Shown piece after piece: positions 1-64,000 of a DNA stretch of 64,000 nucleotides. Position 1 is the first letter of the stretch. Every line of letters begins with the position of its first letter. The stretch lies in contig RDXO01000017.1 of the NCBI GenBank assembly GCA_004292675.1, forward strand, positions 17,099-81,098. The letters are read 5' to 3'. The translations under genes were made by a program, and so were the position numbers. The DNA comes from Alphaproteobacteria bacterium. Lineage in GTDB: Bacteria; Pseudomonadota; Alphaproteobacteria; Rickettsiales; UBA998. The notes beneath the pieces are model-generated. The model searched no databases, was not told the DNA's origin, and saw only the letters and a list, made by a program, of their open reading frames with translations.

Positions 1-828
1 GCTACCGAGTGCCATATAGGCAGAAGGGATGATGACAGTACGCGCCCCACCAGCGCGCATATTGAGTATGCTACGATCTAAGCCGTAGAACCATTCGGAT
101 TTTCCAACATTGAGGGTGAGGGGTTTTTTATCGCCCACCTCGCGGCTATCATAGGCTTTAGTACCATCGTGATTCCATAAAATCAGATGCACTTCGGCAG
201 TGCTGCCACATCCAACGGCAGGCCCTGCGCCTTCGACAATATCCATGGCTTGGAACGGTATATGAAGTGGGTCGCTATGTGGGGTGAGGCTGCGTAACTG
301 CACACGATAACGCATTATATCCGTATCATTGAGAGACATATCGGTGCGTTGTGACGGTGTGAAAAAATTTCCCGCAACAAGGGATATTTCACGAATGCCT
401 TGAATGTTCATGCCAGGCAGTGCTTGCACCCACGGCATATCGGCATAGGTAGCTCCAATCTGTACGGTGAGTTCTTTTTGTTGCGCGGGAACATAAGTGC
501 GCGTTTGTGTGGAGTTAGGGAAAATCTCATCCATGATGATCTGTGCCGTTTGCCCACAACGCGCTTCTTCTCCTGTTCCGGCAATATCCCCCACAATGTT
601 CATATGTTGTGGTAAGTGGTGCGTTCCGAAATCAGCACGTACCAGAGCAGAGCCATCATTGCGCGGTTGCCCAACCCCAAAAACAGACGTGCCATCATTG
701 CGCATGTTTTTTTGACGATCAGAAAAATGCAAAAACATGGCATAGCCAATAAAAAGCACCACAAGCCATTTGAGCAAAGGTGGTGTTGGATCATAGCGTT
801 CTTTCTTTTTGCGACGAAATAAATTCAT
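1..828 (-). CDS. Membrane-anchored FKBP-type peptidyl-prolyl isomerase-like protein, two FKBP-like domains (3' end runs off the window)
   Basis: Manually translated, absent from the ORF track because it has no stop: ATG at 828, MNLFRRKKK..LLKWLVVLFIGYAMFLHF (TM), then ..DIVEGAGPAVGCGSTAEVHLILWNHDGTKAYDSRE..PLTLNVGKSEWFYGLDRSILNMRAGGARTVIIPS (FKBP fold pattern). Confidence 0.75.
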   Translation of the reverse strand, partial: MNLFRRKKKERYDPTPPLLKWLVVLFIGYAMFLHFSDRQKNMRNDGTSVFGVGQPRNDGSALVRADFGTHHLPQHMNIVGDIAGTGEEARCGQTAQIIMDEIFPNSTQTRTYVPAQQKELTVQIGATYADMPWVQALPGMNIQGIREISLVAGNFFTPSQRTDMSLNDTDIMRYRVQLRSLTPHSDPLHIPFQAMDIVEGAGPAVGCGSTAEVHLILWNHDGTKAYDSREVGDKKPLTLNVGKSEWFYGLDRSILNMRAGGARTVIIPSAYMALGS

Positions 829-850
829 AAAAGCACTTTAGCATAGATGA

Positions 851-2014
851 TTATAATACGCCATGAACAAAAGATTTGTGCCATGCCTTGAGGCGTATGC
901 ACGCCTCTTCTATGTCCTTCATGTCACCACAAAAGGAAAAACGCACATAACGATGCCCTTGTTCTTGATCAAAATCTGTTCCCGCAACTGCACATACCCC
1001 TGCTTCATGCAATAATCGCTGGCATAAAGTGCGGCTATCAGCACTAAGCGCACTGCATTCGCCATAGAGATAAAACGCACCATGTGCGGCGTTGAGTTCA
1101 CGAAAACCAATCTGTTCGAGTGTTTCTTTTAATCGGCTGCGATTATGCGCATAACGCGCTACGGTGGAGCGTAGCAGATCATCATGTTCCCATATGGCTA
1201 AGGCGGCATATTGTGAAATAGCTGGCGGGGAGATGAAAAAACTTTGCACAATCGATTCATAGGAGCGCACTAAGCGTTCAGGGATAACCGCCCATCCTAA
1301 ACGCCATCCCGAAAGGAGGTAATATTTAGAAAAGCTATTGACCACAATCGCCTCATCATCATAACGTAGAATCGTATCATAGGCAGTGCCATCATAGGTG
1401 ACGTGATGGTAGATTTCATCAGAAATCACTTGAATGTTATGCGTGCGTGTATAGGCGGAAATATCACGCAATGCCTCAGGGCTGAGTACGCTTCCTGTGG
1501 GATTAGAAGGGCTGGCGATCACTAAGCCATCAAGTGGGGGTGCGGCTTTTAATAAAGCGACATCGGGTTGAAACCCTAAAGATGCGTCGGCACGCAAGCC
1601 ACAACTGACAAGCCCCATGGATTGCATCATATTGGGATAGGCAGGATAGCAGGGTAGGGCGATCCCCACACGTTGCCCAACATCGAAGCTGGCAAGTAAT
1701 GCCATCATGAACGCTGCTGATGAGCCAACCGTTACAAAGATGCGATGGGCGGGGATAGTGAGGCGATAATGATCATGATAATGTTGTGCGATGCGTTCGC
1801 GTAATTCAGGCATCCCGCGTGCATCGGTATATCCCATAGGAGCGCGACGCATGGCAGCATAGATGCTGCTAAGCGCATCATCAGGCAGTTGCGTAGCGGG
1901 TTGTCCGAGCGAGAGATGCACAATATGCTTGCCTGCCGCCTCAAGTTGGGCTGCTTCACGAAAGGCTTCCATGACTTCAAAAGGGCGGATGCTACCACGT
2001 TGTGCTATATGCAT
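851..2014 (-). CDS. PLP-dependent aminotransferase class I/II (aspartate aminotransferase family)
   Basis: SPSNPTG, SDEIYH and NSFSKYYLLSGWRLGW (PLP lysine) motifs. Confidence 0.92.
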   Translation of the reverse strand: MHIAQRGSIRPFEVMEAFREAAQLEAAGKHIVHLSLGQPATQLPDDALSSIYAAMRRAPMGYTDARGMPELRERIAQHYHDHYRLTIPAHRIFVTVGSSAAFMMALLASFDVGQRVGIALPCYPAYPNMMQSMGLVSCGLRADASLGFQPDVALLKAAPPLDGLVIASPSNPTGSVLSPEALRDISAYTRTHNIQVISDEIYHHVTYDGTAYDTILRYDDEAIVVNSFSKYYLLSGWRLGWAVIPERLVRSYESIVQSFFISPPAISQYAALAIWEHDDLLRSTVARYAHNRSRLKETLEQIGFRELNAAHGAFYLYGECSALSADSRTLCQRLLHEAGVCAVAGTDFDQEQGHRYVRFSFCGDMKDIEEACIRLKAWHKSFVHGVL

Positions 2015-2076
2015 GTTCTTTCCTTGTAGAGCGCGTAAAAATCGCGTATATTTTGATAAAATTGAAGGCGTGCATT

Positions 2077-3435
2077 ATGAGATGGTTGTGGCAAAAAAGC
2101 AAATGGTTTGTTGGTGTGGCGGGAATATGCGCGACGCTTATTTGCGCACCTGCCCATGCCTCCTTGATTCGTGATGCTGAAATGGAGGCGTATCTTCGCT
2201 CTTTGTCACAGCCCGTATTTCGCGCTGCAGGGCTTTCACCAGAACAAGTGCGTATGTTTGTGGTGAATCGTCCTTCTATCAATGCCTTTGTCGCGGGGGG
2301 GAGCAATATCTTTTTGCATACGGGCTTGATTGCGGAAGCGCGCACGCCCGAAATGTTGTTGGGAGTGATTGCGCATGAAACAGGGCATATTACGGGTGGG
2401 CATTTGATTCGCGGGAGCATCTACGCGGATCAACAATATATCCAAGCATTGATAACCTATGTGCTGGGTGCGGCTGCCGTGGCGGTCGGAGGGGCGGATG
2501 CTGGAATGGGTATTCTTTCTTCTGCGTCGCATATGTCGATGCGCAACATGCTTGCCCATACGCGTACCAATGAGCGTGCAGCGGATCAGGCTGCACTTGG
2601 TTATTTTGATGTGATGGGGCTTGATTCTGAGGGGATGTTGCGCATGTTTGAACGGTTGCGCCAAGATGAAAAGCGACATATCTCCCCCGATGCGGATCAT
2701 TATAACCGTTCACACCCTTTGTCGCAGGATCGTATTACGCATATACGTAATCATCGCGCTAACACCATGCATGTGAGTAAAAAACTCTCATCGGAGGTGA
2801 CGGAGCGTCATCAACGGGTGCGCGCCAAATTGGCAGGGTTTTTGTTGGAACATGCGGAAGTGATGCAGAATTATCCGCTAAGCGATGTGAGTGTGCCTGC
2901 CCGTATGGCGCGTGCGATTTCCTATGCCCGATCATCCTATCTTCATGAAGCGCAGCGTGAAGCACAATCCTTGGCAGAAGAACACCCCAATGATCCTTTT
3001 TTGAATGAATTATTTGGTCATGTGCTTGCTGATGCGGGGGATATGTCAAGGGCAGCGCAGGCTTATAAGCACGCTTATAACAATGCCCCCGATAATGCCC
3101 TTATTGCGAGTGATTATGCTAAAGTTTTGGTAGCAACAGGTAAATCTGCCTACGGCGAAGCGAAAAATTTGTTAACGCGTTCTGTACGCATTGATCCGAC
3201 CTACCATCAATCATGGCGATTATTAGCACAAATCTATGGAACGGAGGGGGATATAGGTATGGCGGAACTATCCCTTGCGGAGCTTGCAGCACTGAACCAT
3301 GATAAGGAAGAACTATTGCTACGCTTGGATAATGCAGAGCGTTATATTGATGCTTATAGTCCTGAGGGAGTCCGTATGGAAGATTTGCGGTTGCTTGCTA
3401 AAACGATGGAAGACCCTGAAGAACGCACGCGCTAG
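2077..3435 (+). CDS. M48 family zinc metalloprotease with TPR region (BepA/YfgC-like)
   Basis: Signal peptide from ATG 2077, INAFVAGG, HETGH zinc motif, ERAAD, SHPLSQDRI, TPR-like C-terminus. Confidence 0.88.
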   Translation: MRWLWQKSKWFVGVAGICATLICAPAHASLIRDAEMEAYLRSLSQPVFRAAGLSPEQVRMFVVNRPSINAFVAGGSNIFLHTGLIAEARTPEMLLGVIAHETGHITGGHLIRGSIYADQQYIQALITYVLGAAAVAVGGADAGMGILSSASHMSMRNMLAHTRTNERAADQAALGYFDVMGLDSEGMLRMFERLRQDEKRHISPDADHYNRSHPLSQDRITHIRNHRANTMHVSKKLSSEVTERHQRVRAKLAGFLLEHAEVMQNYPLSDVSVPARMARAISYARSSYLHEAQREAQSLAEEHPNDPFLNELFGHVLADAGDMSRAAQAYKHAYNNAPDNALIASDYAKVLVATGKSAYGEAKNLLTRSVRIDPTYHQSWRLLAQIYGTEGDIGMAELSLAELAALNHDKEELLLRLDNAERYIDAYSPEGVRMEDLRLLAKTMEDPEERTR

Positions 3436-3448
3436 AACGTGCTATGGA

Positions 3449-5410
3449 TTATCCACCAATGCTTAGTTCCGAAGATGAACCACGTTGCACGCGAGGCGTA
3501 GGGTTTGGGCTTACATGTGTGCCATTGGTTTGCTCATTGCATGTTCCGATGGAAAGTTCTTTCGTGGGTGTTGTGCCTAGCGAAAGTTCTTGGCTTGATT
3601 GCCTTGTGTTCCCACGTTCTTCAGATGGCGTATTCCGAAGGCGATCAGGATGCAGGCTTGCAGGGGGCGTTTTGTTGTAAAAGAAATCTAAGAGTTCACG
3701 CGCTGAGGGAGTATCTTTTAATCCGTTTGCCCGTGCTTCTATGCCTAATTGTTCGGCAGTGGCATACATGATTTCTTGTTTGCGTTCTTGAAAGCGTTCA
3801 ACGGCAGTTTCAACAGTGATACCATGGCGTTGTTTGAACTCTTGATTAAATGCATCCGAGCGTTGCTTTGCATCTTCCAATCGTTGTTTGGCTGCTTCCA
3901 CTTCTTCAGGATTCGGGGTGCGACGTGGTGCTTTTGGGTCATTACGATCGCGCAAAATGGGATCATTCGCTGCTCGCATCACTTCTTGACGGTGCGCTCT
4001 TGCTTCCACTAAATCCTTCCCTGTCACTTTGGTTTGTGGGTCACTATAACCCATTTCTTCAGGACTCATGGCGTGGATGGCTTTGAGCGTCGCGTGCATT
4101 TGTTTGCCTGTTTTTGACATGCTGCTATAACCGCCATCACCATTGGCTGCCAATTCGTTAAAATCTTTTCCTTGCCCTGCACCCGTGAACATATTCATCA
4201 GGAATGAGAAGAAGGATTTTAGCGCGCCGCCGATAGTATCAAAAATACTTCCAAAAAATGATTCATCTTTTCTGTTGATGCCACGATCAAGTGCGGTACG
4301 CACGGCATTGAATTCGCTATCAGAGTTGAAAAAATTGGAATCACGCATGGAGCGTAAGATATTATTGCCATTTTCATCACTGAGTGGGCGTGTTGCGGGA
4401 GGGGGAGGATTGGTTGATGTGGATGGAGTGGTGGTTGTTGGAGTGGTGGTTGTTGGAGTGGTGGTTGTTGGAGTGGTAGTTGTTGGAGTGGTAGTTGTTG
4501 GAGTGGTAGTTGTTGGAGTGGTAGTTGTTGGAGTGGTAGTTGTTGTGGATGGTGTTGTAGTTGGTTGTGGAGTCGTGGTAGTTTGTGTGCGATGACTCAC
4601 TAATTGCGTTGTTGGGGCGGTTGGCTGTGGTTGTGGCACAGCGAGTTCTGATGTTGATTGTGGTGCAGGTGCAGCGGGTACTGACTTTTGCGCAGCGGGA
4701 GCTGGCGTTGGCTGTGGTTGCGGTGCTGGTGCAGCGGGAGCTGGCTTTTGTGTAGCGGGAGCGGCGGGTGCTGGTGTTGGTTCTGGCGCAGCAGGTGCTT
4801 GCGTTGGCTTTTGTGCAACGGGAGCTGGCGTTGGTTCTGGTACTGGCGCAGCGGGTGCTTGCGCAACTTCACGTGTTTGTGGAACCATAGAGACAAGTTG
4901 TTGCTGCAGCGGTTGACGTAACATATCAATGCTGATTGTCGGTAAATTGAGAGGAGCTTTGCTATTAGCGTACTTCACAATATCATTAACAAAGCCCATA
5001 TATCTTGCTGTTAAATTATCTCCTTGCATGGTTTGCATATAATCGTTTGCAATAGCGTTGGAGAGTGCTTCTCCTGCAAGTGTTGGATTGGCGTTTGCCA
5101 CTTTATGAACTGATTCATGTAATTTCATACTCGCATGTTGAGCAAATTCCCCCTGCAATGCGACTTGCAGCGTTTGTGAAGGAGTGCCATGCCAAGGAAT
5201 GCCATAATTGCTTGCTAAGTTTGAGACATGTTGTGTTAATTCAGCACCTGGGTTAATCAATCCGAAGTTAATATTTTCTGCGCCTCGTACCTTGCTAAGA
5301 ACACCCTCAATACCCCCTTGCATACCATTTTGTTGTAACGAGTTATTGATAATACTCAATGCCGTTACGTTGATTTCTTGTGGGGTCATGGTAAGAATAT
5401 TATTCGTCAT
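3449..5410 (-). CDS. Orphan hypothetical protein with Pro/Ala- and Thr/Pro-rich mucin-like linker; candidate secreted effector
   Basis: 653-aa ORF, AGGT upstream of ATG, no recognisable domain or signal peptide. Confidence 0.8.
   Translation of the reverse strand: MTNNILTMTPQEINVTALSIINNSLQQNGMQGGIEGVLSKVRGAENINFGLINPGAELTQHVSNLASNYGIPWHGTPSQTLQVALQGEFAQHASMKLHESVHKVANANPTLAGEALSNAIANDYMQTMQGDNLTARYMGFVNDIVKYANSKAPLNLPTISIDMLRQPLQQQLVSMVPQTREVAQAPAAPVPEPTPAPVAQKPTQAPAAPEPTPAPAAPATQKPAPAAPAPQPQPTPAPAAQKSVPAAPAPQSTSELAVPQPQPTAPTTQLVSHRTQTTTTPQPTTTPSTTTTTPTTTTPTTTTPTTTTPTTTTPTTTTPTTTTPTTTTPSTSTNPPPPATRPLSDENGNNILRSMRDSNFFNSDSEFNAVRTALDRGINRKDESFFGSIFDTIGGALKSFFSFLMNMFTGAGQGKDFNELAANGDGGYSSMSKTGKQMHATLKAIHAMSPEEMGYSDPQTKVTGKDLVEARAHRQEVMRAANDPILRDRNDPKAPRRTPNPEEVEAAKQRLEDAKQRSDAFNQEFKQRHGITVETAVERFQERKQEIMYATAEQLGIEARANGLKDTPSARELLDFFYNKTPPASLHPDRLRNTPSEERGNTRQSSQELSLGTTPTKELSIGTCNEQTNGTHVSPNPTPRVQRGSSSELSIGG
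4425..4544. repeat. Coding tandem repeat, 8 x 15 bp GGAGTGGTRGTTGTT (TTTTP units on the minus strand)
   Basis: Units start at 4425, 4440, 4455, 4470, 4485, 4500, 4515, 4530; G variant in the first 3 units, A variant in the last 5. Confidence 0.97.
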
Positions 5411-5442
5411 AGCGATTACCTGATTGTGGGGGTAATGAGTGA

Positions 5443-6081
5443 TTAGGTGAGAGAAGGTGAGGTGGTACGGGTACGCTCGGTTGCAACGGTTGGGGTTGGC
5501 GGAGGAGGCGCAACTTCAACTTTTCCTTCCTTAGTTGGTTCGTGCGTTGTTGGTGATGCAGCAGGAGTCGAAGATTGCGATGCCACTGCTTGTTGTGCAA
5601 GAATCTCTTTAGTTCTTTTTTCCACGGGGGCGCGAACAAAACTCGGCATGGGGATACGATCAAGAACAAATTGTTGCATTTCTTGCGGAAGTTTTCCCAC
5701 CAATGAAGCAATACCGCCACCCACGGCATCTAATGCAGGGGACACAACATTATATGCGCGGGTAATGTGCGGTTCAATGTTTTGTTGATACCATGTCAAA
5801 AGTTTGGATCGCGCTGGTTCTGTTTTTTTATCCACGGTTTGGACGAACTCTTGCCGTATCGGGTCTACGTGCTTGGCTATATCTTGTGCGCCCGGAATTT
5901 TATTCAAGGTTTCTGTGATGTTACGCACAGGGTCCCATTGCTGCACTAAGTTTCCAACCAAATTCAATGCATTTTCAGCATTGATTGGGTTGCTATCAGG
6001 TGCAATGGTGGCAGACGCAGGATTCACCGCATCTGTTGATGTGCGTTCTTTCGTAAGTAATAATGTATCTGATCTATTCAT
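5443..6081 (-). CDS. Orphan hypothetical protein, probably co-transcribed with 3449..5410
   Basis: ORF track start 6162; ATG 6081 (MNRSD) preferred, 7 nt after TATGAT; Pro/Thr-rich C-terminus. Confidence 0.7.
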   Translation of the reverse strand: MNRSDTLLLTKERTSTDAVNPASATIAPDSNPINAENALNLVGNLVQQWDPVRNITETLNKIPGAQDIAKHVDPIRQEFVQTVDKKTEPARSKLLTWYQQNIEPHITRAYNVVSPALDAVGGGIASLVGKLPQEMQQFVLDRIPMPSFVRAPVEKRTKEILAQQAVASQSSTPAASPTTHEPTKEGKVEVAPPPPTPTVATERTRTTSPSLT

Positions 6082-6116
6082 AGATACTATCATACAACTA
6101 CTTGCATTATTATTGT

Positions 6117-6134
6117 GTGAAATTTTTATGACAT
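6117..6134 (-). promoter_or_regulatory. Pho-box-like direct repeat ATGTCAT-AAAA-ATTTCAC
   Basis: 11-bp period repeat upstream of the orphan pair starting at 6081; spacing to -10 not canonical. Confidence 0.45.
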
Positions 6135-6255
6135 TTGGTAGATAGGGGTTTTTTGTGTGCATCCTAGGGAATATGTTGAATATAGGTGTTTTTTATTTAC
6201 ATATATGAACTATATAGCAAAGTTTAGAATAAAATATATTTATTATTTACTGATG

Positions 6256-6289
6256 TTGTCATATTTTTGTCACATTTTATCTGTATATT
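6256..6289 (+). promoter_or_regulatory. Pho-box-like repeat TTGTCAT-ATTT-TTGTCAC, 10 nt spacer, -10 TATATT
   Basis: Box 6256-6273, hexamer 6284-6289, upstream of orphan ATG 6386. Confidence 0.65.
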
Positions 6290-6385
6290 CAATATATATT
6301 CAATATATGGAAGCAATCCTGTGAGAAGTATCATGGGGTATAATAACATGTAATAATACTTATACATAACTCATTGGAGAAGAAT

Positions 6386-6634
6386 ATGAGCGAAGAAAAT
6401 AATGACATAGCACAGAAACCTCGGAGAAGGGAAACGGAACGAGAACGTTGTGCTAGGATGTTGGCAAAATGTCAGGAGGAATATGCTAATAATCCATCAG
6501 TCATTAGAGGGTGTTTGAGATCGAATGGATGTGCTGGATTTGCGTCAATAGAAGGCGGAGAGGAAGTGGCAAATGCTACCCCTCCTATGTGTACGCCTGT
6601 ACCAGAAAAACAAACGGGTAGTCGTGAGAGATAA
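6386..6634 (+). CDS. Small Cys-containing orphan protein (82 aa)
   Basis: GGAG at 6376-6379 before ATG 6386; 5 Cys; C-terminus ATPPMCTPVPEKQTGSRER. Confidence 0.65.
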   Translation: MSEENNDIAQKPRRRETERERCARMLAKCQEEYANNPSVIRGCLRSNGCAGFASIEGGEEVANATPPMCTPVPEKQTGSRER

Positions 6635-6649
6635 ATAGAGTACGTTTCC

Positions 6650-6693
6650 ATAGAGCGCGTTGGACATACCCCATCTGATGCAACGCGCTCTAT
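6650..6693. repeat. 13-bp perfect inverted repeat ATAGAGCGCGTTG...CAACGCGCTCTAT (short palindromic element or terminator-like hairpin)
   Basis: Arms 6650-6662 and 6681-6693, just after the stop at 6634. Confidence 0.8.
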
Positions 6694-6752
6694 ACTCGAT
6701 ATGTGCATTTTCTGCTGTACTTCTTCTTCATAAGATTTTATAAAATGGGGAT

Positions 6753-7658
6753 ATGAAAAAAACTCCTCCCCCGAAACCCCAAGCGTTTTTGCGCGCTGCG
6801 CGTACCATTACCGAAGCATTACCCTATATGAAGTGCTTTGCAGGTGAGATTTTTGTGATTAAATATGGCGGTCATGCGATGGGTGATGCCGAATTATCAG
6901 AAACATTTGCGCAAGATATTGTCTTGTTGAAAATGGTGGGAATTAAGCCCGTGGTGGTGCATGGCGGAGGGCCGCAAATTGGCAACATGCTGGAACGCCT
7001 CAAAATCAAAAGCGAGTTTATTGAAGGGCTGCGTGTGACGGATAAGGCAGCGGTTGATATTGTGGAAATGGTGCTTGCGGGAACGATTAATAAGGAGATT
7101 GTTACCTCCATCAATCAGGCGGGGGGCGTTGCCGTAGGGATTTCTGGCAAGGATGGGCAGCTTATTCGCGCCCAAAAATTGACGCGCACCACCCGTGATC
7201 CAGAATCAAACATCGAAAAAGTGTTGGATTTAGGTTTTGTTGGTGAGCCAACTCATATTAATGCGGATATTGTCCATGAATTGACTAATTGCGGTATGAT
7301 CCCCGTTATTGCGCCCATTGGTATGGGGGATGATGGCGCAACCTACAACATTAATGCGGATACTGTCGCTGGTGCAATCGCTGCTGCACTTGGAGCGCGT
7401 AAATTGATGATGTTGACGGATGTTGCGGGTGTTTTGGATGAACAAAAAGAATTGATCAGTGAATTAAGTGCAAATGAAGCACGTGCCTTGATTAAAAGCA
7501 AAGTAATTACGGGGGGGATGATCCCCAAAATTGAAACCTGTATCCATACGGTTGAGCATACGGGCGCATCTGCCCATATTTTAGATGGTCGTATTCGGCA
7601 TGTATTGCTTCTTGAAACATTCACCAATCATGGTGCGGGTACGATGCTGGTGGCGTAA
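6753..7658 (+). CDS. argB: Acetylglutamate kinase
   Basis: VIKYGGHAM, VVVHGGGPQI, GLRVTD, YNINADT, GGMIPK motifs. Confidence 0.97.
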   Translation: MKKTPPPKPQAFLRAARTITEALPYMKCFAGEIFVIKYGGHAMGDAELSETFAQDIVLLKMVGIKPVVVHGGGPQIGNMLERLKIKSEFIEGLRVTDKAAVDIVEMVLAGTINKEIVTSINQAGGVAVGISGKDGQLIRAQKLTRTTRDPESNIEKVLDLGFVGEPTHINADIVHELTNCGMIPVIAPIGMGDDGATYNINADTVAGAIAAALGARKLMMLTDVAGVLDEQKELISELSANEARALIKSKVITGGMIPKIETCIHTVEHTGASAHILDGRIRHVLLLETFTNHGAGTMLVA

Positions 7659-7672
7659 GAACCTGCCACGAA
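7656..7672. repeat. Solo end of the palindromic element at 44747..44894
   Basis: TAAGAACCTGCCACGAA is identical to the reverse complement of 44880-44896 and includes the argB TAA stop. Confidence 0.75.
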
Positions 7673-7751
7673 GCTCTACATTTTTTTTGTTGCATTGCAC
7701 CACTATATGTGCTATGAAACACGTAGTTTCTTTGTTTTTGATTTTTTTATT

Positions 7752-7955
7752 ATGCTGAATTACCAACGGTTTCAGGCAATCAATAACCCTTCTTTGCACG
7801 CAACTGTGCGCAATGGAGTGGTGGAAATTACGTTCAATGGCAAGCCAATCGCTAAAAATTTAGCAGATGTCTTGATGAAAGGTGGGAGTACAGATGAAGG
7901 TACGCCCAAATTGAATAGTTTTGGCTTAGATACACGCTATTGGCGTGCTATCTAA
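7752..7955 (+). CDS. Small hypothetical protein
   Basis: 67-aa ORF from ATG 7752 followed by a terminator; no clear RBS. Confidence 0.4.
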   Translation: MLNYQRFQAINNPSLHATVRNGVVEITFNGKPIAKNLADVLMKGGSTDEGTPKLNSFGLDTRYWRAI

Positions 7956-7960
7956 GGGAA

Positions 7961-7999
7961 GAAAAGAGAGATGAAGCAAGTGCTTATCTCTCTTTTTTT
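7961..7999. terminator. Bidirectional intrinsic terminator
   Basis: AAAAGAGAGAT-GAAGCA/TGCTT-ATCTCTCTTTTTTT hairpin between convergent ORFs. Confidence 0.7.
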
Positions 8000-8011
8000 A
8001 TACGTAATGCG

Positions 8012-9493
8012 TTATAATCCCAATGCGGGTTTATACATGCTTGCTGCCACAAAGCGACTCATGGATACAAGATAGCGTTCTACGGCTTTGACATGGCGCA
8101 CTCGTGCTTCTGCTAAGGTTTCTTCCCGTAAGTTAAGCAAAAAGAAGTCGCTTGCGCCATCTTCAAAGCGCAACCGTTCTGCTTGCAATAGGGCTTCTGC
8201 CACCTGCATTTCTTCCGCTGTGATCTGCATCATTTGTTTGCCAATGGATAAATCATTTTCGATGGTACGCAGAGCAATCAAGATTTGCTCATTCATACGG
8301 GAGCGATCCAGTGCGATCATGCGTTTATCGGCATCTGCCATCCTGATACGCCCTTCCGCTTGGCGTGTTTGCAACGGAATGGATAGCTGTAATTTTACAC
8401 GCGATTCAGTTTGCTCATAGATGCGCTGATCATTACCCACATCTTGTGACACTTCGGTGCTGAGATCAAGTTTGGGGAGGATTTGATTTTTGGCAAGTTT
8501 ACGGTTTTGGTCAAAACGACGATCCAGCACATCAAGACGGCGGAGATCGGGGCGACGCGTGATGAGATCCTTGGCAAGATGGATAATCCCTTCATCATGG
8601 TGATATTCTTGATGCGCCCCCCATGCCATATCCGCCCAACTGAGATCAAAATCTTTGGGCAAGGATGCATCATTAGGAAGCAGTGGCGCGCCCTCAGCAT
8701 CACGATGATAGAAGGATAAATCTTGCGCACTGCTTACCCAAGAACGTTTTGCATCGCGCAGTGCGGATTTACGCTTAAGCATATTTTGCTGGTTTTCCAC
8801 AAGAAAGATTCGGGCTTTATTGCCTGCATTCACCTCTGTGGTGAGGGCATCTTGACGATTATTCGCAAGTCGCCAAATATCTTTGCGTATGCCATATTCA
8901 AGCCCACGCGATACCCATCCCCAATAGGAAGTAATTGCGGCAAGTTGCGCATTAATCTGTTCAAGCTCAAGTGCTAATTTTGATTCTTCAAGGCGGAGTT
9001 CTTCATCAATAATGGCAAAACGACGGCTATCAATATCACGATCACGTAGTAATGAGAAAATCGCACCCACCGCGATTTCTCCGCCATCTTGGGTACGGAA
9101 TTTTCCCTCATAGGAAGGGTAATCCCCACCAGAGATACCATATTGGGCATAGACGCGTGTATTAAAATCTGCAATAGGCTGATTCAGACGCAGTGCGCTG
9201 TAGCGTCCATCATAGAACCCTGTGCCACGAAGATCATGATTTCCATCAAGTGTGGGATCAAACGCTCCTTGAGCAGAAAGTACCGCAGCTTCTTGTCGGG
9301 CAATGCCTTCTTTGGCGCGCAAAATTGTCGGCAAATGCTGAGCTGATCGCTCCAGCACGTCATGGGGCATGAGAGGGTTTGCACATGCCTGCCATGCACT
9401 CACGCTGCTTAGGCTGAAGCAGAACGCCCATAGGAGAGTTTTTTTATAGGACTTATGCAGTTGTCCGCAAAATAAAAGATTATTTTTTAACAT
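8012..9493 (-). CDS. TolC family outer membrane channel
   Basis: AQGAFDP N-terminal motif, two OEP-like helical repeats; operon with HlyD and ABC genes. Confidence 0.88.
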   Translation of the reverse strand: MLKNNLLFCGQLHKSYKKTLLWAFCFSLSSVSAWQACANPLMPHDVLERSAQHLPTILRAKEGIARQEAAVLSAQGAFDPTLDGNHDLRGTGFYDGRYSALRLNQPIADFNTRVYAQYGISGGDYPSYEGKFRTQDGGEIAVGAIFSLLRDRDIDSRRFAIIDEELRLEESKLALELEQINAQLAAITSYWGWVSRGLEYGIRKDIWRLANNRQDALTTEVNAGNKARIFLVENQQNMLKRKSALRDAKRSWVSSAQDLSFYHRDAEGAPLLPNDASLPKDFDLSWADMAWGAHQEYHHDEGIIHLAKDLITRRPDLRRLDVLDRRFDQNRKLAKNQILPKLDLSTEVSQDVGNDQRIYEQTESRVKLQLSIPLQTRQAEGRIRMADADKRMIALDRSRMNEQILIALRTIENDLSIGKQMMQITAEEMQVAEALLQAERLRFEDGASDFFLLNLREETLAEARVRHVKAVERYLVSMSRFVAASMYKPALGL

Positions 9494-10562
9494 CGGCTTT
9501 CCTGATCAGATCAGTGTTGTTGGGCGGGAAGCCATTGAGCTGTCGCCATAATTCAAATCCAAGTGGCACGGTATCAAGTAATACCCATGCTTGTACTTTC
9601 GATCCATAACGTAGGTAGGTTTCATTAGGCCAGTGATAAGAACCATCATGATGTGGGGTGGATTCTGTGATGGGTTCTGGTAGAATCAAGACACGAAATT
9701 TTCCGCTTAAAGATGCCGCAGGATCAACGGATAAAACACGCCCACGGAATGTTCCCACTGCCGTTTCAGGCCATCCACTAAATTGCAGGGCAGGCCACCC
9801 TTCAAAGATCATACGTACTTCGCGGTTAGGCTTGACAAGAGGCGCATCAAGACCGCTGATAAAAAGTTCTACTGCCATCGAATTATTATCGGGCAAAATA
9901 TCTGCCAAGCGATCACCGCTTTTCACAAAACTTGCCGTGCCTGATGTGCGCATATTGGTAATCATCCCATCAGTAGGGGCAATGATTTCTTGGGTGGAAA
10001 GGCGGGAAAGTTGCACTTGCGATTTATTAAAGGATGCCCGAGCATCGCGTGCTTTGGCTTTTTTCTCTTTATAGACGATTTTAGCCTTTTCATATTCTTT
10101 TCGTGATGCAAGCCCTTGACGGAAAAGATTTTCTTGTCGCTTATAATCGAGGCGGGCAGTATCGCTTGCAATCTCTGCATACTCAACTTTTTGGCGCATG
10201 GCATCCCGATCGCCTTCTAAGCGTTGCAATAATTGCGGATCATTATCCACTAAACGAGCAATGATTGTTCCTGCTTTCACATGCTGTCCATCACGCACCA
10301 GCCATTCTTGAATCCGCCCATCGATCATAGCGGTGATAGGTTGTGGGCGTTGTGCGGGATCAAGCGCGGTGATCGTTCCTTGTCCTTCAGAGGTTTGCAC
10401 CCATGGCGTGAACATGAGTCCTACAAACATCACGAGCAAGGCCGTTAATAACATGCGCGCAATAAATCGTCCTGCACGGGGCATACGCTGGTTGTGCAAC
10501 GTCGTAAATAGGTTCGTATGCTCTGGGTTATATTGAATATGGATGATTGGTTCTGCGCCCAT
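9480..10562 (-). CDS. HlyD family membrane fusion protein
   Basis: TM then PWVQT..G, lipoyl-like hairpin (IDGRIQEWLVRDGQHVKAG), FEGWPALQFSGWP motif. Confidence 0.9.
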   Translation of the reverse strand: MGAEPIIHIQYNPEHTNLFTTLHNQRMPRAGRFIARMLLTALLVMFVGLMFTPWVQTSEGQGTITALDPAQRPQPITAMIDGRIQEWLVRDGQHVKAGTIIARLVDNDPQLLQRLEGDRDAMRQKVEYAEIASDTARLDYKRQENLFRQGLASRKEYEKAKIVYKEKKAKARDARASFNKSQVQLSRLSTQEIIAPTDGMITNMRTSGTASFVKSGDRLADILPDNNSMAVELFISGLDAPLVKPNREVRMIFEGWPALQFSGWPETAVGTFRGRVLSVDPAASLSGKFRVLILPEPITESTPHHDGSYHWPNETYLRYGSKVQAWVLLDTVPLGFELWRQLNGFPPNNTDLIRKADVKK

Positions 10563-10573
10563 GACTATGCTCC

Positions 10574-12307
10574 TTATCGCTCACTGTGACGATGCGCTTC
10601 ATAGTCGGCGCGTGATTGATAATAATATTGGGTGGTTGCTGTGATGTCCATATAACCATCAAAGCCATCCAAAAATTGCGCATTGCTGCAATAGAGGAAG
10701 GTGAATGGCAAGCCCATGATCCGTTGCAATATACGTTCACGCACGTCGCTATGCAGTGCATCAAACAGACCGTTAATAATCAACATACGCGGACGCGCAA
10801 GAAGTGCTGCGGCTAATTTCAAACGCATCATTTCCGAAAAATGCAGTGGATCACCCGAGGGGCGAATGATGGTATCTAAGCCTTCAGGGAAGTCTAAGAT
10901 GATCCTATCTAATTCCACCATATGTAGGGCATCGATCATCTCATCATGGGTGGCATCGTCTTTGCTTAAGCTGAGCCAATGGCGTACACTGCATTCCATC
11001 ATATGATGATTATCAAGGATGATCACGCCATCTTCAACGGAACGGGCATCTAAATCACGAAGATTGATGCCGCCGAGGGCAATGCGCCCTTTATAATGAT
11101 GAGTATTTTTGCGGATGAGTTCAAAGAGGTAATATTCAATCTGATGGGTTGCGATGCGCGCCATGATATTTGATCCCGCAGCAAGAGCAAAATCAAAGAT
11201 GATGGGTTCAGTCTGCCCATGATAATGCACATGCTGCATTTCTAAACGTATCGCGTCTGCTTCAGGGAGTATCAGCGATCCTTCTTGGTGATGGGGAGGG
11301 AGCGTATAAAAATCGGTCATTTTCTTGCAGGAGGTGAATAAATCATAGAAATCATTCAAATGATAAGCAAGGCGGGTGATGTTGTAAAAAATAGCAGCCA
11401 TGATTAATTCGGCGGCTACTAATTGTGCAATCGTCAATTCTGCTCGAATAACCAACATGCCACCAATACCAAGCAAGGTGGAGCTTCCTAAGGCATAGAG
11501 AAGCAAAAAGCTGATATGCTGTGAGAAATAACTACGGAAAAACTTCTGCCGCTTCATGACATAATCGGCAGAAGCCTCATTGACGCGCTCACATGCGTGA
11601 ATGGTGTGCCGTTGTGAACGAAAAAGGGGATTATAAAGCGTTAATTCGCTAATAATCCGAGCAGTTTCATATTTGGCATCGGATACTTTAGTTGCGCGAT
11701 ATTTCGCTTGATGACACCAAAGTCGCCACACCACAAAGACATACACGGCGGTAAACATATTTAGTGCAAACAAAAAAGGATGGTATAAGGATACCAGAAC
11801 TAATCCTACGGAGGCTTGCAAAATTAGGGAAAATCCTCGCACCAACAGGCTTGGCAATGTTTTTTGAATATTCATGATTTCAAAATAGCGATTCGCAAGC
11901 GTGGTAGGATTGCGATCCGCGAGTGCATACGGATCGCAATAGAGCAAGCGTAATGTTATATCGCGGGTGATGCGCGTATAGATATGGCGTTCCATCGTCT
12001 CAACAATATAAATTTTCAAAGAATTGAGTAGTGCGGAAAATAAGAGTACCACGCATAAAATCATCGCTAAAATAATGATAGGCATCATCATCATCATGTT
12101 GGTGACGCTGCTGATGAGTGCTTGCACGGAAATAGGGATGGCGAGCGTAAATAAACTTGTGACAATGCCATAAAGGAACAAGGCAACGTAAAACCTACGT
12201 TCAGGAGCAAGTATGGTTTTGGCTAATGACCAAAAACTTGGAAGTTCTGTTTTATATGATGTGGGTTCTTCCATAGATGAATCGGTAATAGAGTGTAATA
12301 TATCCAT
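10574..12307 (-). CDS. ABC exporter transmembrane domain plus degenerate nucleotide-binding domain (T1SS-like)
   Basis: ABC TMD (LAIPISVQALI, NRYFEIMNIQK, LTIAQLVAAELI); no Walker A; signature region reads LHFSEMMRL. Confidence 0.8.
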   Translation of the reverse strand: MDILHSITDSSMEEPTSYKTELPSFWSLAKTILAPERRFYVALFLYGIVTSLFTLAIPISVQALISSVTNMMMMMPIIILAMILCVVLLFSALLNSLKIYIVETMERHIYTRITRDITLRLLYCDPYALADRNPTTLANRYFEIMNIQKTLPSLLVRGFSLILQASVGLVLVSLYHPFLFALNMFTAVYVFVVWRLWCHQAKYRATKVSDAKYETARIISELTLYNPLFRSQRHTIHACERVNEASADYVMKRQKFFRSYFSQHISFLLLYALGSSTLLGIGGMLVIRAELTIAQLVAAELIMAAIFYNITRLAYHLNDFYDLFTSCKKMTDFYTLPPHHQEGSLILPEADAIRLEMQHVHYHGQTEPIIFDFALAAGSNIMARIATHQIEYYLFELIRKNTHHYKGRIALGGINLRDLDARSVEDGVIILDNHHMMECSVRHWLSLSKDDATHDEMIDALHMVELDRIILDFPEGLDTIIRPSGDPLHFSEMMRLKLAAALLARPRMLIINGLFDALHSDVRERILQRIMGLPFTFLYCSNAQFLDGFDGYMDITATTQYYYQSRADYEAHRHSER

Positions 12308-12353
12308 AGTTAGATGTGGTACAAAGAATATGTTTTTGCAAGAGCGAAGATGG

Positions 12354-13337
12354 CTATTGTATCAAATTGATGATGTTGCGTGCTAAACGGCTCGCTTCAT
12401 CAAGTCGTAGCCCGCCCACCCACAGCGGATGAATATCTTGCAAAGAACGTGCATAATCACTTTCTATCATAGATTGCATAAAGGATCGGTGTTTATCAGA
12501 CATGGCATCACGCGGGGCGTATAAATAAAGCGGTTTACCAACAAAAGCCGCCTCAGAAACCATAGAAATGGAATCTGCGGTGACAATGCAACGATCCGCT
12601 TGTGCAAGCCACGCATGATAGGGGTTTTCTCCCTCTTGTCCAATATGATAGACATGCATCCGTGTGAGGGGATAGAGTTTGGAAAATTCATCCATCACGG
12701 CGCGTAGTAAGGCATGGGGCGTGCGACGGCTTGGGGTGAGCAGTAACGTGCCGCCCTCATGCGCTAAGGGAGCAAGCAACTGCACAAGATGCAGCGCATC
12801 GGATAAACGAAACGATCCATGCGGGGTGTTGCCACCAAGGGCGAGCATCGTCCATGGCTTAGGAAATATATCAGGATTTAAGGGGAGGCGGGCGCGTGCT
12901 TCAAATAATAGGGTGTCCGTCAATAGGTGTGGCGCACCAAAAGAAGTGACAATATTGCCACGTTCTTCTATTCCATCATGTTGTGGCAGAATAATTAGAT
13001 CAAACTGCGATAAGGGTAATTCAGGATGCATCAAATGCACTAATTTGGTGCTAGGATGCGTGCGTTTAATATGGTGTGCAACGGGAGCAGCGCGCCTTCC
13101 TGCGGCAATCACCACATCAGGCCAAGGAGGGCGAATATGTACACGACTCGCTTTGATAAGTCCCATCAATCCATAAAAATGCAACGCGTTGGGTAATTGC
13201 GCCAAACGGTTATATTCAAGATGTTTTTCAACAATCGTAAAGCCCGTTGCCCGCGCAAGTCCTATTACTTGATTGGCGGTTCCAGGGCGATGATCAAGTA
13301 ATGTCCAGCATAAAGTCATGGAAAAATAATAATGCAA
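12354..13337 (-). CDS. Mitochondrial fission ELM1 family protein
   Basis: GTANQVIGLA, PPWPDVVIAAGRR, FDLIILPQHD, TPSRRTP, NPY..WLA.AD..IVTADSISMVSEA. Confidence 0.9.
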   Translation of the reverse strand: MHYYFSMTLCWTLLDHRPGTANQVIGLARATGFTIVEKHLEYNRLAQLPNALHFYGLMGLIKASRVHIRPPWPDVVIAAGRRAAPVAHHIKRTHPSTKLVHLMHPELPLSQFDLIILPQHDGIEERGNIVTSFGAPHLLTDTLLFEARARLPLNPDIFPKPWTMLALGGNTPHGSFRLSDALHLVQLLAPLAHEGGTLLLTPSRRTPHALLRAVMDEFSKLYPLTRMHVYHIGQEGENPYHAWLAQADRCIVTADSISMVSEAAFVGKPLYLYAPRDAMSDKHRSFMQSMIESDYARSLQDIHPLWVGGLRLDEASRLARNIINLIQ

Positions 13338-13465
13338 GAAAGTCAGTGTTGCTAGTTTTTTATCTGTTTGAAGAAGTTTCGCTACGTGTGCGCTTGCTTT
13401 TATGAGATATTTGTGCCATAGCTGATTTTATTATCACTTAGCAATGTTCAAGAGAGTGCTTTATT

Positions 13466-14374
13466 ATGAATCTACGTCTTATTATGTTGGGCTGTACTTT
13501 ATTATCTGCCACCTTATCCTATGCCACGACAGCGGATGCAACGCCAAGCGTTGCGGGAGTGAGTGCGCCAACCCAAGGGCAAGATTATGTGATCTTGACG
13601 ATCAACGGGCAGCAAGTGCGCAAATCTGAAGTGGAAGCGATTTGGAGTTCACTCTTTCCAGCAGGGACTGCGCCACAATTTTCTACAATGGAAGAAACCG
13701 TGAAGCAAAATCTGTTGCGTGGCGTTATTGGGGAATATCTGTTGATGTCGAAAGCGGTAGAAGCGAATCTTGAGCAAAAGCCTGAGGTGAAACAAAAACT
13801 TGAAGCAATGAGAAAGAAAATCCTCGTTGATTCCTTTTTGCAAGAAAAATCATCTAGTCTTGTCACGCCTGCATCCGTCAAATTAGAATATGAAACACAA
13901 AAAGCAAGTTCAGCGAATGAGCAAGAAGTGCGTGCAAGCCATATTTTGGTGAAAACAGAGCAAGAAGCGAAGGCATTACTGACTAAAATCAAGGCGGGGA
14001 GTCCGTTTGAAGAAGTTGCAAAGACAGCATCAGTAGATAAAGCGAGTGCGGTGTCAGGTGGTGATCTTGGCTATTTTGTCAAAGATGGTGCGATGGTTCC
14101 TTCGTTCTCGCAAGCAGCATTTGCGCTAGAAAAAGGTGCTATTTCTGAGCCTGTACAATCAGAATTTGGGTGGCATATCATCAAAATAGTGGATAAACGC
14201 GTGCGTGCCATCAAGCCTTTTGCAGAAGAGAAAGAAAAAATTGAGCAAAAATTACGCGCTAATGCCTTGGGTGATTATATTAACTCCCTAGTAGAAAGTG
14301 CGAATGTCCAATATTTCAATGAAAAAGGTGAAAAGTTGGTGTTAACGAATGGCGCACAAGAACATAAGCATTAA
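13466..14374 (+). CDS. Parvulin (PpiC)-type peptidyl-prolyl isomerase, PrsA/SurA-like
   Basis: Signal peptide, VRASHILV, GGDLGYF, MVPSFSQAAF, SEPVQSEFGWHII. Confidence 0.92.
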   Translation: MNLRLIMLGCTLLSATLSYATTADATPSVAGVSAPTQGQDYVILTINGQQVRKSEVEAIWSSLFPAGTAPQFSTMEETVKQNLLRGVIGEYLLMSKAVEANLEQKPEVKQKLEAMRKKILVDSFLQEKSSSLVTPASVKLEYETQKASSANEQEVRASHILVKTEQEAKALLTKIKAGSPFEEVAKTASVDKASAVSGGDLGYFVKDGAMVPSFSQAAFALEKGAISEPVQSEFGWHIIKIVDKRVRAIKPFAEEKEKIEQKLRANALGDYINSLVESANVQYFNEKGEKLVLTNGAQEHKH

Positions 14375-14383
14375 GGGGTAGGG

Positions 14384-15157
14384 ATGGATTTTTTAGCGAC
14401 CATTGGGCGCGCTTGCTTTTTGTTCATGGAATATGTGGGGCGCGTGGTGTTGTTTGCTAAAGATGGCATGATGCCACTCTTTTCACCGCCATGGTATCCA
14501 CGGCAGATTCTGTATCATGTGCGCGAAGTGGGGTATTATTCCCTTCCCGTCATTGGACTCACCGCGATCTTCACGGGCGCGGTGCTTGCCTTGCAAAGCT
14601 ATAGTGGCTTTTCACGTTTTTCAGCGGAAAGCACTATTCCAACTGTGGTGGTGCTTTCCATCACGCGTGAGCTTGGACCGGTGCTTGTTGGGTTGATGGT
14701 GGCAGGGCGTATTGGTGCGGCATGTGCAGCGGAGATCGGCACGATGCGCGTGACGGAGCAGATTGATGCCCTCATGACGCTTTCTACCAATCCGTTTCGT
14801 TATTTGATCTTCCCGCGACTTTTAGCAGGGATGTTGATGTTGCCGTGCCTTGTGCTGATTGCTGATGTGATTGGTGTGATGGGAGGCTATCTTGTGAGTG
14901 TGCATAAATTAGGTTTTTCTGAAGCACCCTATATCATCAATACGCTTGCCTATCTTGAGTGGCGCGATGTGTTTTCTGGCGTAGTGAAGGCGGGAGCGTT
15001 TGGGTTTATTGTGACCTTGATGGGCTGTTTTCATGGGTATTATTCCCGTGGAGGCGCGCAAGGTGTGGGGATTGCTACCACCAATGCCGTGGTTTCTGCT
15101 TCGATCATGATTTTGCTGAGCAACTATATGATTACTGAATTATTTTTTGCGTTATAA
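14384..15157 (+). CDS. mlaE: MlaE family lipid asymmetry ABC permease
   Basis: RELGPVL, AGRIGA..AAEIGTMRVTEQIDAL, GGAQGVG.ATT.AVV. Confidence 0.93.
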   Translation: MDFLATIGRACFLFMEYVGRVVLFAKDGMMPLFSPPWYPRQILYHVREVGYYSLPVIGLTAIFTGAVLALQSYSGFSRFSAESTIPTVVVLSITRELGPVLVGLMVAGRIGAACAAEIGTMRVTEQIDALMTLSTNPFRYLIFPRLLAGMLMLPCLVLIADVIGVMGGYLVSVHKLGFSEAPYIINTLAYLEWRDVFSGVVKAGAFGFIVTLMGCFHGYYSRGGAQGVGIATTNAVVSASIMILLSNYMITELFFAL

Positions 15158-15164
15158 AAGTGTT

Positions 15165-15920
15165 ATGAATTCTGTACCTAAAATTCGCGTCCTCGATCTT
15201 CATAAATCCTTTGCACGCCCCATTTTGCAGGGTGTATCTTTCGATGTGCAACCGCAAGAATCATTGGTGGTGATTGGAGGTTCGGGTACAGGAAAATCCG
15301 TGTTGCTTAAAGCGATCTTGGGGTTGATTAGCCCTGATGCAGGGAGTATCTCTATCGACGGCAGCGAAACGGTGGGGTGTTCCACACGAGAGCGGGAGCA
15401 GTGGATGCAACGTTTTGGGATGTTGTTCCAAGGGGGGGCATTATTTGATAGTTTGACGGTGTGGGAAAATATCACCTTTGCTGTGCGGCAACGACAAAAA
15501 ATGCCCAAAGCACATGCGATTGAAAAAGCGATAGAAAAATTGAAAAGTGTCGGCTTAAAACAAGATGTAGCCTTTCAGCACCCTTCTGAACTTTCGGGGG
15601 GGATGCAAAAACGTGTGGCATTAGCACGGGCAATATGCGGTGATCCTGATATTATCTTTTTTGATGAACCCACCACGGGGCTTGACCCAATTATGGCGGA
15701 AGTGATCAATGAATTGATTGTCTCATGCTGCAAAGAGATCGGCGCAACTGCCATCACCATCACCCATGATATGCATAGTGCGCGCACGATTGCGGATCGC
15801 ATTGCCATGCTCTATCACGGGAAACTTATTTGGCATGGTCATGCAGCGGATGTCATGGATAGCGGTAATTCGTATGTTGATCAATTTGTGCATGGCAGGT
15901 CTCTAGGACCGATTGAATAG
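15165..15920 (+). CDS. mlaF: MlaF family ABC ATP-binding protein
   Basis: GGSGTGKS, LFQGGALFDS, LSGGMQKRV, DEPTTGLDP; adjacent to mlaE. Confidence 0.9.
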   Translation: MNSVPKIRVLDLHKSFARPILQGVSFDVQPQESLVVIGGSGTGKSVLLKAILGLISPDAGSISIDGSETVGCSTREREQWMQRFGMLFQGGALFDSLTVWENITFAVRQRQKMPKAHAIEKAIEKLKSVGLKQDVAFQHPSELSGGMQKRVALARAICGDPDIIFFDEPTTGLDPIMAEVINELIVSCCKEIGATAITITHDMHSARTIADRIAMLYHGKLIWHGHAADVMDSGNSYVDQFVHGRSLGPIE

Positions 15921-15924
15921 TTGA

Positions 15925-17727
15925 TTAGCTCGCTTTGAATTGTTGCTGTGCCAAGGTATGGTATAATTCATGCGAGGCAAAAAGCTCATCATGCGTTCCA
16001 ACGGCATCAATCGCACCATCATGCATCACAAGAATCTTATCAGCATTGCGTACTGTTGCCAAACGATGCGCGATCACAAGGGTAGTGCGCCCCTGCATCA
16101 CCCGTGTGAGAGCTTCTTGTACCTTGCGCTCATTTTCAGAATCAAGCGCAGAGGTAGCTTCATCAAGGAGCAACAGATCGGGAGCGCGAATGATGGCACG
16201 CGCAATAGAAATACGTTGCTTTTGCCCACCTGAAAGACGTATGCCTTTTTCGCCAAGATAGCTCTCAAATCCTTGCGGTAATTGCTCAATGAACTCTAAG
16301 ATTTCCGCATCATGCGCTGCTTGACGAATGGCATCCATGGTTGCATGGGGCGTACCAAGCGCGATATTCTCCCGCGCACTTGCTGAAAAAATCATAGGGT
16401 CTTGTGACACCACTGCCATGCGTTGACGCAAAGCACCAATATCATAATGATGTAGGGGGGTGTCATTGCACAGAATCTTGCCTGATGCGGGGTCGTAATA
16501 ACGCAACAACATACGAAAGAGGGTGCTTTTTCCACTTCCTGATGCACCGACAATCGCCACCGTTTCGCCACGCTCGACCGTGAAGGATATGTGGTTCAGC
16601 GCGGGTATATCGGGACGTGATGGATAGAAGAACTGCACATCTTCAAACCGCAATGTGCCAAGTGGGGCATCGGGTAGGGGAACAGGAGGAATAGTATGCA
16701 GTAAGGTTGATTCCGTTTGCTTGATCTCCGCTAAGCGTTCCACTGCACCAGCGGCGCGTTGCATATCGCCAATAACTTCACTGATCGCGCCTGTAGAGCC
16801 TGCAACTACAACAGCATAGAATACAAAGGAAGAAAGCTCGCCCGCGCTCATTGTACCCGCAAGTACATTTTGTCCGCCAATCCATAATACGGTGGCAATA
16901 GCCCCTAAAACTAAGGTGATCACTAAGGCGGTGAGTTGGGCGCGCATGGCAATGCGGGCGCGTGCCGTGGTGAGTGATGCCGTCACATGATCATGAAATT
17001 GTTGCTCATGGCGTTCTTCTAAGGTAAATGCTTGGATCGTTTGGATGGCGTAGATGGTCTCTTCAGCATGTACATTGAGATCGGCAATTTTATCTTGCGT
17101 TGCCCGCGAAAGCGCACGGACTTTTTTGCCAATAATAATGATTGGAGTGACCACCAAAGGCACAATCAGCAATACATAGGCGGTGAGTTCTATGCTGGTA
17201 GAAAACAGCATAATCAGCCCACCACATAAAAGTAGGATATTACGAAGTGCAACCGATACCGAACTGCCAACAACGGCTTGAATCAGCGTTGTATCGGTTG
17301 TGATGCGTGATAGTAGCTCGCCTGTGCGATGTGTTTCAAAAAAGCACGCATCCAGATGCAATAAATGATGATATATATCACGGCGCATCTGTGCGACTAC
17401 GCGCTCCCCAATCCATGAAACAAGGAAATAACGGGCATATGTCGTGCCTGCAAGCAGCAGAATCACCGCGAATAAGAGGAGGAAAGAGCGATCAAGCAAA
17501 GCGCGATCACCCTGTGCAATGCCCTCATCAACTAAGGTGCGCAAAGCATAGCCTAGCCCCAAAACAGAAGATGACGTGATAAGTAATGCTAATAATGCGC
17601 ATACCACCATCAGACGATGCGGAGCGATATAATGGCGTAAATAGTGTAAACTTCCTAACGATCCCTTGGCTAGGGTTGCCGATGAATTCGGCACAGAACT
17701 ATCCCTAGACATGCGCATAGTATGCAA
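15925..17727 (-). CDS. ABCB-type exporter, fused TMD and ATPase (MsbA-like family)
   Basis: GASGSGKS, LSGGQKQR, DEATSALD, IAHRL. Confidence 0.92.
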   Translation of the reverse strand: MHTMRMSRDSSVPNSSATLAKGSLGSLHYLRHYIAPHRLMVVCALLALLITSSSVLGLGYALRTLVDEGIAQGDRALLDRSFLLLFAVILLLAGTTYARYFLVSWIGERVVAQMRRDIYHHLLHLDACFFETHRTGELLSRITTDTTLIQAVVGSSVSVALRNILLLCGGLIMLFSTSIELTAYVLLIVPLVVTPIIIIGKKVRALSRATQDKIADLNVHAEETIYAIQTIQAFTLEERHEQQFHDHVTASLTTARARIAMRAQLTALVITLVLGAIATVLWIGGQNVLAGTMSAGELSSFVFYAVVVAGSTGAISEVIGDMQRAAGAVERLAEIKQTESTLLHTIPPVPLPDAPLGTLRFEDVQFFYPSRPDIPALNHISFTVERGETVAIVGASGSGKSTLFRMLLRYYDPASGKILCNDTPLHHYDIGALRQRMAVVSQDPMIFSASARENIALGTPHATMDAIRQAAHDAEILEFIEQLPQGFESYLGEKGIRLSGGQKQRISIARAIIRAPDLLLLDEATSALDSENERKVQEALTRVMQGRTTLVIAHRLATVRNADKILVMHDGAIDAVGTHDELFASHELYHTLAQQQFKAS

Positions 17728-17732
17728 TGCCT

Positions 17733-18098
17733 CTATGAACCTAAGTTCAAAGTAAATTCACCACCCGTATGGTAGTTCAGCTCCGTTGCTAACATCACAG
17801 TGAGCGTAACTTTTGAACGCGAAACCCAATCTTTTCCTGAGTCACTTGGTGTAAAAACGGTCAAGCCACTGAGGGGAGAGCGCAATTCCAAGGTGGAATA
17901 ATCCGCTGCAATGTCGATGTGAAAGACAGTGTGCGTATCCGCAACAATAATAAGTTCACGTTCACCACAGGATAAATCGATACGCGCTTCTGTATCTTCA
18001 GCTTCGATGACATCGAAAAGGCGATTGATCCATAAAGTGGTTGCGTGGGCGCGATTATGTAGTACTAGTTCATTTAATTGTTTTGTCATACCTATCAT
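17733..18098 (-). CDS. Divergent frataxin/CyaY-like protein
   Basis: Acidic helix LFDVIEAED, SPLSG motif, W..L..L..EL end; the conserved INxQ and W of CyaY are absent. Confidence 0.55.
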   Translation of the reverse strand: MIGMTKQLNELVLHNRAHATTLWINRLFDVIEAEDTEARIDLSCGERELIIVADTHTVFHIDIAADYSTLELRSPLSGLTVFTPSDSGKDWVSRSKVTLTVMLATELNYHTGGEFTLNLGS

Positions 18099-18238
18099 CC
18101 TTTATAGTGGGATGTTCATTATTCTTTTGTCAACTGGCTAAAAAATGTCTATATGTATTTTTTCATGCCCAACATAATCTATTCTTCTCAAAACTTCCAG
18201 TATTTTTTAGCAACCTGCACCGATAAACCAAAAATAAA

Positions 18239-20347
18239 ATGACAACGCACTCTAAAAAACATGAACCAGTATCCTTGAAGCGTGATCGCACCCGTTCGGG
18301 AACACCTTATTTTTATCGTGATACGCCCAGCGGTCGTAGACGGCAGACGCAGAGTCGATTGCGTCGTTTTTTCTCATGGCGAGGTATGATAAAGAATTTC
18401 TTTATCCTACTGGTGTTCCTCATGCTTGTGGGGTGTGCGTTTCTTGCTTATTATATTGTCATGCTTCCTGATATTAGTGGGTTAGCAAAATCGAAAGAAG
18501 AAGCAGGGGTAGAGATATTAGCGATGGACGGGACGGCGGTTGCACGTTATGGGCAAATTAGCGGTTCGTTTGTTGAGTTTGAGCAATTACCCCCGCATCT
18601 GATTCATGCGGTTATTGCCACGGAGGATCGTCGCTTTTTCTCCCATTTTGGGGTGGATGTTAAAGGGGTGCTTCGTGCTGTGGTGGTGAATGTGCAATCA
18701 GGACGTATGACGCAAGGTGGCTCTACCATCACGCAACAATTAGCAAAAAATCTGTTTTTTAGCCCAGAGCGCACCTTGAATCGTAAGATGCAGGAATTGG
18801 TGATGGCGTTGTGGCTTGAGCAGAATTTTAGCAAAAAAGAGATATTAGCGATTTATCTTAATCGTGTCTATATGGGGGGCGGGAGCTACGGTATTGAAGC
18901 GGCTGCACGTTTTTATTTTGATAAGCCTGCCGTGCAACTTGATCTTGTGGAATCTGCAATGATTGCAGGGATGCTGAAAGCACCGTCACGCTACAACCCA
19001 ACATCGGATAAAGCACGCGCTATTAAGCGTACTACGCAAGTATTGTTTAATATGCATGATGCGGGCTATTTAGGGGAAACTGAGATGCGTGCTGCCATCG
19101 CTTCCTTGACGGATGGTAGCCGAACATTCAAACAAACCTTGTTTAGCAATCAACGTTATTTTACTGATTGGATTATGGAGCAAGTGCCTGAATATGTTGG
19201 TGAAATCAATGAAGATATGGTGATTAAAACCACCATTCAACCGCAATGGCAAGGAGCAGCAGAGCGTTCTATGGCTGCGGTGATGACGGCTGAAGTGCGC
19301 AAAGCACAGCGCGTGTCGCAAGCAGCCTTCATTGCCATGAGTCCTGATGGTGCAGTACGGGCAATTATTGGAGGGATTGATTATAATAAAAGCCAATATA
19401 ACCGTGCAACGCAAGCCAAGCGTCAACCTGGTTCGGCATTTAAGTTATTTGTCTATCTTGCCGCCATGGAGCATGGATATACACCTGATACGGTGATGAT
19501 GGATACACCCATTACCATTGGGCGATGGACAGCGCGTAATTATGAGGATAAATATCGTGGTAACATGACATTGCGTAGTGCGTTGGCGCAATCCTCCAAT
19601 GTGATTGCGGTGCGACTAACGCAGATGGTGGGCGTGAGTAATGTCCGTAACGCCGCAAAGCGTTTGGGTGTGCTATCCTATATTCCTGCCTATCCAAGTA
19701 TTGCTTTAGGCTCTGTAGAGATGAGCTTAGAAGAATTAGTGCGTGCTTTTGCGCATATGGCACATAATGGTAAGGCTGTGAAACCCTATGGCATATTAGA
19801 AGTACGACGCAAGCGTGATGGCAAAATGCTTTATCAACGCACCCAACGCGATGATTATAGTGATGTGACCGTCGTTGCAGAAGAACAAGTGAAAAAGATG
19901 AACACGATGCTCTCTGAGGTGATTAATAGTGGCACAGGGCGTTCCGCACAGATCGGGCGACCTGTTGCGGGCAAAACGGGTACGACTTCTGATTATAAAG
20001 ATGCATGGTTTATTGGATATACGCCGCAATTAGTGGCAGGGGCATGGGCGGGCAATGATGATGCTACACCCATGCGCAAAGTCACAGGTGGTGGTATTCC
20101 AGCACGTATATGGAAAGGATTTATGATGGAGGCACTCAAAGGCATGGCGGTTGCACCATTGCCACGCTATGAACCCGTGTGGCAACCGCCTGCAACCTTG
20201 CCATGGCTGAATCAGTCGTCCTCGTCTGCACCTGCTCCCGTTCCCGTGACACCGCAAGCACCCGCACAGGATTATCAGTTGCAGGATAGTTTTTGGGATA
20301 AACTCTTTGATGAATCCGATGTTGAATATCGTTATCCGAGTGAATAG
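18239..20347 (+). CDS. Class A penicillin-binding protein (PBP1A family)
   Basis: EDRRFFSHFGVD, QGGSTITQQLAKN, SAFK (SxxK), SSN, GKTGT. Confidence 0.95.
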   Translation: MTTHSKKHEPVSLKRDRTRSGTPYFYRDTPSGRRRQTQSRLRRFFSWRGMIKNFFILLVFLMLVGCAFLAYYIVMLPDISGLAKSKEEAGVEILAMDGTAVARYGQISGSFVEFEQLPPHLIHAVIATEDRRFFSHFGVDVKGVLRAVVVNVQSGRMTQGGSTITQQLAKNLFFSPERTLNRKMQELVMALWLEQNFSKKEILAIYLNRVYMGGGSYGIEAAARFYFDKPAVQLDLVESAMIAGMLKAPSRYNPTSDKARAIKRTTQVLFNMHDAGYLGETEMRAAIASLTDGSRTFKQTLFSNQRYFTDWIMEQVPEYVGEINEDMVIKTTIQPQWQGAAERSMAAVMTAEVRKAQRVSQAAFIAMSPDGAVRAIIGGIDYNKSQYNRATQAKRQPGSAFKLFVYLAAMEHGYTPDTVMMDTPITIGRWTARNYEDKYRGNMTLRSALAQSSNVIAVRLTQMVGVSNVRNAAKRLGVLSYIPAYPSIALGSVEMSLEELVRAFAHMAHNGKAVKPYGILEVRRKRDGKMLYQRTQRDDYSDVTVVAEEQVKKMNTMLSEVINSGTGRSAQIGRPVAGKTGTTSDYKDAWFIGYTPQLVAGAWAGNDDATPMRKVTGGGIPARIWKGFMMEALKGMAVAPLPRYEPVWQPPATLPWLNQSSSSAPAPVPVTPQAPAQDYQLQDSFWDKLFDESDVEYRYPSE

Positions 20348-20353
20348 ATAGGC

Positions 20354-23299
20354 ATGATAAAAGCGTCCTTATTCTGTCTTAGGTGGTTACGACGTTTGGT
20401 GCTGACGGCACTTGGATTGATGCTGCTATCCATCATGGGGCTTGGTGCGTGGTTTGTGAGTGCGCCACGTACTGTGCCGTTTGGGCATGATGCGATTGAA
20501 TATCTGATGATGCATCGATTAGGGGCAGAAGAATTGAGTTTTGATCCGCCAACCTTCTATATTCACCTTAGCAAAAATCGGGTGGAAAGCGAGATCCGCT
20601 CCCTTCATGCGCGCTTTGGGGAAACGCATATAGGTGCAGATCGGATCGTGATCGCATTGCCCCTCACGACGTTACTCACCGCGCATATTGCCTATGATGG
20701 TGTGTTTGCTGATGGCTTGACGATTATGCCACCGCACGAGGAATTGCCGATTACTTTACCCTTTGTACGTATTAATCCTGATGCTGATAATACACAGGAG
20801 AATCAACTAGATATTATCATTAAGCAAGGAGAATCGATTGCATCTGTGCAAGGAACAGTGGGTGTACGTGATCACGCCTTTTTCGTGAAGGCGCAGTTGG
20901 ATGATGTACCCGCACGGCTGGTGGCGGTATTGCATTCCGATCTTGAGGGGCTTAGCATGAAGATTGATGGCACGATTGACGGGATCATCAAAAAGAATAT
21001 GCGTATTAAATCGCTGAATGCGCAATTATCCAGCCCTGATATTCTCTTTGCGCATCCTCTCTATTATCCCAAAAAACCACTACATCTTCAAGATTTTTCG
21101 GTGAATCTTGCGTGGGATTCGGTGCATCGCGCTCTTAATATCACGCATGGCGTAGTGCGCCCAACCAAGGGTGCAACTTTAGAGTTTCAAGCTTGGATTG
21201 CGCGTGCAGACGAAGATGCGCATATGCAGATCAATCTTACGAAATTTCCCGTAGGAGAGGTGAAATATATATGGCCAAAAAATGTTGCAGCAGAAGCACG
21301 CAGATGGGTAGTGCGCAGCATTAAAGATGGTGTGATTACGAAAGGCAAAGCGGATATACATATACGTGAAGACGAACCGAATCTTGAGGCGGAATTGCTG
21401 ATGCGCGATATGAAAGTGCGCTACGCTAAGCATCTCCCTGAGGTGCGTGATGGCAGGGGAACTGCAAAATTCACGCAGGATAATATGCATATTACGATCG
21501 ATGAAGCGCATTCTTTATCAGGTGGCGTGGTGCGCAAAGGGATCGTGGAGATTCCTTCCTTTAGCGATAGGAAGCGTGGCGTGCCGATGCTTATTACCTT
21601 ACCCGTTGCAGCTCCTGCACAGGATGTGGCGATGTTTATGTCTGAGAAACATTTGAATATCGCGCAAAAATTATCGCTACGTCCTGATGCAGCGTCAGGA
21701 GCGGTGGAGGGTATGGTGAAACTCGGATTTCCGCTAGAGCCTGCCGATATTGCGCCCAATACCCATAGTTTTGATTATTTGGATATTGAGATTGATGCAT
21801 CTTTGCAGGATGTATCGCATATGAGGGTGCTTAGTCAGTGGGATATTCATCAGTTCAACGGCACGGTACATGTAGATAATCAGCGCGTTACCCTAGACGG
21901 CACGTTAGGTTTGCAGGGGATTCCTTCAACATTAGTTGTCTCCTATGATTATAGTGGTGCGCGTAAGCATCATGCGCAATACAGCATCAAAGCGCAGTTA
22001 AAAGATGATCAACTACCTTTGCTGAATATTCCCATCCCCAAGGGTATTGTGCAAGGTACAACCCATTTAGATGCAACGATTGCGAGTAATCCAAGCCAAG
22101 AAACCACCAAAGCACGCCTTGATTTTACTGATGCCACACTGAATATCCCTCAGATAGAATGGAGCAAGCCGTTGCAACAGCCTGCCACCTTAGAAGTAAC
22201 GCAGCAAAATTATGCCGATCGCAAAGAATTGGAAAAAGTGCATTTTAGCACCAAGGATGCCGAACTCTCAGGGCGTGTGACGTTAGCAAAAGATGGATCG
22301 ATTCATCATGCAGCACTGGATCGTATTCATTCACCACGCATGGATATTGCGTTGGAGTATTATGGGGACAATCCCGATCAGCATCGTGTGCGTATTCATG
22401 GTGAGCGCATGTATTTCTATGTCGGAAAAGATAAAAAAGCGGAAGTATCAGCGAGCGCACAGCCGTGGAATTTGATCAATCCGGAACATTATGTGCTTGG
22501 GCGTGATATTGAGATTTCCCTTAAGGAATTGGCAACTAATTTGGACTCGATGCGCGATGTGCGTATGCGCATAGAATGTTCTAAAACCTTATGTGATTCG
22601 ATGAATGTACAAGCACATTATGGCAAGGGGGCAACAGCCCATGCTTATCTGGTACGCAATGATCAGCAGGTGCGCACTGTGCAAGGGCATGTGAGTGATT
22701 TAGGGGCATTGGCGCGCATGTTTAATCTTTCCTCGCAGATCGCAGGGGGAGGGGCATCGTTTCAAGGAGCATATGAAGGGACAACATTACAGGGTGCGTT
22801 GACCATCAAAGATGTAGCAATCAAGGAACTTCCTGCTCTCACCAATCTTTTGACCTTAGCATCATTGCGCGGTATTGGGGATACGATCAGCGGTGACGGT
22901 ATTGCCTTTGATACAATCGCAACAAACATGACCTATGACGGCACGCGCTTTGCTTTGACCAAGGGCGCGGCGAAAGGTGATGCGCTTGGGATTATGCTTG
23001 AGGGGTGGATTGAACCTTATGGCAAAGCCCGCCTTGATTTATCTGGAACGTTGATTCCATCCTATACCTTAAACTCATTGCCAGCGCGTGTACCTATCCT
23101 TGGGGAGTTATTGATGGGGGGAGAAAATCAAGGGGTATTTGCAACCCGTTTTTCTGTGCGTGGTGCAGCGCATGACCCCTCCGTGATGATTAATCCACTC
23201 TCGATGTTAACACCCGGCTTTTTACGGAATATCTTTAGTGTATTCCCTGATGTGCAACCTATAGAAGAACAAGAAAAACCCCATGAACCAGCTTCCTAA
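20354..23299 (+). CDS. YhdP/AsmA-like C-terminal domain protein (DUF3971-like)
   Basis: N-terminal TM, WP..VA.EARRWV motif, C-terminal GTLIPSY..N....VPILG..L.G...G.F...F.V.G....P.V..NPLS. Confidence 0.8.
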   Translation: MIKASLFCLRWLRRLVLTALGLMLLSIMGLGAWFVSAPRTVPFGHDAIEYLMMHRLGAEELSFDPPTFYIHLSKNRVESEIRSLHARFGETHIGADRIVIALPLTTLLTAHIAYDGVFADGLTIMPPHEELPITLPFVRINPDADNTQENQLDIIIKQGESIASVQGTVGVRDHAFFVKAQLDDVPARLVAVLHSDLEGLSMKIDGTIDGIIKKNMRIKSLNAQLSSPDILFAHPLYYPKKPLHLQDFSVNLAWDSVHRALNITHGVVRPTKGATLEFQAWIARADEDAHMQINLTKFPVGEVKYIWPKNVAAEARRWVVRSIKDGVITKGKADIHIREDEPNLEAELLMRDMKVRYAKHLPEVRDGRGTAKFTQDNMHITIDEAHSLSGGVVRKGIVEIPSFSDRKRGVPMLITLPVAAPAQDVAMFMSEKHLNIAQKLSLRPDAASGAVEGMVKLGFPLEPADIAPNTHSFDYLDIEIDASLQDVSHMRVLSQWDIHQFNGTVHVDNQRVTLDGTLGLQGIPSTLVVSYDYSGARKHHAQYSIKAQLKDDQLPLLNIPIPKGIVQGTTHLDATIASNPSQETTKARLDFTDATLNIPQIEWSKPLQQPATLEVTQQNYADRKELEKVHFSTKDAELSGRVTLAKDGSIHHAALDRIHSPRMDIALEYYGDNPDQHRVRIHGERMYFYVGKDKKAEVSASAQPWNLINPEHYVLGRDIEISLKELATNLDSMRDVRMRIECSKTLCDSMNVQAHYGKGATAHAYLVRNDQQVRTVQGHVSDLGALARMFNLSSQIAGGGASFQGAYEGTTLQGALTIKDVAIKELPALTNLLTLASLRGIGDTISGDGIAFDTIATNMTYDGTRFALTKGAAKGDALGIMLEGWIEPYGKARLDLSGTLIPSYTLNSLPARVPILGELLMGGENQGVFATRFSVRGAAHDPSVMINPLSMLTPGFLRNIFSVFPDVQPIEEQEKPHEPAS

Positions 23300-24074
23300 T
23301 TATCCCATCATTGATTCCCATTGCCACCTTAACTTCCCCGATTTTAGCGAGGATGTGGAGGAGGTAATCGCACGGGCGCACGCATCGGGCATTTGTATGA
23401 TGCAAACCATCTGCACCCATATGGGCGAGTTTGAATCGATTCATGCGCTGGCGATGCGTCATGATTCGCTTGTCTGTTCGGTGGGGGTGCATCCTCATTC
23501 AGCAGATAAAGAGCCTTTGGTAGAAGTCGCGCATCTGATTGAGTGCGCAACCCGTCCTAAAGTGGTAGGTATTGGGGAGACTGGGCTTGATTATTATTAT
23601 GAATATTCCAAGCGTGAAGTGCAACAAGAGAGCTTTCGTCGTCATATTGCTGCTGCACGTGCGTTGCAACGCCCTGTGATCGTGCATACACGCGATGCTG
23701 AAGAAGATACGTTGCGTATTTTAGAAGAAGAAATGTCTGTGGGGGAATTTCCTATTCTGATCCATTGCTTCACCTCAACGCAACGGTTGGCAGATGCGGT
23801 GATTGCGATGGGAGGCTATATATCGATCTCGGGCATTGTGACCTTTAAGAAGGCAACGGAATTGCAAGAAACGGTGCGAACTTTGCCGATTGAACGCCTA
23901 TTGATTGAAACGGACTCCCCTTTTCTTGCGCCGATGCCGCATCGTGGCAAGCGTAACGAACCCGCCTTTACGCGCCACGTATGCGCTAAGGTTGCCGAAC
24001 TGCAAGGCATCACAGAGGAAGAGTGCGCTCGCATTACTACGGATAATTTTATGCGATTGTTTAGGTTGTGTTGA
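23283..24074 (+). CDS. TatD family hydrolase
   Basis: DSHCHL, GVHPH, IGETGLDY, HTRDA, HCF, ETDSPFLAP..RGKRNEP. Confidence 0.95.
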   Translation: MNQLPNYPIIDSHCHLNFPDFSEDVEEVIARAHASGICMMQTICTHMGEFESIHALAMRHDSLVCSVGVHPHSADKEPLVEVAHLIECATRPKVVGIGETGLDYYYEYSKREVQQESFRRHIAAARALQRPVIVHTRDAEEDTLRILEEEMSVGEFPILIHCFTSTQRLADAVIAMGGYISISGIVTFKKATELQETVRTLPIERLLIETDSPFLAPMPHRGKRNEPAFTRHVCAKVAELQGITEEECARITTDNFMRLFRLC

Positions 24075-24075
24075 T

Positions 24076-24816
24076 TTAGGATCGTTTGTTCTTATGATAC
24101 ACATCATCATAAACATAGAATATCGCAATGACGGCAATATAGGAGATGATGGTGATCAAATACATCGTCAAGGGTGCGATGAAAATCAGTAGAGCGAGGA
24201 TAGCAATAACCGCGAGGATGAGGATGATTTTATCACGTTTGAAGTGGATAAATTTAGTTGAAGGCGTTTTGATATAACTCACCATCAAACCCGCAACGCA
24301 ACTCATATAACATGCTGTAAAAATTGCTGATTGATCTTGAATATAGCCTTCCAACATCAGCACCATAGGAAGGAATGAAAGGAGCGCGCCTGCAGGAGTG
24401 GGGACACCAACAAAGAAATGACTGGAGATATTTTCTGCACCACCCGTATGCATCACGTTAAAGCGTGCAAGACGATATGCGCCACCCGTTAAAAAGATGA
24501 GGGTTGCTGCCCAGCCGAAAAAATACAAATCTTTCAAATGCCATTCGTAAATAATTAAAGCAGGTGTGACGCAAAAATTCAAAAAATCAGCTAAGGAATC
24601 AAGCTGTGCGCCAACAGGGCTTTGCACATTGAGTTTTCTTGCAATTTTCCCATCAATCCCATCACAAATGGCCGCAATAAGGAGCAATAAGAGGGATAAT
24701 TTCAAATCTTCTCGAATATAACTTAGGCGCAGAGCAGTTAAGCCCAAACACATCGCGGCAAGCGTGATGGCATTGGGCAAATATCGCAATAAATAGCGGC
24801 TGTTCATCGTCTGCAT
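24076..24816 (-). CDS. pssA: CDP-diacylglycerol--serine O-phosphatidyltransferase
   Basis: LPNAIT, DGIDG.IAR, GAQLDSLAD, RLARFN, FVGVPTP; follows psd. Confidence 0.92.
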   Translation of the reverse strand: MQTMNSRYLLRYLPNAITLAAMCLGLTALRLSYIREDLKLSLLLLLIAAICDGIDGKIARKLNVQSPVGAQLDSLADFLNFCVTPALIIYEWHLKDLYFFGWAATLIFLTGGAYRLARFNVMHTGGAENISSHFFVGVPTPAGALLSFLPMVLMLEGYIQDQSAIFTACYMSCVAGLMVSYIKTPSTKFIHFKRDKIILILAVIAILALLIFIAPLTMYLITIISYIAVIAIFYVYDDVYHKNKRS

Positions 24817-24824
24817 GGTGAGAA

Positions 24825-25565
24825 CTAATTTTTGATCCAGCTCATCTGCTCAGGGGCATAGTGCTGTGGGTTGAATGCGACAATAGTTTCACCACCAACG
24901 GCAACGCTATCACGTGCAACATGCACCTTATAGTGAGATGGCACATAAATATCGCACCGGCTACCAAAGCGAATAATACCATAACGATCACCTTGGGTGA
25001 TTTTTTGCCCATCATGTAGTTCACACACAATACGACGTGCAACAAATCCTGCAATTTGTACAAAGCTGAGTATGTCCCCATGTTCGGTACGTACCGCAAC
25101 GATGGAGCGTTCATTCTCATCACTCGATTTATCTTCAGCAGCGTTGAGGAATTTTCCGGGTATGTAGATTTTCTTGAGGATGTCTCCGCTCACAGGAACG
25201 CGGTTTACATGCACATTAAATACGTTGAGAAAGATGGAAATGCGCGTATAATTTGCCCCTAGATCCTGCATCCCTAATTCTTTGGGGAGCATCACCTGCT
25301 CGACAATATCACAGACGATGCCATCACCTGATGCAACCACAAAGCCATCACCTTGTGGCACCATGCGGTCGGGGTTACGAAAGAAATAGAGCGAAAAAAT
25401 ACTCAATACCAAGAATAAGCACCCAACAGGCGTATAGAACGCATAGCCAAGCGCACTCAAGAAAAGAAAGCCAAAAATGAACGGCTTACCTTTAGGATGC
25501 GTTCCGACACATAAGGTTTGTTTGGTGGTGGCAATGATCGACATATAAACTCGCTTTGACAGCAT
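24825..25565 (-). CDS. psd: Phosphatidylserine decarboxylase proenzyme
   Basis: FFRNPDR, ISIFLNVFNVHVNR, NER, QIAG..ARRI, IRFGSR (pyruvoyl-forming Ser); true start may be a few codons downstream. Confidence 0.93.
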   Translation of the reverse strand: MLSKRVYMSIIATTKQTLCVGTHPKGKPFIFGFLFLSALGYAFYTPVGCLFLVLSIFSLYFFRNPDRMVPQGDGFVVASGDGIVCDIVEQVMLPKELGMQDLGANYTRISIFLNVFNVHVNRVPVSGDILKKIYIPGKFLNAAEDKSSDENERSIVAVRTEHGDILSFVQIAGFVARRIVCELHDGQKITQGDRYGIIRFGSRCDIYVPSHYKVHVARDSVAVGGETIVAFNPQHYAPEQMSWIKN

Positions 25566-25751
25566 CTGCCCCTATTGTTCGTGTGAACACACCAACGATT
25601 CTACATGACAGCGCACGGTAACATAATTTCACTTATGTGATTAAACTATTTATCATCAATGTTCAATATCAAATATGGCAATAGCCGAAAGATTTTGACT
25701 TTGCCACCCTTCACATTATGTAAATATTGCACGCTATGCATTCGATCTTAT

Positions 25752-25905
25752 GCTCCCCCGCGTGCGGGGGAGCCAGTGAAGCAAGGATTTCTCAAAAGAA
25801 ATCCGATGCTGAACCGTGGGGGGCATTCTATTCACCCCCACCCAATCATCTGCGGTTTTTCGTTGAAAAACCTTGATTTTTGGACTCCCCCGCAGGCGTG
25901 GGAGT
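25752..25905. mobile_element. 154-bp nested palindromic element (MITE/REP-like)
   Basis: Terminal hairpins GCTCCCCCGC-GT-GCGGGGGAGC and ACTCCCCCGC-AG-GCGTGGGAGT; internal hairpins GGATTTCT/AGAAATCC, GTGGGGG/CCCCCAC, GGTTTTTC/GAAAAACC. Confidence 0.65.
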
Positions 25906-26011
25906 AAACCATTCATATCTCATGAGGAGTGGTGAGGATTTTGACATAGATGCATGAAAGAAGGTTCTAAGAAGCGTCTAAAGTGAGACTTCTGCACAGC
26001 TCTCATTTCTT

Positions 26012-26037
26012 GTCATACCCTTAGATTAAGCGGGTAT
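26012..26037. repeat. REP-like unit GTCATACCCTTAGATTAAGCGGGTAT
   Basis: 25/26 identical to the reverse complement of 33079-33104. Confidence 0.75.
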
Positions 26038-26049
26038 GTGTCAGGACTC

Positions 26050-28212
26050 TCAACGTGTGATTTTATTCTTGGATGGGGAAGTGGGATGCACGGAAGGCAC
26101 AAGCACTTGCGGGTCTTGTTTGGTTTCGTCAAATGCAATGGCGTGCTTTTGTGATGTTCCTGATGCAGATTCTTTGCTCACTCCTGTGCGTTTTTCGGTT
26201 ATTTCTTTTGCGGTGCGTGCGGGGGAATTGGGTTGCAAGGAGGTGGGAACATCGCCTTTACTCGGCATCCCTTTAAGGCTGTTGTGAATATTTTTAAGGG
26301 AATCCGCATCCAATAATTTTGCCATGCTGTTCTGCTTGCCGTGCTCCATCTGCTCTTGTTCACGATCAATGCGTTGCTGTTCTCGGCGTTGTTGTTCCCG
26401 TTGTTGCGCTGCGATGATATGTTGACGCGTCTGTTGCCGTGTTCGTTGTGATGCGCGATCACGTGTGCGTGAGGTATCATCTTGCTCACGTTGTTGTGAT
26501 CCTTGCCGTAGAGCTTGGCGTTGTTGACGCTCTGCTTCGCGCCGTTGCCGTGCAGCTTGCAGCATTTCTTGCGCTGCATTATCACGGGATGCTTGCCGTT
26601 GCTTGTCTTGAGCCTGCTTTTTCTGTTGGTTTTGATCTTGTTGTGGTGCGTTTGCTGTGCGTCGTGAGGTTGCGGTTTGTTGGCGTTGCTGCTGCTGCGC
26701 TGCTTGCGCAAGGGCTTGTTGTTGTTTGGCTGCTTTTTCTGCTTCTGCTTGCTGTTGCTCGCTCGCATCAATCACACCATCATTGTTCAAGTCACGCTGC
26801 ATGGCAGAAGGCGGTGTGCGCATCTGGAATGGATTGGTTGGTAGCATGGCATCGTGACGCGTTTGTTCCTGCATACGAGTCACCACAGTGTTTAGCCCTT
26901 TTTCTACCTTATCAAGCATCACTCCGATCGGTTGCTGGAGGTAGATTGATTGTTTCCATTCTTGCGGCATCAGGTGAATTTCTTTGCGTTTGCGCTCAAT
27001 ATCCGCTTTAATCTGCGTCAGTAGTTTGAGTTTACCTTGCTGTTGGACGGTAATAAAGAAGGTCTGCAAGCGTTGCATTTCTTGCTGTGCCTTGATATAG
27101 CTGAATACGCCAAGCACTGCTTGGGCTTCGCTTACTGCACTATGTTCCGCAAGCGATGGATCTGCGCGCAAAGCATAAGAAGCATGGTGACGGAACGTAT
27201 CTGCAACCTTGTGCATTCCATCGGTTAGCTCTTTGATCATGGGGAGATCGCCAGCGGAAAGCACTTGATCCAAAGTCATGTCGGCATAATGCAGGCGTAA
27301 TTTATTTAATATATCCCGTGCAATTTCAACGGCTTCTTCTTTTATTTCATCGGCTAAGGTGATGACAGCATCCAAGAGTTCATCAGCGGTAGGCGTGTGC
27401 GTAGATCGTTGTGTGTGGGATGCATCATCCTCCGTTTTTGGGGGAGTTACGGGGGCAGGAGCAGGATCGTGCTGCATCGCCCGTGCAAGATTTTTAGTTG
27501 TTTCCTGTAACTGATCCCATAGGGGGGAGATGCTCTGTGGTAGTACTGGGGAAGTAGTGGCAGCGGGCGGTTCGCTCATCAGCGAGGCAAAGGGGGTGTT
27601 GTCCCATGAGGGAAGATCATAGAAGATGGTAGGTGGCTGGGATTTGAATAACCCGCGAATGAACCCCACTTGCTGTTCTTTTGCGCGATGACATGCGCAC
27701 ATCAAATGATGATAAAGCAACGCGCACCCTTGGGCATCATTATGATAGGCTTCGAGAGGGGTGCGGAGCATTAAGCCAAGTTGCATGGCGGTGTGGGCAT
27801 AGGTCAGTAAGGTTTGTTCTAATGTTTTTTTATCCGCAAAGGGTGCAGCAAACATATGATGGGCAATGAGATTGCGAATCACCATAATATTGATGCACAA
27901 AGGTGAGGTTGAGTCCTGCAAAGATGGGACGTTTTCTGTGGCAAGATCGGCTATCACGGCATCAAACCAGCGATATTTTTGTGGGCTATAGCCTAAATCA
28001 TAGCGCATCACGTCGGCAAGATAGCCTTGCCATGTGCGTTCATCACTCACAACAAAATAGCCAAGATAGGCAAGAAGAACGGGAATATCAGTGGGATCGG
28101 GCAGCTCATCACGAGGCACAAAATGAGGGGGCAATGATAAGTTTTTTAGTACATAATCACGCAAAGAATGATTGGTGGTATAGGATGTATCAGAACTTAT
28201 TTTGCTGAACAA
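26050..28212 (-). CDS. Orphan protein with Gln/Arg-rich coiled coil and one EF-hand-like loop
   Basis: 720-aa ORF, AAGGGAG RBS before TTG; DLNNDGVIDASE. Confidence 0.75.
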   Translation of the reverse strand: MFSKISSDTSYTTNHSLRDYVLKNLSLPPHFVPRDELPDPTDIPVLLAYLGYFVVSDERTWQGYLADVMRYDLGYSPQKYRWFDAVIADLATENVPSLQDSTSPLCINIMVIRNLIAHHMFAAPFADKKTLEQTLLTYAHTAMQLGLMLRTPLEAYHNDAQGCALLYHHLMCACHRAKEQQVGFIRGLFKSQPPTIFYDLPSWDNTPFASLMSEPPAATTSPVLPQSISPLWDQLQETTKNLARAMQHDPAPAPVTPPKTEDDASHTQRSTHTPTADELLDAVITLADEIKEEAVEIARDILNKLRLHYADMTLDQVLSAGDLPMIKELTDGMHKVADTFRHHASYALRADPSLAEHSAVSEAQAVLGVFSYIKAQQEMQRLQTFFITVQQQGKLKLLTQIKADIERKRKEIHLMPQEWKQSIYLQQPIGVMLDKVEKGLNTVVTRMQEQTRHDAMLPTNPFQMRTPPSAMQRDLNNDGVIDASEQQQAEAEKAAKQQQALAQAAQQQQRQQTATSRRTANAPQQDQNQQKKQAQDKQRQASRDNAAQEMLQAARQRREAERQQRQALRQGSQQREQDDTSRTRDRASQRTRQQTRQHIIAAQQREQQRREQQRIDREQEQMEHGKQNSMAKLLDADSLKNIHNSLKGMPSKGDVPTSLQPNSPARTAKEITEKRTGVSKESASGTSQKHAIAFDETKQDPQVLVPSVHPTSPSKNKITR

Positions 28213-28289
28213 CGTAGTTGCTCCCTTAGAATATGGTGATAGAGGGTGATTGGGAATGGGTGATGATAGTGCTGATGATAAGTATGCCC

Positions 28290-28589
28290 TTATGTCGTGC
28301 CGCCTCCATTAGGTTCAGTATTTTCCGCACCACCTTCTTGGGCTGCACCTAAGGCATAGACGCATAATTCTTCAAATGACACATTATTTTCCTGTGAGAT
28401 TTTGAACAATTTTTCAAAACTATTCATCACATCCTGAGGAATAGAGCCACCACGTTCGCTTGAAAGCCAATTAGACTGATTCAATAACGGATGTTTCTTT
28501 GGGTGCGGTTCGCCAACATAGACATGAAAGGGATGCTTTTGTCCGCCAAAATCACATGGTATAGTAAAACGCTTCATAACAACACTCAT
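28290..28589 (-). CDS. DUF2610 domain-containing protein
   Basis: MKRFTIPCDFGGQK.PF.VY.G.P....HPL..Q..WL..ERGG.IP..VM.SF..L..I..EN.VSFEELC.YAL; alternative start 28577. Confidence 0.8.
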   Translation of the reverse strand: MSVVMKRFTIPCDFGGQKHPFHVYVGEPHPKKHPLLNQSNWLSSERGGSIPQDVMNSFEKLFKISQENNVSFEELCVYALGAAQEGGAENTEPNGGGTT

Positions 28590-28881
28590 TCATAGCGAAT
28601 TATAGCAGGTTATGTGTAAAACGTAGCATTGCTATAAATCATTAAAAAATAAAAATTCTTTCAACATGAGAACCCTCATAAATTGAGAAAGTGTCACATT
28701 GAATTGCCCTAAGATTAATATAGCACAAAGCAAGGGTGTTTGGATAGTGTTTTTATCCCTATATAGAACTTCCATTATATCTTACCGATTTATCGGCAAG
28801 CATATAATGGCAAAAGCACTATACATCATAGTGTTATAGTCGTTCCTTGCGTAAAAAATGAGTAATTTTTTAGTCAAACGA

Positions 28882-29574
28882 CTATAATGATCTTCCTGCT
28901 TCGCGTGCGCCAGCATCGGGTTTAATCACATTCACCCAAAGACCATCTTCTTTGTTGGTACGCGCACTTCTTTGTGCTTGTTCTGGTTGAGGATGGCTAT
29001 GCTGTTGTTCCTGCGCGAGATCAGGACGTACAGAATGGATAAGATCGGTCGCTTCTTTCACTAATTTAGGACCGTCTTTCCCCATAAATCCTTCTGCTGC
29101 CATATGATCAAGGCTTTGCATTTGTGCTTTGTCCATATGGTGTGGATCAATAACCATGGTATGCATAGGTTGAGCTTCTTTAGCAAACATCGTGTCATCA
29201 CCCATAGTGACAGTGATTTTCTTGGTTTCAGGATCCATAATGACCTTTGGTGCAGGCGCAGTAACTGACGTTTTTTGGGTGTGACTTGCCTCAACATCGC
29301 CATGCACATGTGCCGTAACGACGGCTAGATCAACATCAAGAGTACCCGCTATTTTATCTTTTGTTTTTTCATTCGCAACCACTGTGGCTTGTTGACTTCC
29401 CACAATAACCGCATTATTGGTAATGACTTCGATAATCGGCGCGTTATCCTCTTTATCATAGCTTACATTAATACCAATCACAGGGTTTCCCGCAGTGTCA
29501 AGAGCTTTGGCTATATCAGTAATGATGGCTTCTGTGGTAGGAATGGTATGGTGTGGCAACTTCTGAGTAGTCAT
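28882..29574 (-). CDS. Orphan hypothetical protein
   Basis: GAGG RBS; ends GLWVNVIKPDAGAREAGRSL. Confidence 0.75.
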   Translation of the reverse strand: MTTQKLPHHTIPTTEAIITDIAKALDTAGNPVIGINVSYDKEDNAPIIEVITNNAVIVGSQQATVVANEKTKDKIAGTLDVDLAVVTAHVHGDVEASHTQKTSVTAPAPKVIMDPETKKITVTMGDDTMFAKEAQPMHTMVIDPHHMDKAQMQSLDHMAAEGFMGKDGPKLVKEATDLIHSVRPDLAQEQQHSHPQPEQAQRSARTNKEDGLWVNVIKPDAGAREAGRSL

Positions 29575-29598
29575 GGCTATCTTCCTCGTGATTCGTTA

Positions 29599-29838
29599 TT
29601 ATGCACGTTTTGAAAGTTGGGGTTGCAATTCAAAGGCGAAAAAAATCACCTCAGCGAATTTTGGAGAAAAAAGTTTGTTCAACACCATGCGCTTAATCGA
29701 TTCCTTAAACGCACGACGATTTTCATCATTCAATCCAATATTCACAGTGATGGCCGATAAACCGCCATCTGCAACAGGATTGCTGCATAAAACTAAATTG
29801 TCACCAATGGCTTGTATATAATGATTCGGGTCAAACAT
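29599..29838 (-). CDS. Small hypothetical protein
   Basis: 79-aa ORF ending 24 nt upstream of the next ORF on the same strand. Confidence 0.5.
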   Translation of the reverse strand: MFDPNHYIQAIGDNLVLCSNPVADGGLSAITVNIGLNDENRRAFKESIKRMVLNKLFSPKFAEVIFFAFELQPQLSKRA

Positions 29839-29989
29839 TTTTTTCTCTTGTGTGTATCATATAGTGTGTAGCGAACGAACGCAAGCACGAATGGACGGAA
29901 TTTATGAAATTTATCACACCTCGTTAATAAACTTTTCCGCATTATGCTTTATCATAGATCGTTTGATAATCTATACATACACCAGAATC

Positions 29990-30007
29990 ATGACAGTTTG
30001 ATGACAT
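29990..30007 (-). promoter_or_regulatory. Pho-box-like repeat ATGTCAT-CAAA-CTGTCAT
   Basis: Near-consensus PhoB box oriented toward the 29838/29574 orphans; TATGTA follows after 10 nt. Confidence 0.65.
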
Positions 30008-30031
30008 AGCACTGCAATTTTACAATTACCT

Positions 30032-30075
30032 AACTACCCCACAGGAAGATGCGCACCATCATATGTGGGGTAGTT
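30032..30075. terminator. Hairpin downstream of 30090..30698
   Basis: 12-bp inverted repeat AACTACCCCACA/TGTGGGGTAGTT. Confidence 0.5.
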
Positions 30076-30089
30076 CATGGTTCTATGCG

Positions 30090-30698
30090 TTAATCAACTT
30101 CAATGCGCACACCATTTGTTCCGCTATCGCGTGGTGCATCGGGTGAAATAGTAAAGCGTACTGCTTTATTCACCGTTCCCTTGGCATTCAGTGCAAGGGC
30201 AACGCTGGTGCGTTCATTCGCCAATGTACAATGTGCGATATAATTTCCTTTTGGAATGTTTACCAGCAAAATAGGTCCTTCGGTTACGGTGCTTAGCACT
30301 TCATTATTGTGCTTATCCATAATCGTCACCATCACGCCAGAAACATATGCTCCGCCTTGTCCCGTGAAAACCATTTTTAAGGGATAGCGTGATTGCATTT
30401 GTTGGATGGTAGCGCGACTTTCTTCGCCGACACCCCCTGAGAGTACAAGCGGCAATGTTGCCATAGGTTCTGTTGCGGTGCTTGGATCGGCTGCAGAAAC
30501 TGTTGCTTCATGATGATGCGGGGCAGGAGCGAAAGCAGGGGGCGTTGCTAGAGCTGTACCAACTGAGGGTATATATGGCGCATTGGGTTGTAATTGTTGA
30601 TATTGCTCATCCAATGTGATGGCATGAGATGGCGCAGTAGAACACACGCACGCGACACAAAGGCTTGCAATAAGGAAGCGTGAAGATAGATAAGGCAT
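30090..30698 (-). CDS. Exported protein, carboxypeptidase regulatory-like (beta-sandwich) domain
   Basis: AGGAG RBS, signal peptide, SGGVG.E.R, YPLKMVF...GAY..GV.V.I, GP.LLV.IP.G.Y. Confidence 0.7.
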   Translation of the reverse strand: MPYLSSRFLIASLCVACVCSTAPSHAITLDEQYQQLQPNAPYIPSVGTALATPPAFAPAPHHHEATVSAADPSTATEPMATLPLVLSGGVGEESRATIQQMQSRYPLKMVFTGQGGAYVSGVMVTIMDKHNNEVLSTVTEGPILLVNIPKGNYIAHCTLANERTSVALALNAKGTVNKAVRFTISPDAPRDSGTNGVRIEVD

Positions 30699-30832
30699 CG
30701 TAATATTCTCCTATAATATAATGAAGGCAGACTATACGACATGATGAACGCGATTGCGAGAAAAGATTTTATCCTTGCCGAGTGATAGCGATGCTTGACC
30801 TTTGCGATTGATGATGATACGACACAGTGCAT

Positions 30833-31924
30833 ATGAAAAACGACACGCTTTTTGCCTCGATTGAGGAAATTATTGATGATGCCCGTCAGGGGCGTATGTG
30901 CATTTTAGTGGATGATGAGGATCGTGAAAATGAAGGCGATCTTGTGATTCCTGCTGAATTTGCAGATGCAGCGGTGATTAACTTCATGGCGAAATATGGG
31001 CGTGGCTTGATTTGCTTGCCGCTTGCATCGGAAGATATTCATCGCTTAGGTTTGCCGCCCATGGCGCGGCATAATGCATCACGGCACGAAACGGCATTTA
31101 CTGTATCCATTGAAGCGCGTGAAGGGATCAGTACGGGTATTTCCGCAGCCGATCGCGCCCGTACCATTGCCGTGGCGATTGATCCGCACGCGCAAGCGAA
31201 AGATATTGTGTCACCGGGGCATGTATTTCCACTTCATGCACGTGATGGGGGAGTGCTGGTGCGTGCAGGGCATACGGAAGCAGCGGTAGATATTGCCCGT
31301 CTTGCAGGGTTACGCCCCGCTGGGGTGATTTGTGAAATCATGAAGGATGATGGCGAAATGGCGCGTCTGCCTGATTTGATTCCCTTTGCGCAGGAGCATG
31401 GGTTGAAAATTGCTAGCATTGCGGATTTAATAGCCTATCGTCGTCGCGCCGAGAAATTGGTGGAACGCCGTCATACCATGCCATTTTCGAGCGAGTTTGG
31501 CGGGGATATGACCTTGCATCTTTATACGACCACCATTGAATATGCCGAACATATTGCCTTGGTGAAAGGGGATGTGGCATCGCATCCCGAGCCGTGGGTG
31601 CGGATGCATACACTGGATATATTAAGTGATGTGTTGGGGGATAAGGATTCCTTGCGTGCCAAGGATGTTGCCCATGCGTTGCAGCGTATCTCAAGCGTTG
31701 AAGCGGGTGTGCTGGTGCTGCTCCGCCCGGCGCGTGCTACCGCTCTTTCGGAGCGATTACGGGTACAGGATCGCCGCGAAAAAGATTTACGCGAATATGG
31801 CATTGGCGCGCAAATCTTGAAAGATTTAGGCATCACTCATATGCGCCTTATCACCAATCATCCCAAGCAAGTTGTGGGGCTGGATGGCTACGGGCTTACG
31901 ATTGTTGGATATGAGTCGCTGTAA
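30833..31924 (+). CDS. ribB: 3,4-dihydroxy-2-butanone-4-phosphate synthase with degenerate GTP cyclohydrolase II-like domain (RibBX type)
   Basis: [31 protein letters not shown]; C-terminal domain lacks the Zn-binding Cys residues. Confidence 0.92.
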
Positions 31925-32107
31925 GCATTTTTCCGCTTGACATAATAATGCCAAAAGTGCTATTTTTGCATCTTACCTTCTCATTTTGATTTTTCACTGT
32001 GAGCTATATTGTCACATTCGTGTGTCAGTCTTTTTTTTTGCTACCAGAGTACTTCTTTAATGAGAAGGTGATTCTTGTCGTCTATATTCCTTCGGGAGTT
32101 TTTAATC

Positions 32108-32935
32108 ATGAGTTCTATGATGGATCCGACAACACTTCTGTTTCATTTGATCGATCATCAACTGAAAGAAGAAAGTTTGCAACTTTCGCGTGAACAACTG
32201 GCTATTTCAAAGCAGCAACTCACCCTTGCCTATCAACGCATGGGAATGGATGCTGAAAAGTTGCGACTCTACCAAGAGCGCAATGCGATGGAATGGGAGC
32301 GTTTTGAACAACAGCAATCATCCTACGTCTACGACTTGTTCAAAGTCTATGATGATGAGAAGCGCGCTTTTACTTTGCGTTATTTTACGGAAGAAAAAGC
32401 ATTTACCTATCTGATGGTATGGTTGGTCACAAGCCGAACCTTGCCATGCTCTGTGGAACAAGTGCCTTTGTTGATGCTCCTCCCCGCTGCGCAAAAACGT
32501 GCCTTGGTGGAAGCGTATCTTGACAATTCTTTGCATCAAGCTATCCCTCACGCCGTGCAGCTTGCATTGGAAGGGGAAGCGAAACGCAAGGAACAGGCAT
32601 TGCCCGTTGAAAACAAGGCTAACGATGACTGGGAACGCCATGTGAAAAAATTCACACGGCAACACAGGTTTGCCGCTCGCTATCAGGGAACACAGCGCAC
32701 GCTTTGGGGTGGGATTCGTCAGGTCATGCTAATTTATTTTATACCTGCAAGTGCAAACGTGGTTCCTCCTGAAGATTGCTGGTATCAGTATGAATCGGAG
32801 TTTGGGTACGGATGGCATCGTCGTATCGACGCTAGTGATAGGACAAAATATGTACTTGCTTATCCTCCCAAAAACCAAAATCCTAAGGGAGGACGAGCGT
32901 GGTTTGATTTTGACGAGCTTATAATCACTAATTGA
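32108..32935 (+). CDS. Orphan hypothetical protein with N-terminal coiled coil
   Basis: GGAG at about 32095 before ATG 32108; ORF track start 32075. Confidence 0.65.
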   Translation: MSSMMDPTTLLFHLIDHQLKEESLQLSREQLAISKQQLTLAYQRMGMDAEKLRLYQERNAMEWERFEQQQSSYVYDLFKVYDDEKRAFTLRYFTEEKAFTYLMVWLVTSRTLPCSVEQVPLLMLLPAAQKRALVEAYLDNSLHQAIPHAVQLALEGEAKRKEQALPVENKANDDWERHVKKFTRQHRFAARYQGTQRTLWGGIRQVMLIYFIPASANVVPPEDCWYQYESEFGYGWHRRIDASDRTKYVLAYPPKNQNPKGGRAWFDFDELIITN

Positions 32936-32975
32936 CACTAAGCACGTGATTTTTTTGTTGGGATTCATTCCTATG

Positions 32976-33017
32976 TAACCCGTTCTCCTTGTTCATCAAG
33001 GAAACGGGTTATTTTTT
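32976..33017 (+). terminator. Intrinsic terminator
   Basis: TAACCCGTT-CTCCTTG/CAAGGA-AACGGGTTA followed by TTTTTT. Confidence 0.75.
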
Positions 33018-33030
33018 GTTTCATACTCTT

Positions 33031-33104
33031 GTCATTCTTGGCGTAAGGCAGGAATCCAGTAACAATAGTAGTTTATGGATACCCGCTTGATCTAAGGGTA
33101 TGAC
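33031..33104. repeat. Inverted REP-like doublet (GTCATTC...GGAATCCA / TGGATACCC...GGGTATGAC)
   Basis: Degenerate GTCAT-hairpin-ATCCA unit and its inverse; second unit matches 26012-26037. Confidence 0.7.
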
Positions 33105-33156
33105 GCATGAAGATATGGTTGCAGAGAGTTTGATAGAACGTAAAAAAAACGCTCTA

Positions 33157-33190
33157 TCGTCATCATAATGTAACAATCCTATGTGATAGT
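33157..33190 (+). promoter_or_regulatory. Pho-box-like repeat TCGTCAT-CATA-ATGTAAC, 10 nt spacer, -10-like GATAGT
   Basis: Box 33157-33174, hexamer 33185-33190, GAGGT RBS, ATG 33229. Confidence 0.6.
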
Positions 33191-33228
33191 GAGAATACAA
33201 AAGAACATTCTAGGTGTCGAGGTAGTGC

Positions 33229-35325
33229 ATGAGTAAAAAAACAGATGGACTGTACCAATTTAGTGGTGATTCCCCGATTGCGGAAATTTATTTCCGTCAG
33301 CGTGAAGGGGGCGTGGTGCAGGCGTTCATGAAGCCGAAAGCAGGTGCGACATCACTAGAAGTTGGTGACTTGCCCGTACAGTTGGCAAAAAAAGGCATTG
33401 GCGGAGCATATGCCGATGTGCGCGAAGGCGAAAACGTCCTTTCCCTGCCTCCGATGAAAGATGAAAGCCAGCTTATTGGCGTATTGCAAGAGATGGGCAT
33501 GGTGCGTGGTGCTGTGCAGCGTCAGGATGTGGCGCGTGAAGATTTGGCGAAACAAAGTGCGTGGGATGAATTCCGTAGCCGTACTATTGAGCTTTCAGGC
33601 TATGCTGCTATTCCCGGTTATGCCGCGATTTTCGCTGATGGTCTGTGGGCAAGCAAAGTTAGAGATCCATACCTTGCCGTCACGGCGGCAGGGGTGGTTA
33701 AGCCACTCACTATGTTGCGTTATGGTTCAGGTGATAAAAATGCGGAGATTAATCATGTCATTGAAGGCTTGGATAATCATTTTTATGCATCGGGCAATCC
33801 ACTGCCTATGCGTGATGATGTGTCCCCTGAGCGCAATACATTAGAGAAAGTCGATGATTTTATCCGCAAGAACTCCGTGACGATTGCTTATACCGTAGGT
33901 TCGGCAGCGGCAGCAGCAGGTATGTATTCTGCGGTGAATCAGAAGAAAGGTGTCTTTGAATCAGAGAAAGATGCAGAAGGTAAACCAATTAAGGTGTTCA
34001 AATATCATGATACGGATAAAGACGGAAAACCTTATCCTAAGTTCGATAAACAGGGAAATAAATTTCCTGATAGTTTGAAAGATCCAATTTATAATAGCAG
34101 AGATAAAACCCATGAATACACTGAAAAGCCTTTAGAAGTCAATGGTCGTTATAAACTTGCAAAAAATCCTGATGGTAGCGATAAGTTCACACCTGAACCC
34201 ATCAACTGGGAACGTCTTATCTTAAACACCACCACATTCGTAGGGAACGGACTGGTTGCGATTCTGCCTGCAAAGGAAGAAAATCCTGATGTCGCACGCA
34301 AAAAACGCCATGATGAAGCAGAAAAAGAACCTGTGGAAGTGGTGAGTATTGAGAATGTTGGCAACATGATCAAAGGCTTCGGTGAATTTGTTGGCACAAA
34401 GACCATGCAATTTAATGGTTTGTTCAATTTCTCGGACATTCTGTGCTGGGCGCGTGAAACAATGAAGGAAGCGCATAAGCTGAGCAAAGGTGACTTAGAA
34501 GGAAATGAACAAGCACGCCCTTGGTTGATCGGGATCACCACTGCATCGCTTGGTGCATCCATCATCCTTGAGATGCTTTCTTCTAAAAACTTGTCGCAAG
34601 AAGAAAAACTTGCGCAATTTGATAAAATCTATGCAACCTGTGCGCAATCGCTTCTGCAAATGCCAGAAGAAAAACGTGCGGGGACAATGCAGGAAATGGC
34701 AACGTATCTTGCCGCGCAAGATTCCCTCTATGTTGCAGGTGTCACATCGGATATGGTCAAAGGTCATATTGAAGAACGCCTCAGCATTATGGAACACAGC
34801 CCATGGGTGCGCACATTCTCGCGTGCATCTGATAAGGCGGACAATTTAACCCTAACTTCATCTAACACAACATCCAAGGAGAATATTATGACTGAAGCTG
34901 CAACCGTGGCTACCCATGAAACAAATGCACATGTTGCACCTGTTGCACATCATGAAACACCAGTGCATACTACGCCTGCTGCACCTGTTGCGGAGCATAA
35001 GCCTGTTGAACATGCTGCACCTGTTGCGGAGCATGAAGCACCAGTGCATACTACGTCTGCTGCACCTGTAGCGCATCATGAAGCACCAGTGCATACTACG
35101 CCTGCTGCACCTGTAGCGCATCATGAAGCACCAGTGCATACTACGCCTGTTGAACATGCTGCACCTGTTGCGGAGCATAAGCCTGCTGAACTCACGCATC
35201 AGGAAAAAGTAACGCATTTAGAGAATTCTTTGGCACATCCTGCAGTGCCGGGAACATCATCTCTTGATTCAGTTCACCCTGTAGGTAAGGTTGCGGAAGC
35301 CTCTCTTCAAAGAGCGGTATCATAA
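33229..35325 (+). CDS. Orphan multi-hydrophobic-segment protein with His/Pro/Ala-rich C-terminal repeats
   Basis: 698-aa ORF with GAGGT RBS; internal AAGGAG and in-frame ATG at 34888. Confidence 0.8.
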   Translation: MSKKTDGLYQFSGDSPIAEIYFRQREGGVVQAFMKPKAGATSLEVGDLPVQLAKKGIGGAYADVREGENVLSLPPMKDESQLIGVLQEMGMVRGAVQRQDVAREDLAKQSAWDEFRSRTIELSGYAAIPGYAAIFADGLWASKVRDPYLAVTAAGVVKPLTMLRYGSGDKNAEINHVIEGLDNHFYASGNPLPMRDDVSPERNTLEKVDDFIRKNSVTIAYTVGSAAAAAGMYSAVNQKKGVFESEKDAEGKPIKVFKYHDTDKDGKPYPKFDKQGNKFPDSLKDPIYNSRDKTHEYTEKPLEVNGRYKLAKNPDGSDKFTPEPINWERLILNTTTFVGNGLVAILPAKEENPDVARKKRHDEAEKEPVEVVSIENVGNMIKGFGEFVGTKTMQFNGLFNFSDILCWARETMKEAHKLSKGDLEGNEQARPWLIGITTASLGASIILEMLSSKNLSQEEKLAQFDKIYATCAQSLLQMPEEKRAGTMQEMATYLAAQDSLYVAGVTSDMVKGHIEERLSIMEHSPWVRTFSRASDKADNLTLTSSNTTSKENIMTEAATVATHETNAHVAPVAHHETPVHTTPAAPVAEHKPVEHAAPVAEHEAPVHTTSAAPVAHHEAPVHTTPAAPVAHHEAPVHTTPVEHAAPVAEHKPAELTHQEKVTHLENSLAHPAVPGTSSLDSVHPVGKVAEASLQRAVS
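34936..35190 (+). repeat. Coding imperfect tandem repeat, 6 units beginning GCACCTGT (APVAHHEAPVHTTPA / APVAEHKPVEHA)
   Basis: Mostly 45-bp units with shorter and longer variants, visible in DNA and protein. Confidence 0.92.
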
Positions 35326-35350
35326 TCATTTGGCGTGCATATAGAGTACG

Positions 35351-35392
35351 TTTCAGTAGGTTTGTTCTTTTTTAAGAGCAAACCTACTGAAA
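35351..35392. terminator. Long hairpin between convergent genes
   Basis: 14-bp perfect arms TTTCAGTAGGTTTG/CAAACCTACTGAAA. Confidence 0.7.
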
Positions 35393-35500
35393 ATTCGTGG
35401 TACGATTTTCTATGGGATTTTCTATGGTTAGTGCGCGAACTTACGATAGATGCGCTTAATATACACGTAACTGTAACTAACCTATCGTGACGCGGTATAG

Positions 35501-36724
35501 TTACACTTCTTTTTCGTGCATAAGTGTTGCTAGGCGCGTGCGAATAGCATCCATAAATTGACGTGTTGTTTGGTGTGGATGATCAGCACGTATCAATAGG
35601 GCGAGGTCTTTGGTCATAAGCCCTGATTGTACTGTATCAATGCACGCTTGTTCCAAGAGTTCAGTGAATTGCATTAACAGTGTATTGCCGTCAAATTCGG
35701 CACGGTAATGTAAGCCACGCGTCCACGCAAAAATGCTCGCAATGGGGTTTGTCGATGTCTCTTTGCCTTGTTGATGTTGGCGATAATGGCGTGTGACTGT
35801 TCCGTGCGCCGCTTCGGTTTCTACCGTTGCACCATCGGGCGTGATCAGTACGGAAGTCATGAGTCCGAGAGAGCCAAAGCCTTGTGCGACTACATCGGAT
35901 TGCACATCACCATCATAATTTTTACACGCCCAAACAAAACCGCCATCGGATTTTATGGTCATCGCTACCATATCATCAATCAAGCGATGTTCGTAAAATA
36001 GATTTTTGCTTTCAAAGGCAGGGCGATAATGCGCCTCAAAGACATCATGAAATATGCGCAAAAATGCACCGTCATAATGTTTGAGAATGGTGTTTTTGGT
36101 TGAAAGATAGAGTGGCATAGAGCGCGCTAAGGCATAACGGCAGCACGCATGAGCAAATCCTTCAATCGAGGAATCGACATTATACATAGACATAGCAACG
36201 CCCGCGCCCTCAAAATCATAGACATGATGATGCATCGGTTCACCCGCTTCTGGGGTGAAAGTGAGGGTAAGCGTGCCTTTACTAGGAATAGGGAAATCCG
36301 TAGCGCGATATTGATCACCAAAAGCATGACGACCAACAATAATCGGCTTTGTCCAGCCTTGCACATAACGCGGAATAGCAGGAATAACAATCGGTTCACG
36401 GAAGATAGTGCCACCGAGGATATTGCGAATCGTGCCGTTGGGAGATTTCCACATTTGTTTTAAGTTGAACTCCGCAACACGCGCTTCATCAGGGGTAATC
36501 GTCGCGCATTTGATGCCAACACCGTAGCGTTTTGTGGCTTCGGCAGCTTCAATGGTGATGCGATCATCCGTGGCATCGCGGTTTTGGATGGATAGATCAA
36601 ACGAAACAAGTTGGATGTTCAGATAAGGAAGAATCAGCTCTTCTTTAATCCAATCCCAAATGATGCGCGTCATTTCATCGCCATTCATCTCAACAACAGG
36701 GGTAGTGACATTAATTTTCTGCAT
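35501..36724 (-). CDS. icd: NADP-dependent isocitrate dehydrogenase
   Basis: [50 protein letters not shown]; start ATG 36724 after AAGGA. Confidence 0.97.
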
Positions 36725-36817
36725 CGATTCAAATCCTTGGAGTAACCATTGGCACATAATGCGCATCTAAACTGAGGTTACGGTACATGATTGATTGCGC
36801 ATTGTAAAGCTAAACCA

Positions 36818-37837
36818 CTATTTTGTTTTTTGTGGAGTAGGTGTTGGAGCGGAAGGTGTGGATAAGGGTGGCTGATTTGCCGTGACGCTAACGCCTTGAG
36901 TTGGTTGTACAGTCTCTTGCGGATCAAGAATGTAATAGGTGCTTCCTTTTTTGAGTCCTAGACGAGCTGCTTGTTGTTTGAATTTTTCTACATCTTCATC
37001 ACGCACCACAGGGCAACCTTGTGATCCTTTGGGGCGTGATGCATCTTCGTTTGCAAAGAGGAAATCATTATGCGCTCCAATATAATCACGTTCTTTTTTC
37101 CCATCATCATATTCAAGAAAGAATTTGAAATTCATGGGTTGCCCGTCAATAATTTCTGTTGAGGCGGTATCATGATATTGGGTGATGGTGCGTTTTGCAT
37201 GTATGCCATCGCCCACCTTTCCGCTTGAATCGGTTAATAATCCCGGTAGGGGCGCGTTGCGTGCAGATTCTACCGCATCACTATTGGCAAAATTGGGTAC
37301 ATCAACCTTTTTGCTTCCGCCAGAAATGAAAGGGATAAGTTCTTGTTTTCCATCTTTTTCAAAGACATGGAATCCCATCGCATAGGGATGACCATCGGCA
37401 TGTTGCCCCGCTTTGATGGTGACCATGGCATACACACCCTTTGCACCTGCTTCTTGTTTGATGGCATCAGGGATTTTAATGCGCCCTTGGTAATCCGCAG
37501 GGTTTAGCCATTGTGTATCATTATCTTTTGTTTGATAGGATAAGGTTTGCACGGGAGCGGGTGCAGGTGCAGCTTGAGGCGCAGGAGCAGGCGGAACATA
37601 ATTGACAGGTACGGTTCGTGGTTGCACAACAGGAGGAGGGGGTGTTGTTGTCGGTGTGACGGCTGGGGCAGGAGCAGCTTGCGCTTGTTGCCCTCCGAAT
37701 AATCCGCCAAACATTGATCCTATATTGGGTAGGATGGATGCCATAAATTGTTGTATCTGGGGAAAAAAATTGCCGATCATCGACATAATCTTGCTGAAGA
37801 ACCCCATAATAGGGTTTTGTGGTGTATTATTATCCAT
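36818..37837 (-). CDS. Orphan protein with L,D-transpeptidase (YkuD)-like catalytic motif
   Basis: AAGGA RBS; H-X15-S-Q-G-C (IGAHNDFLFANEDASRPKGSQGCPVV); amphipathic N-terminus, Pro-rich linker and tail. Confidence 0.7.
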   Translation of the reverse strand: MDNNTPQNPIMGFFSKIMSMIGNFFPQIQQFMASILPNIGSMFGGLFGGQQAQAAPAPAVTPTTTPPPPVVQPRTVPVNYVPPAPAPQAAPAPAPVQTLSYQTKDNDTQWLNPADYQGRIKIPDAIKQEAGAKGVYAMVTIKAGQHADGHPYAMGFHVFEKDGKQELIPFISGGSKKVDVPNFANSDAVESARNAPLPGLLTDSSGKVGDGIHAKRTITQYHDTASTEIIDGQPMNFKFFLEYDDGKKERDYIGAHNDFLFANEDASRPKGSQGCPVVRDEDVEKFKQQAARLGLKKGSTYYILDPQETVQPTQGVSVTANQPPLSTPSAPTPTPQKTK

Positions 37838-37873
37838 CGGGAAATAGTCCTTGAGTAAAAATCGTATTTATTG

Positions 37874-37907
37874 AGTATAGATGATTTATATTACCGTATT
37901 ATTACAA
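37874..37907 (-). promoter_or_regulatory. Pho-box-like repeat TTGTAAT-AATA-CGGTAAT, 10 nt spacer, -10 TATACT
   Basis: Box 37907-37890, hexamer 37879-37874, ATG 37837. Confidence 0.6.
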
Positions 37908-37916
37908 CGCAACCAC

Positions 37917-38765
37917 TTATTCTGCTAATAATGTACGTAATGATTGTGTGCCTGATCCGCGCCTAGAAGGTTGTTGTTGCGTGTGATGCGGATTCCACCC
38001 CGACATAAATAATAGCTCGATGGTGGCATGAAGGCGATCTTCAGCATCGCTGAAATGTTCGTGATAATATTGTGAAGCATCCATAAATAATTGGGGGGCG
38101 GTGAAATATTTACTTCGTTCTATGAGGGCATTTTGTTCCCCACTTTGACGTAGTTCGTGCAGTAAGGCGTGCAGCGAAGGGTAGCTTATATCTAAAAGAT
38201 CGCTATCAATGACGGGGAGTGCATAGCCCGTGCGTTGCAAGAGCGCGCCTGCATCGCGTACTTCCATAAAAGGTGAGATGCGCGGCGTGATGCCCCCTGT
38301 GCGCTGCATTTCCGCATGGATAAGCGCGATCCGTAGTTCATGCAAGCTACGCGCTCCGTAGGTAACGCATGACATAAGCCCATCAGGGATAAGGGCGTGG
38401 CGCATTTGAATCAACGCCCCAACACAATCATTGAGGTGATGCAGGGTGAGGATGCTGATAATCGCATCAAGGCTATTGGGGGCAAAAGGCAACCATTCTT
38501 CATCGCATAGGATGCGTAGTGAGCTATCATGTGGGAGTCGTTCCGCCACAAGATCAGCAAAGATGCATGTGCCTATATTGGGAAGATTGCGCCACTCAGT
38601 CGAGGTCGCTCCGATGATCACCACGCGCTCAAAATGTTTATTGATGCACATGATGCGATCCATAAGGCGCGCCTCCGCCTCATGATGCACAAAGGGATCA
38701 TGGTGGCAATAGGCAGCACAGCGTTTACGGCGGGAGCGAATAAGGGAACGATCAAACAATATCAT
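37917..38765 (-). CDS. SAM-dependent methyltransferase, NDUFAF5/BioC-like
   Basis: FDR...R.RR.R, DEEWLPF..NSLD, L.ELR.AL..AE...GGI.PRISPF, G.LLQR.G..LPV.D. Confidence 0.85.
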   Translation of the reverse strand: MILFDRSLIRSRRKRCAAYCHHDPFVHHEAEARLMDRIMCINKHFERVVIIGATSTEWRNLPNIGTCIFADLVAERLPHDSSLRILCDEEWLPFAPNSLDAIISILTLHHLNDCVGALIQMRHALIPDGLMSCVTYGARSLHELRIALIHAEMQRTGGITPRISPFMEVRDAGALLQRTGYALPVIDSDLLDISYPSLHALLHELRQSGEQNALIERSKYFTAPQLFMDASQYYHEHFSDAEDRLHATIELLFMSGWNPHHTQQQPSRRGSGTQSLRTLLAE

Positions 38766-38901
38766 ATGTGTCTTTTAGCAAATAATGGGGAGATTGTCAC
38801 GAAGAGACCTCTGCATAACTCTCAGTATGTTTTAATGATTGCATAAATATAAGATCTTTGTACAATCACTGTAGATGAACTATCACGGTAAGGATTGAAC
38901 T

Positions 38902-39633
38902 ATGTCATTTTTCCACTCATTGCGCACACAGTTGCTTGTTCCGTTATATCCTGCGATGCGACACTATGTGTATGCCTTTCTTGCTTTTTCTGCAATCATG
39001 GCATTGGTAGTGCCATCTGTGGGTTGTTGGTTTGTTCCTTTGGCGGTGGCGATCAATTATTTTTACCGTGATCCGCAACGATCTGTACCGCAAGGAGCAG
39101 GATTTGTGGTGGCACATGCTGATGGTATTATTGATCGTATCGAACATGGGGTGTTATTACCTGAAGAAATCCGCACTACCCTACCAGAAGATGTGCAGCA
39201 ACAATCATTTGTGCGTATCTCTATCTATATGAGTTTGTTGGATAATCATATACAGCGTGCGCCTGTTGCGGGTGTGGTGGAGCGTGAGATATTCGTGAAA
39301 GGGATGTATAGCAATGCACAACAGATAGAAGCAGCGCAAAGAAATGAACGCAGCCTTATGGCACTTAAGACGCAGGAAGGGGAATATATCATCTGCTCGC
39401 AAATTGCAGGTGCGATAAGCCGTGTGGTCGTATGCCAAGCCTTTGAGGGGGATGCATTAGAACGCGGTGCGCGCTATGGTATCATCCGGTTTGGTTGCCG
39501 TGCGGAGCTGTTTATTCCGATGAATTATGCCCTATTAGTATCTGAGGGAACAACCGTCCGTGCAGGAGAAACGATCATGGCACTTCATGCGGATGGCTGC
39601 AATATGGGTGCGCTTACGTGGAAGATCGTGTAA
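38902..39633 (+). CDS. Phosphatidylserine decarboxylase paralog with Cys in place of the pyruvoyl-forming Ser
   Basis: FYRDPQR, ISIYMSLLDNHIQRAP, NER, QIAG, YGIIRFGCR. Confidence 0.85.
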   Translation: MSFFHSLRTQLLVPLYPAMRHYVYAFLAFSAIMALVVPSVGCWFVPLAVAINYFYRDPQRSVPQGAGFVVAHADGIIDRIEHGVLLPEEIRTTLPEDVQQQSFVRISIYMSLLDNHIQRAPVAGVVEREIFVKGMYSNAQQIEAAQRNERSLMALKTQEGEYIICSQIAGAISRVVVCQAFEGDALERGARYGIIRFGCRAELFIPMNYALLVSEGTTVRAGETIMALHADGCNMGALTWKIV

Positions 39634-40300
39634 GATGAAAAAATACGGGGGCAATTCCCTGTGCTTCGGCTTTCATCTGATAGCGTGTTGGGTGCCAATC
39701 ACTGGGAGGTGTCGCGCCATCTTCTTGATTCACCCATGTGAAGGCTGATTGCTGAAGGCATTGGTGCGTAATCCATGCCGCATAGTCACGATGATCGGTA
39801 GCAATCCATAGGCTGGCATGAGGGCGCATGATGCGGGCTAAGCGTGCAAATAGTGCAGGGTTGATGATGCGACGTTTATAATGCGCACGCTTGCGCCACG
39901 GATCAGGGAACAGAATATCCACGCGATTGAGATAGCTATCAGGCATCGCATCAAGCAGTGGATGCACATCATGCGGATGCAGTGCGATATTGGGGATTTT
40001 CGCCTCATCGATGCCCCGTAAACATTGGGCAACGCCATTCAAAAAAGGTTCTGCCCCGAGGCATAAAACTTCAGGGTAACGCTGTGCAATGCTCAAAAGA
40101 TGTTCACCACCACCAAAGCCAATTTCTAGCCACACGGCATGATAGGGGGCTGCCCATGCCTCCCATTGCCCATCACTTAGCGGGGTGACGCGTAATTGTG
40201 GCAGGAGATGGTCAATAAGATGCTGTTGTTGATCGGTGAGGGGGCGTGCTTTTACACGCCCGAAGGAGCGCAAGGTGCGCGGATGTTTTAGTATTTGCAT
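39614..40300 (-). CDS. trmB: tRNA (guanine-N7)-methyltransferase
   Basis: LEIGFGGGEHL, GAEPF, FPDPW.K..H.KRR, ATD..DY, TRYQ.KA; ATG 40300 after GGAG. Confidence 0.93.
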   Translation of the reverse strand: MQILKHPRTLRSFGRVKARPLTDQQQHLIDHLLPQLRVTPLSDGQWEAWAAPYHAVWLEIGFGGGEHLLSIAQRYPEVLCLGAEPFLNGVAQCLRGIDEAKIPNIALHPHDVHPLLDAMPDSYLNRVDILFPDPWRKRAHYKRRIINPALFARLARIMRPHASLWIATDHRDYAAWITHQCLQQSAFTWVNQEDGATPPSDWHPTRYQMKAEAQGIAPVFFHLTRSST

Positions 40301-40331
40301 TTTTGTCTCCATGCTAGTACATAGAATATCT

Positions 40332-41069
40332 ATGAAAAATTTAGAAGGAAAAAAAGCACTCATTACGGGTGCATCGGGCGGAATTGGTCTTGCACTCGTT
40401 AAGGCGTTGCAAGAGCAAGGTGCGCATGTGGCAATTTCAGGCACGTCTCAGAGCAAACTGGAGGCGGTGGCGCAGGAACTTGGTGGCGTGGGTGCGGTGC
40501 TTCCCTGCCGTCTTGATGTGGACTCTGAAGTGGCGGCATTGGTTGGGCAAGCAGAGGAAGCACTCGGAGGGCTGGATATTTTAGTGAATAATGCAGGCAT
40601 TACGCGTGATGGCTTAGCTATGCGGATGAAGGATGAAGATTGGGATGCCGTGCTGCATGTGAATCTGGGATCAGCGTTTCGCTTGAGCCGTGCTGCACTT
40701 AAAGGCATGATGAAACAACGCTTTGGACGCATCATCAACATCACTTCTGTGGTGGGCGTGATGGGTAATCCGGGGCAAGCTAATTATTGCGCTTCCAAAG
40801 CGGGTTTAATTGGTATGAGCAAATCCATTGCTGCAGAAGTGGCATCGCGTGGCATCACGGTGAATTGCGTTGCTCCTGGTTTTATCAAAACGCCGATGAC
40901 GGATGCATTAAATGAACAGCAATCAGAGCGCATCACCGCGAATATTCCCGCAGCGACGTTTGGGCTTCCTGAAGATATTGCCCATGCGGTCGCATTTTTG
41001 GCAAGCGAGGGCGCACGCTATATTACAGGGCAGACATTGCATGTCAATGGCGGACTTTTCATGGTGTGA
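40332..41069 (+). CDS. fabG: 3-oxoacyl-ACP reductase
   Basis: TGASGGIG, NNAGITRD, GNPGQANYCASKAG, YITGQTLHVNGG. Confidence 0.95.
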   Translation: MKNLEGKKALITGASGGIGLALVKALQEQGAHVAISGTSQSKLEAVAQELGGVGAVLPCRLDVDSEVAALVGQAEEALGGLDILVNNAGITRDGLAMRMKDEDWDAVLHVNLGSAFRLSRAALKGMMKQRFGRIINITSVVGVMGNPGQANYCASKAGLIGMSKSIAAEVASRGITVNCVAPGFIKTPMTDALNEQQSERITANIPAATFGLPEDIAHAVAFLASEGARYITGQTLHVNGGLFMV

Positions 41070-41081
41070 TGAGTGTGATCT

Positions 41082-41699
41082 ATGCAGGTGAAGCAGTTTC
41101 AATCATTAACATCTGCCTCACCTTTGCGTATTGGTGTGCTGGGGGGGTCGTTCAACCCGCCCCATAGTGGGCATGTGCATCTTGCATTGCACGCACTGAA
41201 AGCCTTGAATCTTGATTATGTGGTGTGGCTGGTGGCGTTGGGCAACCCCTTCAAAGAGGGCAGCGATATGGCATCTTATGCGGTGCGTTATGCACTGACG
41301 CAGCGTATGGTGGGGCATCATCCACGTATGATGGTGACGAACATTGAGCAGCGCATCAAAAAAAACTATACGCGTGATGTGTTGGTGCATCTGCAACGAT
41401 TCATGCCGCAACATCACTTTATTTGGCTGATGGGAGCGGATGGTGCAGCGGGGCTTATGCGATGGCAAAAAGCCCAGCAGATGATGCATCATGTGCCTAT
41501 TGCGATCTTTGATCGTGCGCCTGCAACGCATGGGGCATTGCGTAGTTGTTTTGCGTTGCGTTATCCGTCACAACGTGTGGCGCAACCGAGGCATTTAGGA
41601 CGTAGCGGGACTCCTGCATGGAGTTATGTATTTATGCCACGTCATCCGATGAGTGCGACGTATTTGCGCAAAACACTTGGCACAGACGCGTTTGTGTAG
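41082..41699 (+). CDS. nadD: Nicotinate-nucleotide adenylyltransferase
   Basis: GGSFNPPHSGH (HxGH), WLMGAD, SAT; precedes rsfS. Confidence 0.9.
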   Translation: MQVKQFQSLTSASPLRIGVLGGSFNPPHSGHVHLALHALKALNLDYVVWLVALGNPFKEGSDMASYAVRYALTQRMVGHHPRMMVTNIEQRIKKNYTRDVLVHLQRFMPQHHFIWLMGADGAAGLMRWQKAQQMMHHVPIAIFDRAPATHGALRSCFALRYPSQRVAQPRHLGRSGTPAWSYVFMPRHPMSATYLRKTLGTDAFV

Positions 41700-41703
41700 T
41701 ATA

Positions 41704-42105
41704 ATGATAGTTGATAACATAAGGAGCATTATTATCACAATATCATCTCTTATCTCCGATGTGAGCGCGGTAGAGCGTATCATACTCACATCATTGGATA
41801 ATGATAAAGCGGAACATATTTCGCTTATCAATTTACAAGGCAAAACAGATTTCGCGGATGCTATGATCATCGCCGATGGCAGGTCATCGCGTCATGTCGC
41901 ATCAATGGCAGATAAGATCGCAGATCAACTGAAGCAAGAGGGTATTCCTATTCTTGGTGTTGAAGGTACGGAAACATGCGATTGGGTGCTGATTGATGTT
42001 GGCGATATTGTCGTGCATCTGTTCAAACCTGGTATTCGTGATATTTATCAGTTGGATAAAATGTGGTCACGTATGGTACCCGATGTGGAAATCATGCACG
42101 TATAA
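41704..42105 (+). CDS. rsfS: Ribosome silencing factor (start codon uncertain)
   Basis: LD.DKAE.I, AD.MIIA.G.S.RHV, WVLIDVGDIVVHLF....R..Y.L.KMW. Confidence 0.92.
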   Translation: MIVDNIRSIIITISSLISDVSAVERIILTSLDNDKAEHISLINLQGKTDFADAMIIADGRSSRHVASMADKIADQLKQEGIPILGVEGTETCDWVLIDVGDIVVHLFKPGIRDIYQLDKMWSRMVPDVEIMHV

Positions 42106-42122
42106 TTTACAGGGGTGCAAGG

Positions 42123-42515
42123 ATGAATATACCGATAAATGCAGTCACATGGGTAGAGATTCCCGTGCTTGATCTTGGTCGTGCGGAAGCGTTTTATGGC
42201 GCAGTGTTTGGGTGGACATTTGAACATACCACGATGCATGGCTTGGAAATGGCAATGATTTCTATGTATCCAGAACAATATGGCGCGAGTGGTGCGCTTG
42301 TATGCGGGACGGGATATGTACCCGCACAATATGGTGTGCGTGTTTATCTGCATTGTGATGATGTTACCAACGCACTTGCGCGTGTTGTTTATTATGGTGG
42401 TGGAGTCGTTCTATCCACGACACCCATTGAGCCGTGGGGATTTGTTGGAGAGTTCCTTGATTGTGAAGGTAATCTTATCGCGCTACATTGCCCGCCCCAA
42501 ACAGATCGCGCATAA
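42123..42515 (+). CDS. VOC/glyoxalase family protein
   Basis: WVEIPVLDL.RA..FY..VFG, F.D.EGN.IALH. Confidence 0.88.
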   Translation: MNIPINAVTWVEIPVLDLGRAEAFYGAVFGWTFEHTTMHGLEMAMISMYPEQYGASGALVCGTGYVPAQYGVRVYLHCDDVTNALARVVYYGGGVVLSTTPIEPWGFVGEFLDCEGNLIALHCPPQTDRA

Positions 42516-43559
42516 TCAATGAAGATATTTTTTCGTTAAATCGCCAAGTGATGCTATCAACGCTGTGCCAATATCGCCACCATCCCCCGCAATATCTTGT
42601 TGCAGGATAACGTACATCGCATCCATATGCTTACGGATGACTTGGGCTATTTTATCATGTTCGCCATGCAACTGCACAATCACATCATGCAGAGCATCTG
42701 CCACCTGTGAGGCAAGGTTATAGCCAAAAGTCCCCGCACGTCCTTTGATGCGCAAGGATGCTTGCGCCATCTGCATTTTGGCGGCTTGCGTCTCATGATG
42801 TTCTGTGAAATGGTGATGCGATTCTTCAAGTTGTTTGAGGTCATTCGCAAACCAATGCAGAAAATCACCTTTTGCTTCATAAATGATTTTTTGCGCAAGA
42901 CGCACATTCGCTTCTGAAAATATATCATCAAGATTGACTGATTTGCCAATTTTTTCTTTCAGAGAAAAATCGCGATCCACTAAAAAGACCTCATGTTCTT
43001 TTTGGCCAAGATGGAGTTTATCTTTTGAATATTTCGCAATCGCTGCCTCATCATGTACGCAACGGCGTTCGCCAGAATCGGCATCATAGGGTTCTGTTTT
43101 TCGCCGACGATCAGGACCAATATATTGAGGGCTGACGATAAAAGTGCGGGGGCTTTCGATAACGCGGGTGATTTTCGCGCATAATTGCTTGGCGGTAAAT
43201 GGTTTGACCATGAACTCAGTCATGCCAGTATCGCGGGCATATTCAACATTCCAGCGTTTTGCTTGCGCCGTGAGCATGATAACAGGCACCATCGGATTAG
43301 GTGAATCTTTATCACGACGCACTTTTTGAACAAAATTAATGCCATCCATGGGGGACATCATCCAATCCGTAATGATTAAATCGACATTATGGGCATGAAG
43401 GATATTCAATGCAGCCGTGCCATCGCGTGCGACATGGATGGTGGAAAAACCAAGACTTTTCAATACGCTGCGGATAAGCGTACTCAATTCTTTATCTGGA
43501 TCAATCAACATCACGCTGATGTTGGATAGTTGAACATTTTTACTGCCCACCTTTATCAT
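42516..43559 (-). CDS. Response regulator: CheY-like receiver with Cle-type Arg-rich motif fused to an Hpt-like domain
   Basis: AAGGAG RBS; IITDWMM, MLTA, VKPF; PRTFI..QYIGPDRRR; C-terminal IKGRAGTFGY.LA..VA. Confidence 0.85.
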   Translation of the reverse strand: MIKVGSKNVQLSNISVMLIDPDKELSTLIRSVLKSLGFSTIHVARDGTAALNILHAHNVDLIITDWMMSPMDGINFVQKVRRDKDSPNPMVPVIMLTAQAKRWNVEYARDTGMTEFMVKPFTAKQLCAKITRVIESPRTFIVSPQYIGPDRRRKTEPYDADSGERRCVHDEAAIAKYSKDKLHLGQKEHEVFLVDRDFSLKEKIGKSVNLDDIFSEANVRLAQKIIYEAKGDFLHWFANDLKQLEESHHHFTEHHETQAAKMQMAQASLRIKGRAGTFGYNLASQVADALHDVIVQLHGEHDKIAQVIRKHMDAMYVILQQDIAGDGGDIGTALIASLGDLTKKYLH

Positions 43560-43626
43560 GCGAATACAACTCCTTTATGTATCAAACTGTGCATTGCATA
43601 AGACAGATGATTATTACCATTGAAAT

Positions 43627-43658
43627 ATTATACTATGAGTATGTTAAGAAAATATGAA
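43627..43658 (-). promoter_or_regulatory. CtrA-box-like TTCA-N7-TTAAC, 10 nt spacer, -10 TATAAT
   Basis: Minus strand TTCATATTTTCTTAAC ATACTCATAG TATAAT upstream of ATG 43559. Confidence 0.5.
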
Positions 43659-43685
43659 TGCTTAATAGAGTGCTTTAAGGGGGGG

Positions 43686-44516
43686 TTAACGTACTATAGG
43701 TCGCCATAGGAGAATATCATGATAATAATTCGCATGGGTTTCTGCTACATTCGCCACTAAGGGGGATAGGAGCAGGAGCTTATCATCATCGCAATTTTCA
43801 CTATCATAGGATGCAGCGCAAGCTCGAAAGAGTGTTCCTGCTTGGGTGAACGCGCCTTTGCCGTCAATGCCATGGCTTATTAAGATAAAGGCGGGTAAAT
43901 TTGATGGCGATGTGCCGGAAGCAATATTATTTGGTGCATTGCATATCACGGGCAAGTCTGAGGGCGGTGTGTTTACAGGAATATTATTGGGTAGCTTGCA
44001 TATTACAGGATAATCATTCATCTGCCACGGGCTATAACTACGATAGCCATTGGGATAGACACCCGTAGAGCGAATCATGATATAGGTAATACGACGTTTC
44101 CATGAATCAAAAGCATCATCATCCTTTAGCCCCAATTCGCGCACTGGTACCATGCCAACGATCAGTTGATATTGATCAGGGCTGCCAACAACATTGGGAA
44201 TCATTTGTGTACCATCGAGGGTTACGCTGGGCGTTTGGCATTTGGTGGAACTTCGACCGAAATTGGCTGAATTGAGCGGTACTTCGCGTGATGCAGGGCA
44301 GGGGAGATAATCATGAAATTGTGCATAGAACTGCAAAGACTTCGCAATTTTTTCCATGCGTGTTTGGGTGCTAAGATAGGTTTTTTCTTGGCGTTTTTGT
44401 GATGCGTCACCGAGCAATGATGCCATAAGCAAGGCAAACATTGTCAAGATGATGGACATTTCAATGAGTGAAAAACCTTCGTGATGGTGTCCGCCGTGAT
44501 GGTATGATCTGCGCAT
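43686..44516 (-). CDS. Prepilin-type N-terminal cleavage/methylation domain protein (type IV pilin/pseudopilin-like)
   Basis: G|FSLIE followed by a hydrophobic helix; LPCPA, G.VP..ELGL...D..D.W...I.Y, ISHG.DG.GA. Confidence 0.82.
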   Translation of the reverse strand: MRRSYHHGGHHHEGFSLIEMSIILTMFALLMASLLGDASQKRQEKTYLSTQTRMEKIAKSLQFYAQFHDYLPCPASREVPLNSANFGRSSTKCQTPSVTLDGTQMIPNVVGSPDQYQLIVGMVPVRELGLKDDDAFDSWKRRITYIMIRSTGVYPNGYRSYSPWQMNDYPVICKLPNNIPVNTPPSDLPVICNAPNNIASGTSPSNLPAFILISHGIDGKGAFTQAGTLFRACAASYDSENCDDDKLLLLSPLVANVAETHANYYHDILLWRPIVR

Positions 44517-44537
44517 TCCGTGCCTTCCTAATCATCC

Positions 44538-44569
44538 ATCATATCAAAATTAGATAAAAAATTCTTTAA
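44538..44569 (-). promoter_or_regulatory. CtrA-box-like TTAA-N7-TTTAT, 10 nt spacer, -10 TATGAT
   Basis: Minus strand TTAAAGAATTTTTTAT CTAATTTTGA TATGAT upstream of prepilin ATG 44516. Confidence 0.4.
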
Positions 44570-44730
44570 TGTTGGCGTGGTGGGGTATGAGCGCGGTGAT
44601 GTGCTTCTTCCTCAGGAGTCATGACGCGAATGCGTTTGGGGCGTGCTGTAGGGCGCGACTTCTGCACATAAAGTGCATGGAACAGAACGATGCTCGATGC
44701 CATCGCAAATGAATAGATAATCATAGACAT
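44566..44730 (-). CDS. Small putative membrane-anchored protein (54 aa), below the ORF-track cutoff
   Basis: AAGGGAG RBS; MSMIIYSFAMASSIVLFHALYVQKSRPTARPKRIRVMTPEEEAHHRAHTPPRQH. Confidence 0.5.
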   Translation of the reverse strand: MSMIIYSFAMASSIVLFHALYVQKSRPTARPKRIRVMTPEEEAHHRAHTPPRQH

Positions 44731-44746
44731 AGCGAATCTCCCTTTT

Positions 44747-44894
44747 AGAACCTGCCCCGAATCTCTCTCTTATGGTCTGCAAATGGTGGTTTTTTGCGCT
44801 TACAAAAGCTCATGTACTTCTATGTACTACTTAAGCTACGGTTCTCAAAAACCACCATTTTCGCCTCATAATAAAAAGATTCGTGGCAGGTTCT
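44747..44894. mobile_element. 148-bp palindromic element (RPE/MITE-like)
   Basis: 18-bp terminal IR AGAACCTGCCCCGAATCT / AGATTCGTGGCAGGTTCT (1 mismatch); inner IR AAATGGTGGTTTTT/AAAAACCACCATTT. Confidence 0.8.
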
Positions 44895-45064
44895 TAGCTT
44901 TATTAGTTATGGTGCTGTATAGTCGTTTGACAAAAAAATTACTCATTTTTTATGTCAAGTGCGACTATAATACTATGATTTATAGTGCTTTTTCCATTAT
45001 ATCATGCCGATCAATCGATAATGATATAATGGCAGCACTATAGCCATGAGGATGGCGATCGGTG

Positions 45065-45313
45065 CTATCTCCACCAAGGGCGACCAAGATTGATTTTGCT
45101 CTCATCGGAAAGCCCACCAAGAGCTGCACCGACTCCCGCACCGACCAACATACCTGTTCCCGCTGCGCCCCCAACGGCAGCACCCGCCACGAGTCCCGTA
45201 GCAGCCCCAAGCCCCGCACCGCTAATGGCGCGATCCGCTTGCGTGTGACCGCATGAGGTGGTAATAAAGCTCATGATCCCTAGGCATAAAATAGGTTTAA
45301 TAGATAATTTCAT
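45065..45313 (-). CDS. Small glycine-zipper lipoprotein
   Basis: Lipobox-like TTSC, DRAISGAGLGAATG..GAGVGAALGG, INLGRPWW; alternative GTG start 45322. Confidence 0.82.
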   Translation of the reverse strand: MKLSIKPILCLGIMSFITTSCGHTQADRAISGAGLGAATGLVAGAAVGGAAGTGMLVGAGVGAALGGLSDESKINLGRPWWR

Positions 45314-45343
45314 AGAGTACACCTTAAAAGATTGTGTGTGGGA

Positions 45344-46513
45344 TCAGCCAAGTGCGATAGGAGCAGATTGTTCTTGTGCAACGCTCTCAGCCCAGTTTTG
45401 TTGCCCTGCACCGCGTGGTGTTAAGCCGCGAGCTGCCATTTTTTGTTGCCAACTCATGGTAGCACCCATTTGTAGGTTTTGCGCGATCATATCCGCTTGA
45501 CGGGCTTGTTCGTTTGTGTCAAAGGTGGCATTTTGAAGTTGCTCAATTTGTCCATCTAATGCATTGAGACGTTCAACGCGCCCCGCATTTTGATCCATAA
45601 CATGCTTTAATGCCAGTGCCGTACCGACAGCAGCAATAGTACCTGCGGTGACTTTGCCTGCAACGCCAACTCGTGCCTTTACATTGTCATAAAATTGCGT
45701 TCGTTGCGTGTCATTTAATGTTTCAATTTTTAGTTTTTGAAATTCTTGTGCAGCTCCCTCAGCAGCTCCTTCTGCTCCCGCCACGTTCGTTGCATCAAAT
45801 GCTTTTTTGGCTTCTTTGTTGATTTTGTCTAAAACAGGATTTTCAAACAATACCTCACGTGCTGCGTTGAGACCTTTCCCAATAATATTGGTGGTTTCTT
45901 TCGCGTCCGTTTTAGCAGCTTCAAGTAATTTGGTGGATAAATCACCCATATTAGTTTCAGCAGCTTTTAGAACATCCTCTATTCTAGCTCCCGGCTTAAG
46001 ATTTTGAACTGCTGGGTTGTCTAATAGTTCTTTAAGTGCTTCTTGCGTTTTAGGATTCTTATCAAGTTTTTCGACGGATTTCTTAAGTTGCTCAAGCGTC
46101 TGACCTTCGCCAAAATGCGCACCAAAAGAGTTCAAGAATTTTTCTAAAAAATTCAACTGATCAGGAGTGCGCGTTTGCACCAATTTTTCTGCTTGTGATT
46201 TAATGGCATCAGCACTAGCGAAATTGGAAATAGAATCAACAGCACGCTTCCCTATTTCATTCCCTGCATACATACCAACGCCTGCAACTGCAGCAGTCTT
46301 TACTAAGCCCATCGGCTTGTCTGCGCGAACGCGCTCCGCTTCGATGGCGTTTTGCTGTGTAGTCAAGCCCCGCGATTGTTCACGCAACCCTTCCGCAGCA
46401 TAAGCAAGTTGTTGGGCTTGCATGAATTGTTGCATCGTTTCTTGATCCACGCCAGCCTGTTGTAGTTGTTCTACCATCTGTGCTTGTTGCGCTTGTTGTT
46501 GGGTGTTTTCCAT
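45344..46513 (-). CDS. Orphan Gln-rich protein with two Gly/Ala hydrophobic segments; candidate effector
   Basis: AGGAG before ATG 46513; ends QNWAESVAQEQSAPIALG. Confidence 0.78.
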   Translation of the reverse strand: MENTQQQAQQAQMVEQLQQAGVDQETMQQFMQAQQLAYAAEGLREQSRGLTTQQNAIEAERVRADKPMGLVKTAAVAGVGMYAGNEIGKRAVDSISNFASADAIKSQAEKLVQTRTPDQLNFLEKFLNSFGAHFGEGQTLEQLKKSVEKLDKNPKTQEALKELLDNPAVQNLKPGARIEDVLKAAETNMGDLSTKLLEAAKTDAKETTNIIGKGLNAAREVLFENPVLDKINKEAKKAFDATNVAGAEGAAEGAAQEFQKLKIETLNDTQRTQFYDNVKARVGVAGKVTAGTIAAVGTALALKHVMDQNAGRVERLNALDGQIEQLQNATFDTNEQARQADMIAQNLQMGATMSWQQKMAARGLTPRGAGQQNWAESVAQEQSAPIALG

Positions 46514-46550
46514 AGAGGAATAGCTCCTAGCTTTTTGTTCTATCCCTTTC

Positions 46551-46584
46551 ACTATAATCTAAAGCTGTTACAGATTCGTTACAA
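46551..46584 (-). promoter_or_regulatory. Pho-box-like repeat TTGTAAC-GAAT-CTGTAAC, 10 nt spacer, -10 TATAGT
   Basis: Box 46584-46567, hexamer 46556-46551, ATG 46513. Confidence 0.65.
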
Positions 46585-46615
46585 TGCACAGGATTTTTTT
46601 AAGAAAATGTTCTTT

Positions 46616-48226
46616 CTACTTCAAACGTTCATAGGCAGGTAGCGTCAGGAACTCCACATAATCCGCATTGAGTGTTTGTTGTTCAAGCATTTGTGCAGCA
46701 GGGATATAAAGCCCAGCGGCATAAACATCTGATCCTACTTGTGCTTCAATCGCTTTGAGTTCTTCCGCAATAACGCGTTTGAGTAATAGCACATCAATAA
46801 CGCGCCCATCTTCGAGCGTGCCTTCATGATGCACCCATTGCCATAATTGCGTGCGCGATATTTCTGCCGTGGCAGCATCTTCCATCAGGTTGAAGATCGG
46901 CACGCAGCCATTGCCCGCCATCCATGATGCCATATATTGAATGCACACATTAACATTGTTGCGTAGTCCCGCCTCGGTGATTGTGCCTTGTGGTACGCGT
47001 AGCAAATCTTCTGCCGTCACATGCACCGCAGGGCGCGCTTTATCGACTTGATTCGGTGTAGGCATATGCTCATTAAACACTGCCATCGCGGTGGGAATGA
47101 GACCCGGATGCGCCACCCATGTACCATCATGCCCAAACGTCACTTCACGGAGTTTATCCGCACGTACCTTATCAAGTGCGGCTTGGTTAGCAGCATCATC
47201 CCCTTTAATCGGGATTTGTGGTGCCATCCCCCCCATGGCAAATGCGCCACGTTCATGGCAGGTTTGAATCAATAATTGTGCATAGGATTGTAAGAAGTGC
47301 GTTGTCATCGTCACTTGGGCGCGATCAGGCAACATAAATTCGGAATGTTTATTGAATTTTTTGACAAAGCTAAAAATATAATCCCAACGTCCGCAATTTA
47401 AGCCAACGGCATAATCCTTCAAATGCCACAATATCTCATGCATTTGGAAGACGGCGGAGATTGTTTCAATCAGGATGGTGGCTTTAATCGTGCCTTTTGG
47501 CAATCCGATATATTCTTCAGAGAACGCGAAGATTTTTGCCCAGAATGCCGCTTCTTCGTAATATTCCAATTTTGGCAGATAAAAGAACGGTCCTGTACCA
47601 CGTTCTGCTTGATAATGGGCATTATGAAAGAAGAATAAGCCAAAATCGAGCAACGCACCCGCTAAGGGTCTGCCGTTATATATGACGTGCTTTTCAGGTA
47701 AATGCCAACCGCGTGGGCGTACAATCAAGGTTGCGATGTCGTTATTTAATGTGTAGCTTTTGCCTTCAGGGGAGTTATAACGTAATTGGTGACGTACAGC
47801 ATCATAGAGCGCGCCTTGCCCTTCTACGATTTTTTCCCATGTAGGGCTTAAGGAATCCTCAAAATCCACCATAAAGACTTTTGCGCCTGAATTTAAGGCA
47901 TTGATGATCATTTTTGGTTCGGCTGGACCTGTGATTTCAACGCGACGATCCTGCAATGCGTGCGGAATGGGTGCAACGCTCCATGCTGATTCACGGATAT
48001 GCGCTGTTTCGGGGCGAAAATCAAGGCTTCCTTCTGCATCGACTGCTTTTTGACGTTCCTTGCGTGTTGCCAGCAACTGATCACGTTCAGGCATAAAACG
48101 ATCCGCGAGTGCTTCGATAAATGCAAGTGCCTCCTTGCTGTATATTGCAGCATAATGTTCTGCAACAGGTAAGGTCAGCGTGAGTTTTGATGAAACGTGA
48201 GCAGCATGGGAAGAGGCAAGAGTCAT
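46616..48226 (-). CDS. aceB: Malate synthase A
   Basis: DRRVEITGP, DFEDS, IVRPRGWHL, GLNCGRWDYIFS, LMEDAATAEISR; MSA length; ATG 48226 after AAGGA. Confidence 0.96.
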   Translation of the reverse strand: MTLASSHAAHVSSKLTLTLPVAEHYAAIYSKEALAFIEALADRFMPERDQLLATRKERQKAVDAEGSLDFRPETAHIRESAWSVAPIPHALQDRRVEITGPAEPKMIINALNSGAKVFMVDFEDSLSPTWEKIVEGQGALYDAVRHQLRYNSPEGKSYTLNNDIATLIVRPRGWHLPEKHVIYNGRPLAGALLDFGLFFFHNAHYQAERGTGPFFYLPKLEYYEEAAFWAKIFAFSEEYIGLPKGTIKATILIETISAVFQMHEILWHLKDYAVGLNCGRWDYIFSFVKKFNKHSEFMLPDRAQVTMTTHFLQSYAQLLIQTCHERGAFAMGGMAPQIPIKGDDAANQAALDKVRADKLREVTFGHDGTWVAHPGLIPTAMAVFNEHMPTPNQVDKARPAVHVTAEDLLRVPQGTITEAGLRNNVNVCIQYMASWMAGNGCVPIFNLMEDAATAEISRTQLWQWVHHEGTLEDGRVIDVLLLKRVIAEELKAIEAQVGSDVYAAGLYIPAAQMLEQQTLNADYVEFLTLPAYERLK

Positions 48227-48382
48227 AAAGCGTTCCTTGAATTCTGAAAATGAACAATGCGTCATCTTAACAAGAAGTGATCACAGGAGCAAGCAGGAAT
48301 TACAAGACGGGGGTGTTATTTCAATCTTTGCGTGGCACATGAGCCATGCAAAAAATGCATTGCACTATTTTTGTCGATGCGA

Positions 48383-48400
48383 CTGTCATTTAATCTTCAC
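48383..48400 (+). promoter_or_regulatory. Pho-box-like repeat CTGTCAT-TTAA-TCTTCAC
   Basis: Upstream of orphan ATG 48471; TATAAT at 48444 is not at the 10-nt spacing. Confidence 0.5.
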
Positions 48401-48470
48401 ATTTATGCTGCGGTTACGCCTATCATTTTGCGCCACACAATGGTATAATGCTAACTATTCAAGGCAATGT

Positions 48471-50525
48471 ATGACACAAAATATACTGAACCAACAACGT
48501 GATTCTCTTGCGTGTACCGAAACGCCAGTAGGCAAATTGATCGCGCAAGGGCTAGAGTTCGCACTCGGTAAACATAGCGACAAGCCTGATATTGTCTATA
48601 AACATAGTGGATCACCTGCTGAAGTGCAGAAAAATAATCGCCTTGTCTATGGTGATGGGCGTGAGCTAGAGATCGCACCTTTACGCGCTCCTGATAATGA
48701 AAATCCTATCCATATGGTAAGTACTGTTCTTCCCACCACACCGGGATATTTTCGCTTGCTTAGCCCGATGTTGGGGATACGCTATTCTGTTGATGCGGTA
48801 ACAAAAGTTGGATTGGATTTGTTCGCTCGTGAAAAGGGCTGTTTGGAATTTTTGTTTGCAAAGCCCATCAAAGAAAGCGTCACTCTTATAGAGAGTGTTG
48901 CCAAAGATATGGCGAAAAACGCGAAAAATATGGGAGGTAATTTTGCAACTGTTCACGCCAATATCACTAAGGATGCTAGCTATGAGTCTCTTACCCACGC
49001 TATTGATCCGAAAATGCTTCAAAAAGTGCAGGATGTTCTTGCGTCCTCTGGAAAATTAGGTCATTGGGAAAAGGATTTGCGATCATTGACGACGCAATAT
49101 TATGCGCAATCAATGCTTCCTGATCCTGAAGCATTATCCCTGCTTCCAGATAATATAAGTGCTGGAAATTTTTTGGCTCAGTCGAAAGGAAATTTCGCAC
49201 AATCGCTAAAAGATCGTAGCGATAAACTCGAATCGATGTATAATCGTACCTTTTTTGATAGCGCGCTTGGAGCATTAAGTTTTGGCGCGACATGGTATTA
49301 TGCCCGTCGTGTGTATGAAGATATTCACAACACCTATGCTGAAACGGTTGCGTATGAACTCTATGATGAAAATAAGAAGGATGTCACCATAACGGCGGTG
49401 GATTTAGCGTGTTCGCAAAATAAAATGGTTAAGGAAACGTGGGATAATTTTGTTGCAAAAAATGTAGCACGCGTGGCAACGGATATTGGGTTTTTCGGGC
49501 GCGCTATTGCGCATGGTGTTTCTGCTGTCTGTGAACAAGCCAATATTCCTGTCCATCCTCTGATTCAGTATGCGAAGAATAATGTGCCTTTTGGGGATCT
49601 TATGCTTGGGGTGAAATCCCTCATGTTGGTATCGGAAACCCAACGTACCAAGACCTCGATGCTGGATGATTTGCAAAATTTGATTGATCATAAGTTCAAT
49701 CCACAGCATGGCATGGGAATCCCTATCACTGCGGGTGATCTGCTTGATATTTATCAGAAATATCAAGAAATTCATCATCCAGAACGTGTCTTAAAAGATG
49801 TCACGCATCATGATCGAGAAGATACCACGGAGTCACGGCAAGCATACAGAATATTCTCGCGCATGGCCGATATGATGAATCAGAATTATAAATATAAGCA
49901 TTTTTCTGATCCTGCACAAGACCCCATTGAATACATTAATATGCAGATATTGGCAAAGCATGAATATTTCAGCTTGCCGAAATTCTTCTTTCTATTGGGG
50001 CATGATTTGATTGATCTAACAAAGCCTGAACGCACTATTGCATTGGCAGAAGTTGCTAACCTTTATAGTATTCAGTGCGTTAAAGAAATAGTTCGGTTGG
50101 AGCGTGACCATCCTAATTCGCCGTTCGTGGATTTATTGGAGCATTACCCTGTGAATGTGGTGCGTACTTTGGGAAGTGATACGTCTCCTGAATTTGTTCG
50201 CATGAGTGAAGTGAATGAGCGTGTAGAACGTGGTATTATTCATACATTTTTAGATCATCCGCATAATCAGGAAATCAAGGATTTATATAATAAAATTGCG
50301 GTTCATAATCAGCATAATGGCGCAGGAGCGCATGAAAATATCGCAGAACATATGCACCGTATACAACATTTGATGGAAAATGCCGCTATTTGCACCTCGG
50401 GGCAGATATTGCCTGCTGAGGCGCAACCATCCTTTGGGCGTGAAACACCAGATCATCGTGTGGTGGAAGCCTCACGTGAGCCAATGCACCCCGCCATTAC
50501 GCCGTCAGCGCGTTTTATACGTTGA
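48471..50525 (+). CDS. Orphan hypothetical protein
   Basis: ATG 48471 after AAGG (the ORF-track start overlaps the aceB upstream region); 684 aa. Confidence 0.78.
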   Translation: MTQNILNQQRDSLACTETPVGKLIAQGLEFALGKHSDKPDIVYKHSGSPAEVQKNNRLVYGDGRELEIAPLRAPDNENPIHMVSTVLPTTPGYFRLLSPMLGIRYSVDAVTKVGLDLFAREKGCLEFLFAKPIKESVTLIESVAKDMAKNAKNMGGNFATVHANITKDASYESLTHAIDPKMLQKVQDVLASSGKLGHWEKDLRSLTTQYYAQSMLPDPEALSLLPDNISAGNFLAQSKGNFAQSLKDRSDKLESMYNRTFFDSALGALSFGATWYYARRVYEDIHNTYAETVAYELYDENKKDVTITAVDLACSQNKMVKETWDNFVAKNVARVATDIGFFGRAIAHGVSAVCEQANIPVHPLIQYAKNNVPFGDLMLGVKSLMLVSETQRTKTSMLDDLQNLIDHKFNPQHGMGIPITAGDLLDIYQKYQEIHHPERVLKDVTHHDREDTTESRQAYRIFSRMADMMNQNYKYKHFSDPAQDPIEYINMQILAKHEYFSLPKFFFLLGHDLIDLTKPERTIALAEVANLYSIQCVKEIVRLERDHPNSPFVDLLEHYPVNVVRTLGSDTSPEFVRMSEVNERVERGIIHTFLDHPHNQEIKDLYNKIAVHNQHNGAGAHENIAEHMHRIQHLMENAAICTSGQILPAEAQPSFGRETPDHRVVEASREPMHPAITPSARFIR

Positions 50526-50617
50526 CTTGATGCACTTTCTTGATTAGTGTATTGCACGTTTGACTTCCCATAATGTTTGGGAGTAATGTTCTACATTGAA
50601 ACTAGGAATCATACCGT

Positions 50618-51316
50618 ATGGATTATGCATTAATCGGCAGTTTTGCATCACTCACCGCCCTTGAAATTGTTCTGGGGATTGATAATGTCATATTCATTGC
50701 CTTGTTGGTAGGACATTTGCCTGAGACTCAAAAAAACAAAGCGCGCATTATTGGTTTGGTGCTGGCTCTGTTGATGCGTATTGGTATGTTGTTTGGGGTT
50801 GCATGGATTATTGGCTTAAAAGATCCGTGGCTGCATGTGATGGGACATGGCTTTTCAGGAAAAGATTTGTTGATGCTTGCGGGGGGCTTATTCTTGCTGT
50901 ATAAAGCGACTGATAGCATCCATAATGAACTCACGCAAGAACATGTTGAACATTATCAATCCTATAAAGGTGGCTTTATTGCGACAATTTTACAAATTGT
51001 GATGATTGATATTGTATTTTCCTTTGATTCTGTGATTACAGCGGTGGGTATAACGGAGCATTTGCCTGTGATTATTGCTGCCATGACGATTGCCATGATG
51101 GTGATGCTTGCATCTTCGGGTATGATAGCAGGCTTTATCGCGAAACATCCAACCCTTAAAATGCTTGCGTTAAGTTTTGTGATGATGATTGGTATGCTGC
51201 TTGTGGCCGATAGTATGCATGTTGAAGTTCCGAAAGCCTATATTTATAGTGCGATGGCATTCTCATTGAGTGTGGAAATTCTCAATCTTGTGGTACGCAA
51301 AAAGCGTGGGAAATAA
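50618..51316 (+). CDS. TerC family membrane protein
   Basis: LEIVLGIDN, DIVFSFDSVITAVG, HPTLKMLALSF, PKAYIY.AMAFS. Confidence 0.93.
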   Translation: MDYALIGSFASLTALEIVLGIDNVIFIALLVGHLPETQKNKARIIGLVLALLMRIGMLFGVAWIIGLKDPWLHVMGHGFSGKDLLMLAGGLFLLYKATDSIHNELTQEHVEHYQSYKGGFIATILQIVMIDIVFSFDSVITAVGITEHLPVIIAAMTIAMMVMLASSGMIAGFIAKHPTLKMLALSFVMMIGMLLVADSMHVEVPKAYIYSAMAFSLSVEILNLVVRKKRGK

Positions 51317-51388
51317 ATGTAAATGCGCGATCATGCGATCGTTGTTTTATCATTGAAACTATAAAGGTTCATCTTATATACTAACATT

Positions 51389-52504
51389 ATGAGTGATCCC
51401 GTATGTACCTTTTCTGCCCTTGAGCAAATTATCCGTGAACGTATTAAGGCGCGTGGTGCGATTACTGTTGCTGAATATATGGATATGGCATTGGGGCATG
51501 AACAATATGGCTATTATATGAACCGTGATCCGTTTGGGGAGCATGGGGATTTTACCACAGCACCAGAGATATGTCAGATCTTCGGGGAATTGATAGGGGC
51601 ATGGTGTGCGGCGGTGTGGCAATCACTTGGCAGCAGACCCATGATGTTGATGGAATTGGGAGGGGGGCGCGGCACGTTGATGACGGATTTGTTGCGTGCT
51701 ACCCGTCATGTGCATGGCTTTCATGAAGCACTCACGATTGTGATGGTGGATGCAAGCCCTTTTTTGCGTCGGTTTCAGCGCGCTGTGTTGCATGGGATGC
51801 ATCCGCGTATTCGTTGGCAGGCGAATATTGAAGCACTTCCCGATCTTCCGCTTTTATGTATTGCCAATGAGTTTTTTGATGCATTGCCTATTCGGCAATA
51901 TGCTAAAACACTTACAGGCTTGCGCGAGCGTTTAGTTGCCATTGATCCGCACACGAATGAACTTACTTTTGTAATGCATGATATGGGCATTAAATTGGTA
52001 AAGGGGGGAGGGCATAGCACGGAAACCGTGCATGATAGTCAGATTATAGAATCATGTCCCGCGATGCGTCATATTGCTACACATTTAGCGCATCATATGC
52101 AACGTCATGGTGGGGCAGGATTATTCATTGATTATGGCTATCGCGGTGAGAGTCGGGGCAATACGCTACAAGCGATTAAAACGCACGGTTTTTGGCCTGT
52201 GTTAAAATCTCCGGGGGATGCGGATATTACGGCGCATGTGGCATTTGATGATTTAGCCCATACCTTTGAGGAGGCAGGGCTTGCCTCTACCTCTATCACC
52301 ACTCAAGGAGCGTTTTTGCAAAGCATTGGTGGCGTGATGCGCTTGGGGCATTTGCTTGCTGAAACGCATAAGGAAGAACAAAAAAAGCAGTTGCGTACAG
52401 GGTTTGAACGGTTGGTTAGCCCGCAATATATGGGAGAATTATTTAAGGTTTTGGGCGTGTGTTCCAATGGGCAGTTCCATCTTCCTGGATTTGCCGATAG
52501 CTAA
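51389..52504 (+). CDS. Class I SAM-dependent methyltransferase, MidA/NDUFAF7 family
   Basis: GYY...PFG..GDFTTAPEI, ELGGGRGTL, ANEFFDALP, DYG, PG.ADITAHV.F, MGELFKV. Confidence 0.92.
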   Translation: MSDPVCTFSALEQIIRERIKARGAITVAEYMDMALGHEQYGYYMNRDPFGEHGDFTTAPEICQIFGELIGAWCAAVWQSLGSRPMMLMELGGGRGTLMTDLLRATRHVHGFHEALTIVMVDASPFLRRFQRAVLHGMHPRIRWQANIEALPDLPLLCIANEFFDALPIRQYAKTLTGLRERLVAIDPHTNELTFVMHDMGIKLVKGGGHSTETVHDSQIIESCPAMRHIATHLAHHMQRHGGAGLFIDYGYRGESRGNTLQAIKTHGFWPVLKSPGDADITAHVAFDDLAHTFEEAGLASTSITTQGAFLQSIGGVMRLGHLLAETHKEEQKKQLRTGFERLVSPQYMGELFKVLGVCSNGQFHLPGFADS

Positions 52505-52762
52505 ATCTTGGGTTTTTACGGAATTTTGGTGATACTCTAGGTTAGGAATGTCACAGATACGATGAAAAAGTGGTGTATTGCTATGTTTTTTAGAGAAATC
52601 GCATGGTTTTGTTAGGAAAGAAGTTGTGAGTGCTTAAAAATAAGCGTATAGTCTTACGTGAGTGTATGCACTATTATGTACGTGTGGTGGGTGCGCTTCC
52701 GTCAAGGGTTTTGTATAAACAATCTTTGCGGTTTTATTATTTTTTATCAAGAGAGTTTATTT

Positions 52763-52969
52763 ATGGCAGTGGGTACTGTGAAGTGGTTTAACACAGAAAA
52801 AGGTTATGGTTTTATCATGCCTGAAGATGGTTCAAAAGATGTATTTGTGCATATTACATCCGTTGAGCGTGCAGGGATTAATCGTTTGAATGAAGGTCAG
52901 CGCGTTTCTTATGAGTTGGCTCAAAATAAAGGAAAAGAGTCAGCGGTAAATCTTCAACTGGTTGCATAA
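52763..52969 (+). CDS. Cold-shock protein
   Basis: GTVKWFN..KGYGFI, DVFVH. Confidence 0.95.
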   Translation: MAVGTVKWFNTEKGYGFIMPEDGSKDVFVHITSVERAGINRLNEGQRVSYELAQNKGKESAVNLQLVA

Positions 52970-53017
52970 ACCAACCACATAACCCTTCAGCTAGGCTCTA
53001 TTAGAGGTATGCTATTT

Positions 53018-53224
53018 ATGAAAAATTGCACATTAATATGTCTAGCTGTTGTGGTGTTGTGTTGTTCGCTCTCTGGGTGTGGACAACGCAAGCGTTCCGC
53101 CGATATTCGGTCGAACTGGAATAATATCAATATCGAATCTCGCCACCGTAAGCATGATGGTATGCAACAAGATTTCGGTGAACCACATTGCCCATCGGGC
53201 TTTTCTAATAAGGGCTGGTGTTGA
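53018..53224 (+). CDS. Small lipoprotein
   Basis: Lipobox LSGC; C-terminal HCPSG...KGWC; alternative start 53009. Confidence 0.6.
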   Translation: MKNCTLICLAVVVLCCSLSGCGQRKRSADIRSNWNNINIESRHRKHDGMQQDFGEPHCPSGFSNKGWC

Positions 53225-53339
53225 CGAATGGGGTGTGCATAGAGTAATTTATCTCAAAATTTCCTCGGTTTTTGGGGAAAACTTAAGTTGAGAAATTGCT
53301 ATAAGGCATTATAATATATAACAATCCCTATAAGGAACT

Positions 53340-54479
53340 ATGCGTAAAATTGCCATTAAAATGTTATTGGGCGACTCCGCTAAATATATTGGTCTTGTGT
53401 TTGGTGTCACCTTTGCAACACTCCTTATGGCGCAGCAGGTCTCAATCTTCATTGGTTTGATGGCGCGCACAGCGGGTGCGATTTATGCGATTACAGAAAA
53501 TGATATTTGGGTAATGGATAAACGCGTGCGCTATATCGAAGAAGTTGAGCCAATGCGTGACGTGGAACTTACCAATATCCGATCCGTGGCAGGGGTGCAA
53601 TGGGCTGTACCTTTTTATAAGGGGCTTTCGACGATTCGTATGCCTGATGGTGTCACGCAGCAAGTGCAGCTTATTGGGGTGGATGATGTGACGTTGGTGG
53701 GGAATTGTCCGCAAAAAATCTTAGGTGATCCGACTTCCATACGCAACCCACAAACAGCCATGATGGATCTCAACGGTTATGCTTTTACATGGCCAGGCAA
53801 GAAAGTTCAGCTTGGGAATTATATTGAGCTGAACGACAACCGACTGATTGTCAATGCTATTTGTGATGTGCATCCAACCTTTTTCACCTTCCCTATTTTA
53901 TATGTTTCCTATGACACGGTGCGTGATATGATGCCACCACAGCGTAACCGTTTGCCCTTTGTTTTGGTGAAAGCGCAGGCAGGGCAGGATGTGCAGCAAT
54001 TAACCAAAGCGATTGAAGCGCAAACAGGGCTGCAAGCACTCACGCGTGATGATTTTGCGTGGCGCAGCATTCATTATATTTTGGAGCGCACGGGGATTCC
54101 CATCAATTTTGGTATTACCATTGTGTTGGGGGCGATTATCGGAGCAGCCATCACGGCGCAGACTTTTTATATATTCGTGGTGGAAAATCTCAAACAATTT
54201 GCGGCCATGAAAGTGGTGGGTGTGACCAACATGCAATTATTCAAATTGGTGATGACGCAAGCGGCCATCGTTGGATTGATTGGCTATGGCATGGGCATTG
54301 GTTTTACGGCATTGTTCTTTGAAGCGACGAAGAATACGCCCGCCCTCAAAGGCTTTGTCTTGCATTGGCAGGTGATGGGGGGAACATTTGTGGTGATTTC
54401 CATCATTATTGTGTTTTCGATTCTATTTTCCTTGCGTAAAGTCTTCAGGCTTGATCCAGCCATTGTCTTTCGGGGATAG
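53340..54479 (+). CDS. ABC transporter permease (FtsX/MacB-like, DevC-type)
   Basis: N-terminal TM, periplasmic domain, 3 C-terminal TMs, DPAIVFRG. Confidence 0.88.
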   Translation: MRKIAIKMLLGDSAKYIGLVFGVTFATLLMAQQVSIFIGLMARTAGAIYAITENDIWVMDKRVRYIEEVEPMRDVELTNIRSVAGVQWAVPFYKGLSTIRMPDGVTQQVQLIGVDDVTLVGNCPQKILGDPTSIRNPQTAMMDLNGYAFTWPGKKVQLGNYIELNDNRLIVNAICDVHPTFFTFPILYVSYDTVRDMMPPQRNRLPFVLVKAQAGQDVQQLTKAIEAQTGLQALTRDDFAWRSIHYILERTGIPINFGITIVLGAIIGAAITAQTFYIFVVENLKQFAAMKVVGVTNMQLFKLVMTQAAIVGLIGYGMGIGFTALFFEATKNTPALKGFVLHWQVMGGTFVVISIIIVFSILFSLRKVFRLDPAIVFRG

Positions 54480-54481
54480 CC

Positions 54482-55195
54482 ATGCAGCACGCCGCCATGA
54501 TACACCAGCTTGTCAAAGAATTTCCTGTAGGTGATGAAAGTATCCGCGTGCTACATGCCATTGATGCGGAGATTCGCATGGGGGAACTTACCATGTTGGT
54601 AGGGCCTTCGGGTTGTGGAAAAACCACGCTTATTTCAGCAATTTCAGGGATTTTATCCGCAACAAGCGGTGAAATTGATATTCTTGGTCATCGTTTAAGC
54701 AGCATGAGCGATAAACAAAAAGTGTTATTTCGTCGTGAATTGATTGGGTTTATTTTTCAGCAATATAATTTGCTTCCTGCACTCACGGCAGCAGAAAATG
54801 CGGCGATGCCCCTCATTGCAGCGGGGCTATCGCATAACGAAGCGGTGCGCCGTGCAACAGAGATTTTGCAACATATCGGGATGAACGGGCAGACGGAAAA
54901 ATTACCACGTCAGCTTTCAGGTGGGCAACAGCAGCGTGTGGCGATTGCACGTGCGTTGGTGCATAATCCGAAGCTGATTGTGTGTGATGAACCAACAGCA
55001 GCACTTGATGCTAAAACAGGTCATGCCGTGATGGAGATTTTACGCACCATTGCCAATGATACGCATCGTGCTGTGCTGATTGTCACCCATGATAATCGTA
55101 TTTATCCCTTTGCTGATCGCATTCTTGAGATGAGTGATGGGCGCATTATTGGTGATTATACGGCTGAGGCTTTTATGTTGAAGGAGAAATCATGA
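54482..55195 (+). CDS. ABC transporter ATP-binding protein (DevA/LolD-like)
   Basis: [27 protein letters not shown]. Confidence 0.93.
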
Positions 55196-56103
55196 ACAAA
55201 CGTACCATTCTACCACGTTGGAAATTACCTTATATTGCCGTTCTCGGTAGCGTGTTTGCCCTTGCCTCCGTGCTTGGGCGCAGTGAACCTGAAGCCAAAA
55301 CTCCGCAGGTTGCACCGCCTCAAGCAGAATATAAACAAAGCATTGCAGGTATTGGCGTGATTGAGCCAAAAAGCGAGTTGGTGAGTATTGGCGTGGAACT
55401 TTCTGGTGTGGTGCGTAACGTGATGGTGCAAGTGGGTGACGTTGTGAAGAAAGGGGATGTACTCTTTCGTCTTGATGAGCGTGACATTGATGCACAGATT
55501 GAAACGCTTGAGAAAAGTTTGATTTCTGCAAAGATACAAGCAGCAGATGCAGCAGCGCAATATGCCACGGTGACGGGGCTTGATGATATGCGCGCTGTGG
55601 CGAAAGATGAGGTTAATCGTCGTCGTTATGCCAAGGAATTAGCCACTTCTCGCATTGAGGAAATCAAAGCGCAACTGAACCATGCACGCACCACCAAAGC
55701 GCGCTTGAGCGTCCGTGCGCCGATGGATGGTGAGGTGCTGGAAGTCAATGTCCGCCCTGGGGAATTTGCGAGTGCAGGCGCATTGCCGCAACCACTCATC
55801 CGTATGGGGGATGTAAGCACCGTGCATGTGCGTGTTGAGATTGATGAAGAATATGCCTCGCATATCGATGAGCATAGTAAGGCGCAAGCGATGCGGCGGG
55901 GCAATTCAGAGGAACGTCTACCACTCACGTTTGTACGGTTTGAGCCTTATATTAAGCCGAAGCAAAATCTGGCGGTAGCGAATCAAAGCGTGGATACGCG
56001 TGTGATGCAAGTGATTTATGCTTTGCCACAAGGGAGCGTGAAGATGTATATCGGGCAGCAGATGGATGTATTTATTGATCATAATGAAGCGGGGATGCCA
56101 TGA
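55192..56103 (+). CDS. Efflux periplasmic adaptor (HlyD/DevB-like)
   Basis: V.VGD.VKKGD.LF.LD, RAPMDGEVL.VNVRPGE, VDTRV.QVIY. Confidence 0.9.
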   Translation: MNKRTILPRWKLPYIAVLGSVFALASVLGRSEPEAKTPQVAPPQAEYKQSIAGIGVIEPKSELVSIGVELSGVVRNVMVQVGDVVKKGDVLFRLDERDIDAQIETLEKSLISAKIQAADAAAQYATVTGLDDMRAVAKDEVNRRRYAKELATSRIEEIKAQLNHARTTKARLSVRAPMDGEVLEVNVRPGEFASAGALPQPLIRMGDVSTVHVRVEIDEEYASHIDEHSKAQAMRRGNSEERLPLTFVRFEPYIKPKQNLAVANQSVDTRVMQVIYALPQGSVKMYIGQQMDVFIDHNEAGMP

Positions 56104-57472
56104 GATTTTTGTATCTAGCTATGTTATGCTCTAGTCTCACACTGCTTTCTTCTTGTGCGCCGTTTGAATCATTGATGACGCAGGATGAACCTGTGGAGGA
56201 ATCCACACCCATTATTCACAAAAATCGCTGGTGGCAAGCCTTTCATGATCCGTTGATGGATGCGCTCGCTGAGGAGATATTGGCACAAAATCTTGATATT
56301 AAAATCGCAAGCGCACGGGTGCGTGAGGCGCGTGCAGGTTTTGCTTTAGCTCAAGCATCGTTTCTTCCCGACATGAGTGCGAAAGGCACGGCATCCCGCA
56401 CGAATACGCCCATAGGTCTGGTGAAGCCTGCTTCCATTGCGCAAGGTGGTTTTGATGCAGCGTGGGAATGGGATTTGTTTGGTCAGATTGAGGCACAAGA
56501 AAATGCAGCGCAGCAACGCCTTAGTGCGAGTGAAGCGCGACGAGATGATGTGGTCAATAGCGTGATTGCAGAATTGATGCGTAGTATTGTGCAGAATTGA
56601 TGCGTAGTATTGTCAACCTCAGGCAGGCGCAACAAACACTCGAAGAAAGCCGTGCTTTGCTTGATATTCACGATACGCAGATTACCTTAATTGCTGCACG
56701 TGCTAAGGCAGGATTAATCGATCATACGCTACTTACCCGTGCGCAGGCGGAACGCGCACAAACGGCAACGCAGCTTCCTATTGCTCAGGCAATGCATGAT
56801 GGCGCGATCTATCAGATAGAGCAGCTTATGGGCGTGCCATCAGGGGCATTGCGCGAACGCATTGTAAGCACACAAGGCGAACTTGCCGTACCACCCGCTT
56901 CGGAAACAATCAACATCACACTTGAATCTATGCGTGATCGCCCCGATATTCGGTCTGCCCGCAGTGATATGTTAGCCGCAAAATCTGATCTTGCTAAAGC
57001 GGAAGCGGATCTGTGGCCGCGCATTAGCATTAAGAGCTTCTTCGGAGTACAAGAAGTTTCGGAAGGAGTACCTGTTGCCGCCAATCCCTTATGGTCGCTT
57101 TCAAGCGGTATCACCATGCCCATTTTGAATTTTGGTAGGTTGCATCGCGCCATTGATGCCGCCGATGCCCGCGCACAGAGTGCTATTGCGGGGTATGAAC
57201 GTGCAAGCCTTATCGCTCTCGCGGAGACGAATACCGCACTAAGTGATTATTTGACAGGTATCAATGCATTGGAACATCAAGAAGATGCATTTGCGCTTCG
57301 CACGCACACCGTGCAGCTTGCAACCACGCGCTATGATCGTGGGTTTACGGATATGACGGATCTGACAACGGCACAAAGTGAACTGAATCAGGCAACCTTA
57401 TCGCTGATTGCGCGCAAAGCAACTGTGGCTTATGCGTATATTCGCTTGCACAAGGCGCTTGGTGTTTTATAG
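56100..57472 (+). pseudogene. TolC/NodT-family outer membrane factor lipoprotein frameshifted by a 23-bp tandem duplication
   Basis: Two ORFs (56100..56600, 56597..57472) carry the two halves (WW..F.D..., WEWDLFG; RPDI, P.LNFG); removing one repeat copy gives a single 449-aa ORF. Confidence 0.85.
56568..56613. repeat. Perfect 23-bp tandem duplication GCAGAATTGATGCGTAGTATTGT
   Basis: Copies at 56568-56590 and 56591-56613. Confidence 0.97.
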
Positions 57473-57484
57473 TCGTCAAACGCG

Positions 57485-58822
57485 CTAGGGTGTAATCTGC
57501 ACAAGTACATGCTTCTTTTTGCCCACGGAAATCTTTAATGGCGCATGATCAATCTGCGTGATGAGGTCAATCGTTGCGGTTTCTTGCGTGATCACTATAT
57601 CATTGATACGCACGCCCCCCCCTTTGATTAATCGTCGTGCTTCGCTGCTGCTCGCTGCAAGCCCTGCGCGGTGCAGAAGCGTGAAATAGGGGAGTATGTG
57701 CGCCTGTTCCAATGATGCTAATGATAATGCGACTGTAGGCGTGTGCGCATCGGTCGTGCCTTGTTCAAAGAGTGCGCGTGCGGTAGCTTCGGCGGTTTGT
57801 GCCGCGTCGCGTCCGTGTAATAAGGCGGTGACTTCTGTTGCTAAGCGTTTTTTCGCTTCATTGATAGCAGCACCCTCAGATTGTTCTAGGGCATGTATGT
57901 CTGCAAGAGGTAGGGTAGTAAAGAGTCGCAAGAAACGTCCCACATCCGCATCATCAACATTGCGCCAAAATTGCCAATAATCATAGGGGCTTAGCAGTTC
58001 CGCATTGAGCCAAATTGCTCCATCAGCGGTTTTACCCATTTTTGCCCCTGATGCGGTGGTGAGTAGGGGGGTAGTGAGTCCAAACAGGTTTATTGCTTCA
58101 TTTATCGGTGCGCCATCGGCTGCGATCAAGCGACGATGCAAATCTACTCCTTGCGTGATATTGCCCCATTGATCCGACCCGCCCATTTGCAAGCGGCATC
58201 CATGGCGTTGATAGAGTTCAGCAAAATCATAGGCTTGCAGAATCATGTAATTAAATTCTAAGAAGCTCAATTCTTGTTCGCGTTCAACGCGTTGGCGCAC
58301 ACTATCCATGGTCAACATGCGATTAATCGAAAAATGCCGTCCGACATCACGTAAAAATGCGATATAGTTTAAGGATAAAAGCCAATCGGCATTATCCACC
58401 ATCACGGCATCATGCGCCTTATCCCCGAAGGTGAGATAATGGGTAAAGACGTGATGAATCCCCTTTTTATTCGCCTCAATGGTGGCATCATTCAAGATTG
58501 CGCGTGTTTTATCCTTGCCTGAAGGATCACCAACGCGTGTTGTGCCACTGCCCATGAGTACGACAGGTTTATGCCCTGCTTGCTGAAAATGATGCAGGAT
58601 CATAATCTGAATTAGGCTTCCCACATGCAAACTTGCAGCCGTACAATCAAAACCTATATATGCCGTGCGGGGCGTATGCGTGCGCTCTCCCTCAGTAAGC
58701 CATGCATCCAAATTGTGCCAATCGGTGCATTGATGCACAAAGCCACGTTCAAGCAGAGTGCGAAGAAAAAGTGAGTTTGGCGTGGGGTAGTGCATAAAAA
58801 TCCTTGGAAATAAACAGTGCAT
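57485..58822 (-). CDS. tyrS: Tyrosine--tRNA ligase
   Basis: [46 protein letters not shown]4-like tail; true start possibly 58795. Confidence 0.97.
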
Positions 58823-58838
58823 TCTTTATAGAGAGAAG

Positions 58839-59918
58839 ATGGAAAAAAGCAAGCATCCTCATCACATTCGCGCTTTGGGTATTATGAGTGGAACGTCACT
58901 CGATGCCATTGATTGCGCGCTCATCACCACGGATGGCATCAGCATCAGTGATTTTGGTGCGTGGGATATGTTCGTGATTGCGGAGGAGCTGCGGGAGCGT
59001 CTGTTCGGACTCATGCAGGGCAGAGGAGATGCGTTACTTATTGAACAGGATTATACGCGAGCAGTTGGGCAGGCTGTGCAGCAGTTTCTTGCGCGTCATC
59101 AGATTGATGTGCGTACCCTCGATGTGATTGGCTTTCATGGTCAAACGATTGTGCATCGTCCGCATGAGGGGATGACATGGCAGTTAGGCAACCCCTCTTT
59201 GCTTGCTGAGATGGTGGGATGTGCGGTGGTAGCAGATTTTCGCCGTCGTGATATGGCAGCAGGGGGACAGGGTGCGCCCCTTGTGCCGCTCTATCATGCC
59301 GCTTTAGCGCATCATCATCCTAAGCCATGTGCCTTTATTAATATCGGCGGGATCGCTAATATCACCTACATGCATGAGGATGTGATTTATGCGTGGGATG
59401 TTGGGATGGGCAATGCCCTCATTAATGATTGGATGATGCAGCATACCGATTATGCCTATGATCATGAGGGTGCATGTGCGGCACAAGGCACGGTTGATGA
59501 ACAACGTATTGCGGAAGTTTTAGCGCATCCATTTTTTGCAGCACCACCACCTAAATCATTGGATCGTTATAGTTTTACAGCGGAGTTTGTGCAAGATATG
59601 TCCCTACATGATGGCGCAGCAACGCTGAGTGCCTTCACTGCCGAAGGCGTGGCGCGTACCTTGCAATGGATGCCACAACGACCAAAGGCATGGTGGATCG
59701 GTGGAGGCGGGCGATTGAATCATTGCGTGATGCAGATGATTGCTGAACGCACACAGATTCCTGCGTACCCCGTGGAACATTATGGTTGGCGTGGCGATGC
59801 CTTAGAGGCAGAGGCGTTTGCGTTTCTTGCAGCACGCAGTTTTTTTGGGCTTCCGATTAGTTTACCTACCACGACAGGGGTTGCCCATCCATGTGTGGGT
59901 GGCGGGTTGTATCGCTGA
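58839..59918 (+). CDS. anmK: Anhydro-N-acetylmuramic acid kinase
   Basis: GIMSGTSLD.ID, GFHGQT, DFRRRD.AAGGQGAPLVP, NIGGIAN, EA.AFA.LA. Confidence 0.95.
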   Translation: MEKSKHPHHIRALGIMSGTSLDAIDCALITTDGISISDFGAWDMFVIAEELRERLFGLMQGRGDALLIEQDYTRAVGQAVQQFLARHQIDVRTLDVIGFHGQTIVHRPHEGMTWQLGNPSLLAEMVGCAVVADFRRRDMAAGGQGAPLVPLYHAALAHHHPKPCAFINIGGIANITYMHEDVIYAWDVGMGNALINDWMMQHTDYAYDHEGACAAQGTVDEQRIAEVLAHPFFAAPPPKSLDRYSFTAEFVQDMSLHDGAATLSAFTAEGVARTLQWMPQRPKAWWIGGGGRLNHCVMQMIAERTQIPAYPVEHYGWRGDALEAEAFAFLAARSFFGLPISLPTTTGVAHPCVGGGLYR

Positions 59919-59934
59919 TCGTGGTCTCTATCTA

Positions 59935-60750
59935 TCACTGAGATTTAATGAAAAGTTGACGATGCTCAGGGTGACTGACGAGCATCGTAAGAGCAGGGGG
60001 AACGGTTTCGGCACTCCCCAAGAATAAATACCCCCCCGGATTAAGCACTTCATTCAGATACATTAGAGCTTTTTGCTTGGTGGGAGGGTCAAAATAAATG
60101 AGGACATTACGGCAAAAAATAATATCAAACATGCCATGCGGACGCGCACTATTGAGTAGATTATGCTGCTTGAACGTCACCATTTTTTTAATATTATCTT
60201 TAATTTTCCAGCGTTGTTCAGGCATTTGTGAGAAATGTTTAATCAGCATGGGCATGGGCAAGCCACGTTGTACCTCAAACTGATTATAGATACCATCCTC
60301 CGCTTTTTTGAGGATTTGCTGATCAATATCACTAGCGAGAATGGATGCCCCCATCGATCCAACCCCCATGCGTTGTTCTTCCATCGTCATCGCAATAGAA
60401 TAAGGTTCTTGTCCGCTTGAACATGCCGCGCACCAAATCGAGAGCGGGCGCGTGATGCCTCGTGTTTTGAAATCATGCAACACAACATCTTTGAGATACT
60501 GAAAGGGCTTGGTATCACGAAAAAATAAGGATTCATTGGTGGTCATTGCCTCAACAATTTCCTGCACCAAGAGGTTCGATGGTTTGCTTCGCATGATCGA
60601 GCCTACAAAGGCAGATAAATCCTTATGTCCTCCTTTGGAGGCAATAGGCATCAAGCGCGATTCTAGGAGATAGACCTTATCTTCTGTCAAGTCGATCCCC
60701 GAATTCGTTTTGACGAGATTACGAATAAAAGCAAATTCTTGAGCTTGCAT
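59935..60750 (-). CDS. cheR: Chemotaxis protein methyltransferase
   Basis: TTNESLFFRD, WCAACSSGQEPYS, FDIIFCRNVLIYFD; ATG 60750 overlaps the cheB TAA. Confidence 0.95.
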   Translation of the reverse strand: MQAQEFAFIRNLVKTNSGIDLTEDKVYLLESRLMPIASKGGHKDLSAFVGSIMRSKPSNLLVQEIVEAMTTNESLFFRDTKPFQYLKDVVLHDFKTRGITRPLSIWCAACSSGQEPYSIAMTMEEQRMGVGSMGASILASDIDQQILKKAEDGIYNQFEVQRGLPMPMLIKHFSQMPEQRWKIKDNIKKMVTFKQHNLLNSARPHGMFDIIFCRNVLIYFDPPTKQKALMYLNEVLNPGGYLFLGSAETVPPALTMLVSHPEHRQLFIKSQ

Positions 60751-61838
60751 TATTTGCCTCCCTCGCATAAACGTTTTATCTTTGAGCTTATATCTTTTAA
60801 TGGTAAGATGTGATGTGCGATGCCTGCCTGAACTACTGCTTTGGGCATACCCCATACCACAGAGCTATCTTGATCTTGCGCAATGATGGTGCATCCTACT
60901 TGATGGGCGAGTTGCGCGCCTTTTAATCCATCATGCCCCATGCCTGTGAGTACGACCAATAGCAAGTGATGCCCATAACTTTCCACAAGAGATTCAATCA
61001 TAGGATCAGCGGCAGGACGACAAAAATTGACCATCTCCCCTTGATCAAGATGAATGCGTATACCCTCGCGTTGTTTGCTGACACGCATATGGTAATCTCC
61101 CGGTGCAATATAGGTGAGACCTTCGCGCACTAATTCCCCATCGGCACCTTCTTTGCAGGGTTTGCCACTGAGAGAACCTAGATTATTTGCTAAAATCACC
61201 GTGAATGCTCGCGGCATATGTTGGGTGATAAAAATAGGAATATGTGTTAGTGAGTTTTTTAGATCCTCAAATACGGTGGCTAAGGCCTGAGGCCCGCCCG
61301 TGGACGATGCGATAGCAACCGCATGAATGGGCGTTCCTGCGGGCTTGGTGCGTGCAGTTGCCGTGTGCGTAGAGGGGGTGGTATTGGTTCGTGGTGCGAC
61401 GCGCAATGGCGTAAGATCGGTAGGAGTTCCATATTCAGGATAAAGATCGTGAATTATGTGAATCAGCTCCCTAGAAAAACGATCCATTTCACCCGCTTCC
61501 CCCGATGCAGGTTTTTGTACATAGGTTGTCGCACCAAGAGCCAGTACTTTTTTACCAATGTCTGAATCTTTTTTAGTGAGAGTCGATGCCATAATCACTT
61601 TGGTGTTGGGGCTGCAACGAACAATTTCAGGAAGTGCGCTTAAGCCATCCTTATTCGGCATTTCAATATCAAGGATCATAATATCAGGCTTATGTTGCTT
61701 GGCATGTTCAATAGCGACAACACCATCGGTTGCAGCACTCACCACCTGCAGATGGTCATGAGACTGCAACAAACGTGTGACGATGCCACGTATGATGCTT
61801 GAATCATCAGCAATGCAAATGCGTAATGTTTTGGTCAT
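60750..61838 (-). CDS. cheB: Chemotaxis response regulator protein-glutamate methylesterase
   Basis: REC domain (LDIEMP) plus SSTGGP, QHMP, GMGHDG catalytic motifs. Confidence 0.95.
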   Translation of the reverse strand: MTKTLRICIADDSSIIRGIVTRLLQSHDHLQVVSAATDGVVAIEHAKQHKPDIMILDIEMPNKDGLSALPEIVRCSPNTKVIMASTLTKKDSDIGKKVLALGATTYVQKPASGEAGEMDRFSRELIHIIHDLYPEYGTPTDLTPLRVAPRTNTTPSTHTATARTKPAGTPIHAVAIASSTGGPQALATVFEDLKNSLTHIPIFITQHMPRAFTVILANNLGSLSGKPCKEGADGELVREGLTYIAPGDYHMRVSKQREGIRIHLDQGEMVNFCRPAADPMIESLVESYGHHLLLVVLTGMGHDGLKGAQLAHQVGCTIIAQDQDSSVVWGMPKAVVQAGIAHHILPLKDISSKIKRLCEGGK

Positions 61839-62203
61839 GCTAAACCCAGCATTTCGAGTTTTCCGATGAGAATCTCTTTATCGAATGGTTTCATCACATA
61901 TTCATTCGCACCTGCCATAAGGGCGTTTTGAATATAATCAAATGAGTTTTCTGTGGTGCAGAAAATGACGTTTGGCGTATCTCCTCCTTCAGGAACGCTA
62001 CGTAACCAACGTAAAAAATCGATACCATTCATGTTGGGCATATTCCAATCAAGCATGATTAAATCAGGCATACCATGTTCATTAATCCATGTTTGGGCGC
62101 ATGTACCATCTTCTGCTTCATCTACGGTAAATCCGAGAGGTTCTAAAAAACCCCGAGTGATTTTTCGTACTACTTTTGAGTCATCGACAATTAAGCAACG
62201 CAT
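61835..62203 (-). CDS. cheY: Chemotaxis response regulator
   Basis: VDDS, LDWNMP, FCTTE, MKPF; within the che operon. Confidence 0.92.
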   Translation of the reverse strand: MRCLIVDDSKVVRKITRGFLEPLGFTVDEAEDGTCAQTWINEHGMPDLIMLDWNMPNMNGIDFLRWLRSVPEGGDTPNVIFCTTENSFDYIQNALMAGANEYVMKPFDKEILIGKLEMLGLA

Positions 62204-62261
62204 CTTATGTTCTCCTGCGTTATCAACTATAACGCGATTTCTTCAAGAATAAGTTAGTTTT

Positions 62262-62744
62262 TTATTGAAAATTTAGCAACGCGGTAATATCAAACAGCAC
62301 TAATAATTCTGATTCTAATTTTGTTACACCTGCGGCAAGTTCTCGCCATGATGCCTGAATGTTCACAGGTACTTTATCAATTTCATGGCTACTCAGTGAA
62401 AGTACATCCCCCACGGAATCAACCAACAAACTATAGAGTTCATCATTATAGTCAATGACGACATGCATCGGGCGCGCACCTGTATCGCTACGTTCGGATA
62501 TGCCCAAGCGACGACGCATATTGATCACTGTCACGATACGTCCACGAAGATTTAATGCACCTTCAATGACGCTTGGTGCTAGGGGAATGCGTGCAATCTG
62601 TTGCCCGCGCACAACGTCTTGCACCACCATCACCGAAGCACCAAATAATTGCCCGCCCACACGCATCGTCACAAAACTTTGCGGCGGGGATTGCTTCACA
62701 GCGGCATCAGTGCCTTTTTTTAGTAACTGAACGGCGTTGCTCAT
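62262..62744 (-). CDS. cheW: Chemotaxis adaptor
   Basis: IPLAP..IEG.LNLRGRIVTVI, LLVDSVGDV. Confidence 0.93.
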   Translation of the reverse strand: MSNAVQLLKKGTDAAVKQSPPQSFVTMRVGGQLFGASVMVVQDVVRGQQIARIPLAPSVIEGALNLRGRIVTVINMRRRLGISERSDTGARPMHVVIDYNDELYSLLVDSVGDVLSLSSHEIDKVPVNIQASWRELAAGVTKLESELLVLFDITALLNFQ

Positions 62745-62760
62745 AGTTAGGTTCTCCTTC

Positions 62761-64000
62761 TCAATGATAATTATCGGCAGTTTCTGGATTCACGGCACTC
62801 ATGATTTTGTGAATCAGTTTTTCACGTTCCGTTTTCATCACATAGCCATTCATTCCACATTGATTGACTTTATCCTCGATTGTTTGGTTGGTCGTGGAGG
62901 TATAAGCAAAAATTGGAATGGCGTTAAACTCAGGTTTTGCACGAATTGCTTGCGATAGTTCAAATCCATCCATTAATGGCATTTCAATATCAGTGACAAT
63001 CACATCAAATTCTTGTTTGCCAAGAACAAGCAAGGCATCCCTGCCGCTTGGTACGGCGGTTACTTCCAAGCCAACTTCGGCTAAGAAGGGGACGGTGAGA
63101 TTGCGGAAGAACATGCTATCTTCGACGAGTAGCACGCGAGGCATACGCGTCGCACCGTTGGTAAGGTCTCTGAAATTAATATCGCACCCAAGGGCATTGC
63201 TGAGTAGATAGCCTACGTCAAGAATATCCGTTGATGCCCCTTTAATCACGATCGTGCCAAGGTAGTTAGGATCACGGGATGTGCGTTTTACCTCTGCTTC
63301 GGCTAAGACAATATCTAAAATTTCGCTCACGACCAAGCCAACAACCTTGCCATCATAGTTGAATACGATAACCTCACATAAACCTTCTTCAGGGATAGTT
63401 TGATCAGGCAGGGTGGAGAGTGACATCAATTCCCCGCGATACTGCACCACAGGTTCACCATTGGAATATTCGATATTCTCAACTTTAATATCTTCAAGGC
63501 GTGATACCAATTCCAATGCCACAGCTTTAGGCGTTTTTCCTTCGGTTTTGAACAGTAGGAAATTAATCAGCTTATCTGTATTAAGTGGCATCGATGCATC
63601 AGACCGTTGCGGCGTTTGGGATTCCAGCTCCGTTTCTGTGGTTTTTGATAGACCATTAGGATCAAGAATCATGATCACGCCACCATCGCCCAGTACTGTA
63701 TTTCCTGAATAGATGGGGATGTTTTGCAGACAGCTTGATACGGGTTTTACAACGATTTCTTCGGTGTCATGAATGCCATCGACAATCAAACCAAACTCGC
63801 TTCCTCCGACACGGCAGACCACCACAAAGGATTCATCCTCACAATTAATGGGCTTGCCTTCATCAATGCGCAACGTGTACGCTAGAGAAATGAGCGGTAA
63901 TAATTTTCCACGTAAGCGCAATACAGGAGAACGATTGATCATCTCCATCTTATTGCCACTTTCATCACCTGTTTTCACCATCTCTAGCACGTTAATTTGC
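62761..64000 (-). CDS. cheA: Hybrid chemotaxis histidine kinase, C-terminal part (CheW-CheW-REC); 5' end outside the window
   Basis: LRLRGKLLPL, DTEEIVVKP, GNTVLGDG.V.MILD, second CheW domain, REC TDIEMP; frame open to the window edge. Confidence 0.9.
   Translation of the reverse strand, partial: QINVLEMVKTGDESGNKMEMINRSPVLRLRGKLLPLISLAYTLRIDEGKPINCEDESFVVVCRVGGSEFGLIVDGIHDTEEIVVKPVSSCLQNIPIYSGNTVLGDGGVIMILDPNGLSKTTETELESQTPQRSDASMPLNTDKLINFLLFKTEGKTPKAVALELVSRLEDIKVENIEYSNGEPVVQYRGELMSLSTLPDQTIPEEGLCEVIVFNYDGKVVGLVVSEILDIVLAEAEVKRTSRDPNYLGTIVIKGASTDILDVGYLLSNALGCDINFRDLTNGATRMPRVLLVEDSMFFRNLTVPFLAEVGLEVTAVPSGRDALLVLGKQEFDVIVTDIEMPLMDGFELSQAIRAKPEFNAIPIFAYTSTTNQTIEDKVNQCGMNGYVMKTEREKLIHKIMSAVNPETADNYH

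Follow-up and report, generated by a model that had tools for sequence, protein, structure and literature searches.

The window, the whole 64,000-nucleotide stretch of DNA analysed here, contains four genes whose products carry the sequence PPx(1-2)TP, or a variant of it, shortly before their C-terminus. Three of them form a cluster. The first gene (3449..5410, minus strand) encodes a 653-residue orphan, p653, with a Pro/Ala/Thr-rich repeat region and without a Pfam family, whose tail (3452..3508, minus strand; translation checked) reads PNPTP, a variant of the motif, and then the 14 residues RVQRGSSSELSIGG. In p653, the last 30 codons differ from those of the sister species, G001, by one flanking S>T replacement and three synonymous changes. 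The one homolog of p653 found outside the genus, in G005 with 33% identity over residues 407-593, bears the strict form PPLVTP 17 residues before its end. The adjacent gene (5443..6162, minus strand) encodes the 239-residue orphan p239, which is restricted to the genus among the 41 genomes searched and ends in PPPPTP and the 15 residues TVATERTRTTSPSLT (5446..5508, minus strand), a tail identical in G001. The third product, p82 (6386..6634, plus strand), is a Cys-containing protein of 82 residues that was missed by the ORF caller, read directly from the sequence and entered by hand. Its tail (6581..6631, plus strand) consists of PPMCTP and the 11 residues VPEKQTGSRER. G001 possesses an ortholog of p82 plus a second tandem paralog, and the best conserved part of the alignment (52% identity overall) is the C-terminal GGEEVA..PPMCTP..EKQTG.RER.

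The fourth carrier, p339 (36818..37837, minus strand), comprises 339 residues and ends in PPLSTP followed by the 11 residues SAPTPTPQKTK (36821..36871, minus strand). It has no Pfam family, and its core domain looks like an L,D-transpeptidase: residues H256, G274 and C275 are invariant in 20 members of the family, the AlphaFold model has a core at approximately residues 100-310 with block-mean pLDDT mostly of 80-98 and a low-confidence tail, and the top Foldseek matches are nearly all L,D-transpeptidases, albeit weak ones (best E = 1.1e-3). The last 30 codons of p339 differ from those of G001 by four synonymous and no nonsynonymous changes. Related motifs recur in relatives with otherwise unalignable tails, namely PPTTP in G005 (d=17), PMPTP in P0006 (d=14), PSTTP in P0008 (d=10) and PTSP in P0002 (d=10), and the motif is absent from three of eight close family members.

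An earlier note on this DNA had quoted six C-termini as sharing a common motif. The quoted sequences agree exactly with ours, and none of the six proteins matches a Pfam family at E<=0.01. The common motif stands for p239, p82 and p339 with PPx(1-2)TP and for p653 with the variant PNPTP, but the resemblance of the other two is due to chance. We rejected p720 (26050..28212, minus strand), in which PTSP lies seven residues from the end, outside the class of motifs ending 10-19 residues from the C-terminus, and PP is absent. We also rejected p762 (48237..50525, plus strand), in which PAITP lies six residues from the end and is replaced by HTAIAP in G001. The p762 protein is present in all 12 other genomes of the family searched (11 other genera and the sister species), but its tails in six other genera are unrelated, none of them containing PPx(1,2)TP. 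The string PAPVPVTP of PBP1A (20231..20254, plus strand), put forward in the earlier note as a counter-example, likewise falls outside the class, as it lacks PP and stops 30 residues short of the C-terminus.

In the source genome, G000, PPx(1,2)TP occurs in the last 30 residues of 4 of 1414 proteins versus 7 of 12158 interior 30-residue windows (Fisher p=0.021). The underlying gene set, like the others of this analysis, was the crude output of a home-made ORF caller, in this case 1504 ORFs. Composition-preserving shuffles of the tails gave 1.0-1.1 expected cases versus the four observed, with at least four in 3 of 200 shuffles. Taken alone, this excess is a weak, post hoc signal, because two of the four tails come from the very window in which the idea of the motif arose. 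The loose form Px(1,3)TP shows no preference for tails in G000 (29/1414 tails versus 191/12158 interiors, p=0.11); relative to shuffles, tails hold it 1.79 times and interiors 1.59 times as often, an excess in both alike that is due to a proteome-wide bias for the TP dipeptide (observed/expected 1.5 in the whole proteome and 1.77 in tails). Among 23863 gapped patterns counted without bias in the tails of G000, basic patterns emerged almost alone, the top Pro-bearing ones being PK and PSxxK.

We applied the motif unchanged to G005, a genome from another genus of the same family, of which 1.909 of 1.983 Mb were covered. Here, PPx(1,2)TP is found in 10 of 1670 tails versus 12 of 14586 interior windows (p=2.6e-5), and the shuffles gave 1.5 expected cases, reaching at least 10 in 0 of 100. 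The strict motif exceeds the composition-matched control in both genomes, 4 versus 1.1 in G000 and 10 versus 1.5 in G005. The motif also occupies a fixed position. The distance from its end to the C-terminus is 10-19 residues in four G000 proteins versus 0.31 expected from the density in protein bodies, and in eight G005 proteins versus 0.57 expected (Poisson 1.7e-7), and the other 10-residue bins within 200 residues of the end hold 0-2 occurrences each. When G005 was scanned with a matrix derived from the tails of G000, 15 of the 56 matches fell in the 10-19 bin. The strict motif was found at this position in none of 547 proteins in 600 kb of G035, an outgroup from the same order with a GC content of 32%.

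The enrichment is specific to the motif, as judged from ten scrambled decoy motifs scored at the same position in G000 and G005. None of the ten was enriched in G000, and the strongest decoy in G005 reached p=0.006 versus 1.7e-7 for the true motif; mild enrichment is confined to near variants, with S for T or with S or A for the first P. The Thr-Pro pair is needed, because PPx(1,2)T[not P] was not enriched in either genome (3 versus 2.96 expected, and 5 versus 4.23 expected). The motif is under purifying selection. For six carriers, the last 30 codons in G000 and G001 differ by 18 synonymous and 6 nonsynonymous changes, which leave the PP..TP residues untouched. Each of the four Pro codons and each of the four Thr codons occurs at the motif, and therefore the constraint acts on the protein.

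The sample of carriers is small, consisting of 12 proteins from the automatic gene sets and two added by hand. An all-versus-all BLAST of these 14 proteins detected only the cross-genus ortholog pairs of p653 and p339, with alignments ending before the tail; in both families the motif is present in both genera although the remaining tail has diverged. Most carriers have no Pfam family. The results agree with the earlier note in that the motif is real and C-terminal and its carriers are mutually unrelated and lineage-specific. Envelope-attacking N-terminal domains are recognisable in some carriers, i.e., Glucosaminidase in G005_C4_14568 (E=3.5e-23), PG_binding_1 in G000_C43_4362 (E=5.3e-7) and the L,D-transpeptidase-like core of p339, and others have no recognisable domain. 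Five of the 14 are possibly membrane proteins, given their hydrophobic segments rich in Gly/Phe/Met. By inspection, neither the six cited proteins, for which the absence of an evident Sec signal had been claimed, nor the carriers have a Sec-like N-terminal signal. The carrier genes are dispersed among housekeeping genes and not adjacent to T4SS genes, except for G005_C14_121154, located about 3.5 kb from a TraG/VirD4-like gene. No immunity-like neighbours were noticed in an unsystematic reading of the gene-neighbourhood lists of the carriers.

The tails had been described in the earlier note as basic, which our counts contradict. At least three H/R/K residues occur in the last 25 residues of 3 of the 14 motif tails versus 76% (G000) and 67% (G005) of the proteomes, and a net charge of at least +2, with the carboxylate counted as -1, in none of the 14 (range -3 to +1) versus 26% and 20%. 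Averaged over the last 25 residues, the Kyte-Doolittle value is below zero, i.e., hydrophilic, in 13 of 14 motif tails.

G000 encodes a complete rvh-type T4SS, a machine that recognises C-terminal signals, so the virB/virD4 (rvh) genes for which the earlier note suggested a search are indeed present. VirB3, VirB4 and three copies of VirB6 are located on contig C27, VirB8-B9-B10-B11-VirD4 on contig C33 (VirD4 scoring 460 bits), and a VirB2-like gene and a second VirB4 on C34, about 10 kb upstream of the window. VirD4 was also found in all five relatives searched and in G035. The T6SS sheath protein VipB was found in none of five genomes. A sorting signal of the LPXTG or PEP-CTERM type, in which a transmembrane helix and a basic cluster come after the signature motif, was rejected on account of the hydrophilic 10-19 residues after the motif and the lack of any match to Sortase or Exosortase_EpsH in four genomes; none of the NCBIfam sorting-domain models matched six carriers. 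p653 ends in repeated ELS[IL]G. An encapsulin cargo-loading peptide was considered for these repeats and rejected, since no shell gene (Linocin_M18) was matched in four genomes.

To our knowledge, the signals of VirB/VirD4 substrates have no fixed proline motif. One of the closest parallels is RalF of Rickettsia typhi, which binds RvhD4 by a C-terminal sequence after a variable Pro-rich region (PMC4546372). The rvh T4SS with its VirB3-B4-B6xn and VirB8-B11-D4 clusters and duplicated VirB4 is common to both cases, as are the absence of a Sec signal and a Pro-rich stretch just before a short C-terminal tail, with the signal inside the last 40 residues. Unlike the tail of RalF, which is described as positively enriched (PMC4546372), the tails of the carriers are not basic, and they contain PPx(1-2)TP as a defined element at a distance of 10-19 residues from the end, whereas the excerpt of PMC4546372 used here describes no motif at a fixed distance. 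Binding of RvhD4 has been demonstrated for RalF, whereas the carriers are putative partners of VirD4.

A second parallel is offered by the X-Tfe effectors of the bacteria-killing T4SSs of Xanthomonadales, which bear a C-terminal XVIPCD (PMC6536674). Like these, the carriers combine varied N-terminal domains, including glucosaminidase (PF01832) and peptidoglycan-binding modules, with a common C-terminal recognition element, their genes are spread over the genome, and some are small ORFs extending scarcely beyond the C-terminal element (p82, G005_C11_82753, G005_C7_40508 and G005_C14_57228). In contrast, XVIPCD is described as having about 120 residues, several motifs and a Gln-rich end, compared with 5-6 residues in a disordered tail here, and the T4SS is of the rvh type rather than the X-T4SS type. 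A cognate immunity gene directly upstream is a further feature of X-Tfe, and the unsystematic reading of the carrier neighbourhoods identified none. The C-terminal parts of the carriers gave no Pfam match, in a library that perhaps lacks an XVIPCD model. With the VirB/VirD4 substrates of Agrobacterium, Bartonella, Brucella and Anaplasma (PMC3814349), the carriers share a C-terminal, unstructured, hydrophilic and uncleaved element, the absence of a Sec signal and the presence of VirD4. The S4TE criteria, derived from known alphaproteobacterial T4SS effectors, are at least three H/R/K and a net charge of at least +2 in the last 25 residues and a hydrophilic C-terminus (PMC3814349). The motif tails agree with the hydrophilicity criterion but with neither of the charge criteria. 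Being less basic than the average C-terminus, they do not match the classical VirB/VirD4 signal. The interpretation as a T4SS signal proposed in the earlier note thus retains its C-terminal motif and a T4SS in the genome, but loses the positive charge and two of its six examples.

We infer that the motif is a signal and that a particular machine reads it, and tentatively prefer a C-terminal export or translocation tag with the rvh T4SS, via VirD4, as its most plausible reader. The motif could instead be a docking site unrelated to export, for an adaptor, for a protease that would read it as a C-terminal degron, for a kinase paired with a phospho-threonine reader or for a scaffold associated with the envelope or peptidoglycan, lying near the end merely because disordered tails are located there. 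This is somewhat unlikely, even though the tails are disordered, hydrophilic and devoid of the T4SS charge signature, some carriers may be membrane proteins, Thr-Pro is required, and Val or Leu stands at +3 after Thr in 12 of 23 tails, which were chosen by hand after 4 of 15 G000 rows and 10 of 22 G005 rows had been dropped as housekeeping. We take Val/Leu at +3 to resemble the preferences of phospho-Thr readers. However, a simple docking motif offers no obvious cause for the constant distance of 10-19 residues from the free C-terminus, and no candidate partner was identified. It is improbable that the motif has no function and is a by-product of disordered tails rich in Pro/Thr combined with an overall Thr-Pro bias, although the proteome-wide excess of TP, the lack of tail specificity of the loose motif in G000 and the almost exclusively basic outcome of the unbiased count speak for this. 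Loose matches in housekeeping proteins and in the M91-like protein, unconserved between genomes, likewise speak for a by-product. Against it stand the excess over composition-keeping shuffles, the decoys of the same composition without comparable enrichment at 10-19 residues, and a narrow position class seen in two genera with the motif kept across them in unalignable tails.

Effectors of classical Rickettsiales reportedly contain host-mimicking linear motifs, and the labels of related records read Rickettsiales or Alphaproteobacteria bacterium. A motif directed at a eukaryotic host, such as a proline-directed kinase site or an SH3/WW-type ligand on injected effectors, would accord with P-x-T-P in about half of the strict motifs, presumably a MAP-kinase-type site. 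We nevertheless regard this as very unlikely, since host-directed motifs need no fixed distance from the C-terminus and several carriers are peptidoglycan-active, indicating the bacterial envelope as the target. The genes for flagellar chemotaxis, PHB synthase and malate synthase moreover resemble the gene content reported for free-living-like Rickettsiales (PMC9352585). Equally slight is the probability of a type I secretion signal read by an ABC/HlyD/TolC system, for which HlyD, ABC and TolC-like genes at 8012-12307, 1.4 kb from the p653-p239-p82 cluster, and the repeat-rich p653 would speak. T1SS signals are C-terminal and uncleaved, repeat-rich Rickettsiales effectors are exported this way, and the last 50 residues are described as rich in LDAVTSIF and poor in KHPMWC (PMC3417381, citing Delepelaire 2004). 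The last 50 residues of the motif tails are not rich in LDAVTSIF (38-58% versus a proteome mean of 52-53%) and if anything richer in KHPMWC (12-34% versus 17-18%). Furthermore, a pattern search detected no Walker A, signature or Walker B in the ABC protein at 10574-12307, and carriers elsewhere are not close to T1SS genes.

If the export tag is the right reading, PPx(1-2)TP would serve for recognition as a short linear motif, located in a disordered and hydrophilic tail with its end at a distance of 10-19 residues from the C-terminus, and would mark fast-evolving proteins without a Sec signal for a single common partner. The coupling protein VirD4 of the rvh-type T4SS is the candidate reader, and the carriers, with a glucosaminidase, an L,D-transpeptidase-like enzyme and a peptidoglycan-binding protein among them, would be its cargo. 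An ancestral "bacteria-killing" rvh T4SS has been postulated in environmental Rickettsiales, with peptidoglycan-binding-domain proteins as its proposed effectors; no verified effectors were found for it (PMC9352585). The full proposal is more doubtful, namely that PPx(1-2)TP-x(10-19)-COOH is a previously undescribed rvh T4SS signal of environmental, free-living-like Rickettsiales-related bacteria, flagging their hitherto unidentified, partly peptidoglycan-degrading effectors. If true, such peptidoglycan-degrading cargo would turn the T4SS into a weapon against bacteria, a role already hypothesised for the ancestral rvh system.

All six C-termini quoted in an earlier note as a candidate secretion signal are present as given. 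At E ≤ 0.01 the six proteins match no Pfam family, and none carries a Sec-type N-terminus as judged by eye. The proposed tail motif holds in part: the strict form, PPx(1,2)TP near the protein C-terminus, occurs in p239 (PPPPTP, followed by 15 residues), p82 (PPMCTP, 11 residues) and p339 (PPLSTP, 11 residues), and p653 ends with a variant (PNPTP, 14 residues), whereas the looser cases p720 (PTSP, 7 residues) and p762 (PAITP, 6 residues) were rejected as carriers. The large protein p762 (window 48237-50525, plus strand), without a Pfam family, was found in 12 of the 12 other genomes of the family searched and in none of 8 other families of the order; species genomes, when scanned, gave 29 loci. 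Strong conservation marks its core, e.g., NxTYKYKH and YLLGHDMID. The p653 protein (window 3449-5410, minus strand) contains a long low-complexity region of PAPA-type units and (TTTTP)n, whose copy numbers differ between the source genome (G000) and its sister species (G001) at an equal total length of 653 residues, and ELS[IL]G occurs three times at its C-terminus.

The source genome is a 1.6-Mb draft in 45 contigs (GC ~46%, completeness 85.6%). The window, 17099-81098 of contig C34, has the gene content of an alphaproteobacterium, including chemotaxis genes, malate synthase and isocitrate dehydrogenase. The relatives recovered via a family-wide protein are uncultured genomes. Several other features were observed in the window. 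The TolC-like outer-membrane-factor gene of a MacAB-like operon (56100-57472, plus strand) is split into ORFs of 166 and 291 residues because a direct tandem duplication of ~22-23 bp at the junction near 56565-56615 (..GCAGAATTGATGCGTAGTATTGT.. twice) shifts the frame. An orphan of 698 residues (33229-35325, plus strand) bears a His-rich C-terminal repeat (..APVAHHEAPVHTTPAAPVA.. several times), whose number differs in the sister species (671 residues). Two paralogous proteins of 243-246 residues (24825-25565, minus strand, and 38902-39633, plus strand), one adjoining a CDP-alcohol phosphatidyltransferase-like gene, look by eye like phosphatidylserine decarboxylases.

Genes were called by a home-made procedure that scored codon usage in a simple way and removed overlaps greedily, giving 1504 ORFs that cover 89.5% of G000; the C-termini are independent of start choice because stops are fixed by the sequence. 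Among the 1414 proteins that are 80 residues or longer, 4 contain the strict motif within their final 30 residues, vs. 7 of 12158 windows from protein interiors (Fisher p = 0.021), a statistic that includes discovery cases, two of the four being in the discovery window and p82 lying outside the automatic gene set. N-terminal windows contain one such motif, and shuffled tails a mean of 1.0-1.1. Outside the window, our own arithmetic gives two strict tails vs. ~0.3 expected (p ~0.04). The loose form, Px(1,3)TP, is not tail-specific in G000 (29/1414 vs. 191/12158, p = 0.11), and it exceeds shuffles in both tails (1.79) and interiors (1.59), reflecting a general excess of TP in tails and bodies alike. 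When 23863 gapped patterns of two or three residues were counted without bias in the G000 tails, almost only basic ones came out on top, e.g., KxK and RxR. The evidence from G000 alone is marginal. The test was repeated on G005, from another genus of the same family (GC 51%, 100% complete), where the same procedure covered 1.909 of 1.983 Mb. The unchanged strict motif was found there in 10 of 1670 tails vs. 12 of 14586 interior windows (p = 2.6e-5), and none of 100 tail shuffles reached 10 (mean 1.5), an excess over composition-matched controls, with G005 as the one fully independent genome behind the replication and with small counts throughout.

The motif is also locked in position. Of its 14 occurrences in G000, five, in four proteins, lie 10-19 residues from the end, where body density predicts 0.31 (Poisson p = 2.9e-4), and among 28 occurrences in G005 the same interval holds eight proteins vs. 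0.57 expected (p = 1.7e-7). The remaining 10-residue bins up to 200 residues from the end contain 0-2 occurrences each. The looser P-x(1,2)-T-P peaks likewise in 5-residue bins (9 + 9 vs. ~3 per bin in G000; 14 + 13 vs. ~4 in G005), and a matrix derived from G000 tails chosen by hand had 15 of its 56 G005 matches in the 10-19 bin.

Specificity was assessed with ten decoy motifs counted as the strict motif was. PPx(1,2)T followed by any residue other than Pro occurred 3 times vs. 2.96 expected in G000 and 5 times vs. 4.23 in G005. Neither genome showed enrichment of the reordered decoys PT..PP, TP..PP and PP..PT or of PP..TA; for PP..AP and PP..VP there was none in G000 and a weak one in G005 (p = 0.048 and 0.038), where the near variants PP..SP (p = 0.012), SP..TP (p = 0.006) and AP..TP (p = 0.053) were mildly enriched as well. 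All Pro and all Thr codons are in use at the motif; this free variation places the constraint at the protein level, and a conserved DNA element as the cause was rejected. A terminal Arg was also discarded as a feature of the tails: it ends 11.2% of proteins genome-wide vs. 5.8% background and 9 of 29 loose tails, but 3 of 14 strict tails. A second string, [IV]PSLT or PSLT, was seen in motif tails (5 of 1670 G005 tails vs. 9 of 14586 interior windows, p = 0.010), e.g., at G005 C4:14568-15548, C13:2809-3882, C13:3886-4932, C11:83101-84858 and C7:38360-38914, and p239 ends in SPSLT (window 5446-5460).

In the outgroup G035, from another family of the order (GC 32%), the strict motif was found at the 10-19 position in 0 of 547 proteins from 600 kb of the 1.88-Mb genome. 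Two mutually dissimilar G035 proteins (838 and 309 residues) end in ..SPSNTP plus 11 and ..HPSNTP plus 12 residues, both finishing in QR; these tails hint that a related tag exists outside the family, but two cases are an insufficient basis. Four further ORFs of this sample (C1:156408, 150812, 170340 and 593259) have identical last 16 residues, NDTPRSRATRYLSKK[FV], probably a repeated DNA element overlapping the gene ends.

The working set comprises 14 carriers, 12 from the automatic gene sets together with p82 and p653, added by hand. An all-against-all BLAST revealed two relations only, between p339 and G005_C13_2809 and between p653 and G005_C11_83101, and both cross-genus alignments stop short of the tail, so that the motif is kept in both genera despite otherwise unalignable tails. 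A profile search with the p339 family in 1.84 billion representatives retrieved 21 proteins, a word-indexed search found one foreign protein for p339 and no match for the C-terminal half of p653, and ESM Atlas look-ups gave no usable match for p653 (residues 380-653) or p239. P-x(1,2)-[ST]-P stops 10-17 residues short of the C-terminus in five of the eight closest p339-family members (PPLSTP, PPTTP, PMPTP, PSTTP and PTSP), and the other three lack it there. In six carriers compared between G000 and G001, the final 30 codons contain 18 synonymous and 6 nonsynonymous changes, with the PP..TP residues untouched, and the 90 codons upstream contain 49 and 21, indicating that the "disordered" tail is as constrained as the body. 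The motif is also conserved in the carrier pair on contig C26, and the p82 paralogs in G001, with 52% overall identity, are nearly identical over the last 25 residues. Their locus (G001 L014:10687-11204, minus strand), syntenic to window 6162-6634, holds two tandem paralogs where G000 has a single copy; conserved between the two are the MSEENND at the N-terminus, four cysteines and the final 25 residues. Housekeeping proteins do not conserve their loose matches between genomes, except for a structural TP in MnmG. The loose PNTP of the Peptidase_M91 (NleD-like) protein G000_C8_42445 is PNIP in G001, with none visible in the tail of its G009 homolog, and this protein was rejected as a carrier.

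No Pfam family was found at E ≤ 0.001 for 12 of the 14 carriers; the other two are a Glucosaminidase (G005_C4_14568) and a PG_binding_1 protein (G000_C43_4362). NCBIfam models gave nothing relevant for ten proteins. The p339 protein has an invariant His, an invariant Gly-Cys and a confidently modelled core, for which Foldseek gave L,D-transpeptidases almost exclusively as its top matches, though weak ones (best E 1.1e-3). Some carriers are very small (82, 83, 113 and 131 residues). A Gly/Phe/Met-rich hydrophobic or amphipathic segment (e.g., LGFLGGLFQGVLGFLGMIL) was observed at G005 C4:14568-15548, C13:2809-3882, C13:3886-4932 and C14:57228-57623 and at window 36818-37837 and 3449-5410; in most of the p339 family it precedes the enzyme domain, but it follows that domain in G005 and in P0006/P0008, members from elsewhere. 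It was rejected as part of the signal, a window of mean hydropathy of at least 1.5 occurring in 5 of 14 carriers, all from G005.

The search for virB/virD4 genes proposed in the earlier note was successful. G000 encodes an rvh-like T4SS, with VirB3-VirB4-VirB6x3 on contig C27, VirB8-VirB9-VirB10-VirB11-VirD4 on C33, and a VirB2-like gene and a second VirB4 on C34, ~10 kb upstream of the window; VirD4 was found in 5 of 5 relatives checked and in the outgroup. This layout, together with flagellar-chemotaxis genes and PHB synthase, resembles in gene content the free-living-like environmental Rickettsiales that Schön et al. described (PMC9352585). A T6SS sheath was not found in five genomes, nor sortase, exosortase or encapsulin in four genomes each; an encapsulin cargo peptide and sortase or exosortase signals were rejected. 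The tails are not positively charged as had been claimed: at least three H/R/K in the last 25 residues occur in 3 of 14 and a charge of at least +2 in 0 of 14, and they are less basic than ordinary C-termini. They thus differ from the classical basic VirB/VirD4 signal as S4TE outlines it (PMC3814349), where all known alphaproteobacterial effectors have at least three H/R/K and most a charge of at least +2. RalF of Rickettsia, in which the C-terminal tail that binds RvhD4 comes after a Pro-rich region, is a close functional parallel (PMC4546372). Another is the X-Tfe effectors of bacteria-killing T4SSs (PMC6536674): their N-terminal domains degrade the envelope, they have a C-terminal recognition element in common, their genes are dispersed, and mini-ORFs occur.

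A short, specific, position-locked and selectively maintained motif in tails of unrelated proteins without Sec signals is best explained as a recognition tag, through which the disordered C-terminal tails would be recognised. Because the distance from the free end is fixed, a system engaging the C-terminus, i.e., export, is favoured. The candidate reader would be the rvh T4SS, engaging the free C-terminus for export, and it is the sole classical C-terminal-signal reader here that the data do not contradict. Since the defining features of neither the RalF-type nor the X-Tfe-type family were recognised in the carriers, we propose a C-terminal export tag tentatively, at somewhat less than even chances. 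Docking of a non-export partner is a rather unlikely, though serious, alternative. A by-product with no function of its own would agree with the over-representation of TP and the loose form not being tail-specific in G000, but the strict motif exceeds tail shuffles and the PPx(1,2)T[not P] decoy is unenriched, which makes this improbable. We give little credence to a motif directed at a host, and equally little to a T1SS signal. G000 has ABC/HlyD/TolC systems, and one (window 8012-12307) adjoins the p653-p239-p82 cluster; however, the last 50 residues of the carriers lack the LDAVTSIF enrichment of T1SS signals (PMC3417381). Moreover, a pattern search found no Walker A, ABC signature or Walker B in the adjacent ABC-type protein (577 residues, 10574-12307, minus strand), which is flanked by HlyD-like (9480-10562) and TolC-like (8012-9493) genes and looks like a degenerate nucleotide-binding domain within a T1SS-like operon. 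Walker A and the signature are present in each of the window's three other ABC ATPases, and the Walker B pattern in two of them.

Literature searches with the motif strings and for Pro-rich C-terminal VirD4 translocation signals found no prior description of the motif among the matches listed. In the deep-branching, flagellated, higher-GC relatives of Rickettsiales, no gene set other than the rvh T4SS recalls a host-associated lifestyle. Schön et al. (PMC9352585) found no verified effectors for it, and their proposals went no further than peptidoglycan-binding proteins and a "bacteria-killing" role. A fixed-position tag, if true, would allow candidate substrates to be listed from sequence alone in any genome of the group and would make the antibacterial-T4SS hypothesis testable. 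If the motif served another partner, it would still be a clear case of a C-terminal linear motif that is locked in position and common to unrelated bacterial proteins.

Follow-up and report, generated by a model that had tools for sequence, protein, structure and literature searches.

In E. coli, 10 bp separate the Pho box from the -10 element. The box is made up of two direct repeats of 11 bp, in each of which the 7-bp CTGTCAT is conserved (excerpts of PMC2648988), and PhoB binds it head to tail, in contact with sigma-70 (excerpts of PMC4415409). In Legionella, the winged-helix regulators PmrA and CpxR directly activate dispersed effector genes, some 30-40 in number, along with some genes of the secretion system (excerpts of PMC6989116). 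[quoted passage not shown]

The genome analysed here (G000) has a promoter class with the genome-wide consensus TTGTCAT-N4-TTGTCAT, then 10 nt, then TAnnnT. The repeat, TTGTCAT here, is CTGTCAT in the E. coli Pho box (excerpts of PMC2648988 and PMC4415409). As in the Pho boxes of E. coli and other Proteobacteria, two direct repeats with the core TGTCAT follow each other at an 11-bp period, and the box stands in for the -35 at a fixed distance from the -10. The likeness extends to the regulator, as the PhoB of a same-genus genome has the 14-residue recognition-helix stretch of E. coli PhoB. Unlike in the Pho regulon, the targets are not phosphate-acquisition genes but a T4SS operon and about 40 genes without a family, the pst operons of relatives rarely have a good box, phoB is not autoregulated through the box, and this genus yielded neither phoU nor pstCAB. 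The logic matches that of the PmrA (Legionella, Coxiella) and CpxR (Legionella) regulons of Icm/Dot effector genes, in which one cis-element marks the set; here it does so at 44 sites, which include dispersed genes and the virB2-virB4 operon. The bacterial class and the regulator are different, the secretion system is type IVB there and virB/rvh-like type IVA here, and the PmrA repeat differs in sequence from the repeat found here. Translocation of the Legionella effectors is proven, whereas here the box-gene products are candidates, with few Sec signals, an enrichment of C-terminal Arg and fast evolution as indirect evidence. As in the rvh system, VirB4 is duplicated, which holds for each of the 31 genomes searched, there are four paralogues of VirB6, and the virB3-B4-B6 and virB8-D4 clusters are scattered.

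The window is the whole stretch of 64,000 nucleotides that was analysed. Its initial annotation placed seven sites with Pho-box repeat geometry, taken as one class, before orphan genes. All seven repeat sequences are present, and the sites and genes are as follows (minus-strand sites are named by their 5' end).

6256-6273, plus strand: box TTGTCAT-ATTT-TTGTCAC, 22.0 bits (C34:23355), with -10 TATATT at 6284-6289 after a 10-nt spacer
6374-6634, plus strand: 86-aa Pfam-less ORF with C-terminal R, target of box 6256
6117..6134, minus strand: box ATGTCAT-AAAA-ATTTCAC, 16.9 bits (C34:23231)
5443..6093, minus strand: 216-aa Pfam-less protein, 3' of box 6134
30007 to 29990, minus strand: box ATGTCAT-CAAA-CTGTCAT, 24.3 bits (C34:47104), 10 nt, -10 TATGTA at 29979 to 29974
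29599-29838 and 28882-29574, minus strand: Pfam-less ORFs of 79 aa and 230 aa, 3' of box 30007
33157-33174, plus strand: box TCGTCAT-CATA-ATGTAAC, 17.9 bits (C34:50256), 10 nt, -10 GATAGT at 33185-33190
33229..35325, plus strand: 698-aa Pfam-less protein with an Ala/Pro/His-rich repeat tail, 3' of box 33157
37907 to 37890, minus strand: box TTGTAAT-AATA-CGGTAAT, 15.9 bits (C34:55004), 10 nt, -10 TATACT at 37879 to 37874
36818..37837, minus strand: 339-aa protein with a predicted L,D-transpeptidase (YkuD) fold, 3' of box 37907
46584 to 46567, minus strand: box TTGTAAC-GAAT-CTGTAAC, 18.2 bits (C34:63681), 10 nt, -10 TATAGT at 46556 to 46551
45344..46513, minus strand: 389-aa Pfam-less, Gln/Glu-rich protein, 3' of box 46584
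48383..48400, plus strand: seventh annotated site, 8.9 bits, no -10 at 10 nt

Six of the seven sites (24.3 to 15.9 bits) form one class. Site 48383 is not supported as a member, with 8.9 bits and no -10 at the right distance; the gene at 48471-50525 has its own TGGTATAAT at 48441-48449. The -10 hexamers that had been placed exactly 10 nt after four of the boxes are confirmed, and TATGTA at 29974-29979 makes a fifth case; box 6134 has no clear TAnnnT at 10 nt. Boxes 6134 and 6256 diverge within one intergenic region; the start of the gene following the former is taken as the first ATG past the box, and the latter has an identical site in a same-genus genome. A search of the atlas yielded no look-alike of use for the 698-aa protein. 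A distant paralogue of it is encoded at C35:53006-55105, and the paralogue's own box of 28.5 bits is among the two top-scoring. The tail of the 389-aa protein includes WAESVAQEQ, 16 residues before the end. The only RNA run available consists of contigs, and its exact cover of the window is restricted to 32072-32943.

In the window alone, the degenerate consensus is weakly above chance. With at most one mismatch it matches 4 times, where shuffled windows average 1.15 (4 of 100 shuffles reach 4), and with at most two mismatches 16 times, where they average 16.69 (63 of 100 reach 16); sites 33157, 48383 and 6134 are therefore not significant by that consensus alone. The genome-wide signal is decisive. 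TGTCA-N6-TGTCA occurs 20 times where 2.0 copies are expected (Poisson p 7e-14), compared to 0-9 copies at each of 24 other spacings between 0 and 24. A 19-column matrix trained on 21 seed sites finds 44 sites with at least 16 bits, versus 3, 3 and 2 in three third-order Markov genomes, and 60 with at least 14 bits, versus 12, 11 and 17. The annotation had proposed a comparison with chance frequency, from which the genome-wide sites emerge well clear (44 against 2-3 simulated) while the two-mismatch consensus in the window does not. Intergenic DNA, 11.3% of the genome, holds 36 of the 44 sites; analysed by itself it has 32 sites, where 20 simulations trained on such DNA give a mean of 1.25 and a maximum of 3. 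A same-strand gene start is found within -150 to +300 nt at 40 of the 44 sites, and TAnnnT at 10 +/- 1 nt at 24 of them (7.7% background). In the aligned columns of the 21 seed sites the -10 starts 10 nt past the second repeat (T 16/21, A 15/21, T 16/21), no -35 element can be placed, and the two TTGTCA hexamers are 22 and 11 nt away from the -10. The flanks of the sites have nothing in common beyond the box, which rejects their origin as a mobile repeat. The boxes are a genuine promoter class, oriented and with the geometry of the Pho box, and the genome-wide matrix and spacing counts bear out an observation that is larger than first described.

The class extends to relatives. Exact TGTCA-N6-TGTCA is found in 5-26 copies in 16 of 17 same-family genomes (0-7 for a reversed-pattern control) and in 10-20 copies in five other families of the order. 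Genomes G014 and G028 have the identical arrangement of box, 10-nt spacer and TAnnnT before genes. We interpret the class, with a probability of about 0.62, as activator-dependent sigma-70 Pho-box promoters of a PhoB-bound regulon that comprises virB2-virB4 and mostly family-less, probably secreted or translocated proteins.

The genes with this promoter type are about 40 dispersed ones, mostly family-less, and one T4SS operon. A Pfam family is assigned to 7 of 38 proteins downstream of boxes and to 27 of 30 control genes (p 3.7e-9), which upholds the distinction drawn by the initial annotation between orphan and conserved genes; its remark that none is a recognisable phosphate-scavenging gene holds among the box genes scanned. 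Sec-like N-termini are found in 4 of the 38 (10.5%), compared to 22.6% of other proteins, and a C-terminal Arg in 15 of the 38, compared to 140 of 1311 (p 6e-6). Most box genes of G014 and G028 are without a G000 homologue; four from G014 match G000 box genes at 27-34% identity. These products are best read as secreted or translocated proteins, some of which may act as effectors.

The "orphan" product of 36818-37837 has, by its predicted model (mean pLDDT 71.6), an L,D-transpeptidase fold. It is laid out as N-terminal amphipathic helices, a Pro-rich linker and the YkuD fold at residues about 110-310, with no Sec-like signal and no Pfam match to YkuD, YkuD_2 or Tlde1_dom at the curated threshold. 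It has only 7 relatives (E <= 1e-10) among 1.84 billion representatives, two of which match YkuD_2 (best E 0.07). Against 48,161 chains, the top 20 rows of VIA-align are all of L,D-transpeptidase type (Z 8.5 to 4.0, rmsd 2.9-5.4, 107-154 residues aligned) and the next row has Z 2.8; Foldseek on the same model reaches E 0.065 at best. The catalytic residues of L,D-transpeptidases are a His and the Cys of an (S/T)-x-G-C motif, and H256, S272, G274 and C275 (S272-x-G274-C275) are invariant in 7 aligned sequences. The fold is common to Tlde1, a type VI L,D-transpeptidase-fold antibacterial effector (Tlde1a, Z 6.4), and to the L,D-carboxypeptidases Pgp2 and Csd6 (Z 8.5 and 7.8). Compared to these, the product keeps the His and the Ser-x-Gly-Cys as a predicted enzyme, but has no Pfam YkuD/Tlde1 match and no adjoining immunity gene; its neighbours include no immunity-like gene, and isocitrate dehydrogenase is next.

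Some box-gene products carry peptidoglycan-directed domains, and the members with known domains (pilin, PG_binding_1, polysaccharide deacetylase, M48 peptidase and the L,D-transpeptidase fold) would also suit a PhoB-driven regulon of the producer's own envelope, pilus and cell-wall remodelling proteins under phosphate stress, with no delivered effectors. A membrane segment is predicted in about 42% of box-gene products and 24% of other proteins, which, together with the absent immunity-like neighbour of the L,D-transpeptidase-fold gene, is as compatible with envelope remodelling as with effectors; the core T4SS operons also fall outside the regulon. Housekeeping envelope proteins, however, are usually conserved and Sec-exported, whereas the box genes evolve fast (most of those in G014 and G028 have no homologue in G000, and one family has just the 7 relatives), rarely have Sec-like N-termini and have a C-terminal signature in common. 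We regard a regulon restricted to the envelope as possible but rather unlikely.

Type IV secretion is represented in the regulon by one operon. Just outside the window, at C34:8028, a box of 22.5 bits lies upstream of a TrbC/VirB2 pilin gene and a VirB4 gene. In relatives, taking the best sense-strand match within the 2 kb that precede the VirB4 paralogue, 14 of 20 have a box of 13.8-27.1 bits 1007-1264 nt upstream, where chance expectation is about 0.009 per locus. The alignment of these boxes has 1.46 bits per column in the box, 0.95 in the -10 and 0.25-0.39 in the flanks. The virB2-virB4 operon is a conserved core target of the regulon. The link to virB/rvh genes that the annotation had suggested examining thus exists at virB2-virB4. 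The main T4SS operons, virB3-B4-B6 (C27) and virB8-D4 (C33), have no box of at least 11 bits.

PhoB, among the binders first proposed, is the most likely one, because motif and spacing match the Pho box, the recognition-helix stretch is shared and the distribution of the other candidate does not fit. Of 31 genomes, 25 have a PhoB equivalog above cut-off. One of them is the same-genus G001, whose PhoB DNA-binding domain has as best match the E. coli PhoB-DNA structure 1gxp (E 2e-27). In the 14-residue recognition-helix stretch RTVDVHIRRLRKAL, PhoB of G001 and of G028 are identical to chain 1gxp_A, and that of G008 has one I-to-V change; this match to a PhoB with TGTCA specificity is one of relatives, outside G000. 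The virB2 box occurs in 14 of 17 PhoB-bearing relatives and in none of the 3 that lack PhoB (p 0.018, the relatives being kin and not independent). Six genomes, G009, G013, G018, G023, G029 and G030, have at most 5 exact copies despite PhoB. In the G000 assembly (85.6% complete) we found a PhoR-like kinase (286 bits) but no phoB; the only two Trans_reg_C genes found encode CtrA and a CopR-like regulator. The missing phoB is apparently an assembly gap, judging from its surroundings in G001: there phoB adjoins smpB and dapA, both missing from G000, and the 17 ORFs flanking it have no convincing match in G000 (one weak, 24% identity). G001 phoB itself matches only other response regulators in G000.

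The repeats (7 bp, TTGTCAT), 11 bp apart at the -35 position and ending exactly 10 nt before TAnnnT, would be bound head to tail by a phosphorylated winged-helix response regulator, which would recruit RNA polymerase via sigma region 4. The regulator would most likely be PhoB and its partner the PhoR-like kinase at C25:22402-23424, acting on some 40 promoters with the virB2-virB4 operon as conserved core. The signal may be phosphate limitation.

The same promoter class could be bound by another OmpR-family regulator, either the CopR/CztR-like one with its adjacent kinase (C25:80256-82398) or a third type present in relatives. Apart from CtrA, the CopR-like regulator is the sole Trans_reg_C protein of the G000 assembly, and the sites expected of a Pho regulon are sparse. 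No box precedes phoB in G001, G014 or G028, nor the PstS-like gene at C24:22460-23512, and neither G000 nor G001 yielded phoU, pstB or pstC. The pst boxes that the annotation had suggested looking at are rare: 3 of 23 pstC loci of relatives have one of at least 13.5 bits within 1.5 kb upstream (p 0.001, with about 0.2 expected), a fourth reaches 11.8 bits, and the other 19 stay below 10 bits. However, CopR-like orthologues (at least 53% identity) were not found in the box-rich G008, G010, G024 and G028 (95-100% complete) or G003, G007 and G016 (82-93%), and they do occur in the box-poor G009 and G029. The recognition helices of the other OmpR-family regulators, both the CopR-like and the third type, differ from that of PhoB, and the CopR-like gene has no upstream box. 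Control by another such regulator thus seems improbable. Finally, chance matches in A+T-rich intergenic DNA or dispersed repeat copies, which would fit the window alone at up to two mismatches (16 matches versus 16.7), are refuted by the intergenic-only simulation (mean 1.25 versus 32 observed), a copy number that peaks at the single spacing N6, the coupling of orientation and -10 to the box, unrelated flanks and retention of the box in relatives, leaving this reading a negligible probability.

The interpretation first given to these sites, in which PhoB or a related regulator ties nutrient limitation to the deployment of effectors, is partly supported. For this organism and its relatives, the PhoB-type promoters point to a conserved switch for a set of probable secreted proteins.

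The initial annotation had assigned seven copies of an 11-bp-period direct repeat in the window to orphan genes. All seven quoted sequences are present at their places, and in all four cases for which it named a -10 hexamer, exactly 10 nt separate the second repeat from the hexamer. A fifth -10 at this distance, TATGTA, was overlooked; it follows site 30007. With the degenerate consensus of that annotation, the evidence from the window alone is thin: 4 matches with at most one mismatch against 1.15 expected (4 of 100 shuffles reach 4), and 16 with at most two mismatches against 16.7 expected. The window features referred to below are as follows.

6117-6273, divergent box pair in one intergenic region, a family-less gene driven on each strand
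28290-28589 (-), small gene directly 3' of a box gene, DUF2610 protein (130.9 bits)
33018-33086, palindromic element (gtcattc...ggaatcc) directly 5' of the box at 33157
33229-35325 (+), ORF of a 698-aa protein
36818-37837 (-), gene of a 339-aa protein
45065-45322 (-), small gene directly 3' of a box gene, Gly-zipper lipoprotein-like ORF (28.2 bits, cut-off 28.9)

The window is 17099-81098 of contig C34. In the whole assembly (1.60 Mb, 45 contigs, about 46% G+C, rated 85.6% complete), the two strands together hold 20 copies of TGTCA-N6-TGTCA where 2.0 are expected (Poisson p 7e-14), and each of 24 other spacings (0 to 24) gives 0-9 copies. The relaxed form TGTMA-N6-TGTMA has 27 sites, 21 of them correctly oriented before a gene. 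When these 21 are aligned, each TGTCA is preceded by T and followed by T/C, the 4-nt spacer is A/T-rich, and TAnnnT begins 10 nt past the second repeat (T in 16/21, A in 15/21, T in 16/21). From them we made a 19-column matrix. The repeat element, which we call the box, is TTGTCAT-N4-TTGTCAT, followed after 10 nt by TAnnnT. At 16 bits or more the matrix finds 44 sites, against 3, 3 and 2 in three Markov-3 genomes; lowering the threshold to 14 bits gives 60 against 12, 11 and 17. The 44 include the 21 seeds, so 23 are new. Intergenic DNA alone holds 32 sites, whereas 20 simulations trained on such DNA average 1.25 and never exceed 3. A same-strand gene start lies at -150 to +300 nt of the box for 40 of the 44 sites; genes were called with a simple ORF caller taking the longest ORF, and starts are therefore set too far upstream. 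Thirty-six of the 44 are intergenic, though intergenic DNA is 11.3% of the genome, and 24 have TAnnnT at 10 ± 1 nt, against a background of 7.7%. Chance or A+T composition is ruled out by the single spacing peak and by the Markov-3 and intergenic simulations. A dispersed repeat or mobile promoter cassette is also ruled out, as the box is the sole likeness among the flanks of the 44 sites. The observation made in the window is confirmed, and extends from there to the genome. Six of its seven sites score 15.9-24.3 bits; the seventh, at 48383, reaches only 8.9 bits, lacks a -10 at the right place, and does not belong.

Several other features accompany these promoters. Divergent box pairs like that at 6117-6273 occur at C16:3099/3102, C5:35120/35135 and C5:51104/51163, each box leading to a family-less gene on its own strand. 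Simple-sequence tracts lie directly 3' of the boxes at C39:22530(-), C44:8528(-) and C22:2180(+), (GATA)n in two and (GA)n in one, and length changes in them could act as an on/off switch; two of these three promoters have a TTGACA hexamer at the expected -10 position. Contigs of another metagenome run end abruptly at 33046-33086, within the palindromic element, and pieces of it, 23-39 nt long, turn up beside three further box promoters; this may be a small mobile element. An inverted pattern, TGACA-N20-TGTCA (40 counts) and TGACA-N19-TGTCA (20 counts), stands far above neighbouring spacings and may be a palindromic repeat family.

The genes behind the boxes are mostly of no known family. The 47 sites that reach 15.5 bits lead, with the first downstream ORF of 80 aa or longer taken for each, to 38 distinct proteins. 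Seven have a Pfam family over cut-off (TrbC/VirB2 pilin, PG_binding_1, Peptidase_M48, Radical_SAM, Polysacc_deac_1, SBF and ChapFlgA) and 31 have none, against 27 with a family among 30 boxless controls, random first-in-unit genes (Fisher p 3.7e-9). The expected enrichment in orphan over conserved genes is thereby found. The sites before the Polysacc_deac_1, SBF and ChapFlgA genes fall inside called ORFs, and these three boxes may be false. As the initial annotation had remarked of its orphans, none is recognisable as a phosphate-scavenging gene: there are 0 phosphate-acquisition genes among the box genes scanned. In the window, box genes stand singly among housekeeping genes, such as argB (by eye) and those for isocitrate dehydrogenase, malate synthase, a methyltransferase and TerC (by Pfam). 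No box was found before the family-less window genes 30090-30698, 32075-32935 and 43686-44516, so the box marks a subset of orphans, not all. Freshwater metatranscriptome contigs match 32072-32943 exactly, covering the second of these boxless genes, though an RNA library can hold DNA; in this sole RNA run found, only short, less similar pieces match the window elsewhere, and the contigs give no transcript starts or ends.

The element recurs in other families of the order. Counted on both strands, exact TGTCA-N6-TGTCA has 5-26 copies in all but one of the family's other genomes (16 of 17; the exception, G009, has a single copy), 10-20 in five further families and 0-1 in another eight; a reversed-pattern control gives 0-7. 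Footprinting against G001, a same-genus relative, is uninformative because the DNA is 87-96% identical. The sites of G014, from another genus, and G028, from another family, have the same build as here, with box, 10-nt spacer and TAnnnT before genes, and most of their box genes have no homologue in the present genome (G000). Four G014 box genes do have one, at 27-34% identity, and all four homologues are box genes themselves (C17:36845, C15:19736, C35:67550 and C12:86213). The regulatory link has thus been kept for longer than most of the likeness between the protein sequences.

One box leads to type IV secretion (T4SS) genes. The T4SS loci of the genome are:

C34:8028 (-), box of 22.5 bits just outside the window, 5' of the next two genes
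C34:7547-7840, VirB2 pilin gene
C34:5030-7525, VirB4 gene
C27, cluster of virB3, virB4 and three virB6 genes
C33, virB8-to-virD4-like cluster
C6, fourth virB6 gene

This layout is that of the Rickettsiales rvh system, as described in the relevant passages of PMC11077975. No box of at least 11 bits was found at the loci on C27, C33 and C6; the comparison with T4SS genes that the initial annotation proposed thus gives a link at the virB2-virB4 operon and none at the others. VirB4 is found in all 31 genomes searched, in two copies in 28. Within 2 kb upstream of the second VirB4, the best sense-strand match has 13.8-27.1 bits in 14 of 20 relatives examined, at a distance of 1007-1264 nt that agrees with its position in G000. 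The 14 include G018, G023, G029 and G030, despite their having one exact repeat copy each genome-wide. In 15 virB2 promoters aligned on the box, information per column is 1.46 bits in the box, 0.95 in the -10 and 0.25-0.39 in the flanks, with a conserved TG just 5' of the -10; anchoring on the box inflates the box columns, not those of the -10 or the TG.

PhoB is the best candidate for the protein that binds the boxes, judging from its recognition region and the published Pho box. The DNA-binding domain of G001 PhoB has the E. coli PhoB-DNA complex 1gxp as its best match, and the stretch RTVDVHIRRLRKAL is identical between the two; G028 PhoB has it as well, G008 PhoB has one I-to-V change, and other regulators differ there. 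The Pho box consists of two 11-bp direct repeats with a conserved CTGTCAT in each (in the relevant part of PMC2648988), and PhoB binds head to tail and contacts sigma-70 (likewise PMC4415409). PhoB scores over cut-off in 25 of 31 genomes; it was not found over cut-off in G000, G006 (77% complete), G019, G020, G021 and G027, and the last four have 0-1 repeats each. The virB2 box is present in 14 of 17 PhoB-bearing relatives against 0 of 3 PhoB-less ones tested (p 0.018, with kin not independent). In G001, phoB adjoins smpB, dapA and a uracil-DNA glycosylase gene, in a 19-kb stretch (G001:C12:60000-79000, L066) that also encodes a Trans_reg_C-only protein. By tblastn, only two of the 18 ORFs of this stretch have matches in G000, phoB (to other response regulators) and one more (24% identity). 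The other 16 being without a match, the phoB region is most likely unassembled in G000, and absences in G000 are to be read with care. G000 does encode a PhoR-like kinase, whose 286 bits fall in the score class of its counterparts in relatives; in G028 that kinase adjoins pstB.

The assembly itself has only two OmpR-family regulators, CtrA (411 bits, over cut-off) and a CopR/CztR-like regulator with an adjacent kinase. CtrA we set aside as the binder: box-poor genomes have it as well, and its recognition helix is different. The CopR-like regulator (251.6 bits against a TIGR01387 cut-off of 279, and 199.6 against a PhoB cut-off of 296) is rejected since its distribution does not fit: orthologues of at least 53% identity were not found in box-rich G003, G007, G008, G010, G016, G024 and G028, and are present in box-poor G009 and G029. 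Autoregulation is rejected, as no box precedes the CopR-like regulator gene, nor phoB in G001, G014 and G028.

If PhoB binds the boxes, its regulon here would be dominated by genes other than those of phosphate acquisition. We did not find phoU, pstB or pstC in G000 and G001 (both about 86% complete), and the PstS-like gene of G000, inside another operon, has no box. At the pstC loci of 23 relatives, up to 1.5 kb upstream, good boxes occur only in G013 (14.4 bits), G014 (13.5 and 9.9) and G024 (14.3), more than chance allows (0.2 expected, p 0.001); G027 has 11.8 bits, and 19 loci have none of at least 10 bits. The interpretation given in the initial annotation is largely or partly right: site 48383 does not fit, the main T4SS operons and most pstC loci lack a box, phoB is missing from the assembly and the products are putative effectors. 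Passages of PMC6863919 report PhoR-PhoB in one Rickettsiales genome and its absence from Rickettsia. Full-text searches of article texts turned up no account of T4SS or effector genes under Pho-box control in bacteria of this kind. The closest known logic is that of Legionella PmrA and CpxR, each controlling 30-40 effector genes (according to part of PMC6989116).

Among the products, a crude hydrophobicity rule finds Sec-like N-termini in 4 of 38 box proteins (10.5%), against 22.6% of the other approximately 1,300 called proteins, and at least one membrane segment is predicted in 42% against 24%. A C-terminal Arg ends 15/38 against 140/1311 (p 6e-6, surviving correction for 240 tests), and 16/38 carry Glu or Gln at nine residues from the C-terminus. 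A tail motif found post hoc, (F/W)-A-E-x-V-x-x-E-Q at 16-21 residues from the end, recurs in box proteins of G000, G014 and G028. The post-hoc regular expression [FW][AGSTV][EQDAKT]x[ILVM]xx[EQ] in the last 32 residues matches 5/38 box proteins against 9/1312 others, a lead only because it is derived from the same data; the non-box proteins bearing it have upstream box scores no better than other proteins (p 0.63). The products of boxless C17:18451-20898 and C25:20331-21251 share the C-terminal motif of box proteins, as (W)-(A/T)-Q-R-(V/I)-x-(E/D)-E-Q about 15-19 residues from the end, and could be further putative substrates under other control. Several box proteins, those of window gene 36818-37837(-) and C12:94565-95983(-) and L101, L103 and L104 of G014, share a similar N-terminal amphipathic segment (M-E/D-W-F..., with many Phe, Ile, Met and Gln residues) ahead of a linker rich in Gln and Pro, which may be a shared targeting module; two box proteins with this N-terminus carry cell-wall enzyme domains.

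For the 698-aa protein, an atlas search gave no usable look-alike. Searching 1.84 billion representatives at E ≤ 1e-10 yields only 7 relatives for the 339-aa protein; each of the seven ends in K, R or H and keeps H256 and S272-x-G274-C275. Its model has a mean pLDDT of 71.6, above 85 across most of residues 101-220 and 271-310. Foldseek finds no match at E ≤ 0.001. In a wide structural search with VIA-align, the top 20 rows are all of L,D-transpeptidase type (Z 8.5 to 4.0; the next row has 2.8), including the L,D-carboxypeptidases Pgp2 and Csd6, Bdellovibrio Bd1075 and the type VI effector Tlde1a. With the PG_binding_1 and polysaccharide deacetylase proteins and a sub-threshold Glyco_hydro_19 match, several members, the 339-aa protein among them, point at peptidoglycan. 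Toxins against other bacteria and remodelling of the own wall both fit such members; no immunity-like gene was found beside the 339-aa gene. In uncultured basal lineages, passages of PMC11077975 propose that rvh kills other microbes.

Read across a whole order of alphaproteobacteria that has an rvh-like T4SS, and with a probability we put at roughly 0.35, PhoB would have been recruited as master activator both of the T4SS pilin/VirB4 operon and of a large arsenal of translocated proteins with fast turnover. The Pho box and a C-terminal tail signature (Glu/Gln some nine residues before the end, then small residues and a terminal Arg) would then mark effectors in any genome of the group, some of them peptidoglycan-attacking toxins against other bacteria. 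The effectors of rvh-type systems and how these systems are switched on are poorly known, above all in uncultured basal lineages. A conserved promoter element that is easily scanned for, and that links a T4SS operon with some 40 unknown genes in each genome, gives a list of candidate substrates, a candidate regulator in PhoB and a candidate signal in phosphate limitation. If true, this would be a case of a nutrient regulon that has been almost entirely redirected to genes outside nutrient acquisition.
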